From the IMG/VR virus record IMGVR_UViG_3300002307_000103, positions 1-40,908 of that record: 40,908 nucleotides of DNA. The stretch is one strand, 5' to 3'. Source of the DNA: a virus. Lineage: Duplodnaviria > Caudoviricetes. Both the position numbers and the translations under genes were made by a program. Shown in pieces: positions 1 to 40,908 of this stretch. The notes under the pieces are model-generated. The model was given only the letters and a program-made list of their open reading frames with translations, was not told the origin of the DNA and made no database searches. Within the stretch, counting starts at the first letter, position 1; each line of letters opens with the position of its first letter.

Positions 1-2
1 CC

Positions 3-1301
3 GCGCCCACGGCCCCCAGCGCGCCCGCCCTGCCCGTTCCGCCGACCGCCCCGCAGCCGCCCGGCTTGCCCGTCGCGCCGACGCCCGACGCTGGTACGGG
101 AGGCGGCCCAAGCGGCACCGGCCCTTTCGTCTCTGGGGTCGCGGCCCCATCCCCGGCACCACCCGTTAGTACGCCTTTAAAGCTTGCTCCGGGGCAGCAG
201 GCGCACGTCGCTGTATCCGATCTACCCGCGCCCGTCGCGCGCCCTGATATGCCTACCGCCATGGGTCCAACCCGCTCGAAATTACTCGACGCGGCGTACA
301 AGATCATGGCCGGCGGCAATGCGTACGAAAGCGATCGCGGACAGGATATGTACGGTTCGGGTCTGTCCGAGCAAGACAAACTTGACGAAGCCGCCACCGC
401 TCGGCAATTCGAGTTGCAGAAGATGGGATACCAAACCGACCTGGGCGTGTACGGTGACGCGGCGTCAGCGGATCGTGGTGCCCGTATTCACGATCACGAA
501 GCGGGCGTCCAGCAAAATTACAACGTGGACAACGCCAACGCGGATCATGCGTACGGCGCGGACCAAGGCGCGAAGAACCGCGCCAATGAAGTAACGATAC
601 AGGGTATGCGCGACCGTTCGGCTATCGCGGTGGAAAAACTACGGGCTGCGAACATCGATAATGCCCTTACTCCCGAAGAAAGTACTGCGATTAGCGCCGC
701 CATCGGCGACCATCGGCTCGACCCTATGCGGGTTAACAGCCGCAACCAAAAGGCACTCGGCAGGGCGCTAGTGGCAAACCCTGGCCTAGACGCTATACAC
801 TTGCACGGTATCGCGCAGCTTGACGCCAGCCCGGCGGCGCAGCAGAAAGCGATGCTACTCGAAGCATTGCCTACGGTACTGGGAAATGTCAGGGACGCCG
901 GAAGTAAGCTCAACTACTCCAACGTGCAGTTTATGGGCAAGCTGCAAGCGATGGCGAAAGGCCAGCTAAACGACCCCGATTTCGTGGCGTACATGGGGCT
1001 GCGTAACGACGCGCTACAGACCCTTTCGACCGTCATGCGGAATACGGGCGCGACCGATCTCAGCACGAAGCTAGAGGCGGAAGCCGCTCGGCCCACTATG
1101 TCACCGCGTGCGCAAGACGCATGGCTGAACGCTCAGTTGACGGCAGTACGCCCCCGTCTTGAAGCGGCGGAGAAAAGAGGGCTGGTGGCTCCCGGTACGA
1201 CAGCGGCGGTATTCGCGAGTACGACTGCAAAGCCCTCGTCGCAACCCGCTTCCGCAGCGGCCTCGGATAGCGGTTGGGGCAAGGCAACGGTGGTAAACTA
1301 A
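3..1301 (+). CDS. Internal virion / DNA ejection protein, 5'-truncated (probably the C-terminal part of the ORF starting at 40439)
   Basis: Frame is open from position 3 (APTAPSAPALPVPP...). Pro-rich, then Ala/Gln-rich helical sequence. Lies between other ejection-type genes; its stop overlaps the next ATG (TAATG). Confidence 0.6.
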   Translation, partial: APTAPSAPALPVPPTAPQPPGLPVAPTPDAGTGGGPSGTGPFVSGVAAPSPAPPVSTPLKLAPGQQAHVAVSDLPAPVARPDMPTAMGPTRSKLLDAAYKIMAGGNAYESDRGQDMYGSGLSEQDKLDEAATARQFELQKMGYQTDLGVYGDAASADRGARIHDHEAGVQQNYNVDNANADHAYGADQGAKNRANEVTIQGMRDRSAIAVEKLRAANIDNALTPEESTAISAAIGDHRLDPMRVNSRNQKALGRALVANPGLDAIHLHGIAQLDASPAAQQKAMLLEALPTVLGNVRDAGSKLNYSNVQFMGKLQAMAKGQLNDPDFVAYMGLRNDALQTLSTVMRNTGATDLSTKLEAEAARPTMSPRAQDAWLNAQLTAVRPRLEAAEKRGLVAPGTTAAVFASTTAKPSSQPASAAASDSGWGKATVVN

Positions 1302-3598
1302 TGCCCAAGTACTCTATCCAAGCGCCGGATGGCCGCACCTACCAGATCGACGGACCGCCCGGCGCGACGGATGACCAAGTGCGCCAAAAAGTACTGGAGC
1401 AGCACCCGCAAGCCGCGCGCCCTGCCCCAAAATCGTTCCTGGGTATGCTAGGGCGCGGTATGCAGAACCTACCCGGTGACGCCGTGGATACCGTTAAAGC
1501 GATCCCTGGCGCTATAGTAGGCGCGGAAAAGCTCGCAGAAGGCGCGTACCAGCGCGGTATTCGCGACAATCTGCCTACCCCGCTACAGGGCAATCAGCCC
1601 CGGTACGATACTTCTGCATTTGACGCAACCGTGCGGGATACGGTAGGCGCAGCGAAGGGCTTTGCGCAGCACGTACGCGAAATGTCCCCAGCGGACCAGC
1701 GCGGTACGGCCCCGTCAGTCGCTACCCCCGACGATACGGCTGCGTACAACGAAGTCGCGAACGCCAACTACGATAAGTACGGTACGAAACAGAACGTGTA
1801 TCGCACAGTCGCCGAACACCCTATTGCGGCGATTGGGGACGTAGCATCGGTCGTTGACCCCGTACTAAAAATCCCAGCCGTAGCGGCGAAAGTGGGCGAG
1901 GCCGGGCAGGTTGTGCGGGGCCTCGCCGGGGCCGTTGGCGCTAAGGTGGGCGAGGCCGCCGCGCCCCTAGCGGACGTGGTGACCGCCGAACGCCGTGGTA
2001 CGGCCATAGCTGAACAAGGCCGTACCGCGACTACTGCCGACGAAGCCGCTGCACAGGCCGCCGCCGAGGCTAAGTCCGCCGCTGACGCCGCCGCTGCGCA
2101 GCGTACGATGACTTTGGCGCAAAAGCGTGCCGCGTACGAAGATCGCGTGCGTACGCTTCGGGCACAGAAAACAGCGGCGTCTGCGGCCCCCGAACTGGGC
2201 CTAGGCGACCCCGCGCACTTGGACGAAATCGGTACTAGCTACCGCGATCCAGCCGTCGCGAACGCCGACAAGCTGAACGAAGGTATGCGTACAGCGGATG
2301 CGCAGTACCGTGATGCCATGCAACAAGTGGTGGACGCGCGGGCGACCATGGGTGTCGGCGTATCTGACATGCCCACGGCTAAAGACCTTATCGCGAAGTC
2401 TAGGGCCATAGTAAAGCCTGATCCGGTGGGCCGCCCGACTGTGGGGCTAGAGCCCGCTGCCGACGCGGGGGGACGACTACACCAACGTGTACTCGACGCG
2501 CTAACTCCACAGAAAATACCCCTTTCGCCCTCCGAAGCCGCAGAGGCGGCGAAAAAAGGCGACACTATCATAACGGATAGTACGGGTGCAAAGTACAAGA
2601 TCGTAAAACCCAGTTTCCAGGGCGTAGATGAACTTCGCCGGTTCCTGGGCCAAGTCCGCAGCGGAACGGTAGAAGACTTTAAAGCGATCCCCGCGATGGA
2701 AGCGGGCAATCTCTACGGTGACGTGTCCAAAGTACTGGATGAGTACGCCATGGGAACTCGCGCCCCCGTGCAAGCCAACTGGAAAGCGGGTAAGGCCGCC
2801 CTCGCACCGTACGAAGAGGCCGCAACGGGTAAAATGCTTACCGGCGTTCAGCCTAATACGGGTGGTATGCCGTCAACGCCCGCGTCAGCCATCCCCGGTC
2901 GCGTGGTCGCCGGGGGTCGGGAAGGCTTTAACCAGATCGCGGCGATTACGGGGCGTGGAAACGCCCTGGCGGCCCTGCGAAGCCAAGTACAGAATGGTCT
3001 TGCGGGCAAGTCCGCAGATGCAGCGCATGCTCTCGTTGCGCCCGGTACGCAGCTCGGTAGCGTGATTGCGGGGGACAGTGAACTGTCCGCCCAAGTGTCA
3101 GATTACCTACAGCGCCTACGCGCCTCCGAGCAAGCCGGTACCGACGCACAGGCGTTGGGTAAGCGCCTTGACGCGTCCACGGCCCGTACTGCTAATTTGA
3201 ACAAGGTCGCATCGGCGCTGCAAGATAGCTCTGCCAAAGCGGCAGTAACAGCCCGCCAAGCCGAACAAAATATACTTGAACTTAAGCAGCTACCCGCGCC
3301 GCTGGTAATTCCCCGGTACCGGAAAATGCTGACCGACGCGCATACAGCCGGGCGCATAAGTACGGAAAATCTATCAGCGGGCATGGACCTTGCCAATAGC
3401 GCCGAAAAAGCGTTCAAGACAAAAGATATGCGCGATACTTGGCTCAAGAACGCGGGCATGACACTTGGGGCGGGCGCGATCCCGCTGACCGCTGGCGCTC
3501 CGCTCGCAGTTGCCGGTGCGGCCGCCGGGGCGGGTTTGGGTATCGGCGTACTTGGCCGCAATCTGCGTCACGCCACTATTTTCCGCCACAAGAAGTAG
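1301..3598 (+). CDS. Large internal virion / DNA ejection (transfer) protein
   Basis: ATG at 1301 is coupled to the upstream TAA. N-terminus MPKYSIQAPDGRTYQIDGPPGAT resembles podophage ejection proteins. Ala-rich coiled coils and a hydrophobic Gly/Ala C-terminal segment; sits just before the tail fibre. Confidence 0.6.
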   Translation: MPKYSIQAPDGRTYQIDGPPGATDDQVRQKVLEQHPQAARPAPKSFLGMLGRGMQNLPGDAVDTVKAIPGAIVGAEKLAEGAYQRGIRDNLPTPLQGNQPRYDTSAFDATVRDTVGAAKGFAQHVREMSPADQRGTAPSVATPDDTAAYNEVANANYDKYGTKQNVYRTVAEHPIAAIGDVASVVDPVLKIPAVAAKVGEAGQVVRGLAGAVGAKVGEAAAPLADVVTAERRGTAIAEQGRTATTADEAAAQAAAEAKSAADAAAAQRTMTLAQKRAAYEDRVRTLRAQKTAASAAPELGLGDPAHLDEIGTSYRDPAVANADKLNEGMRTADAQYRDAMQQVVDARATMGVGVSDMPTAKDLIAKSRAIVKPDPVGRPTVGLEPAADAGGRLHQRVLDALTPQKIPLSPSEAAEAAKKGDTIITDSTGAKYKIVKPSFQGVDELRRFLGQVRSGTVEDFKAIPAMEAGNLYGDVSKVLDEYAMGTRAPVQANWKAGKAALAPYEEAATGKMLTGVQPNTGGMPSTPASAIPGRVVAGGREGFNQIAAITGRGNALAALRSQVQNGLAGKSADAAHALVAPGTQLGSVIAGDSELSAQVSDYLQRLRASEQAGTDAQALGKRLDASTARTANLNKVASALQDSSAKAAVTARQAEQNILELKQLPAPLVIPRYRKMLTDAHTAGRISTENLSAGMDLANSAEKAFKTKDMRDTWLKNAGMTLGAGAIPLTAGAPLAVAGAAAGAGLGIGVLGRNLRHATIFRHKK

Positions 3599-3608
3599 AG
3601 GAAATACT

Positions 3609-5621
3609 ATGCCTTTCGACAGCGGCGGTAATTTCACCCGCAACTACAATTTCACCGCAGACAAGAACGCCGGTATCAAAATCCAGTCGGCGCGCATCGA
3701 CGGCGAGTATGACAACTACGCCACAGCGATGAACCAGACGTTTCTGCGCGATGGCCGTACGGGTATGGCCGGCAACCTAAATCTCGCGACGAATACTATC
3801 TACGGCGTGGGCGCGGGTATCCTCTCAGCCCCCGGTATCCGGTTTAGCACCGACGTTACGACGGGTATTTATCTCCCGGCGGCGGGGCAGGTGTCATTCG
3901 TTGCTGGTGGCGTCGAGCGCATACGCGCGAGTAGCACAGGCGCGGCGATCACTGGCGCGCTCACCATTTCTAGCGACGGTACCGTATCCGGCAACCTGGG
4001 CGTCACGGGTACCAGCACCTTTGGTGGTATCAGTACTCACAACGCCGACGTACTGATACCGTCCAACAACCTCGGTATCAACCAGACGCCGGTGGCGACC
4101 TCCGGGTCGCGTATCCACTTGGGTTCGGATATCTCGCTATCCAACGCCACGGCCAGCCATATTCACTTTAACGGCTATAACAACGCCGGGTACAAAATCT
4201 ACAATGCTGGGTTTGCCGCCGCGATGCGGTACGACCCGACCATTGGCGCGCTACAAGTCTATACCGGCTCGGCGTCGGGTATCGCCAATGCGGCGTCGGG
4301 TATCGCGGAACGTGCGCGCTTCGACGCTTCGGGTAACTTCGGCATCAACGCTACGTCGCTGGCTGCGAAACTACACGTTGCCGGTACGGTTACCATCGGC
4401 ACGCAAGCCAATGTCGCCGCCGTGGTCGGCCAGGGCGGTACGTCTGATCTGTACTTGGGGTCCATCGGCGGCAGCGTGCCATTCATTGGGTCGCAGGGCG
4501 CGAACCCCCTGGCGTTCTACACAAACGGCGGTGAGCGGGCGCGTTTCGACGCTACGGGTAACTTCGGTATCGGCGCGACCTCCCCGGTGGCGACGACGAA
4601 CTACGGCGGTATCACCGTCAACGGCACTACAGGCGCAATCGCCAGCTTTGGCGTAGCGTCTACGGAGAAGGGACGTATCCAGATGGATACCACCTTCGGC
4701 ATCAACTCCATTACTGCGCTCCCGTTGACGTTCCTGACGACCAACGCCGAGCGTATGCGTATCGACGCCTCGGGCAACGTCGGTATGATGACGAACAACC
4801 CGCAAGCGCCGCTGCATGTATTCGGCGCATCGGCCCGCGTCGATAGTTCGGCGTCACAACCCCGTTTCGAGTTGTGGAACGGCGTGACCAACTACGGCGG
4901 TATTGGCACGACTGGTTGGGTACTCAGCACCACGGCTACTGACCTGGCACTGAACTCCAAGGTTGGCGGCATCGTATTTTATACGAACGGCAGCACGACG
5001 GAAAAGGCCCGTATCGACACCAATGGTAACTTCGGTGTCGGCACGGCGAGCCCGGTCAATACGGCGAACTACGGCGGTATCACCGTCAATGGCACTACGG
5101 GTGGCAATATCAGCGGCATGGTGGCGGGCACTGAAAAGTCCCGTATCTCCACCGACAGCGCATTTACTTTAAATGCGACCGCTGCTATCAATATGGTCCT
5201 CAAGACCAACAATACGACGCAATTCACCATTACGTCGTCCGGCGAAGTGTATATGTCCACGGCGCAGTCGCCGACGCAGACGTACGATGTGGGGTACTTG
5301 GGCCTGCCGCAAGTCGGCGGCGCGGCGAAGACCGTCAGCTATACGTGCGTACTCGCCGACGCGGGCCAGCACGTGCTAATGAACAATGCCGCGCTTACGG
5401 TCACTATCCCGGCCAACGCGTCGGTTGCGTACCCCATCGGCACGGCGCTGATGTTTGTCAACAGCAACGCCGCCAACCTTACTATCGCGATAACTACGGA
5501 CACGCTCACTATGGCGAACTCCACGCTTACGGGCAACCGTACGTTGGCGCAGAACGGCATGGCTACCGCTATTAAAGTGGCGGCTACGTCTTGGCTTATT
5601 TCCGGCGCGGGGCTTTCGTAA
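3609..5621 (+). CDS. Tail fibre protein
   Basis: GAGG RBS before ATG 3609. Gly/Thr/Asn-rich with repeated ERxRxDxxGNxG[IV] modules. C-terminal domain ends ATAIKVAATSWLISGAGLS. Confidence 0.85.
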   Translation: MPFDSGGNFTRNYNFTADKNAGIKIQSARIDGEYDNYATAMNQTFLRDGRTGMAGNLNLATNTIYGVGAGILSAPGIRFSTDVTTGIYLPAAGQVSFVAGGVERIRASSTGAAITGALTISSDGTVSGNLGVTGTSTFGGISTHNADVLIPSNNLGINQTPVATSGSRIHLGSDISLSNATASHIHFNGYNNAGYKIYNAGFAAAMRYDPTIGALQVYTGSASGIANAASGIAERARFDASGNFGINATSLAAKLHVAGTVTIGTQANVAAVVGQGGTSDLYLGSIGGSVPFIGSQGANPLAFYTNGGERARFDATGNFGIGATSPVATTNYGGITVNGTTGAIASFGVASTEKGRIQMDTTFGINSITALPLTFLTTNAERMRIDASGNVGMMTNNPQAPLHVFGASARVDSSASQPRFELWNGVTNYGGIGTTGWVLSTTATDLALNSKVGGIVFYTNGSTTEKARIDTNGNFGVGTASPVNTANYGGITVNGTTGGNISGMVAGTEKSRISTDSAFTLNATAAINMVLKTNNTTQFTITSSGEVYMSTAQSPTQTYDVGYLGLPQVGGAAKTVSYTCVLADAGQHVLMNNAALTVTIPANASVAYPIGTALMFVNSNAANLTIAITTDTLTMANSTLTGNRTLAQNGMATAIKVAATSWLISGAGLS

Positions 5622-6229
5622 TGTCTGGGGCGGTTATCGCTGCAATGGTGGCGTGCGCTGGCGGTGTACATATCGTCAACACGTACACCGGTTCTGGTAC
5701 GGAGACTGTGCCCAATGGTACGAGTAAAATCGTTATCGAGCAATGGGGCGGCGGTGGTGGTGGCGGTACGGGTTCTGATATCTGTACGGGTAACGAGGGC
5801 GGCGGTGGCGGGTCTGGCGGGTACGTCAAGAAGACGTTCTTGGTCGGCGGTGCGGCCTGGGGGAAGACGTTCACGTACGCTACAGGCACGGCGGGTGCCG
5901 CAGCAGGCAACGGCGGTAACTCTACGTGCGTTAACGGTACATTCGCCACGGCAACAAACCTAGCGGCGGGCGGTGGCGTGGCTGGTATATCCGGCTCCAT
6001 CAGCGGCAACCAGGGCGCAGGCGGCACGGCAAGCGGCGGCGATACCAATACGGCGGGCAACGGCGGCGCGGCCACTACTAGCCAGGGCGCAGGCGCACCA
6101 AATGGGGGCGGAAACGTGGCGAACCAAGTAGCGGGTTCGGCCCCCGGCGGTGGCGGCGGCGGCGGTCGCGTTAACTTCGGTGTCGGCGCGGCGGGGTCCG
6201 TGGGGCGTACGAGGTTCACATATTCATGA
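5621..6229 (+). CDS. Glycine-rich tail-fibre-associated protein (putative adhesin, T-even gp38-like architecture)
   Basis: Coupled to the fibre stop (TAATG). Multiple poly-Gly motifs (WGGGGGGG, GGGGGSGGY, PGGGGGGG). Confidence 0.65.
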   Translation: MSGAVIAAMVACAGGVHIVNTYTGSGTETVPNGTSKIVIEQWGGGGGGGTGSDICTGNEGGGGGSGGYVKKTFLVGGAAWGKTFTYATGTAGAAAGNGGNSTCVNGTFATATNLAAGGGVAGISGSISGNQGAGGTASGGDTNTAGNGGAATTSQGAGAPNGGGNVANQVAGSAPGGGGGGGRVNFGVGAAGSVGRTRFTYS

Positions 6230-6540
6230 CGCTATCGTACCTGTACTCAAAGGACGCGCTTACTTTAAAGTTCCACAACTCGGGCGACGTGCTGGAAATG
6301 CACTCGCACCCGGAATGGAACTATCACGATACCCTACTCGTTGAAGGAGAGGCCGAGATATACGGCCCCGACCGCCGCTGGGTGGTCCGGCTAGAGAAGG
6401 GTAAAGTATTACCGCTCACCATTGAGCAAATGGAGCATGAGATTAAAGCACTCACGCCCGGCGCGGTAGTTATGAACGTGTACCGCTTACCCCAACCCCA
6501 ATTCGCCGCGCATATCGGCAAGGGCTGGCAAGTTCTCTAG
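6226..6540 (+). CDS. Small cupin-fold protein
   Basis: HSHPEWNYHDTLLVEGEA and EHEIKA resemble cupin motifs 1 and 2. ATGA overlap with the upstream gene. Confidence 0.55.
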   Translation: MTLSYLYSKDALTLKFHNSGDVLEMHSHPEWNYHDTLLVEGEAEIYGPDRRWVVRLEKGKVLPLTIEQMEHEIKALTPGAVVMNVYRLPQPQFAAHIGKGWQVL

Positions 6541-6546
6541 GGGGTA

Positions 6547-6574
6547 TTGACAACCTAGAAACACACTGTAAAGA
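6547..6574 (+). promoter_or_regulatory. Possible sigma70-type promoter for the lysis cassette
   Basis: TTGACA-16 nt-TAAAGA in the intergenic gap before the lysis genes; the -10 element is weak. Confidence 0.35.
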
Positions 6575-6632
6575 GGTTACTACCATGGTTAAGCTAACCG
6601 GGTACTTCTGGTCGAGAATAGGGGACGAGTTG

Positions 6633-6923
6633 ATGAGTGATCCGGGGGATAAGGCGACCAGCAGGTTCTTTAAAGTCGAAGTGTTCGCCTTCGTCTTTGC
6701 CATCATCGTACAGTCCGCTACCGGCATCTGGTGGCTGTCGTCTGTCGAGACCCGTATCAACGGCATCGACAAGGCCGTCAACACTCTGATCGAGGACAAG
6801 GCTACCTATGCTCGTCAAGCGGTGGACGTAGCCCGTATTGACGAGCGTACGAAAGACATGGACGCCGCGTTGTCCCGTATTGAGCGGGCGCAGGACGTGG
6901 ACAACCAGAGGGGCAAGCACTAA
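6633..6923 (+). CDS. Single-TM coiled-coil membrane protein (holin/antiholin-like)
   Basis: GGGGA RBS before ATG 6633. Hydrophobic VFAFVFAIIVQSATGIWWL followed by a coiled coil; directly upstream of the endolysin. Confidence 0.5.
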   Translation: MSDPGDKATSRFFKVEVFAFVFAIIVQSATGIWWLSSVETRINGIDKAVNTLIEDKATYARQAVDVARIDERTKDMDAALSRIERAQDVDNQRGKH

Positions 6924-7348
6924 TGCTACCTATTACTCACCTGACCATTCACTGTACGGCCACCCCGGAAGGGCGTGACAATACGGCCAAGGAAGTCGTG
7001 CAATGGGATGTTGCGCGCTTCGGCCAGCCGTCGTACCACTGGATCGTGGAACTGGACGGCAGCGCCGTACACTGTATGCCGGATGATCGCCTGGGCGCGC
7101 ACGTCGCCGGGCATAATACCGGTAACATCGGCGTCTCATACGTGGGGGGTACCGAAACCCTCGACGCGGGCGGTGCGCCCAAGGATACCCGCACTCACGA
7201 GCAGCGCGCTACTTTAAAGCGCTTGGTCGAAGAGTATCGGGCCAAGTATCCCGGCCTTGTCGTATTGGGGCATCGCGACTGGCCGGGCGTTAACAAGGCT
7301 TGCCCTTCATTCGATGTGCATAACTGGCTCGCCGCCGGTATGCCGTAG
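6923..7348 (+). CDS. Endolysin, N-acetylmuramoyl-L-alanine amidase (T7 lysozyme / Amidase_2 type)
   Basis: Zn-amidase motifs IHCTAT, SYHW, GAHVAGHN, GHRD and KACPSF. Confidence 0.92.
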   Translation: MLPITHLTIHCTATPEGRDNTAKEVVQWDVARFGQPSYHWIVELDGSAVHCMPDDRLGAHVAGHNTGNIGVSYVGGTETLDAGGAPKDTRTHEQRATLKRLVEEYRAKYPGLVVLGHRDWPGVNKACPSFDVHNWLAAGMP

Positions 7349-7357
7349 GAGTACTCC

Positions 7358-7630
7358 ATGGAACCCGTCACCGCTCCCGATCCGTTGCCCGCGAACATCG
7401 CAACCGTTGTCCGCCTGATCTTCGCCGGCGTCGCTGCCGTACTCGTCCAGAAGGGCGTTATCAAAGGTACTGCCGATACGTCGGTGTACCTTGGGTACGT
7501 CCTGGCGATCTTCACCGTCCTGTGGGGCCTGTACAAGAACTACAACGCCCACAAGGCGCTGAAAGCGGCCATCGCCGCCCCGAACGCCGCGCAGGTCGCC
7601 AGCGCGCAGCCGTCCCTGTTCAAGACGTAA
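7358..7630 (+). CDS. Putative holin
   Basis: 90 aa with two hydrophobic helices and a basic C-terminus; AGGAG RBS; lies between endolysin and spanins. Confidence 0.65.
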   Translation: MEPVTAPDPLPANIATVVRLIFAGVAAVLVQKGVIKGTADTSVYLGYVLAIFTVLWGLYKNYNAHKALKAAIAAPNAAQVASAQPSLFKT

Positions 7631-7851
7631 TGCTGGCGCTCCTCACTGCCCTGTTCGATATACTTGACCGGATAGGGCAGTACTTCGCCGACCAGCAGTT
7701 GATTAACGCTGGCAAGGCGGAACAGCAAGTTGCCGTACAGCAGAAGGTCGAAGACGATGTACAAAAAGCTCATACTGCCGTCACTGTGCCTGATGCTGTT
7801 CGTACTCAGCGGTTGCGCAATCGTTTCGACCAAGCAACCGGCAACGAGTAG
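7630..7851 (+). CDS. Putative inner-membrane spanin (Rz-like)
   Basis: ATG coupled to the holin stop. Hydrophobic N-terminus MLALLTALF, then Gln-rich coiled coil; overlaps a lipoprotein gene in another frame. Confidence 0.6.
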   Translation: MLALLTALFDILDRIGQYFADQQLINAGKAEQQVAVQQKVEDDVQKAHTAVTVPDAVRTQRLRNRFDQATGNE

Positions 7852-7987
7852 CGAGTACTGCCGGATCGCCAAACCTATCCGGTACAACTCCAAGCTGGAC
7901 AGCCCGCCGACCGTCGCCGCCATCGAGGCCCACAATTCGGCCTGGGTCTGCGTGTGCGAGGGGGATTGCCCCAAGCCTGCCCCCTAG
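7757..7987 (+). CDS. Putative outer-membrane spanin lipoprotein (Rz1-like)
   Basis: Signal peptide MYKKLILPSLCLMLFV with lipobox LSGC; overlaps the Rz-like gene; Cys/Pro-containing mature part. Confidence 0.7.
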   Translation: MYKKLILPSLCLMLFVLSGCAIVSTKQPATSSEYCRIAKPIRYNSKLDSPPTVAAIEAHNSAWVCVCEGDCPKPAP

Positions 7988-8026
7988 CTGGGCGGGCAGG
8001 GGGCAGCGAGGCGGGGCCTCGGACGG

Positions 8027-8061
8027 AAGGGCCGCTAGGGTGATAGCCTTAGCGGCCCTTT
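8027..8061. terminator. Probable bidirectional terminator hairpin where the two arms converge
   Basis: AAGGGCCGCTAGGG-tgatag-CCTTAGCGGCCCTT forms a 14-bp stem with one G-T pair and short T runs on both strands. Confidence 0.6.
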
Positions 8062-8364
8062 GACGCCTAGGGGCCTCCGGTGGCGGGACCGCAGGTGGAC
8101 GCGATGGCCCCCCTCGATCTGCGACAGAACCCACCACATACCGAGCAACCGGCGGGTCTCGCTTGTACTGGCGAGGCCGTAGCGGTGCGCCACTTCCGAC
8201 AGCCCTAGCTCGCCAGCGTACGCCAAGCCGAGTGCCTTTAAAGCCCGGATATGGTACACGGTGCGCACCATGCGCTCGATATCGTAGGAGCGCCAGGACG
8301 GATAGTTTTCGACGCTGCCGTCCGCATACGCGTCTATGAACTCTTTAAAGGTCACGATAGGCAC
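8035..8364 (-). CDS. Hypothetical protein (possible HTH)
   Basis: Last ORF of the minus-strand arm, overlapping the upstream gene; LSEVAHRYGLASTSETRRLL is HTH-like. Confidence 0.45.
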   Translation of the reverse strand: MPIVTFKEFIDAYADGSVENYPSWRSYDIERMVRTVYHIRALKALGLAYAGELGLSEVAHRYGLASTSETRRLLGMWWVLSQIEGGHRVHLRSRHRRPLGVKGPLRLSP

Positions 8365-8725
8365 GCATGTCGTCTTGGTCCTCGCAGCGCAGGAGCGGAA
8401 CCAGGCGGTCCTCGTCGTCGCTATGGGCGTATACTAGCCCGCTGATCTGGTGATACTGGTGCCCTTGCAGATGCCGGGAGAACCCCGGCCACTCAATACG
8501 GAATATCGCGTACGCGTTTTCCGTTGATACGGAAGACGAAGGCCAGAACATACGCGCTGGCTGGCCGTCCGCCTCCAGCGCGTCGAATAGCCGGTGCATC
8601 GCCTCCTTACGCACCTCCATGCTAGGCGTGATGAACAGGCCGCGCCAGGGGCGGCACGCCTCCGCGCGTTTCTTTGCTTGCTCGACAAAGTACGGTATGC
8701 CGCTTGCGTTAGGGATGACGTTCAT
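8345..8725 (-). CDS. Hypothetical protein
   Basis: ATGA-coupled to the helicase stop, with a GGAGG RBS. Confidence 0.6.
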   Translation of the reverse strand: MNVIPNASGIPYFVEQAKKRAEACRPWRGLFITPSMEVRKEAMHRLFDALEADGQPARMFWPSSSVSTENAYAIFRIEWPGFSRHLQGHQYHQISGLVYAHSDDEDRLVPLLRCEDQDDMRAYRDL

Positions 8726-10401
8726 AGTTCTATGCCTCCGAATGAATGGTGGGGTATCTCGGGCACATGCCCAATATCAATGCGCATGGTGCGCTGGTAC
8801 GCCAGCATGGACTTGCGGAACCGGGCCATATCGTCCCCGTTCTCAAACCACGAATTGTACCGTACTTCGTCAGTAGTATTACGCGCCATGATGACGTGTA
8901 TACCGACGATCCCTGTCTGGCCGGATCGGGCGAGGCGGGCAGTAGTTTGCAAGTACCGCTCCAGCGACCAGATCGTAGTAAACCAGATTAAAGTATGCCC
9001 GCCGAATTGCAAGTTGAGCCCGTGGGCCGCCGACTGCGGGTGTATTAGCAGGTTGGGTATTTGGCCCTTATTCCAGTCGTCGATTATGCGCTGGCTGTTC
9101 TTGCCCTTTAGGACCGAGTACGGGATACCCTCTTTCTTGAACCGGGCGGTGATACGCTCCAGATCGTGCGTGAAGTGGTACGGTATCAGCGCGTGCTGAT
9201 CCAGACTGTCGATTATTTCGACTAGCTTGTCCAGCTTACGCGTGTGTATTTCCTTCCACTCTCGTTTGCCGTACTCGTCAGTCGTGTACATCGCCCCGTT
9301 GCACATTTGCCAGCACATCATGGACTTGGCCCCGCCGTTGGCGGCCATGATGGGGTCTTTAAACATCTCCAATACTGCTTCCCGCTCGATACTGCGGTAG
9401 TGTGGGAGAATGTCGTCGGGCAGGTCGATGTAATGCTTTACCGGGGGTAGCTGCTGCGGTAGTACACCGTAATCTTCCCCCGCCAGTTCGACGGTGATAT
9501 CCGAAATAAGTTCGTGTATGCGTTCTTGGCCGCCTTCAAGTACTTCCCACTCTGGCCGGGCTTCATCCTCGTCGGGGTTCAAGACGTACTTGAACGTATG
9601 CGCTGCGACCTTCTTAGCCTTGCGGAAGAACCGGCCTTGGTACGTATCGAACGAGCGGTTGAGGCGTGCGCCGTGATCCATCAGATAGAACGGCGACCAT
9701 AGGTTCTGGAGACCGGATGGCGAAGGCGTGCCCGTAAGGATGGCGGACCTTTTAAAGCGTGGCGGGGGTACTACGGTGTTAAGCCCCGTCAGCGGGTCCA
9801 CCAGGGGTTTGCCGTCCGGCCCCTTGACGGTCACGCGCGTACCGTAGTTGGACAATACGCGGAAACGCTTCGCCCGGTTGTCCTTGAACATTGAGCTTTC
9901 GTCAATGATAAGTGCGTCGTACTGGCTCTCCCAGTCGGCCCGAATATACTTCTGCAACCACGCGAGCATTTCCGGGTTTACCAGGTGTATGTGCGCCGGG
10001 CGTTTCTGCGCAAACGAGCGCGTCTTTTCGTCGCCACGTATTAGCTGGAATGTTAGGTGCTTAGTATGGTGCCATTCCTGCGCCTCTTGCCGCCACACGC
10101 TCTCGCATACCTTGATGGGGGCAACCACCAGAACCGGGCGCGTGACGATCCCCAGGCGTATCCATTCCACGATAGCGGTAAGGGCGGTAACGGTCTTCCC
10201 CAGGCCGGGGTCAATGTGTACCGCCGTGCCATCAAACGTGTCGGACATAGGGAAGCCCGTAAGCCGGTCCCGCGCCTTGCGCCCGGTAAAAATCTTGTGG
10301 GCCGCGCGTAGCTGATACGAACGCATAGGCTTGCCGTCCGACACGCGGGTACGTGGCGCGGCCCAATCAAACGTACTTTCGGACAGTAGGTCGGGAAGCA
10401 T
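8722..10401 (-). CDS. SNF2-family (SF2) helicase
   Basis: Motifs DPGLGKT, IIDESS, LTGTP, AHGLNLQ and QTTARLARSGQ. Confidence 0.9.
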   Translation of the reverse strand: MLPDLLSESTFDWAAPRTRVSDGKPMRSYQLRAAHKIFTGRKARDRLTGFPMSDTFDGTAVHIDPGLGKTVTALTAIVEWIRLGIVTRPVLVVAPIKVCESVWRQEAQEWHHTKHLTFQLIRGDEKTRSFAQKRPAHIHLVNPEMLAWLQKYIRADWESQYDALIIDESSMFKDNRAKRFRVLSNYGTRVTVKGPDGKPLVDPLTGLNTVVPPPRFKRSAILTGTPSPSGLQNLWSPFYLMDHGARLNRSFDTYQGRFFRKAKKVAAHTFKYVLNPDEDEARPEWEVLEGGQERIHELISDITVELAGEDYGVLPQQLPPVKHYIDLPDDILPHYRSIEREAVLEMFKDPIMAANGGAKSMMCWQMCNGAMYTTDEYGKREWKEIHTRKLDKLVEIIDSLDQHALIPYHFTHDLERITARFKKEGIPYSVLKGKNSQRIIDDWNKGQIPNLLIHPQSAAHGLNLQFGGHTLIWFTTIWSLERYLQTTARLARSGQTGIVGIHVIMARNTTDEVRYNSWFENGDDMARFRKSMLAYQRTMRIDIGHVPEIPHHSFGGIEL

Positions 10402-10402
10402 G

Positions 10403-10693
10403 TTAGTTCATCTTCCCCGCTGCTTGCGCCGCCTTACCCGCCCGCACGGCGAGTTCCTTTAAAGTCTGCGCGTACCCGTCCATGACGTTCATCATGATGA
10501 ACCGCGACTTGTCGGCGTCGGTCATGTGCATTACTTCGGGCGCGGTCATGATGACGCCCGCAACCCGCAGGAGCGTCGCCGCGACCTCTACGGCGTTGTC
10601 CTCGGTGAGCGCCATCATGGCGACGGTCTGGAGCCGGTCGGATAGTTCTTTGAGCGGTTTGTTCGCAATAATTTTGGCGAGTTCATCGGCCAT
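10403..10693 (-). CDS. Hypothetical protein
   Basis: 96-aa helical ORF in the operon; AAGGA RBS. Confidence 0.65.
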   Translation of the reverse strand: MADELAKIIANKPLKELSDRLQTVAMMALTEDNAVEVAATLLRVAGVIMTAPEVMHMTDADKSRFIMMNVMDGYAQTLKELAVRAGKAAQAAGKMN

Positions 10694-11006
10694 CGGTACG
10701 TTCCTTGTTGCATAGGTCCATGAGGTATTCGTATATCTCTTGTACGTCTTCGTACGAGCTTATCGCGCGAGACCACACCTTGCAGCCTCGCCTACGCCAG
10801 TCGTTCGCGATAGTAGCTTGCAGGAGCCTCAAGTCCTTACCAGGGCGCTTGCACTCCGCAAACCACGGCACGCCCGGCGACCACAAAGGCCGCAGTATTA
10901 GGCGATCTGTGGCCCCGGCGGTGCCCTCGGTGACGAGCTTAAGCACTTTAAAGCCTTCGCCCTCTAGCCGGGTCTTGAGCCGCTTTTCTACCGGGGCCTC
11001 TTTCAC
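10683..11006 (-). CDS. VRR-NUC domain nuclease
   Basis: E...GATDRLIL...FAECKRPG...LQ matches the PD-(D/E)xK pattern; usual position upstream of the SNF2 helicase. Confidence 0.8.
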   Translation of the reverse strand: MKEAPVEKRLKTRLEGEGFKVLKLVTEGTAGATDRLILRPLWSPGVPWFAECKRPGKDLRLLQATIANDWRRRGCKVWSRAISSYEDVQEIYEYLMDLCNKERTDGR

Positions 11007-11335
11007 GACTTGCCCCGGTACGCGTCGAAGTACAGGGCCAGTGTATCACGCAGCGCGGGCGGACACGATACTTTGTGGTCCGCAAATAGTCCCTCGATGT
11101 GTTTCCAGGCGGACGTACCGAACGTCGCGCGCCAGACGATATGCGGCCCCTCGATTGGCGAGATTGACATAATGGCGTCGGGCTGCACCAGTATATTTGC
11201 GTACTGGCATCGGTACTCTTGCGCTTCGCGCTCGCACTGGACTTGCCACGCCTCGCGCTGCTGTTCGGTACCGGCGTACCACTCGGTTTCGGTGAGGGCG
11301 AAGCAACAGACGTTGCCCTGAACTAGACGTTTCAT
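11003..11335 (-). CDS. Hypothetical protein
   Basis: Starts immediately after the upstream stop and is ATGA-coupled to the downstream gene. Confidence 0.6.
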   Translation of the reverse strand: MKRLVQGNVCCFALTETEWYAGTEQQREAWQVQCEREAQEYRCQYANILVQPDAIMSISPIEGPHIVWRATFGTSAWKHIEGLFADHKVSCPPALRDTLALYFDAYRGKS

Positions 11336-11560
11336 TTAAAGTACATCCTTGCTGTGCTGTTTAATTTCGGTCTGTACGTCGCGCCAGAGCATACGCATTG
11401 TCGCCATAAACGTATCCTCTTCGCACTCCATCGGTAGTACGATTGATACGGTAAGCACTTCGTTATTTGCGCAAGCGCATCTGTACCGAAGTGTGACGGT
11501 GAGAGGCGCAAGTCCGGCTGCGTTATGTGGATTACCCGGTTTAGCAAGTCTATGTACCAT
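11336..11560 (-). CDS. Hypothetical protein
   Basis: 74 aa; exactly fills the gap between the polymerase stop and the next ATG (TAAATG at both junctions). Confidence 0.55.
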   Translation of the reverse strand: MVHRLAKPGNPHNAAGLAPLTVTLRYRCACANNEVLTVSIVLPMECEEDTFMATMRMLWRDVQTEIKQHSKDVL

Positions 11561-13714
11561 TTAAACGTACCTTTCCATTTCCGTGCCTTCGGCTTCGATG
11601 GGCAAGTCAGTTACCCACGCCTCCTGTTGGCACATTACTTGTACGAGGTGATCTGCGCTCCCGAAGTCAATCGGGGGCATGGTGACGTTACTGTCGTGTA
11701 CTAGCATAACAGTCGGGTATCCGGCTGCCTCGGCATTCAGGCCGCCCACGACGAGGATATCCCGCGCAATGGCCTGAACTATATTCTCGGTCATCTTACC
11801 GCCGTAAGTACTTTCGCGGTAGCTCTTGCCGTTCCATTCAGTACGGAACGAGAGTTGTTCGACCGTACGGCCCCAGCGGTTAACCAGGGACAGTTTCGGG
11901 CGGTAGTAATGCAGGCAACGCCCGCTCGGCAATTCGACCTTGAGCCAGTACCGCTCTTCGTCAATGTGCCAAGTATAGAACTTAACGCCCGTACCGCCCA
12001 ACTCGAACACACGGCCCGGCGAGGCGACAGCAGCCACGGCGCAAGCCTCGATGCGCGACCAAAGCTGCACGATCATCGGGTTCGCTTCGCGATACGCACC
12101 GATGGTTACTTTGGCTTCGTCCTCGGTGATCATGATATCCGAGTTGTCGCAGTACTCGACAAACTTCTTCGCGCCCAGGCCGAACCCGGCCCCCAGAACC
12201 GCCGACTTGGCGATCTGGCGCGGGCGCTTCATGAGCGGGATAACCGTACGCTTGCCGTCCACGATGGCGAACGCGCCGTCATAGTCGGTGGGAGCGCCTA
12301 GGGCCTCGCACGCGAACTTGATGTACGGGTCTTTCTTGGCGCGGAACGCGTCTAGCAGGTCCATCTGCCGCGCAAGCCACGCCAGTACTCGCGCCTCGAT
12401 CTGTGAGAAGTCGGCGTCAACGAATTTGTGGCCCAGCTTCGCTTTAACGAAGCCCTTCATAGATACGGATAGGGCGGCCAGGGGGCGCATAAAACGCCAC
12501 TCAGCGGCGTCCACCCACGCTTCCTTACCATCGTACAGGTTCGGGTCGGCCCATACGTTGCCCTCTAGGAACTCGAACATAAGCCGCGCCATCTTGGCGT
12601 CGCTGCGCTTCATGTTCCCGGTCTGAATACGCTTGTGCGACCAGCGCATTGTATGCGCCCCGCCGTACAGGTGGCCTCCGCGAGCGAACCCGTCCGGGTC
12701 CGTGCATTCGCGCATACGCTGGAGTTTCTTGATCGACGCCAGCGAGCAATCTAGGCGTATCTGGATCAGGTCTTGTAGGTCCGCCGGTAGCATATCCTCG
12801 GCGGGTATATCGGCTGCGACGAGACGCTTTAAAGTCTTCGAGCGCAGATCGCCTAGATCGGTGATCTCCTCTCGTTGCTGTAGATATTCCAGTACTCTAT
12901 CACGCTGAGTTGGGCGCAGCGCTGTAATCTCTTCGAAACGCGAAACTGCGCTATCGGTGAAGTACGCTGAGAAACGCTCGGCGCGTTCAACGCCTTGTAC
13001 GTCAATGGGTACTCCGCGTACGTTGATAGCAAAATCCCACTCCCAGGCAGCTTGCTCAAACGGCGGCAAGTCTGGTAGTACTGCGTCAACTTCGCTTTCC
13101 GCCTCGCCATCAATTTGACAGTACTCAAGGCCAATTTGCCACCCGGTCGGATTTTCTTCGGGCTCGTACCAGAGGTCTTTAACGACGCCCAGCTTTTTCG
13201 CGCCCTTGTACTTTCGTGGCTTGCAGAAGTCATTTATGAATTGCTTTCCGCGTTCATCTTTTTGCGTAATGACTTCAAGGTCGGACGCCGACCCATCGAG
13301 ACTAGCGCGCAGTCCGAAATAACGACTGCGCGCCGCAGTACACGACCACGCGACTGGCATCGGCCAGCCCCATTTTTGGTGACAAATATAGTAGTATATT
13401 GCCTGTTCAAATCGCGCGTTATGCGCAACGAATGTGTCGCCGCGTTCAATCGCGCGAAGGATAGCAGGCGGGCAAGGTACTTTAAAGGTCGCCCAGTCCG
13501 GCATAGGGTTTTTGGGGTAGGCATGTTGTGAGTATCCGGGTATGGCGAAGAAGTCTATGGTCTCAAACTTGGGTAGCACGCCCTTCGGTGCCGTACCTAT
13601 GGTTAGCATCAGCGGGGTAGTAGACCAGTGGCGCGCGTACGCGTGTTCGCCGAGCTTGATCAAGTCGATCAGACTGCGGCTTTCAAAGTCTAGGTGGGTC
13701 CGCTGGGGTTCCAT
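11561..13714 (-). CDS. polA: DNA polymerase, family A, with 3'-5' exonuclease (APSE/SPO2-like)
   Basis: ExoI LDFESRS, ExoII AHNARFE, ExoIII YCQID; motif A DFSQIEAR, motif B RQIAKSAVLGAGFG, motif C VHDS. Start placed at MEPQRTH. Confidence 0.93.
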   Translation of the reverse strand: MEPQRTHLDFESRSLIDLIKLGEHAYARHWSTTPLMLTIGTAPKGVLPKFETIDFFAIPGYSQHAYPKNPMPDWATFKVPCPPAILRAIERGDTFVAHNARFEQAIYYYICHQKWGWPMPVAWSCTAARSRYFGLRASLDGSASDLEVITQKDERGKQFINDFCKPRKYKGAKKLGVVKDLWYEPEENPTGWQIGLEYCQIDGEAESEVDAVLPDLPPFEQAAWEWDFAINVRGVPIDVQGVERAERFSAYFTDSAVSRFEEITALRPTQRDRVLEYLQQREEITDLGDLRSKTLKRLVAADIPAEDMLPADLQDLIQIRLDCSLASIKKLQRMRECTDPDGFARGGHLYGGAHTMRWSHKRIQTGNMKRSDAKMARLMFEFLEGNVWADPNLYDGKEAWVDAAEWRFMRPLAALSVSMKGFVKAKLGHKFVDADFSQIEARVLAWLARQMDLLDAFRAKKDPYIKFACEALGAPTDYDGAFAIVDGKRTVIPLMKRPRQIAKSAVLGAGFGLGAKKFVEYCDNSDIMITEDEAKVTIGAYREANPMIVQLWSRIEACAVAAVASPGRVFELGGTGVKFYTWHIDEERYWLKVELPSGRCLHYYRPKLSLVNRWGRTVEQLSFRTEWNGKSYRESTYGGKMTENIVQAIARDILVVGGLNAEAAGYPTVMLVHDSNVTMPPIDFGSADHLVQVMCQQEAWVTDLPIEAEGTEMERYV

Positions 13715-13728
13715 AGGTACGGGTCCGA

Positions 13729-13962
13729 CTAGGCGGCGGGGGTGAACGCGCCGGTGCGCATGAAGCACACCAGAGCGTCGCTCACGCCTTGGGCGTCAAC
13801 GGCGACGGCCTCCAGCGTTTGCGACACGCGCACCGCGCCCGTAGCGGGCTCCAGAAAGCGGCGGTTGCCGGTGAGAGCGAAGCCGTTGGAGACCTGCCGC
13901 GCCTGCACGTCCCGATGTTCGGTCGTACCGGCAACCGCCGCCTGAAACTGTTCGTTGTCCAT
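13729..13962 (-). CDS. Hypothetical protein
   Basis: AAGGGAAAG RBS before ATG 13962 (MDNEQFQAAV...). Confidence 0.6.
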   Translation of the reverse strand: MDNEQFQAAVAGTTEHRDVQARQVSNGFALTGNRRFLEPATGAVRVSQTLEAVAVDAQGVSDALVCFMRTGAFTPAA

Positions 13963-14028
13963 AGTACTTTCCCTTGCAAGGAATGGTGGGGGAGTATTTA
14001 GCCCGCTCCCTCGAACGGTCAACCGCCT

Positions 14029-14730
14029 TTAAAGGACGGTGTTACCGAACCCGCCGCCTGCCGCGATTGCGGGGGCGGATTGCAGCGGGTCGAATTGGGA
14101 CTTAGCGTCGGGCCGGACGTTGCCACCGATCCGCTCGCCGTCGCGCGCTTTCTGGATATTGTTAAGGCGCGTACTGATGAAGCGCTTGCCGCTGTACTCG
14201 GTACCGAACATGATACCGGAGATACGGGCGTCGCAGCCAGCGTAGAAGTCAGTCGGCAGCAAGTCCTCGTTGTACGGGCCAATCAGGCCGGGCTTGCCGG
14301 AGTACGTCACGCGGCCATCGGACCCGCGCGTCGGGTTGGCCTTGGACTTGAAGTTCAAATACACGCCGCCGAAGAGCATCTCCTTGCGCTTCGTATTGTG
14401 TTCGGGATTGTCGCCGTCGCGAAGGAACGGTTGCAGGTTCAACCACGCGTCGGTCGCCGCTTCCGGCCCCCAGGCTTGGTCGCGCGTCGTCCCGGCGAGA
14501 GTACGCAGCGGGATCAACTCGACATTCAGCATGGACTTGGGCCACCAGAGCGTGACCTTGTAATCGGCCTTTTGAATGCCGTTCTCGTCCATTACCGGCT
14601 TGGGCGGGTGACTGTCGGTCTCTTGCAGTTGCGGCGTGTCATGGTACGCGTACATGACCTTGCCGATGGGCGTCTGGAACTCGTTGAACGTAGGTTTCTC
14701 ACCGTTGTACGGCTTCGTGTAGATAGCCAT
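14029..14730 (-). CDS. Single-stranded DNA-binding protein, DUF2815 type
   Basis: FYAGCDARIS...LNNIQKARDGERIGG signature; lies between the DUF2800 nuclease and PolA; GGAG RBS. Confidence 0.8.
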   Translation of the reverse strand: MAIYTKPYNGEKPTFNEFQTPIGKVMYAYHDTPQLQETDSHPPKPVMDENGIQKADYKVTLWWPKSMLNVELIPLRTLAGTTRDQAWGPEAATDAWLNLQPFLRDGDNPEHNTKRKEMLFGGVYLNFKSKANPTRGSDGRVTYSGKPGLIGPYNEDLLPTDFYAGCDARISGIMFGTEYSGKRFISTRLNNIQKARDGERIGGNVRPDAKSQFDPLQSAPAIAAGGGFGNTVL

Positions 14731-14753
14731 GGTAGTTCTCCATTTGATACGTT

Positions 14754-15992
14754 TTAAAGGATGGTAGGGAGGGAAGTATCCGTTGCGGGGTCTATTACGC
14801 CGAACTCACTGCCCCGTTTGTGAGCCGGTCTCCCGTCGATGGCCTTTTCAAGTGTTAGGCCACTAGCGGTTTCTCTTATGTACTTCCCGACAAGGTTGTC
14901 GTATATGGTACGCCATGTACCATTCGGTAACGACGCTTGTCGGGCGTACTGCTTAATCAAGTCTTCGACGTGCTTGGGTGTACCGATTGACTTTAAAAGC
15001 TCTTCGTCAAGGAACCCAGCGCGTATGTGTTTCTGTAGATCGTCCTTCGCCCACTCCATGTTCAAGAACAGCCGTGAGGCCCACTCTACACCGATTGCGT
15101 CGCGTACCGCAAGAACCAATTCGCGGGGCTTGGTGATGGCACGCGACCGGCGGCCCTTGACCACCTTGTACCCGGCGATCTGGCGGTCCATGTTCATTAT
15201 CCGCTTCATGGCCTCGGTGCGTAGTTCTGTACGCCAGCCGCCTAGCTCGTCTGACGCGTCCAGGGCCGCGCCTAGGTCGTCGTCAGACATGGCCTTAAGC
15301 TCGCTGGTATGCCAGCCGAGCGACAGGTCGCTAAGGCAGTACACGCGGAACGCCTCGCACGCGCCACGATGGGGGCAGTACGTAGCCTTACAGTGGTGGC
15401 CCGCGACGCACAGGTCGGGTGTCTTTAAAGAGGCGAAGATGCGTTCGCGTAGGTCTGCCGTATCGTTAGGCTGCACAGGGTAATGGCGCAGCGGGCCGTC
15501 TATGTGATCGAAATTGGGCTGGTGGATGGTTATGTGGTACTGGTCGCGGGGGCCGTGCTTTGCGATAGCGCCCAGCAAGTACACTAGGCATTGCTCGTTG
15601 CGCTCGACTTCCACAGGCACGTACCCGCTCTTCTCGTCAACTACTTCGAGAAAAGATGGCGCCACAATAAGTATGTCAACCGTACCAAACTCGCCAGTTT
15701 CCGGTATGTCAAGGCGCTGCTCCACGTACACTCGGGTTTCGGGGCCGCCTTCCGCCACGCGGCGGAATACGTACTCTTTTAGCTTCTCAAGTTCTTCCGC
15801 CGCCGTGGCGTCCGCCGTAAGCGGGAGCGTACCGAACGTGATAAGGTCTTCCATAAGCGCGTGCCAATGGTCGCCCTTTAAAGACTGTGCGCTATCCTCG
15901 TTCGGGTACATAGCCGCGACAGTCGCGGAGAACGGGCACGCCAGCCAGCGTTTAGCGGCGCTAGGGGGCCGATTTTTGGCGTGTGCTGACAT
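14754..15992 (-). CDS. DUF2800 / Cas4-like PD-(D/E)xK exonuclease
   Basis: HAKNRPPSAAKRWLACP, FGTVD, VVDEKSG, QCLVY, HCKATYCPHRGAC (Cys cluster) and GYKVVKGR; GGAG RBS before ATG 15992. Confidence 0.85.
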   Translation of the reverse strand: MSAHAKNRPPSAAKRWLACPFSATVAAMYPNEDSAQSLKGDHWHALMEDLITFGTLPLTADATAAEELEKLKEYVFRRVAEGGPETRVYVEQRLDIPETGEFGTVDILIVAPSFLEVVDEKSGYVPVEVERNEQCLVYLLGAIAKHGPRDQYHITIHQPNFDHIDGPLRHYPVQPNDTADLRERIFASLKTPDLCVAGHHCKATYCPHRGACEAFRVYCLSDLSLGWHTSELKAMSDDDLGAALDASDELGGWRTELRTEAMKRIMNMDRQIAGYKVVKGRRSRAITKPRELVLAVRDAIGVEWASRLFLNMEWAKDDLQKHIRAGFLDEELLKSIGTPKHVEDLIKQYARQASLPNGTWRTIYDNLVGKYIRETASGLTLEKAIDGRPAHKRGSEFGVIDPATDTSLPTIL

Positions 15993-16017
15993 GGCCGTTC
16001 TCCGTACCGTACGCGTA

Positions 16018-16407
16018 CTAGATGATGGAGGCCGAAGCCGCCGGGGCCGGAGCGCCACCGCCCGTGAATTGAGCGATGACGGATTGGAACCGCTGGTACA
16101 GCTCACCGAACTGGTGCGGCTGCGTATCCGGCAGGGCGTTGATACCCATACCCCGCATCGCGGTTCCGAAAGCTTCCTTGATCGCCGGATTGGCGATATG
16201 GGGCGTGATCAGGCTCACGATGGTATCGGCGTTCACGCCCGCCGGGGGTGCCTGCACGGGGGTGTTAAGCCCCGCGACACCCGGCGGGCTGAGCGCCGGG
16301 CCAGCGGTCGCGGGCAGGCTGCCCACCGATCCCGACGACGGGATACCGCCGTTGCGGGCGATGGTTTCCAGCGCGAGCGCGATACGCTCAAGTTGTTGTT
16401 CGATCAT
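16018..16407 (-). CDS. Hypothetical replication-module protein
   Basis: N-terminal amphipathic helix IEQQLERIALALETIA, Pro/Ala linker and a small C-terminal domain; usual slot upstream of DUF2800 genes. Confidence 0.65.
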   Translation of the reverse strand: MIEQQLERIALALETIARNGGIPSSGSVGSLPATAGPALSPPGVAGLNTPVQAPPAGVNADTIVSLITPHIANPAIKEAFGTAMRGMGINALPDTQPHQFGELYQRFQSVIAQFTGGGAPAPAASASII

Positions 16408-16411
16408 GGTA

Positions 16412-18628
16412 TCAGCTTTCTTTAAAGTCTCGGGGAAGGGAATACCCCGCGCGGCCCTGCTCGATCAAGCCTTCAAACTTGAGCGTAGTAAGTACCTGCG
16501 AAATGCGTGAGCGGGATACGTTGGGTAGGATGGAGCAAAATTCAGCTTGCGCCATGTACGGGTGCCGTTCGAGTAGCTTAAGTATGCTATGCCGAACGTC
16601 TTGACGCGCGGCAGGTATCCAGCCGCCCCGTTGTGCGTCGAAGTTCATGTCAACGTCGAAGTCATGTGGAATGTCGCGACCCGACAAGTACAGTTTGCGT
16701 TCCTCGTTCTCCGACTGTACGCCGCGCTTGCCCTTGATGGACATTACGCCATCGACAGCGCCAGTAATGCCGGACGTGCCGGACACGTCTTCAAGAAAGT
16801 CGCCGCTCTCGGCGGACGCGAGACCTTTCTTTTCGTGGTGAACCACAATCACGCATACTTCGCGGCGTGACGCCATTTTCGTAATAGGCATCATTTGGTC
16901 GTAGTCGCGTTGGTACACGTCCCGGTTATTGCTGGCGTCCCGGAAGTGCGCGTACGTGTCGATGACGATAAGGCGCGTGAGCGGGTACATATCCAAGAAC
17001 TTGTCGATAGCGGCCACTCCCGCTTCCCCGCGAGGAAACGCGGCATAAGCCCGTGACGCCTCTTCGGGGTTACTGACAAACGCCTTGCCAGTAGACGGCG
17101 ATATATCGACGCCGCCGGTCCAGTACCGAAAGCCGCTAAGGTCGGGCGGGTTGAGGTCAAGAGTCTGTAAGAGCGCGACACGAGATTTAAAGCGTCTCTC
17201 GTTGTCTTCGAGCCCGAGGAATAGTACGTCGCCTTGCTCGCATTGCCAATCCAGAAACTTCCGTCCGCCGCATACGGCGAGACCAAGCTGGAGGGCGAGG
17301 AACGTCTTTCGCATTTTCGGCCTTGCGGCCAGAAGTATGTTACCCGTAGGTAGCACATCTTTGATGATCCACTTTTGATCTTTAAAAGTACGCTTCTGGA
17401 GGTCCGCCATCGTAGGGACGCGCCGGAAGTCATATTGCGGTGCGGTAGGTGTCGTTCCGGGTAGATTAGCAGGTCCGGTGCCGGGGTCAAGCCCCAAAGG
17501 GCCGCCCGGCGACAAAATATCAAACTCGCTGAGTGGTACCTTTAAAGTATCCGACAGGCGCTTGGCCGCTTCCACCTTGTCCTTGTTGAATACCAGATCA
17601 GCCAGGATGCCAACGGGGGTGCGGCGGCCCTCTGTGGCGTCTCCCCCGTCCGCAATGCCGAAGTACTTAATCCCCAGCGGCCAGGGGTGGATTGTAAGGT
17701 CTTCTTCGTAGTCTAGGCCCAGGTCGGCGGACGCGACCCGGTAGCCTTCTTTGTACTCACGGGCGGTAGGGAAGAATACGGGTACCCACTCCTTCACACG
17801 CTCCATGGCGTGATTGTTGAGGCCCTTGTACCGCTTCTCGTCGTCAGGGTACTCCAGCCGGTGCTTAGGCTGCGCACCGGGCTTAGGGGCGTCCACCACG
17901 TACCGCGCGTTCGCCCGGTTGAACGCCAGGATCATCGCCAGGGTGACGTTCTGGCGCTGGAGCGGCGCGGATACCATATACGCCTTACGGTGCGGGCGTG
18001 TGGGGATGTTGTCACCCTTGCGAGCCCAGGTACCCGGAAGCCGGAAGATGCGAGCGGCGTTGAAGGTGGTAGTATCGACGCTGCAACCGTCGCTTTTAAA
18101 GCGCCCGCCTAGCGTCTTGAGGAACAGGTGTACCGCGTCCCTAGTGGTATCGTCGTTAGCCTCGTCCATGGGGTACAGGACGTGAGCGCCGTTGCCGGAT
18201 ACGTTGATAAAGGGCCGGGGCCAGCCTTCCAGTTCTAGCATGTTGGCGATGGTGCTGGCGACTTTAAATGCTGCCGTAAGCTCGGCCTCGGTTGAGCTAA
18301 TACCGGACACCCGATCGGGGTCAATGTCGATCAGTAGCCAGGAGCGCCGCAGTATATGCGTGTCCATGGTCGTGAGTTTGGCCCACGGGGAAATCCGGTT
18401 GTACGAGCGCGCCGCCAGATCGGCGTCAACGGGGTTCGGCGTGTAGTAGATGCCGACGTATTGTTCTTGAAGCGCTGCGATGGCCGTAGCTGCGTGCGAG
18501 GGGTTATCAAAGTACCCGGCGTCAACGCGCTTGTTGTTGCCATGCAGCAAGCGAATTTCGAACACTTGGCCCGGCGGTACGAACGTCGCCAACGCCTGTT
18601 CAATCTCTGCGTACTGGTGCTGTGCCAT
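16412..18628 (-). CDS. Primase-helicase: N-terminal AEP-like primase/polymerase plus C-terminal RepA/AAA_25-type helicase
   Basis: LIDIDPD, SGNGAH and RIFRLPGT (AEP motifs); ARPKMRKT (Walker A-like), LGLED, IVIDT, VVHHEKK and SGTSGITGAVD. Start placed at MAQHQY. Confidence 0.85.
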   Translation of the reverse strand: MAQHQYAEIEQALATFVPPGQVFEIRLLHGNNKRVDAGYFDNPSHAATAIAALQEQYVGIYYTPNPVDADLAARSYNRISPWAKLTTMDTHILRRSWLLIDIDPDRVSGISSTEAELTAAFKVASTIANMLELEGWPRPFINVSGNGAHVLYPMDEANDDTTRDAVHLFLKTLGGRFKSDGCSVDTTTFNAARIFRLPGTWARKGDNIPTRPHRKAYMVSAPLQRQNVTLAMILAFNRANARYVVDAPKPGAQPKHRLEYPDDEKRYKGLNNHAMERVKEWVPVFFPTAREYKEGYRVASADLGLDYEEDLTIHPWPLGIKYFGIADGGDATEGRRTPVGILADLVFNKDKVEAAKRLSDTLKVPLSEFDILSPGGPLGLDPGTGPANLPGTTPTAPQYDFRRVPTMADLQKRTFKDQKWIIKDVLPTGNILLAARPKMRKTFLALQLGLAVCGGRKFLDWQCEQGDVLFLGLEDNERRFKSRVALLQTLDLNPPDLSGFRYWTGGVDISPSTGKAFVSNPEEASRAYAAFPRGEAGVAAIDKFLDMYPLTRLIVIDTYAHFRDASNNRDVYQRDYDQMMPITKMASRREVCVIVVHHEKKGLASAESGDFLEDVSGTSGITGAVDGVMSIKGKRGVQSENEERKLYLSGRDIPHDFDVDMNFDAQRGGWIPAARQDVRHSILKLLERHPYMAQAEFCSILPNVSRSRISQVLTTLKFEGLIEQGRAGYSLPRDFKES

Positions 18629-18802
18629 CCCCCGCCTTGTGCCGCTCTGCCCGCCCAAGCTGCCAAGCCCAGGCCCTACCCCCTTGCCGGTTTGGAGACC
18701 TAGAGGGCTCCCCCGGCCCGCACCGCGCCCCCCTAGCTCACAGGGGGCGCGGGCGGCCTTGGCGGGGCCATGGGGCGTGTGCGGCAAGACACAGGCCCCC
18801 TC

Positions 18803-18831
18803 TCGATGCGTCGGATTGCTCCGCTTGTCAA
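18803..18831 (-). promoter_or_regulatory. Possible sigma70-type promoter for the replication operon
   Basis: gcTTGACA-17 nt-CATCGA directly after the upstream gene stop; the -10 element is weak. Confidence 0.35.
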
Positions 18832-18838
18832 GCCCGCC

Positions 18839-19270
18839 CTAGTCGAGCCGGGCGACCTCGAATTTGTCGGCGTCGCCGGGGGGTATGATCGCGACCCAGG
18901 CATGGGGGTAGACCAGTACAAGGTCGTCGTGCAGCATGGTGAATGCGTACGGGTAGATGGGCGGATCGCCAGCGTACGAGAGGGCGACGCCCTCAAGTGT
19001 GAAACCTTTAAAGGGCTGCCAGCCGCCGAAGGGGTACGCCGCGTTGATTTGATCGCGTGCGCCTTCGACCTTGCGGGGGTCCAGCATCATCGGGATGTAC
19101 CCGAGCGCGCCTTGTATCTCGGCGCATGTGCAGCGGTAGTGTTCGTGAAAGGTCACCCACGGCTGCATACGCAGTACGGTATCGCCCACGGCGCGGTGCA
19201 GGTCTTCGAATTTCCCGGCGTAGTCTTCCGCCAGCGTTTTGGGGGTTTGGGCTTTCAGGTCGTAGGGCAT
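18839..19270 (-). CDS. Hypothetical phage protein
   Basis: AAAGGA RBS; globular-looking sequence (GGWQPFKGF, YAGDPP, VYPHAWVAI, FEVARLD). Confidence 0.75.
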   Translation of the reverse strand: MPYDLKAQTPKTLAEDYAGKFEDLHRAVGDTVLRMQPWVTFHEHYRCTCAEIQGALGYIPMMLDPRKVEGARDQINAAYPFGGWQPFKGFTLEGVALSYAGDPPIYPYAFTMLHDDLVLVYPHAWVAIIPPGDADKFEVARLD

Positions 19271-19309
19271 AGTATGGTATCCTTTAAAGGATGCGTTGGT
19301 AAGGTGAAG

Positions 19310-19468
19310 CTAGAGTAACCATTTGAGCGCTTCGGTACGCGCTGCCGTCTCGTCGGGGAACACCATCCTGCGGTGCGCCCAGGTGGCGAAGTCTAGTACG
19401 CGGACCACCCACCCGTCAAGCCCTATCTCCGGCCTGACGATGACATAGTATCCGCTAGGCGCGAACAC
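19310..19468 (-). CDS. Small hypothetical protein
   Basis: GTG start overlapping the end of the upstream ORF (VFAPSGYYVIVRPE...); start uncertain. Confidence 0.4.
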   Translation of the reverse strand: MFAPSGYYVIVRPEIGLDGWVVRVLDFATWAHRRMVFPDETAARTEALKWLL

Positions 19469-19670
19469 TGTAATCTTCGTTCGGGTACTGGACGATACTC
19501 TTGCCGTTGCGCATGGCCCACCACGTAGTATCCGCGATCCATTCGCGGAAGTACCGATCAGAGTGGTCGCCAGTGCGGTCGTGGATCGGCTTTGCATCGG
19601 GGTTCGTATCGTCGCGCACGATCACCCGGATCATGACGGACTTGCGAGCGGTACGGGGTTCGGAAGACAT
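19455..19670 (-). CDS. Small hypothetical protein
   Basis: GGA RBS before ATG 19670 (MSSEPRTARK...), downstream of the double hairpin. Confidence 0.5.
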   Translation of the reverse strand: MSSEPRTARKSVMIRVIVRDDTNPDAKPIHDRTGDHSDRYFREWIADTTWWAMRNGKSIVQYPNEDYSVRA

Positions 19671-19702
19671 TTCGGTGTCCGATACTTTAAAGCTGTTGAA
19701 GA

Positions 19703-19770
19703 TAGTAAGGCCGCTCAGTACCGACGTGCTGAGCGGCCTTACTAGCGGGTACGGCGCGAACCGTACCCGC
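19703..19770. other. Two abutting strong hairpins (terminator or RNA-processing structure)
   Basis: 19-bp stem TAGTAAGGCCGCTCAGTAC/GTGCTGAGCGGCCTTACTA (one mismatch, 4-nt loop), immediately followed by a perfect 10-bp stem GCGGGTACGG/CCGTACCCGC. Confidence 0.75.
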
Positions 19771-19791
19771 CTCGTCGGTCCCGTGGGGGGT

Positions 19792-20526
19792 CTACAGGAT
19801 CGACGGGAGCGCGTCGATGGCCTTGGACGAACCAATGCCGAGCATCAGTTGCGCCGGGCCGATATACCGGGTCTGGAGCATCTTCTCCAGCGCGGCACGG
19901 TCGGCGCCTTCGCCCACCTTGGTCTCGATCAGCGCCTTCAAGTACGCGATGCCGTCGCCGCCGACTTTGGCCTTCGCCATCAGGAAGGTGAACTTGGCGT
20001 CCTTCGCCTTCTCGCTGTCGAAGACTTCGCGGACCACGGCGTCGGTAACAACGGAAGTCAGCGGGTCTTTGGTCTTGCGGGCCTTCGGTTCGTCCGACTG
20101 CTTGCGCACGTTGCCCTTGGACAGATCGTCCACGGCGCGGGCGTACGCGTCGGCGTAGTCGGGCTCAGCGGGCTCGGCGTCGGTCGGACGCGCCACGATG
20201 GTTTGCAGCGGGTCGGCGGCGGAAGCCGCTTTAAAGGCAGCCCAGGCGGCCACCAGCGGGTCTTTGTTGTACCGGGTCTGGACGCTGTTCAGCCGGTTGG
20301 CGATGTACGCCCGCGTGTGGTCCTTGAGGAAGGACAGGCGCAGTTCGGCGGGGATCAGGGCGCAGTCGAACGACTGCGGACCCTTGAGGTTCGGGTATTC
20401 CGTGACCAGCACGGAAGCAGCGACCGCCGGAGTATCGGCAGCGGGAGCGCCGCCGTCATCGGCCATGCGGCAGGCCAGGGCGTGCGCGGCGAGACCGGCG
20501 ATCATGGCGTGGGAGCGGAGGGTCAT
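19792..20526 (-). CDS. Hypothetical Ala/Lys/Asp-rich protein, probably highly expressed
   Basis: Own promoter, AAGGA RBS, strongly GC3-biased codons, followed by hairpins. Confidence 0.75.
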   Translation of the reverse strand: MTLRSHAMIAGLAAHALACRMADDGGAPAADTPAVAASVLVTEYPNLKGPQSFDCALIPAELRLSFLKDHTRAYIANRLNSVQTRYNKDPLVAAWAAFKAASAADPLQTIVARPTDAEPAEPDYADAYARAVDDLSKGNVRKQSDEPKARKTKDPLTSVVTDAVVREVFDSEKAKDAKFTFLMAKAKVGGDGIAYLKALIETKVGEGADRAALEKMLQTRYIGPAQLMLGIGSSKAIDALPSIL

Positions 20527-20574
20527 AGTGTGTTCCTTGGGTTGTTTTTGCCGTTGCGGCGAGTGAGTAAGGGG

Positions 20575-20603
20575 AGATTAGTCGGGGAATACGGGAGCGT
20601 CAA
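20575..20603 (-). promoter_or_regulatory. Sigma70-type promoter
   Basis: gcTTGACG-17 nt-TAATCT in the intergenic gap upstream of the 244-aa gene. Confidence 0.7.
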
Positions 20604-20622
20604 GCGCCCTGCGAAATAATTT

Positions 20623-21048
20623 TCACAGGCCCCGCTCTGGTACTTTAAAGGTCATCGGCTCGGCTTGTTGCCAGTCGTCGCCATGGTTTGCGAGCGCCAC
20701 AGTGGCGGACTTGGCGATGGGGTCATACTCGACCCGGAGGCGCGACGTGTCCGCCATGACCGTAGAAACGTCCAGGCCGCCCGACTTAAGGCAAGCCGTG
20801 ATCTGCGCAAGGGAGCGGTAAGCGGACGCCAGGAAGTCGCCCCAGGCGCACGCCGCTTGCGTGTAGGACACAGAGAAGTCGCCGGTATTTACGTGGTACG
20901 TGACCCGCACCATAGACGAGCGCGAGTTGAAGTTAACGACGGGGTTTGTACGCGTGCCGCCGATAACCGCTTTCCAGTACAGGCGTTCATTTGCGGAGTT
21001 GAACGCCAGGGCGATTTCGTCCGCGTCCATCATTTTCGTGGTGGCCAT
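20623..21048 (-). CDS. Hypothetical protein
   Basis: AAAGGA RBS before ATG 21048 (MATTKMMD...). Confidence 0.7.
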   Translation of the reverse strand: MATTKMMDADEIALAFNSANERLYWKAVIGGTRTNPVVNFNSRSSMVRVTYHVNTGDFSVSYTQAACAWGDFLASAYRSLAQITACLKSGGLDVSTVMADTSRLRVEYDPIAKSATVALANHGDDWQQAEPMTFKVPERGL

Positions 21049-21059
21049 TGCGGTGTCCT

Positions 21060-21278
21060 TTAAAGTAAGTCCGGCAGGGATTGCCGGGGATAGTACAGGG
21101 CGATTTGCCGGTTGTAGAACATGATCTCGGCGGGTGACCATCCTTGCGCCGTGGCGTGGCGGAACCCCGTAGGGGAATTTCCGATTGCACGCAAGTTGGG
21201 GTACGGCGCGAGGCAGTCCGCCTTGCGTGGCGGTTGCGCGGTACGGCACCCCGTACACGCTATGCAGGGGTCTAGCAT
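21060..21278 (-). CDS. Small Cys-containing hypothetical protein (CxxCxxC)
   Basis: ATG overlaps the end of the upstream small ORF; MLDPCIACTGC...SLPDLL; the stop abuts the RBS of the next gene. Confidence 0.45.
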   Translation of the reverse strand: MLDPCIACTGCRTAQPPRKADCLAPYPNLRAIGNSPTGFRHATAQGWSPAEIMFYNRQIALYYPRQSLPDLL

Positions 21279-21439
21279 AGCCGGTATAAGTGCGCAAAGT
21301 CGAACGGCCCGCGTGTGGGCTTCGTGCATAGATAGCGCCACGTGCCGTTAGGCGTCCAAAAACTTACGCGAGTAGGTTTTGCCGCGTTGGAGCGTATTTC
21401 CCCTAGGCCGGTTGCTGTTATGCGTCGGAACGGGAGCAT
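21272..21439 (-). CDS. Small hypothetical protein (55 aa)
   Basis: TGATG coupling with the upstream ORF and a GGAGGGGAG RBS; MLPFRRITATG...HLYRLC. Confidence 0.45.
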   Translation of the reverse strand: MLPFRRITATGLGEIRSNAAKPTRVSFWTPNGTWRYLCTKPTRGPFDFAHLYRLC

Positions 21440-21675
21440 CACTCCCCTCCGAACGCGACGAGTATCAGGACGATTGCGAACGCGGGGGGCCATACCATCG
21501 CGGCGAGCGCGCCCACGGCAACCCATAGGGCGAACGCGAGCCAAGGGCGGTCCTTGGGGGGCGTGTACGCGTCGGGCGGGGGGCAGTACACCGGACCCGT
21601 ACGGGGGCCATCTAGGGGGTACTGTGAGGGGTTCACGGGCCATGGGCGGCGCGTGGTGTTGGGGCGTTCGTTCAT
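21439..21675 (-). CDS. Small membrane protein with Pro-rich N-terminus
   Basis: AAAGGAG RBS; C-terminal hydrophobic hairpin WLAFALWVAVGALAAMVWPPAFAIVLILVAF. Confidence 0.65.
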   Translation of the reverse strand: MNERPNTTRRPWPVNPSQYPLDGPRTGPVYCPPPDAYTPPKDRPWLAFALWVAVGALAAMVWPPAFAIVLILVAFGGE

Positions 21676-21839
21676 CGGTCGTCTCCTTTAAAGTGTGCGG
21701 CGAGGCGCTTGGCGTAGTCTTCTGGAAGGGTATCGTTGACGGGTTCCCCGCGCGTTTTGCGCGCGTACTTGGACAGCTTGGGCGGGGCGGCGTCGGCGCG
21801 CTTGGGCGCACGGTCCCGATTGCGTCGGGAGGGTTTCAT
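21672..21839 (-). CDS. Small basic hypothetical protein (55 aa, not in the ORF track)
   Basis: MKPSRRNRDRAPKRAD...HFKGDDR; ATGA overlaps at both ends. Confidence 0.55.
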   Translation of the reverse strand: MKPSRRNRDRAPKRADAAPPKLSKYARKTRGEPVNDTLPEDYAKRLAAHFKGDDR

Positions 21840-22036
21840 GGGCGAGGGCTCCGGTTAGGGTGAGGGGATACGCTACACGCGGGACGGATTTCGTCAACGT
21901 CCCACGTCATGCCGCACGCGCGGCAATGGAGTTGATCGGACGTGAGGCGCGACGGGGCGGGACAGCCCCCCGATATGCGGGCGCTAATGGCCCCCTTAAG
22001 AGTATGCGGGGGGCCATGGCGGGACTTGCGTTTCAT
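21836..22036 (-). CDS. Small putative Zn-ribbon protein
   Basis: C...HCRACGMTWD...C; ATGA-coupled to the upstream gene; AGGAG RBS. Confidence 0.55.
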   Translation of the reverse strand: MKRKSRHGPPHTLKGAISARISGGCPAPSRLTSDQLHCRACGMTWDVDEIRPACSVSPHPNRSPRP

Positions 22037-22872
22037 TCAGCTAACTCCTGGGCTTTCTCGATTTCCTTTGAAATGTGGTCGTACGCGTCTTCCGGCGTCG
22101 CGGCGTACCGTGACGCGTCCACCATACCGTTAAGCACAACCGACCCTAACGGCGCGTTAATCAGGTCGCTAACTTCGGTCCGTACCGTGGTCCCGTAACC
22201 GCGCTGCGCGGGCGCTGCGCAGCGCTCAATAACGGAGAAGCACAAGCGGCGGAACATAGCCGGGTGACCTATGGCGAACGCCATATTCGCAAGGTCTAGG
22301 GGTTGATCTACGTACTTCACGCGCACGGTTGCGGCGATACGCATAGAGCGCATTTGGATAGAGAACGCCGCGTACACTTCAACGCGCGTTCCGTTGGTTT
22401 CCATTTGATTGACGTACTGCGCAATACCAGTCCCGTAGTTCGCCATAGCTTGCGCGTCCGTGTACGCGTTTGCGCCGATCCCCACGATTAGGGTTAGTAC
22501 TTTGCCGCTCCCGTTGTCGGCGCGCGGCGTATGGCGAACCATGCAATCGGGAGCGCCCGCGCAAAAGCGTGCAACGTGCGGGCGGAACCCGTAAAAGTCG
22601 GTCTTAGTGTCGGGTTCCGGGGTAGCGAGCGCAAAGACCTTTAAAGCGTCTTGCACCCGTTCCGCGCCCTCAATCCATCCGTCGCGCGCCATGCGCAACG
22701 CGCCAGCGTACCCCGCGTTCAAGTCCCACGAATGCGAGCGGTGTTCCTCGACTGAATACCGGAAATCGCGGGCGGGGAACCATGTTTCAGGCGTCGCGTC
22801 GATCCAGCGTTGCAGATCGGGGAGGCTATCGAACGCGTACAGGGCGCGTTTGGCGTTAACACGGGTTTGCAT
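22033..22872 (-). CDS. vWA/CobT-like partner of the MoxR-type ATPase
   Basis: Directly downstream of the AAA+ gene; alpha/beta pattern (LTLIVGIGAN...VEVYA...VRVK...AFAIGHPAMFRR); no canonical DxSxS MIDAS motif. Confidence 0.55.
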   Translation of the reverse strand: MQTRVNAKRALYAFDSLPDLQRWIDATPETWFPARDFRYSVEEHRSHSWDLNAGYAGALRMARDGWIEGAERVQDALKVFALATPEPDTKTDFYGFRPHVARFCAGAPDCMVRHTPRADNGSGKVLTLIVGIGANAYTDAQAMANYGTGIAQYVNQMETNGTRVEVYAAFSIQMRSMRIAATVRVKYVDQPLDLANMAFAIGHPAMFRRLCFSVIERCAAPAQRGYGTTVRTEVSDLINAPLGSVVLNGMVDASRYAATPEDAYDHISKEIEKAQELAE

Positions 22873-22876
22873 GGTC

Positions 22877-24208
22877 CTAGGCTCCCACCGTCACGGCGCG
22901 TTCGATCTGGTCTCGCGTATCAGTGTCAAGACCCTTGTACACGCAAGCGCTCGCTACGGTCTCCCAGTCCAGCCCGGCGTCTAGCAGCTTGCAACCGTCA
23001 TATGTAGCGCGCGGCGTGACAAGGTGCGCCAAGCCGCGTTTGGCGACTTCGCCGCGCACGGTTTGCACGTACTTGCACCAAGCGGGGTTAGTCGCGAGGG
23101 CGCTTTCTAGCTGGTCATCGTATCCGAACTCTACAAACGCGAAACGGTCCACGCTGGACCCGTCAAGCTGGTTACGTCCCGCGTACTGGCGCGACGCGCC
23201 CGAAAGCTTTGTATTCCCCGCGCCTAGGCAAATGAATTGCGCGTGGCGCTTTACGATACCGTCGGGGAACGGGCATTCCCCGTTCGCGAGCGCGGCGTTT
23301 AGCGCGACTACGGCGGACGCGCTTGACGCGTCCATTTCGTCAAACAAGAAAACCCCGCCGTGTTCGTACGCTTCGCGGAATTGCGTACGTACTGCGTCCC
23401 CCTTGGCGTCCGTGAAGCCTAGAAGCTGGTACTCGCTTTCGACCTTGGCCGCGAAGTAGAATTTAACCCCGAACGCTTCCGCGACCTTGCGCCCGACCGT
23501 TGTCTTCCCGCTACCCGCGGGACCATGCAAGTACACGTTAACGCCAGTCGCGAGCATGGAGATTATTTGCGGCGTTTTGAAATGCACCAAACCAAGCGGG
23601 AGCGGCGGCGCGTCTTTGCGCTCTATCTCCAGACGCATAGGCGTCATTGCCTTTAAAGCTTCCCCGCACGCTTTCAGCGCCAGACTTTCCATGTTCGCAG
23701 TAAGCGCCATTACCATACGCGACACTTCGGTCTCGGTCTCGCCAAGCCGCGCGCGCAAGTCCGTGTCTAGCGTTTCCATGGCGGACTGTAGGGGCGCGAG
23801 TACGCCCGTGCGTACTTCGGTCTTGATCATCACGCGCACGGTGTCGAGATCAACCGACCCGCTAGGGGCGGGAAGGGGCGGGAGAGGGTCGCCAGCGCCC
23901 GGCACGGGGAGCGGCATAGGGTCGGGCGCGAACGGGTCAAACCCCGCCTTAGCGCGCCCCATGCGCGCTTCGACGGTCGCCAGCATACGTTCCGCCGCGA
24001 TAGGGTCTTTGCGCCCGACAAGGTAAACCCCGATTAAGTCCGTGTCGGATAGCGCGTCGGTATTTTGCGAGCCGATTGCGCCCGCGTACGCGCGCAGCGC
24101 ATTGCGGGTTCCGTCAACTAGGCGGCCGCCCGGCTTGATTGGGCGAGAGTTGTCCAACTTCGCCAGTATCGCGCCCCACTGGGTGAGTTTATCGTGATTG
24201 ATTGCCAT
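22877..24208 (-). CDS. MoxR/CobS-like AAA+ ATPase
   Basis: Walker A GPAGSGKT, Walker B FLFDEMD, sensor AGN and QLDGSSVDRF; N-terminal coiled coil; AAAGGA RBS before ATG 24208. Confidence 0.85.
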   Translation of the reverse strand: MAINHDKLTQWGAILAKLDNSRPIKPGGRLVDGTRNALRAYAGAIGSQNTDALSDTDLIGVYLVGRKDPIAAERMLATVEARMGRAKAGFDPFAPDPMPLPVPGAGDPLPPLPAPSGSVDLDTVRVMIKTEVRTGVLAPLQSAMETLDTDLRARLGETETEVSRMVMALTANMESLALKACGEALKAMTPMRLEIERKDAPPLPLGLVHFKTPQIISMLATGVNVYLHGPAGSGKTTVGRKVAEAFGVKFYFAAKVESEYQLLGFTDAKGDAVRTQFREAYEHGGVFLFDEMDASSASAVVALNAALANGECPFPDGIVKRHAQFICLGAGNTKLSGASRQYAGRNQLDGSSVDRFAFVEFGYDDQLESALATNPAWCKYVQTVRGEVAKRGLAHLVTPRATYDGCKLLDAGLDWETVASACVYKGLDTDTRDQIERAVTVGA

Positions 24209-24264
24209 TGCGTTGTGATCCTTTGTCGCGTGTCTGTGAGGGGTACTGGAGCGCTTGCGCGCCC

Positions 24265-24870
24265 CTATTCCGTATCGGGTTCCGCGCCTTCGCAAAACAA
24301 TTCGCCAGCGCAATCGGGAACGGGGCAGTTCAAGTACGCGTGCGGCGCAATATGCTTGTTGGTGACCCGCGCGAGCCAACCGCACGCGGGGCATTCCAGC
24401 TTCAAGAGGGCGGTTGGCTGTTTCTTGCGCCCGCTGGATATACCGCCCGTTATCGCGGCATATGGCATATCACCAAGGCTTGTGATGATAGGGAGCGCCC
24501 ACGCGTACCAGTCCGCGCCCGCGACCGTGCTAGTCATCTTGCCTTCAAGTCCGACCGAAAGCGCGACGCGTTTAAACGTCGCGTTGTGACCCTTATCGAG
24601 ACCCACGGCGGCGTGGATCAATTCATGGGTGAGGGTACTGCAAACCAGCGCAACGTCTGTCAGGGTCGGTTTTATAAATATCTCAAAGTGACCGTCATCG
24701 CTGGCAACGTCGCTCCAGCACTCCCCGATGGCGCGACCTTTAAAGCCTTTGGACGTGAACCCCACGGCAACGCGTACGTTCGGGGGGATTGCGGCGTTGA
24801 TCGCGGCGAACTTGTCGCGGCTCGCGTCGATGAAAGCTTGTAACCATTGTTCGCGGGTTTCGTATTGCAT
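24265..24870 (-). CDS. SprT-like zinc metalloprotease with C-terminal Zn ribbon
   Basis: HELIH...GH zincin motif; C-terminal CPACG...CPVPDC. Confidence 0.8.
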   Translation of the reverse strand: MQYETREQWLQAFIDASRDKFAAINAAIPPNVRVAVGFTSKGFKGRAIGECWSDVASDDGHFEIFIKPTLTDVALVCSTLTHELIHAAVGLDKGHNATFKRVALSVGLEGKMTSTVAGADWYAWALPIITSLGDMPYAAITGGISSGRKKQPTALLKLECPACGWLARVTNKHIAPHAYLNCPVPDCAGELFCEGAEPDTE

Positions 24871-25181
24871 GTTCTCGATCCGTTCTAAGGTGCGCGCGGT
24901 TCTCCCGCCCGCTTTTTAAAGCACGTTCAATCCCCCGACACAAGCGCCAAATTGGGGAGAAGTGAACGGGCGCGCGTGAAGTACGCTTTTGAAATGTCAA
25001 CCCCTCACGTAAAATACCCCGTTTCCCCTTGTTGCGAGTAATTCTCAAATCGACGCTAAGGCGGTTTTAAGCCCCGTACAGAGGCTCCAGAAAAGTACGC
25101 AAAAAGTTCCACGGGTCTCGCCGCGCCCGTTGGCGGTACTTCCCAGCCCCGTACAGGACTATGTGGCTTTCGCGCAACAGT

Positions 25182-25300
25182 AAGTATTCGCAAGTAAATT
25201 TTACTTAGCCCTTACTCAAAGTATATTATGTCAAGCGGTTTGTTACTTGCGAATACTTTACAGTACTTAGGCTCTACTCAGCGTGTACTTAGCCCTTACT
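25182..25300. repeat. 16-bp inverted repeat plus three 15-bp direct repeats (origin- or operator-like)
   Basis: AAGTATTCGCAAGTAA (25182-25197) pairs with TTACTTGCGAATACTT (25243-25258). TACTTAGCCCTTACT at 25202 and 25286; variant TACTTAGGCTCTACT at 25264. Confidence 0.8.
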
Positions 25301-25306
25301 TGGCGT

Positions 25307-25795
25307 TTAGAGTATATCTGGCAGGGTCTCGGCTCGCTTAGTACGTGCTTTCGGTTGCGTGTACTTGTTTGAGGCGAGTGAACCACGGGGAAACGGATCG
25401 TACTCGCGAGCGTCGCAATAGTGGCAGTGGAGCGAGATCGGCCCGTTGTGTATCAGCGTCAACCCCCCGCTATGTACTAGGCCCAATACCGCCCGATGAA
25501 CGCGCGCCATCCACGCGTGGTTACCCGCGCCCCATTGCAGCGCTATACCTAACGCGGGTTCCCAAAGCGGTACTAATCCGCCCTCTGTTATCAGGTATAC
25601 GTCGCGCGCAATCTCGCGCCGCCCGCCCTCCGTGTACTCGATAACTAGCACGGGTCTACTCGGGTCGCGGTCTAGCGCGTGGATATACGCGTCAACGTGT
25701 AGCACAGTACGTTTAGATATGTTCTCCAGTAATTGACCACGTATCCAAGGTCGCCGTGCGAGCGGATGTACTCGGCTCTTCTCTATAACTGCCAT
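25307..25795 (-). CDS. Hypothetical protein (first gene of the leftward arm)
   Basis: 162-aa ORF with HCHYC near the C-terminus and a basic tail; GAGAG upstream of ATG. Confidence 0.6.
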   Translation of the reverse strand: MAVIEKSRVHPLARRPWIRGQLLENISKRTVLHVDAYIHALDRDPSRPVLVIEYTEGGRREIARDVYLITEGGLVPLWEPALGIALQWGAGNHAWMARVHRAVLGLVHSGGLTLIHNGPISLHCHYCDAREYDPFPRGSLASNKYTQPKARTKRAETLPDIL

Positions 25796-26478
25796 GGTTT
25801 CTCTCGATTGGCTCGCGTTGCTTCAACTATAGAGCCATGTAACAGGTGAAAACTGATTTTGCTAACGAATTATGGGGGTTTGGGGAAAGCCTAGCGTTTT
25901 CAACGCGCTAACACCTTTTGGCGCAAGTGTTTGCATTGTCGCAAATAGGGTTAGCAGAGGGACGTCTTTTATGTGTGCAACTTCGCACACGCCCTCAGTA
26001 ACCGACCTCTCTCTATTCAACTATATATAGGGTTGTTGGCATATATATATATATATACTTATATAGACTAACGGAAGGACGCCAAAGTATCATATTTAAG
26101 TATATTACTTCCCCGATAGATCCTGTATGCAACAAGTACGGGACGCGTTGCTTAGCCGGGCGCTGGTGTATAAAGGTGTAACCCCATTATATTTTACCCG
26201 AATAACCGTGGAAGTAATTGGCAAGAGGGCGGGCAGGCGGCAGGCACATACTAGTAATATACTGTATTGCATAAGCACTAAGTACCATACGCGTACACAA
26301 GTGCTTTAAAGCACGCGACTAGCCTAGGTCTCTATCGCTTGTTTACATACTCAAACGCTTTAAAGCGCTTCAATACTTGTACAATACTAGAGCCATTACT
26401 TCACGAATACTTAGGCCACCGGGTCGAGCGGCAGGCGGGGCCCTAGTAATTCTATATACCAACGAACCAAAATTTCCG

Positions 26479-26568
26479 TAGTTTCATACCGGGGACCTAG
26501 TATTATACTAGTTTCATACCGGGGACCTAGTATTATACTAGTTTCATACCGGGGACCTAGTATAATAC
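26479..26568. repeat. Tandem repeat, 3 x 30 bp, with internal palindrome
   Basis: TAGTTTCATACCGGGGACCTAGTATTATAC twice, then a third copy with one T>A change; junctions form CTAGTAT-t-ATACTAG. Confidence 0.95.
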
Positions 26569-26589
26569 TTCTACCAAGCCAGATCAGGC

Positions 26590-27522
26590 TTGACACCCCC
26601 GTACACGCCGCTTCCGAACTACGCGGTACTCGTCAACCACCTGAGCTTCTCCTGCAACAAGAATATAGTACTCAACATAGGTGTTCAGAACGGTAGCAGT
26701 ATCTCCGGGGCCGGTACCACGCCGAGCGGGAATATTCAGGTGGTACTGGCACCGGGGGTTCCGGTGGCGGTTCCCATGAATATACTGCTTCGGCCCGCGA
26801 TCCAGGGTAATACCGGCATCACCGCCGCGATCCGGGACTTGCTAGACACCGACCGCACTAACGTCGTGTGCCTGGGGCAAGTGGTCGGGTACGAGATCGC
26901 TGACGACGTGAACTTCAACGCGCCGACGACGATATTCTGGCACGGCGACAGCCTGAGTAAGTCTACAATCGGCGTGACCGACAAGACCGGCTCGCAGCCG
27001 TTCCTGACGCTGAAGTACTACAAAGACAAGGGCATCAACGCCCGTCTGGTACTCCAGGCAACGTCGGGCTCTACTGCCGTCGGGCACGACACGTGGCGGA
27101 ATAACGGCGGCTCGGACTTCCTCGACAGCGTACAACTCATCGTGATCGAGTTGGGTACAAACGACGAAGGCGTCAACAGCGATACCGTCGTCGGCCAGAC
27201 CGTGACTAACTGGATCGCGTGGAAGAAAGCGCGCTATCCGGCGGCAAAAATGCTCATACTCGGACCGCCGCAGCGCAATAACGCGGGCGAAGAGACGCTT
27301 ATGGCGTTGATCCGTACTGCCGAGCAGGCGGCGGTGACGAATGCAAACGACGCGAACGTAAAATACTGCTCGCTCGCGTCGCCGCAGCCGTTCGACAATA
27401 CGCAGACCGCCAACTACGCGGACGGCGGCGCTCCGTATGTCCACCCCACGCAGGCGAATAACGTCCTGATCTGGACAACGAACCTCAAACCCTGCTTGGA
27501 CGCCAACATACCGACCCTGTAA
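26590..27522 (+). CDS. SGNH/GDSL hydrolase (esterase) domain protein; start uncertain
   Basis: Block I WHGDSL, block II ATSGS, block III ELGTND, block V D....VHP. Confidence 0.8.
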   Translation: MTPPYTPLPNYAVLVNHLSFSCNKNIVLNIGVQNGSSISGAGTTPSGNIQVVLAPGVPVAVPMNILLRPAIQGNTGITAAIRDLLDTDRTNVVCLGQVVGYEIADDVNFNAPTTIFWHGDSLSKSTIGVTDKTGSQPFLTLKYYKDKGINARLVLQATSGSTAVGHDTWRNNGGSDFLDSVQLIVIELGTNDEGVNSDTVVGQTVTNWIAWKKARYPAAKMLILGPPQRNNAGEETLMALIRTAEQAAVTNANDANVKYCSLASPQPFDNTQTANYADGGAPYVHPTQANNVLIWTTNLKPCLDANIPTL

Positions 27523-27524
27523 GC

Positions 27525-27553
27525 TTGACGGCGGGGCGCTCGCAGGGCATTCT
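27525..27553 (+). promoter_or_regulatory. Sigma70-type promoter for the packaging genes
   Basis: gcTTGACG-17 nt-CATTCT immediately after the upstream TAA. Confidence 0.6.
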
Positions 27554-27564
27554 ATACGCCTCAC

Positions 27565-28143
27565 GTGAGCGCCCCCATGCGTAACCAACTGACATTAGAC
27601 GCGATTGTCCTACAGCTACAGCGCAACTGCGGCGACCGGCTGGCCGCGTGTAAAGCCGTGGGCGTGTCGCTTATCTTCGTGAACCAGTGGGCGAAGGACG
27701 ACAAGGAAGTTCACGAAAAGTTACTGGAGGCCGAGCGTGTCGGTAACCAGGGCCTAGTAAGCGCGGCGATACAGCGCGCGGTGCATGGCGTCGAGAAGGA
27801 CGTATACTATAAGGGCGAGGTAGTAGGGCAGCAGGTCGAGTACTCGGACGGCCTGCTCACAACGCTTTTAAAGGCGAAAGTACCGGAGTTCTCGAAAGAG
27901 GACAGCGCCGCACCGAGCGTGACGGTAAACATTGCCAACCTGATGCCGCGCGCCACATCGTACGAGCAATGGCTGGAAATGAAGACGGCGACACTCGCCA
28001 ACTCAGCGCAACAGAAATTACTAGACGCGCGCCCGGCGGAAGACGCCGAGTTCGTGGACGTATCCGACGCGGCTAAGGCCGCCGCCTGGATTATGGCACC
28101 GCAAGATGAAGAAGTACCAGCATTTCAGGGGATAGAACTATGA
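27565..28143 (+). CDS. terS: Terminase small subunit
   Basis: N-terminal HTH (AACKAVGVSLIFVNQW) and AIQRAVHGVEKDVYYKG...EYSDGLLTTLLKA; upstream of TerL. Start is GTG 27565 or ATG 27577. Confidence 0.8.
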   Translation: MSAPMRNQLTLDAIVLQLQRNCGDRLAACKAVGVSLIFVNQWAKDDKEVHEKLLEAERVGNQGLVSAAIQRAVHGVEKDVYYKGEVVGQQVEYSDGLLTTLLKAKVPEFSKEDSAAPSVTVNIANLMPRATSYEQWLEMKTATLANSAQQKLLDARPAEDAEFVDVSDAAKAAAWIMAPQDEEVPAFQGIEL

Positions 28144-28355
28144 CCGACGAAGGTTTTAACGAGCGGTGGCGTGCGCAACGCGCGTACGACGAGGCCCTGG
28201 GCCTGTGTACTCACACGCCTACCACGTATGACCATGTGCTGTGGCAAAAGTTTTTTGGCCAGGGCTTCCGTGCTGGCGTGTGGCTGGGGGCGGGCAGTAC
28301 TACGTTTCTTGTAGTCGTGCTGGTACTGGCGCTTAAGAGTCTCGGCGTTATCTAG
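28140..28355 (+). CDS. Small membrane protein
   Basis: Coupled between TerS and TerL; C-terminal TM segment FLVVVLVLAL. Confidence 0.55.
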   Translation: MTDEGFNERWRAQRAYDEALGLCTHTPTTYDHVLWQKFFGQGFRAGVWLGAGSTTFLVVVLVLALKSLGVI

Positions 28356-29848
28356 TGGCGCAAACTATAGACCGCCCCATTGCAACTATAGGCGACAACA
28401 GCGCTCCTGACCTATGGGAGCCGCAGCCCGGCCCGCAATCGTTGGCCGTATCCGCGCAGTTCGTCACGGAACTTATGTTCGGCGGCGCGCGGGGCGGCGG
28501 TAAGTCTGACTATCTGCTAGGCGACTTCCTACAGGATATCGACCTGGGGCCGAAGTGGCAGGGTATTATATTCCGCCGATCACACCCCGAACTCGAAGAG
28601 CTTATCAAGCGCGCTAAAGAGATATACGCGCCCTATGGGGCCGCGTATAAGATCGCGGACAGAACATTCGTGTTCCCGAGTGGCGCTACTTTAAAAATGC
28701 GGCACGTCGAGAGCGAGAGTGACTGCGACAAGTACCAAGGTCACCAGTATACATGGATTGGCTGGGACGAGCTTACCAACTGGCCGAACCTCAACTCGTA
28801 CAAGAAAATCAAGGCGTGCCTGCGTTCGGCGCACGGTGTGCAGTTTAAGCGCATACGCTGCTCGGCAAACCCCGGCGGTGTGGGCCACCACGCTGTTAAG
28901 GCGTACTTCATCGACCCCTGCCCGACCGGAATGGAGGTCATTGAGAACGTAGATGAAGAAGGTCAGATCACAACGCGTATGTATATCCCGTCGAAAGTGC
29001 GGGATAACAAAATACTTATGCGGAATGACCCTGGGTACATCGCCCGCCTGCGGGAGATCGGCTCGCCGGAACTCGTTAAAGCGTGGCTCGATGGCGACTG
29101 GAGCGTCATTACTGGGGCGTACTTCCCCGAGTTCAGTATTGAGAAGCACGTAATCGAGCCGTTCCGTATGCCGCAGCACTGGGTGCGTTTTCGCAGCATG
29201 GACTGGGGGTCCGCGACGCCATTCTGCGTACACTGGCACGCCGTCGTGTCCGAAGCGTATGAGATTGCGCCAAACGTGTACTTGCCCGCAGGCGCGATCA
29301 TCACGTATCGTGAGTTCTACGGCTGGAACGGTACGCCGAACGTGGGCTTGCGCTGGCCCGCTACCCGCGTGGCACAGTATATCACGAAGTACGAAGCGGG
29401 CGACAACATAAACTACGGCGTTATCGACCCTAGCGCGTACTCCAACCAGTCGGGACCGTCTCACGCCGAGCGCATGGCCCAAGAGGGTGTAAAATTCCGT
29501 AAAGCCGACAATAACCGTATCGGTGGGTGGGATATGGTACGCGACCGCTTGTGCGGTATTGAGGGCGATCCTGACGTAAACTACGGCGTCGGAGTACCCA
29601 TGTGGTACGTATTCAAGACGTGTGTGCATATTATTCGTACTTTGCCTGCCCTACAGCACGATTTGACCGACCCGGAGGACTGCGACACGGACGGGGAGGA
29701 CCACGCGCCCGATACGCTTCGATACGGGTTTATGTCCCGCCCCTGGCGTCGGCCCAAGCCCGCAAACAAGCAGGAACCCGATTTCAAGCTCTTGCAAAAG
29801 GCAACGCTTGATGATTTATGGGCGTCGCGCGAAGACTATGAGGACTGA
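28355..29848 (+). CDS. terL: Terminase large subunit
   Basis: Walker A GGARGGGKS, Walker B IGWDELT, motif III SANPGG, nuclease MDWG and EDHAPDTLRY. Confidence 0.95.
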   Translation: MAQTIDRPIATIGDNSAPDLWEPQPGPQSLAVSAQFVTELMFGGARGGGKSDYLLGDFLQDIDLGPKWQGIIFRRSHPELEELIKRAKEIYAPYGAAYKIADRTFVFPSGATLKMRHVESESDCDKYQGHQYTWIGWDELTNWPNLNSYKKIKACLRSAHGVQFKRIRCSANPGGVGHHAVKAYFIDPCPTGMEVIENVDEEGQITTRMYIPSKVRDNKILMRNDPGYIARLREIGSPELVKAWLDGDWSVITGAYFPEFSIEKHVIEPFRMPQHWVRFRSMDWGSATPFCVHWHAVVSEAYEIAPNVYLPAGAIITYREFYGWNGTPNVGLRWPATRVAQYITKYEAGDNINYGVIDPSAYSNQSGPSHAERMAQEGVKFRKADNNRIGGWDMVRDRLCGIEGDPDVNYGVGVPMWYVFKTCVHIIRTLPALQHDLTDPEDCDTDGEDHAPDTLRYGFMSRPWRRPKPANKQEPDFKLLQKATLDDLWASREDYED

Positions 29849-29850
29849 CC

Positions 29851-32073
29851 ATGGCGAAGACCGGCGACACCCCAGCCCCCGACCGCGCGTACTGGTCTGG
29901 CGAACTCACCCGAGCGCGGAAACGCTTTAAAACATTCTGGGATGCGGGCGACGTTGTGGTCGATACGTACCGGATGCAGAAGGCGGACGGTAACGAAGCC
30001 ATGTCGAAGGACAAGTACAATATCTTGTACTCGTCCACCGAGACGATCCGCCCCAATCTGTACGCGCAGTCGCCGAAAGCGCGCGTCGTACTGCGTTCGA
30101 AGGATACCGCGACCGATATCGCCCGCGCCTCGGCGACCCTACTTGAAGGATGCATCGAGTACGTGATGCGCGAAGAAGACCTTGACGACCTGATGAACGG
30201 GGTTGTCGAGGATTTCTTGCTGCCCGGCCTCGGCATCGCATGGGTATCGTACGAAGCCAACTTCGAAGACGTGACCGGCGAGGACGGGAAGCCGGTAAAG
30301 GGCGACGACGGCCAGCCGCAGCAGCGCCTACTTGACGAAATGGTCAAGATGGAGTACGGGTACTGGCAGGACTTCCTGTGCGGTATTTCGCGCTCATGGA
30401 AAGATACGCCATGGGTCGCCCGCCGTATCTTCTTGGACAAAGCCAAGGCTACCGCGCGTTTCGGCGCTGAAAAAGCCGGGCAACTCCAGTATCAGCGGCG
30501 CGACGCCGCCACGCGGGATATGGACAACCCGTCCGAGACGGCGGAAGCGTGGGAAATCTGGAACAAAGCCGACAAGATGGTGTACTGGTTCGCGGAGAGC
30601 TACGCGGACGACCTGCTGGACACTAAGCCGGACCCTTTAAAGCTAAAGCGGTTCTTCCCGTGCCCCCGCCCGCTGCGCGCGATCTCAAACACGCGTACTT
30701 TCGTGCCGCGCTCGCTGTTTTCGCAGTATAAATCGCAGGCGAGCACGTTGGATACGCTCACGAAGCGCATTCGGCTGCTTTCGGAGGCCCTTCGCGTCGT
30801 CGGCCTGTTCGATGGCTCCCAGGTGAAGCTGGCCGACGTACTGAACCCGGCAGCGGGCAACCGAATGGTCGCCGTCGATAGCTGGGCGCAGTTCGCGCAA
30901 TCCGGCGGTATCAAGGGTAACGTCGAATGGGTACCCATCGACGCCATCATGCAGACGCTTACGCAACTACTCGCCGCCCGCGAGGTCTGCAAGAACGAAA
31001 TCTACGAAATTACCGGCTTCTCGGATATTGTACGTGGCGTCTCTAAAGCGTCTGAGACGCTAGGCGCGCAGAACATCAAGTCCGACTGGGCCGGTGCCCG
31101 CGTCAAGAAGCTCCAGTACGAAGTGCAGCGGTTCGCCCGCGATCTTATCGCACTAGTTGGCGAATTGATCGCGGAACATTGCGATCCCGTCACTATCGCG
31201 GTATTTTCCGGTATTCCGATCCCCGACCCGCAAGAAGTGGCGCAAAACCCCGCGTTGCAGCAACAAGTACAGGGCTTCAAGCAGGCGACTGACCTGATCC
31301 GCGACGAAATTCGGCGTGTATCCACGGTCGATATCGAAACCGATAGTACGCTCCTGGCCGACGAAAGTGCCGAGCGGGACGACCGTACGAAATTCTTGGC
31401 CGCCGCCGGTGCGTTCCTGCAACAAGCTGTCCCCGCCGCCGAAAGTACGCCAGAACTCGGCCCATTGCTGGGGGCGATGCTAATGTTCGTCGTTCGTACT
31501 TTCCCGTCGTCTCGCCCAATCGAAGAAGAGTTCGAGAAAGTACAGCAGGGCTTGCAGTCAAAGGCGCAACAGCCCCAGAACCAGGACAAGGACGGAAGTA
31601 AGGCCAAGGCGGCGACGCAAATGCAGATCGCGCAAATGGCCGAACAGACCAATCAAGCTCGTATTCAGGCAGAAGCGCAAACTAAGGCGCAAGAACTGCA
31701 AATACGGGACAAGAACGAGACGCAGCGTAACGCAGCGACGGCGCAAGCCGAGCAGAACCGCCACGAAGAAAAGATGCTGGAGCTTCAAGTACGTCAGCAA
31801 GAACTGGCGTTGAAAGCCCGCGAAGTCGCCGTATCGGAGGATAAGAACGATATTGCGCGCGAGCAAGCGAATACGTTGAAGTTCACGGCCTTGCACAATG
31901 CCGGTATGGCGGAAATGGCGCACCTCGCGGACAGCGCCCAGGCGGCCAGCGAAGAAGACCTAGAATACGACCGGATGGCCCATGACGAGAAGCTCGCCGG
32001 GATGGCCCACGACGCCGCCCAGGCCGCAGCAGAGGCCGGGGGAGACGGGGACGGCGGGGATACCGAGGATTAA
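29851..32073 (+). CDS. Portal protein (P22-like, long C-terminal coiled coil)
   Basis: 740 aa directly after TerL; N-terminal YNILYS, central FFPCPRP, Gln/Glu-rich helical C-terminus. Confidence 0.85.
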   Translation: MAKTGDTPAPDRAYWSGELTRARKRFKTFWDAGDVVVDTYRMQKADGNEAMSKDKYNILYSSTETIRPNLYAQSPKARVVLRSKDTATDIARASATLLEGCIEYVMREEDLDDLMNGVVEDFLLPGLGIAWVSYEANFEDVTGEDGKPVKGDDGQPQQRLLDEMVKMEYGYWQDFLCGISRSWKDTPWVARRIFLDKAKATARFGAEKAGQLQYQRRDAATRDMDNPSETAEAWEIWNKADKMVYWFAESYADDLLDTKPDPLKLKRFFPCPRPLRAISNTRTFVPRSLFSQYKSQASTLDTLTKRIRLLSEALRVVGLFDGSQVKLADVLNPAAGNRMVAVDSWAQFAQSGGIKGNVEWVPIDAIMQTLTQLLAAREVCKNEIYEITGFSDIVRGVSKASETLGAQNIKSDWAGARVKKLQYEVQRFARDLIALVGELIAEHCDPVTIAVFSGIPIPDPQEVAQNPALQQQVQGFKQATDLIRDEIRRVSTVDIETDSTLLADESAERDDRTKFLAAAGAFLQQAVPAAESTPELGPLLGAMLMFVVRTFPSSRPIEEEFEKVQQGLQSKAQQPQNQDKDGSKAKAATQMQIAQMAEQTNQARIQAEAQTKAQELQIRDKNETQRNAATAQAEQNRHEEKMLELQVRQQELALKAREVAVSEDKNDIAREQANTLKFTALHNAGMAEMAHLADSAQAASEEDLEYDRMAHDEKLAGMAHDAAQAAAEAGGDGDGGDTED

Positions 32074-32075
32074 GC

Positions 32076-32104
32076 TTGACGGGGGCGGGGGACGCCTTTA
32101 CACG
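32076..32104 (+). promoter_or_regulatory. Sigma70-type promoter for the head genes
   Basis: gcTTGACG-17 nt-TACACG; same TAAGCTTGACGG context as the promoter at 27525. Confidence 0.5.
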
Positions 32105-32122
32105 CGATAGGGGGAGCATGGC

Positions 32123-32611
32123 ATGGCCGACGCAGATCAATACAGCGAGTACCCGGAAGGCTACCAAGGCCGGAAAAGGTACGTCCGCACCGTAAGCCAC
32201 GGGATCGTCGCCGCTTGCTTCGCGTATACTGGATACGACGGTCGCAATTACCTCCGCGGCGACCCCGCTGGGTACGCTGAGAGCAGCGATACCGTTCGCG
32301 CCCCGTACGTCATGCGAGATATGGCGGCATACCAGTCGCCTCTCGATGGGAAGATGATTACTTCCCGTTCCGAACACCGCGAGCATATCAAAGTACACGA
32401 CGTTATCGAAATCGGTAACGAGCGTATGCCCGCCCCACGCCCCGATATCGCCCCGGAAAAGGGCCTTGGCGAAGCGATCAATCGCCGCCTCGAAGAAGTA
32501 CGGGCAATGCCCCAAAGTACCTATGACGAACACGTTCACGTACAGGCCGCCGAACACAAGGCGGTAGTGGACCTCGTTACTCCCACCCCATCAATCGAAA
32601 TCGCAGCGTAA
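32123..32611 (+). CDS. Hypothetical head-module protein
   Basis: YQSPLDGKMITSRSEHREHIKVHDVIEIGNE; lies between portal and scaffold; GGGGGAG RBS. Confidence 0.7.
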   Translation: MADADQYSEYPEGYQGRKRYVRTVSHGIVAACFAYTGYDGRNYLRGDPAGYAESSDTVRAPYVMRDMAAYQSPLDGKMITSRSEHREHIKVHDVIEIGNERMPAPRPDIAPEKGLGEAINRRLEEVRAMPQSTYDEHVHVQAAEHKAVVDLVTPTPSIEIAA

Positions 32612-32620
32612 GGGCTCACC

Positions 32621-33784
32621 ATGGTTGACGTTCCCGACTTCACTTCGGACCTGAACGGCGACGTACCCGCCAGCGGCGAAGTCGTCCCGAGCCATTCCGA
32701 CCCGACCGGCGTCGCCCCGCGTACCGACCCGGTACAGCCGAAAGCTGCCAAGGCCCCGAAGTCCGACGCCGAACCCACCGCGAAGCCTACTTCGCTGCGC
32801 GACCAAATCTCGTCCGCTTTAAAGGGCAACGCCGCTGCCGATACGCCTGACGCCGCCGCTCTGAACGGTGGCCCTGCCCGCGACGCAACGGGTAAGTTCG
32901 CCCCTAAGGCGGATGGCCTGCCCGATACCGGGGTCGTGGACCCCAGCGCGCCGCCCGCAGCGGCCCCTGTTTCAGTACCGCCCCAGGCGCTTCAAGCGCT
33001 GGGTATGGCACCCGAAGAATTTAGTGCCCTTCCGGCGAAAACGCAAGAAAGTCTTGCGCGTACTATGGAGGACATTAACGCGGCGCATAAGCACTTTGCG
33101 TCGCTCGATCAAGTAGAGCAGTTGATCGCCCCGCGCCGCCAAGCGTGGGCTTTAAATGGGATGAGCGAAAGCCAAGCCCTGAACCAACTGCTCGCCCTGT
33201 CAGACTTCGCTGGTCGAGACATGCCAGGGTTCCTCAAGTACATGGCGGAAAACGGTGGAGTAAATCTCGAAGATTTAGTCTTCGCGAGTGATCCGGTGGA
33301 CCCGGTGCAATCCGAGCTTCAAAAGCGGCTTGCCGCCGCCGAGGCCCGTATTTCCGGGTTCGATACTCAGCAGCAACAAGCCGCGCACAATGCCGTGGTA
33401 AATTCCGTCGTCGCGTTTGCATCGGAGAAAGGCGCGGACGGAAGTCTGCTTCGCCCGTACTTCGAAGAACTCGGCACGGGTATTCTACCCATCATTAGTG
33501 CGGTGAAGGCCCAGAACCCCAACTGGACGCAACAACAAGTACTCCAGACCGCGTACGAAAACGCGTGCTGGGCTACTCCGGCAATACGGGCGAAGATGCA
33601 GGCGGGCGTTAATGCCGCAGCCGAGGCAGAACGTCTCCGTACGGAAGCGGGCAGAGTGGGTAAGGCCAGGGCTGCGAGCGTCAGCGTCCGTAGCGGCGCA
33701 CCGTCGTCACCGCCAGCGAGCCCGTCCGATAAGGGCGGCACGCTTCGCGATACTATCCGAGCGTCCATCGCTTCTGTGACCTGA
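32621..33784 (+). CDS. Capsid scaffolding protein
   Basis: Disordered acidic/Pro N-terminus, RDATGKFA motif, helical body and C-terminal TLRDTIRASI; directly before the capsid gene. Confidence 0.75.
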   Translation: MVDVPDFTSDLNGDVPASGEVVPSHSDPTGVAPRTDPVQPKAAKAPKSDAEPTAKPTSLRDQISSALKGNAAADTPDAAALNGGPARDATGKFAPKADGLPDTGVVDPSAPPAAAPVSVPPQALQALGMAPEEFSALPAKTQESLARTMEDINAAHKHFASLDQVEQLIAPRRQAWALNGMSESQALNQLLALSDFAGRDMPGFLKYMAENGGVNLEDLVFASDPVDPVQSELQKRLAAAEARISGFDTQQQQAAHNAVVNSVVAFASEKGADGSLLRPYFEELGTGILPIISAVKAQNPNWTQQQVLQTAYENACWATPAIRAKMQAGVNAAAEAERLRTEAGRVGKARAASVSVRSGAPSSPPASPSDKGGTLRDTIRASIASVT

Positions 33785-33808
33785 AACCCCTTTCTATAGG
33801 AGCCCACA

Positions 33809-34783
33809 GTGGCCGTACCCAATCTTTCGGAGATCGTGACTACCACGATCGAAAATCGCAGTAAGGCCGTCGCCGACAACGTGAGCAAGTCTCACGCGCT
33901 GCTCGACCGCCTGGAAGCCAAGGGCAAGGCGAAGCCCGCTGACGGCGGTCGCCGTATCCTGCAAGAGATCGAATTTGCCGAGAACGGCACCTTCGGCTGG
34001 TACTCGGGATACGACACGATCAACATTTCCCCGCAGGAAGTGTTCTCGGCCGCCGAGTTCGACTGGAAGCAAGCCGCCGTCGCGGTGTCCGTTTCCGGCC
34101 TCGAACAACTGATGAATACGGGCGAAGAACAGTTCATCGACCTGCTCGAAAGCCGTATGTCGAACGCCGAGCGTACGATGAAGAACCAGATGGGCCTCGC
34201 CGTGTACGGCGACGGCACCGCTGCCGGCGGTAAGGCCATCGGCGGTATGGCGTTGCTGATCGCTGACGCGAATACTGTCGGCACCGTCGGCAACATCAAC
34301 CGCGCCAACTGGTCCTTCTGGCGCAATCAGTCGTTCTCCGCGGTCGGCGACTACGGCGGCGCCATGACCAACGCCAACGTGCTGTCGTACATGGCCCGTA
34401 CGTGGCTGACCCTCGTTCGCGGCAACGAGAAGCCCGACCTTATCCTGGCGGACAACAACTACTACCGCCTGTACTGGGAGAGCCTGCTTCCGCAACAACG
34501 GTTCATGTCGCCCGCCATGGCCGAAGCCGGCTTCGAGAGCCTCAAGTACCAGAGCGCCGACGTGGTGTTCGACGGCGGTATCGGCGGCGGCTGCCCGGCG
34601 AACCATATGTTCTTCCTGAACACCGAGTATATCTACATGCGGCACCACCCGAAGCGCCGGTACGTCGCCATCGGGGAGCAGCAGCGGTTCTCGACCAACC
34701 AGGACGCCATGGTTCAGCTGATGGGTTGGGCCGGTAACATGACCCTCTCCGGTGGGCTCATGCAGGGCGTACTCCGGGCCTAA
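33809..34783 (+). CDS. Major capsid protein
   Basis: 324 aa, AGGAG RBS, highly biased codons; HK97-like features (YSGYDTI, AEFDWKQ, YGDGT, GFESLKY). Confidence 0.9.
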   Translation: MAVPNLSEIVTTTIENRSKAVADNVSKSHALLDRLEAKGKAKPADGGRRILQEIEFAENGTFGWYSGYDTINISPQEVFSAAEFDWKQAAVAVSVSGLEQLMNTGEEQFIDLLESRMSNAERTMKNQMGLAVYGDGTAAGGKAIGGMALLIADANTVGTVGNINRANWSFWRNQSFSAVGDYGGAMTNANVLSYMARTWLTLVRGNEKPDLILADNNYYRLYWESLLPQQRFMSPAMAEAGFESLKYQSADVVFDGGIGGGCPANHMFFLNTEYIYMRHHPKRRYVAIGEQQRFSTNQDAMVQLMGWAGNMTLSGGLMQGVLRA

Positions 34784-34793
34784 GACTACAACC

Positions 34794-34817
34794 GGCGGGG
34801 GCTTTAAAACCCCCGTC
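34794..34817 (+). terminator. Hairpin after the capsid gene
   Basis: GGCGGGGG-ctttaaaa-CCCCCGTC; no strong U tract. Confidence 0.45.
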
Positions 34818-34851
34818 AACCCTCTCGCTTCCTTTGTGAAGGATACTGAAT

Positions 34852-35397
34852 ATGGCCTGGAAACCCGGCCCCAACGCCCAACTCGGGGTTGCCAACGGCA
34901 ACCCCACCGCGATTGATACCGTCCCCGGCGGTATGGGTGCTATCGTGCCCGGATACATCGCGACGCAGATCGGCAACATCGTGCAGTTCTTCGAAGATAC
35001 GCAAGGCCCCGCCGAGCTTATCTACCTGCCCGGCGTCGCTGGTCTGGTCGCCGGGGATATCGTGGAGTACGACCTGACGCCCGGCGCGCAAGCGACCATT
35101 CGTCACTCGAACGCCACTGGCTCCAACTCGGGCCGCCCGGTCGCCGTTGCCATCGGCGCTCCGCAGGCGGGCCAGTACGGTTGGTTCCAAATCAGCGGTT
35201 GCGCCATCGTCAACGCCACGGCGGCCTCGGCCATCGGTGCGTGCAACGCGACGGCGACCGCCGGTTCGGTCAACAGCGCCGCCGACGCGGGCGACCAAAT
35301 CCTGAACGCCCGCCTCGTCTCGGCGGTCGGCACTCCGGCCGCCGGTAAGGCATACTTGCTGCTGAACCGCCCGTGCGTGCAATCGCAGATCACCTAA
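34852..35397 (+). CDS. Putative capsid decoration / minor head protein
   Basis: Small Ala/Gly-rich beta protein (QYGWFQISG) directly after the capsid gene; AAGGA RBS. Confidence 0.65.
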   Translation: MAWKPGPNAQLGVANGNPTAIDTVPGGMGAIVPGYIATQIGNIVQFFEDTQGPAELIYLPGVAGLVAGDIVEYDLTPGAQATIRHSNATGSNSGRPVAVAIGAPQAGQYGWFQISGCAIVNATAASAIGACNATATAGSVNSAADAGDQILNARLVSAVGTPAAGKAYLLLNRPCVQSQIT

Positions 35398-35418
35398 GTT
35401 CAACCGGGGTCAGACCCA

Positions 35419-35451
35419 AGGGGGCGGTACTTCGGTGCCGCCCTCTACTTT
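35419..35451 (+). terminator. Probable intrinsic terminator with cUUCGg tetraloop
   Basis: AGGGGGCGGTAC-TTCG-GTGCCGCCCTCT followed by ACTTT. Confidence 0.65.
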
Positions 35452-35468
35452 AAAGCAAAGGCAATCCA

Positions 35469-36194
35469 ATGGACGTTCAAGACCCGCAATACAAGACGCC
35501 CGATGGGTGCGCCTTGCGTATTTGGCGCGATACCGCCAAGAACAACTTCCTGTCCGAGCGGGAAGGTCGTATCATCTACGACGACGTGATCCTGTGCGAA
35601 ATCATCGCGCCGGGTTCGCGCGACAGTACGCCGGTGTTCGAGTTGGTGCGCGAATACCATCCCGACATGAACCATCCGCCCGCCCACGGGCAGAAGTACA
35701 CCGAACTCAAGGTCTTCGTTGACCAGTTCGAGAAGGACGTGGAACACGACGCGTCGATGGTCGGTACTCCCCTTTCCGAGTGGAAGGAAGTATCCCGGTC
35801 GATGGTCGCGTCGCTCCGCTCGGCGAATATCTTCACCGTGGACGCCCTGGCCTCGCTGCCGGATACGAAGCTCCCGGTCGTCGGCCCCGATGGGCGTACG
35901 TGGCGCACCAAGGCGCAGGCGTATATCGAGAACGCCAAGAACGGCGCGTTCGCTACCCAACTCGCTGCCGAGAACGAACGGCTGCGCGTCGATGCCGCCG
36001 CGAAGGACGACCAACTGGCGACCATGGCGGCGCAGATCGCGGACCTGCAACGCAACGCCGGTATCGACCCGAACAAGCCGGGTACGCCGCCGGTCGTGGA
36101 CGAGAAGGCCGGGCAGGAAAACGACACCGCGACCGCGACTACGGGCCGCCGCCGCGCCGCTGCGACGCCGCCCGTTCCCGCCGATATCATCTAA
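35469..36194 (+). CDS. Hypothetical morphogenesis-cluster protein (HhH-like segment plus coiled coil)
   Basis: LRSANIFTVDALASLPD resembles an HhH-type subdomain; C-terminal coiled coil and low-complexity tail. Confidence 0.65.
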   Translation: MDVQDPQYKTPDGCALRIWRDTAKNNFLSEREGRIIYDDVILCEIIAPGSRDSTPVFELVREYHPDMNHPPAHGQKYTELKVFVDQFEKDVEHDASMVGTPLSEWKEVSRSMVASLRSANIFTVDALASLPDTKLPVVGPDGRTWRTKAQAYIENAKNGAFATQLAAENERLRVDAAAKDDQLATMAAQIADLQRNAGIDPNKPGTPPVVDEKAGQENDTATATTGRRRAAATPPVPADII

Positions 36195-36216
36195 CACCAA
36201 CCGGGGCGCGTAGGAC

Positions 36217-36930
36217 ATGACACTACTCAGTATCGCGCAAGACGTGGCCGATGTGGTCGGTCTTACGCGCCCCGCTTCTATCATCAGTAGCACGGACCAA
36301 CTCGCCCGCCAAATACTAGGCATGGCGAAAGAGACGTTGGACGATCTCGCGGTCATGGATTGGCCGTTTCTCGAAATCGCGTACTCGTTCAGTACGGTGA
36401 ACGGTACCGCGCAGTACATCATGCCCGCCGACTTCGGTCGGGAGCTTGGGGATACCTGCTATCTCGCATCCCAGTACTACCCCATGCGCGGCTCACTGTC
36501 CGCTGGGGACTGGGCGCGACAGCGTAACGCGCTTCCTACGCAGATCGGGCGGTATAAGTTCCGCCTATTCGGTAACCCCGTGAAATTCAATATATCACCT
36601 ACGCCGACCACGGTGGAGACGGTCGCGCTAGAGTACATTACGACTGCGCGGGTGACGCGTGCATCAGATAGTGCGCTTGTTAGCGGGTATAGCGCGGATG
36701 CGGACAACGCGCTATTTCCCGACGAGTTGATGAAAAAGGGGATCAAGTGGCGTTTGATGCGCCGCAAGGGGCTCGACTACTCGGAAGAGTTCAACGACTA
36801 CGAAGTATCCAAGGCGCGCTTACTCGCGCAAGCCCTGGCGCTCGGCTCAATGCCCGTTGCGTACCGCCAGATGATCGAAAACCCCGAAATCCCCACCGGG
36901 TACGTCCCCGAGTTCGGCTTTGGCGTCTAA
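36217..36930 (+). CDS. Head-tail adaptor (tail tubular protein A / P22 gp4-like)
   Basis: MTLLSIAQDVA... N-terminus, size and position before the nozzle gene; AGGA RBS. Confidence 0.7.
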   Translation: MTLLSIAQDVADVVGLTRPASIISSTDQLARQILGMAKETLDDLAVMDWPFLEIAYSFSTVNGTAQYIMPADFGRELGDTCYLASQYYPMRGSLSAGDWARQRNALPTQIGRYKFRLFGNPVKFNISPTPTTVETVALEYITTARVTRASDSALVSGYSADADNALFPDELMKKGIKWRLMRRKGLDYSEEFNDYEVSKARLLAQALALGSMPVAYRQMIENPEIPTGYVPEFGFGV

Positions 36931-38501
36931 TGGTATTCCAGCGCAAAGTAAACCGGGCGGCTCGCGCTGACGCGAACACCGTAGGTGCGCCCGTAGGCGG
37001 TCTAAATGGCCGCGATGGCCTCCCCGATATGGACGCGCAAGACGCGTTCGTTATGGACAACTGGTTCCCATACAATACGTCTGTTGACGTACGCAATGGG
37101 AGCCAGAACTGGGCTACGGGAATGCCCGGTCCGGTTGAAAGCCTAGCCGTATACACCGGCGGTGCGGCTTCAAAAATGTTCGCATTCTCGAATGGGGCCG
37201 TATACGACGTAACTGTGGCGGGCGTAGTAGGCGCATCGCTACTTTCAGGCCGTACGTCCAATAAGATGACTACCGCGATGTTCTCGAACGCGGGGTCCAT
37301 ATTCCTACTTATGTTTAACGGCGCGGACGCCCCGTACTCGTACGACGGAACTACGCTAGCCGCGCTTACTATCACGGGTATGGCGGGCTCGCAGAACACT
37401 CTGCACTCGCCGCACGTCTTTAAAGGCCGCGTGCTGTTGGCGCAAGTCGATAAACTGGGGTTCTATTACCTCGGTGTCGGCGCAATCCAGGGTGCGGCTT
37501 CGTACTTCGATCTTGCGCAGCAGTCGCAGAAAGGGGGGTACCTAGTCTCGATTGCATCGTATTCGCAAGAAAGCATGGGTTCCGGCCCGCAAGATTACGT
37601 CATATTCATGACGAGCGAAGGCGAGTACATCATGTATGCGGGTACGGACCCGTCAAATGCCGCAAACTGGGTGCTGGTTGGCCGGTACTTCGGCCCCGCG
37701 CCTATTGGGCGCAGAGGTTGGTTTAAGTTCCGCTCTGACGTGTACGTCATCACCGAAGAGGGCGTGCTTACAATCTCCCAAATCCGCCAGATGGGCCAGG
37801 ACGCGGAGACCTCAAAGTACCTTACGTCTAAGCTTGGCCGCCTGTTTGACGACCTTACACCATACCAGGGCACCCACGGCTGGTGTGGGTTTATTTACCC
37901 AAAAGGTAATGCCCTATACGTAAATATGCCGCTTACCGGGTCGGAGAACGGCGGCTATATCCAGTACGTCATGAATACCAACTCTAACGCGTGGTGCAGG
38001 TTCACGGGCCTGAATGGCATATGCTGGACGCTCTTTAACCGCGCTTGTTTCTTCGGTACGTACGATGGCAAAGTCGTACAAAACGATATCGGTACTAACG
38101 ATAACGGCGCGGATATCGTCGCGACGTGCCGTCAGGCGTGGAACAACTTTGACGACGGCAAGGGCTCGGGCGACCGGGACAAGCAAATTCACTTTGCGAC
38201 CTTCATTATGCAGGCGGACGGGCAGCTTCCCGTATCCTGCTCCGTTAACATGAACTACGAAGACGATCAGCCGTCCCCGGCGGGCTCCCTTACTGCCACC
38301 AACGGCGGCGTTTGGGATGTTGCGACCTGGGACGTTGACGCGTGGTCCGGTACTGGCATCACACAAAACCTCACCGTACCCGTCGGCAAGATTGGGTACA
38401 CGGCATCACTTTGGATGACGCTATCCACGCAGGGTACCGCCGTTCGTTGGTATGCCACCCGTATCATCATGGAAGAGACAAAAGGCATCGTACTACAATG
38501 A
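36930..38501 (+). CDS. Tail nozzle / packaged-DNA stabilization protein (P22 gp10-like)
   Basis: TAATG coupling; beta-rich sequence, PVGGLN N-terminal motif and WDVATWDVDAW repeat near the C-terminus. Confidence 0.75.
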   Translation: MVFQRKVNRAARADANTVGAPVGGLNGRDGLPDMDAQDAFVMDNWFPYNTSVDVRNGSQNWATGMPGPVESLAVYTGGAASKMFAFSNGAVYDVTVAGVVGASLLSGRTSNKMTTAMFSNAGSIFLLMFNGADAPYSYDGTTLAALTITGMAGSQNTLHSPHVFKGRVLLAQVDKLGFYYLGVGAIQGAASYFDLAQQSQKGGYLVSIASYSQESMGSGPQDYVIFMTSEGEYIMYAGTDPSNAANWVLVGRYFGPAPIGRRGWFKFRSDVYVITEEGVLTISQIRQMGQDAETSKYLTSKLGRLFDDLTPYQGTHGWCGFIYPKGNALYVNMPLTGSENGGYIQYVMNTNSNAWCRFTGLNGICWTLFNRACFFGTYDGKVVQNDIGTNDNGADIVATCRQAWNNFDDGKGSGDRDKQIHFATFIMQADGQLPVSCSVNMNYEDDQPSPAGSLTATNGGVWDVATWDVDAWSGTGITQNLTVPVGKIGYTASLWMTLSTQGTAVRWYATRIIMEETKGIVLQ

Positions 38502-39073
38502 TGGCAGTACCCGCAGGCAACCTCACCACGATGGTTGGCGATTACGTGAGCGAAAAGCTCGGCATGCGCTTTGTACCCGGCACGTACCAAGCCATGATGG
38601 TAATAAACGACGAGAAGGACTTTGTGGCGGGTGTGGTATTCACCAACTACCGCCAACTCGACGTAGAGATTTCGTGCGTGAGCGAAACACCGGCGGCATG
38701 GCGTCCGCATGTGTGCCGCGCGGTCTTTAAATACGTCTTCGACCAACTGGGCTGCGTGCGGTGTACGTCCATTACAAGTAAGGGCAACAAGCGCGCCCGA
38801 ACCTTTTTAGAGGGCCTTGGTTTTGTCCTTGAAGGCAACATCAGGCTAGGCTATGACGGACACCGGGACGCCCTCGTTTACGGGCTCTTGAAGGCTGAAT
38901 GTCGGTTCCTGGCCGACGATTGCGGGGTTGACGATGGGGAAGAGCGCACCGAGCCCGCCACCGGCACCGGACCCGGTAGCGACAGCCCAAGCGCAAACGC
39001 AGATGAACGTCGCGTCGGCGACGGCGCAAGCGAACCTGAACCGGATCGACCAGTACACGCCGCAGGGGTCTAG
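38498..39073 (+). CDS. GNAT-fold acetyltransferase-like protein (P22 gp14-like slot)
   Basis: VFKYVFDQLGCVRCT...NKRARTFLEGLGFVLEG is a RimJ/RimL-type GNAT signature; ATGA coupling. Confidence 0.75.
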   Translation: MMAVPAGNLTTMVGDYVSEKLGMRFVPGTYQAMMVINDEKDFVAGVVFTNYRQLDVEISCVSETPAAWRPHVCRAVFKYVFDQLGCVRCTSITSKGNKRARTFLEGLGFVLEGNIRLGYDGHRDALVYGLLKAECRFLADDCGVDDGEERTEPATGTGPGSDSPSANADERRVGDGASEPEPDRPVHAAGV

Positions 39074-40442
39074 TACCTATAAGCAAATCGGCACCAACGC
39101 TGACGGTACGGGCCAGTACCAGCAGACCACGGCGTACAGTCCCGACGAGCAGAAAAAGTACGATCTGAATAACCAGGTCGCGATAAGTCTCGACGGGCTT
39201 GCCAACGATAGCGTCGGGCGTGTCGCCCAGACAGAAAGTACGCCGTTTAACTACAACGGCATGACCCCGCTACAAACGTCGGTGGACGCCGGGGGGCGTA
39301 CGCTGCAAAACGGCCCCGATGCGGGTCCGGTCATGTCGGGCGTGGGCGACCAGGGGAAGGCGGTCAACGCCAACGTACCCGGCGCCCCAATCCAAAACGG
39401 GCTAGACTACAGCGGTGCGCCCGCTCTGCCCGGTACGGGTGATTTCAGCGCGGACGCCAAGCGCGTGTCCGATAGCGTGTACTCGCAAGCCGCGTCGCGG
39501 CTAGACCCGCAGTACGGGCAGGAAGAGAGCGATCTGCGCTCGCGTCTGGCGGCGCAGGGTATCTCCGAGAACTCGGACGCGTACCGCCGCGAACTCGACA
39601 ATTTCAATCGCGATAAGACCGACGCGTACAATCAAGCAACGTACTCGGCCCAGCAGGCCGGGTCGGCGGAGCAATCCCGTATCTTTGGGCTGGCGTCCCA
39701 GGCGCGGGCGCAGGCCACTGGCGAGACGAATACGCAAGGCGCGTTCGCCAATAGTGCGCAGCAGCAGGGGTACGACCAAAGTATCGGTACGGCTAACCAA
39801 GCCAATACCGCGCAGGGCCAGAATTTCGACCAAGCGACGGCCATCGCGAACCTGTTCAATCAGTCGCAGCAGCAGCAGTTCTCGCAGGGCCAAGCGGCCA
39901 CGGCGATGAACAATACGAACCAAAATACAGCATTTAACCAGAACAGTGCGAACGCCGCTTTAAACAACTCGGGTCGGCAGCAGCAAGAGACGGAAGCGTC
40001 GTACTTGCGCAGTCTGCCAATCAACGATATTGCCGCGCTGCTCGGCACGGGCGCGCAAGTCCAAGACCCGAACTTCGCGCCCGTGTCGCAGGTCGGTGTC
40101 GCCGCGCCCGATTACATGGGTATGGTCAACAGCAACTACCAAGCTGCAACCAACTCGTACAACCAGCAGCAAGCCGCTCGTTCGCAAATGCTGGGGCAAA
40201 TCTTTGGTACGGCTGGGTCGGCGGCGGCGGTGTTCGCCGGGTCCGACGTACGCCTCAAATACGAAATCAAGCGTATCGGTACGCTGGCGAATGGCATTAA
40301 AACATATGCCTTTAAATACATCGGTGAGAACATCCAGCGCTTCGGCGTTATGGCGCAAGACGTTCTTGGCATCCGCCCCGATGCAGTCTCGATCATGCCG
40401 AACGGATACTTCGGCGTTGACTACGGAAAGGTCTACGCATGA
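38934..40442 (+). CDS. DNA ejection/pilot protein with C-terminal peptidase S74-type chaperone domain
   Basis: MGKSAPSPPPAPDP N-terminus, Gln/Asn/Ala-rich body and C-terminal SDVRLKYEIKRIG...GVMAQDV...VDY. Confidence 0.75.
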   Translation: MGKSAPSPPPAPDPVATAQAQTQMNVASATAQANLNRIDQYTPQGSSTYKQIGTNADGTGQYQQTTAYSPDEQKKYDLNNQVAISLDGLANDSVGRVAQTESTPFNYNGMTPLQTSVDAGGRTLQNGPDAGPVMSGVGDQGKAVNANVPGAPIQNGLDYSGAPALPGTGDFSADAKRVSDSVYSQAASRLDPQYGQEESDLRSRLAAQGISENSDAYRRELDNFNRDKTDAYNQATYSAQQAGSAEQSRIFGLASQARAQATGETNTQGAFANSAQQQGYDQSIGTANQANTAQGQNFDQATAIANLFNQSQQQQFSQGQAATAMNNTNQNTAFNQNSANAALNNSGRQQQETEASYLRSLPINDIAALLGTGAQVQDPNFAPVSQVGVAAPDYMGMVNSNYQAATNSYNQQQAARSQMLGQIFGTAGSAAAVFAGSDVRLKYEIKRIGTLANGIKTYAFKYIGENIQRFGVMAQDVLGIRPDAVSIMPNGYFGVDYGKVYA

Positions 40443-40908
40443 CCAGTATTCTCGACCGTATTCGAGCGGCCTCGGCGGGTCGCTCCCGGTCTTCTATGCC
40501 ACCCGTGGTAAGCGGGGTTGCGCAGGCGTACCAGAATGACCCGCGTACGAAAATGGCGGTAGACGCCATGAAGGCGGGTACGTCTACCGCGCCCGTCGCG
40601 GGCGGTAAGTACGCATACGCTGACGGTATCGCCCGTGTTCTGCAAGGCGCGATTGGCGCGTATGCGACTAACCGCCAGAACAGCCGGTATACCCACGGTG
40701 ATTACAAGGGGCCGGATGTGAGTACGCTTACACCGGGCTCAAAGGAATGGTATGACGCCCAGAACGCGCGGGGGCAGGATGGCGTACTGGCCGAGCGGCA
40801 GTTTATGGGGCAAGACGGGCTCACGGGTACCCCTGGGGCCGCGCCTCCCCCGGTGGCACCCCCGCCCGGCCCGTCAATGGACCCGTCAATGGCGGGCGCC
40901 CCCGCCCC
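40439..40908 (+). CDS. Internal virion / ejection protein, 3'-truncated at the window end
   Basis: ATGA-coupled start MTSILDRIRAAS...; open to the end of the window, ending in a Pro-rich tract like the window start. Confidence 0.65.
   Translation, partial: MTSILDRIRAASAGRSRSSMPPVVSGVAQAYQNDPRTKMAVDAMKAGTSTAPVAGGKYAYADGIARVLQGAIGAYATNRQNSRYTHGDYKGPDVSTLTPGSKEWYDAQNARGQDGVLAERQFMGQDGLTGTPGAAPPPVAPPPGPSMDPSMAGAPA

Follow-up and report, generated by a model that had tools for sequence, protein, structure and literature searches.

The stretch of DNA analysed here, called the window below, spans an entire virus record of 40,908 bp with a GC content of 59.7%, close to the 60% given in a first-pass annotation made from the sequence alone. 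It is an uncultured podovirus-like genome with Mx8/BUCT555-like capsid genes; its capsid matches those of isolates at 55% at most, and no cultured relative at genus level was found. The replication arm encodes PolA, a Cas4-like protein, SSB, VRR-NUC, SNF2 and a primase-polymerase. No match to an integrase, a repressor or a methyltransferase was detected in the ORFs of the window. For methyltransferases, which the first-pass annotation had also failed to see, this covers 54 ORFs searched against PHROGs (one weak match in a helicase region only) and 43 ORFs searched against Pfam. GANTC is almost lost from the window (GAATC 0 vs. 57, GACTC 2 vs. 56) and the nearest bacterial carriers of the SprT-like gene described below include Sphingomonadales, which together suggest an alphaproteobacterial host; the step from GANTC to the host leans on what is known of CcrM.

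Dispersed between positions 175 and 40317, on neither strand in particular, are 53 sites with a TTTAAA core at a mean gap of about 0.8 kb. Perfect copies of the octamer CTTTAAAG make up 32 of them (first half of the list: 175, 2677, 6263, 6668, 7212, 8236, 8343, 10457, 10946, 12827, 13480, 14027, 15423, 15876, 16420, 17540; second half: 19006, 19282, 19685, 20229, 20643, 21058, 21686, 22639, 23651, 24738, 26304, 26358, 30635, 32817, 35448, 37418), and the other 21 have one or two mismatches. All 31 coordinates which the first-pass annotation had listed for the perfect word are correct, but it had missed the copy at 6668 and had counted 52 cores. Its statement that nearly all cores read CTTTAAA on one strand (50 of 52) holds with 51 of the 53 sites (44 + 39 − 32), the exceptions being 11560 and 24571.

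The claimed excess over base composition was borne out: in 100 dinucleotide shuffles CTTTAAAG occurred 0.30 times on average and twice at most, compared to the 32 copies seen. The codon-preserving shuffles which had been proposed as a check did not reproduce the counts. In 200 shuffles preserving protein and codon usage, in-gene TTTAAA averaged 3.3 (maximum 9) and in-gene CTTTAAAG 0.6 (maximum 5), against 39 and 24 in the genome. As had been noticed, the word brings AT-rich codons into the genes, with TTT-AAA used for 21 of the 33 Phe-Lys pairs when TTT serves for 105 of 386 Phe codons overall, and its sites occur in all three frame classes and between genes (five TTTAAA sites supply a TAA stop, eight are intergenic by the called genes). 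These data support the earlier view that selection acts on the DNA itself, forcing the word into genes against codon usage.

The spacing of the sites is more even than random in the window (CV 0.75, P 0.016), and only 2 gaps are shorter than 150 bp vs. 9.2 in random placements (P 0.002). The evenness is genuine but moderate, since the CV ranks 5th of 172 hexamers with a similar count. Ten of 11 genomes have fewer close pairs than expected (P under 0.05). Site density, taken over eight genomes, is 3.1 per kb in intergenic regions, 2–3.5 in several early genes and about 1 in virion genes; the major capsid gene (33809..34783, plus strand) holds 0 sites in the window and in 8 relatives (8,490 bp), vs. 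about 1–3 per kb elsewhere. When one-base variants of the word were counted in eight genomes, changes of the outer base were enriched 14–28 fold and changes at positions 2 and 3 2–8 fold, and variants of the central T (0.2–0.7) showed no enrichment; thus, the TA core is essential. Non-palindromic copies within the phage family are without strand bias (185 sense vs. 187 antisense). Programmed nicks of the T5/phiKMV type lie on one strand and have a polar consensus. Nicks of this type and packaging kinks, both offered in the first-pass annotation, found no support; the sites lack strand polarity and the word is linked to an early gene and not to virion genes. A strand-polar signal was rejected for want of any polarity, and CtrA boxes (0–2 full sites per genome) and DnaA boxes (none perfect in the window) were also dismissed.

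The first gene of the early arm (24265..24870, minus strand) encodes an SprT-like zinc metalloprotease of 201 aa, the candidate reader of the word. The protein matches phrog_6361 (E 1e-42) and weakly PF10263 (E 8.5e-5, 22.8 bits, under the cut-off of 25.6), which is carried by many of its close relatives. In 33 aligned relatives, E83 of the HExxH zinc-protease motif (H82, E83, H86; 24613..24627, minus strand) is invariant and H82 and H86 are conserved in at least 90%. A basic stretch and four-cysteine zinc ribbon follow at residues 148–190 (24301..24429, minus strand; predicted strands 155–159 and 166–170), which we infer to be the DNA-reading domain; C160, C163, R168, C182, C187 and K157 are invariant in the same alignment. 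Codon 154 (24409..24411, minus strand), Ala in the window, is the position whose residue changes along with the word's outer base. A structure model (pLDDT 87.7) shows a zincin domain with the HExxH motif and then the C-terminal ribbon. Its best Foldseek matches were the human SPRTN entries 6mdw and 6mdx (E 3e-3 and 8e-3, probability 0.99), with none at an E of 0.001 or better. A dimer prediction for the protein, with a score of 0.35 (mark 0.42), plays no part in the argument. The next gene downstream (22877..24208, minus strand) encodes a MoxR/CobS-like AAA+ ATPase, a possible partner in the family of the window which is dispensable for the word elsewhere, and is followed by the gene of the ATPase partner DUF7192 (22033..22872, minus strand; PF23822, E 1.8e-30), which we read as VWA-like.

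Conservation in relatives had been named as a further check, and the word is present in 24–58 copies in each of 8 near-complete relatives. Other lineages of the family use CATTAATA/G, TATTAAGA, CCTTAAAG or ATTTAAAT, and one has zero TTTAAA and 29 copies of CATTAAAG in 19.6 kb, a natural recoding which preserves the density. The SprT-like gene and the word or a variant of it occur together in the window and in relatives of both subclades. Both are missing from G013, a complete genome which falls within the family (capsid 71%) and shares its replication and virion genes; in the gene tables the early cassette of SprT-like protease, AAA+ ATPase and DUF7192 is the sole difference between G013 and the rest. 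The complete genome G006 is without the SprT-like gene, keeps AAA+ and DUF7192, and has the weakest word of the family (24 perfect sites). Its core-broken copies are in excess (11 vs. 4.8 expected; eight others 0–6 vs. 2.9–4.9), which, along with the weak word, is the pattern expected of decay after gene loss. Two incomplete contigs have the word and lack the gene: G008, which ends on both sides of the position that the cassette takes in close relatives, and G037. Capsid relatives with other replication genes have no word. Several other gene products were considered as reader and rejected. A 221-aa family-specific protein (19792–20457) is present in the word-less G013 and gave no clear fold match and no Atlas match at 0.9; the primase-polymerase keeps its domain in G013, and the primase of G037 belongs to another family; VRR-NUC shows no residue pattern tracking the word.

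Outside the family, a DUF7192 scan revealed unrelated AT-rich phages with the full cassette which carry dispersed GTTTAAAC (17, 10 and 24 copies). At DUF7192 loci without SprT, no TA-centred octamer was found. Five cultured phages were then chosen solely by their SprT homologue, all of them without DUF7192 by search, and in 5 of 5 a TA-centred octamer, GTTTAAAC or GTGTAAAC, is the top dispersed 8-mer (R5C, GTTTAAAC, 17 vs. 0.04; Pan1, 16; Zeta1847, GTGTAAAC, 22; Yang, 20; 4A, 13). Nothing comparable was seen in 16 genomes with neither SprT nor DUF7192. Eight further isolates, six of them scored over the first 40 or 60 kb, gave a mixed picture: the word is strong in Araceli (41 vs. 0.05) and Mica (7 vs. 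0.08), it is weak in Arya and ep3 (7 vs. 1.0 and 4 vs. 0.9), where the Arg strand is present, and no word of the TA-centred class was found in CN2, Epa43, Eden and Dismas, which have altered C-termini. Overall, 7 of 13 cultured phages carry a TA-centred octamer (GTTTAAAC, GTGTAAAC), and 6 of 13 miss the threshold.

From the SprT alignment, 78 new IMG/VR loci were obtained, 52 of which remained after loci below 7 kb or with family core genes had been dropped. At a threshold of corrected log10 P of at least 5 for a near-palindromic TA-centred octamer, such a word was detected in 25 of these 52 non-family loci, against 0 of 47 capsid-relative controls and 0 of 75 pattern-scan controls (the latter had been selected on CTTTAAAG, which was therefore not counted there, and five family or word-bearing loci were taken out of the controls). 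Octamers with AT, CG or GC cores reached the same threshold in 1 of 52 loci. The other 27 loci stay under it; many of them are 7–13 kb long, which is too short for words spaced 2–5 kb apart. Two IMG/VR pattern scans for word pairs returned mostly chance or end-clustered matches.

Enrichment in the host genome had been named as an outcome that would speak against a phage mark. Two Sphingomonas chromosomes, used as proxies since the window's own host may differ, contain 0 and 4 copies of CTTTAAAG. The cognate word of the SprT-like genes in these genomes, GTGTACAC, is confined to prophages: one genome, of 3.6 Mb, has 11 of its 14 copies within 36 kb, and the other, of 4.6 Mb, has 9 of its 11 within 38 kb, each stretch being a prophage around the SprT-like gene. 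The first-pass proposal of a phage self-mark thus gains support, the word being absent or nearly so from the proxy chromosomes and tied to a phage gene. As for the reader, which had been left as a phage ORF or a host protein, the former alternative has yielded the SprT-like gene as a candidate; the latter is unsupported, because the word class stays coupled to the phage gene whether the hosts are Alphaproteobacteria, Actinobacteria or others, and is prophage-confined in two genomes.

Across 56 distinct proteins to which a word could be assigned, no alignment column is more closely associated with the word than position 154. Arg154 is found with 37 of 37 G-flanked words vs. 1 of 19 others; the lone non-G case with Arg, ATTTAAAC, is G-flanked on one half, and one of the 18 non-Arg sequences is truncated. 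Arg to guanine is a common protein–DNA contact. The remaining pairings are Ala, Ser or Tyr with C, Asn with A (ATTTAAAT), and Phe or Trp with CA/TA variants; Arg-Tyr goes with GTGTACAC in 4 of 4 cases. In a tree built from the protease domain alone, CTTTAAAG appears in two separate non-Arg clades, namely the family of the window and L509 with L526, which adjoin the GTGTACAC group (in L509, position 154 is Tyr and CTTTAAAG occurs 20 times vs. 0.04). The residue test contains few independent switches, two of them clear; the second clade consists of two sequences, one of them truncated, and relatedness inflates the Fisher P values.

Based on these sequence comparisons, the SprT-like protease (24265–24870) is very probably the reader of the word. 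With equally strong confidence, its C-terminal zinc ribbon is predicted to read both half-sites of the word, with residue 154 in contact with the outer base pair, and two copies of the protein probably sit on the two halves. Unrelated phages with an SprT gene carry matching words which change with one amino acid, and the word is therefore likely a self-mark. For the whole chain we propose that the octamer tethers the phage's own protease, which clears host proteins from phage DNA, a prediction to which we assign a probability of roughly 0.55. CTTTAAAG would hold the protease about every 0.8 kb along the phage DNA, where it would cut host proteins loading onto or travelling along it; restriction or other defence translocases, silencers or crosslinked proteins are our guesses for substrates. 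The place of the gene at the head of the early arm would fit action soon after entry. Given the reader, it is rather likely that each site would serve only its neighbourhood of some hundreds of bases, as the selection against close pairs and the scarcity of long gaps suggest.

The main rival retains the reader and makes it a stoperator-like genome-wide repressor or roadblock with the protease domain as its switch, which we consider unlikely. Arthrobacter phages of cluster AZ, which have no known immunity repressor, carry the gene near the integrase in all members, cluster FP phages are said to lack it, and its truncation goes with clear plaques, according to the accessible text of a preprint (bioRxiv 10.1101/2025.05.26.655371); however, the Liebe/Maureen plaque pair carries three further differences. 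Many carriers of the SprT gene are prophages, yet the window shows no integrase or repressor match. The sites are densest in intergenic regions and early genes and missing from the capsid gene, which speaks for a repressor, but they lie mostly within ORFs (32/41, 17/20, 18/22, 9/13 and 10/17) and their orientation is inconsistent in four cultured phages (22:19, 6:14, 6:16 and 9:4). A more improbable variant has the same reader act in trans, the sites allosterically activating the protease; it would then work solely where phage DNA is present or amplified and cut a soluble host or phage target, as a sensor of copy number or superinfection. Proteases of the SPRTN family are known to be DNA-activated (PMC5128726, PMC7534798, as far as the available text goes) and host chromosomes are almost without words. 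Such a sensor would need a number of sites and not their even spread, however, and close pairs are depleted in 10 of the 11 genomes.

It is still less probable that the SprT-like gene merely co-travels and that something else reads the word, be it the AAA+/DUF7192 pair, a replication enzyme or a host factor. AAA+/DUF7192 is found in every complete word-bearing family member examined, G006 included, and phages with DUF7192 but no SprT overuse other words; these are not TA-centred octamers, however, and the five cultured word-bearing phages have no DUF7192. G037 shares only PolA, VRR-NUC and SNF2 in its sequenced part, which could point to the replication module, but the word is missing from five genomes that possess this module (G013, G039, DSL-LC05, MD04 and P26218), so that the module as a whole was rejected, and the residue-to-base match sits in the SprT protein. 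Least credible of all is a mutational or repair process that writes the word and leaves the sites themselves useless, as in Elhai's methylase-driven model of HIP1. The outer positions are tolerant as in HIP1 (PMC4390886, in the part available), but no methyltransferase was found in the window, short gaps are depleted and the capsid gene is spared, and one lineage switched to a second-best word at kept density.

The tethered protease resembles known systems in part. Like SPRTN/Wss1 (PF10263), the phage protein combines an HExxH motif and a probable zincin fold with a basic, zinc-binding part behind it that would contact DNA. What directs SPRTN is the structure of the DNA and not a base sequence (PMC7534798, available text), whereas the 201-aa phage protein is matched by a genome-wide octamer with a residue-linked outer base. 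The HIP1 and alternate HIPs of cyanobacteria are likewise highly iterated 8-bp palindromes with lineage-specific replacements and tolerant outer bases, but they are GC-rich, chromosomal and have cognate methyltransferases (PMC4390886, in the sections seen); the word of the window is rich in AT, restricted to phages and accompanied by a protease gene. The window shares the 8-bp palindrome excess with HIP1, which the first-pass annotation had named as an analogy, and a HIP1-type methylase link is unsupported, as no methyltransferase was found in the window (a host enzyme is possible). Neither the chromosomal presence of a HIP1-type word nor the enrichment of a chi-like or uptake-like signal was found in the two Sphingomonas proxies, from which the window's own host may differ. 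Mycobacteriophages of cluster B3 also have a genome-wide palindrome excess in a phage lineage, GATC/GGATCC, but this is about fourfold and another word, with no reader proposed in the accessible text (Siranosian 2015, PMC4841201), compared to more than 100-fold in the window.

Stoperators are 13 bp long, oriented with transcription and located at gene junctions. Those of cluster A mycobacteriophages also provide many sites for one phage protein genome-wide, as does the window; their sequence is asymmetric and a monomeric repressor binds it (PMC9283540, accessible part), whereas the phage sites are 8-bp near-palindromes, unoriented and mostly coding, and the protein is a protease. Our literature search found no report linking an SprT-like gene to a DNA word, although most subscription papers lay outside its coverage and absence is unproven.

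Highly iterated palindromes have had no known reader. In the present data a single gene is linked, with a one-residue code, to one class of such words in podoviruses, siphoviruses and prophages whose hosts are Proteobacteria and Actinobacteria. If the tethered protease is real, it would for the first time put a name to the reader of a highly iterated phage palindrome, would mark self from non-self by protease binding sites and not by DNA modification, and would assign a role to a gene with matches in 164 phage records, besides offering a retunable DNA-reading module of roughly 45 residues fused to a protease. It is conceivable, with the odds slightly against it, that the widespread SprT-like proteases of phages are in general sequence-specific DNA-tethered enzymes, each phage having a private TA-centred octamer and a readable residue–base code and guarding its own DNA by cutting the host defence proteins that engage it. 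The carriers include the lab-tractable Arthrobacter phage Yang, Microbacterium phage Zeta1847, Streptomyces phage Araceli and Dinoroseobacter phage R5C. The proposal may also bear on the missing repressor of the cluster AZ phages, which, as do Microbacterium EB/EH phages, carry an SprT-like protease (Lizalica gp46); the main text of the preprint describing it mentions neither GTGTAAAC nor GTTTACAC and names no binding site (bioRxiv 10.1101/2025.05.26.655371). The one published phenotype, the clear plaques of the truncation mutant in the same preprint as far as its accessible text goes, points to lysogeny over anti-defence.

Genome-wide iteration of a different word was observed in the cultured Sinorhizobium phage phiM5 (locus L335, MF074189), where the interrupted palindrome CTGWCAG occurs 84 times compared to 9.3 expected and, over the whole genome, TGACA occurs 423 times vs. 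113. phiM5 is a cultured phage bearing a second lattice, built on CTGWCAG; its genome carries the AAA+/DUF7192 pair, and no SprT homolog was found in it. Different dispersed words are also over-used in the cultured phages P106B, LeBron, Krypton555 and Tunturi_4 (loci L371-L386), in which the AAA+/DUF7192 pair is present as well (CCTGGA, 90 vs. 13.7; CGCTAAG, 95 vs. 15.8 and 98 vs. 23; ATCCTAG, 93 vs. 14.6). SprT was absent from the three of these phages that were searched. A second reader system may be indicated by the over-used words of these four phages; only weak words were seen in several contigs with DUF7192.

In CN2 and Epa43 (L436, L437) as well as Eden and Dismas (L438, L439), the C-terminus of the SprT homolog differs. 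The top words of these cultured phages are other, non-palindromic ones, i.e., AAGAAGTA (15 vs. 0.6), CCCTGGGC (46 vs. 5.1) and AGTTCCTC (13 vs. 1.3 and 12 vs. 1.0), which could be read as switched specificities.

Outside the family, 18 exact copies of CTTTAAAG were detected in 29.8 kb of an unrelated GC-rich phage (incomplete contig G037, loci L322-L323, and locus L172), the portal of which is LUZ24-like. A SprT gene was not found in the 73% of the G037 genome covered, and we predict a non-Arg SprT homolog in the early region, which lies outside the covered part. In AT-richer phages (L183, 9137-13371; L240, 3237-3370; L193; L202; L259), CTTTAAAG and variants are packed in tight arrays upstream of terminase genes, clustered and not forming a lattice. 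Such arrays recall, by analogy, the short repeats in the terminal region of T7.

Besides the octamer, GTAC is over-used in the window (446 vs. 192). This is common to most relatives and to the complete relative G013, which has no word; it is absent from G009 and G024, which over-use ATAC instead. GTAC over-use is separate from the octamer. G013 further contains four dispersed perfect DnaA boxes (G013 positions 24759, 25811, 31896 and 32763), compared to zero to one in the other genomes.

Between its two arms, the window contains a non-coding stretch that holds a TA run (near 26040), the closest pair of word sites (26304 and 26358) and a tandem repeat with three copies of an approximately 30 bp unit with a TAGTTTCATACCGGGG core (26481-26570), and is a candidate origin or packaging region. 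Just 3′ of the capsid gene, a GC hairpin (34792-34820), whose loop holds one word site, is probably a terminator. A GDSL/SGNH hydrolase gene (26590-27522, plus strand) contains zero word sites, and the comparison with relatives revealed no counterpart of it. A family-specific helical protein of 221 aa (19792-20457, minus strand), encoded immediately upstream of the primase, yielded neither a fold nor a family match; it has 90 relatives and is shared by each of the 13 family genomes in which this region is covered.
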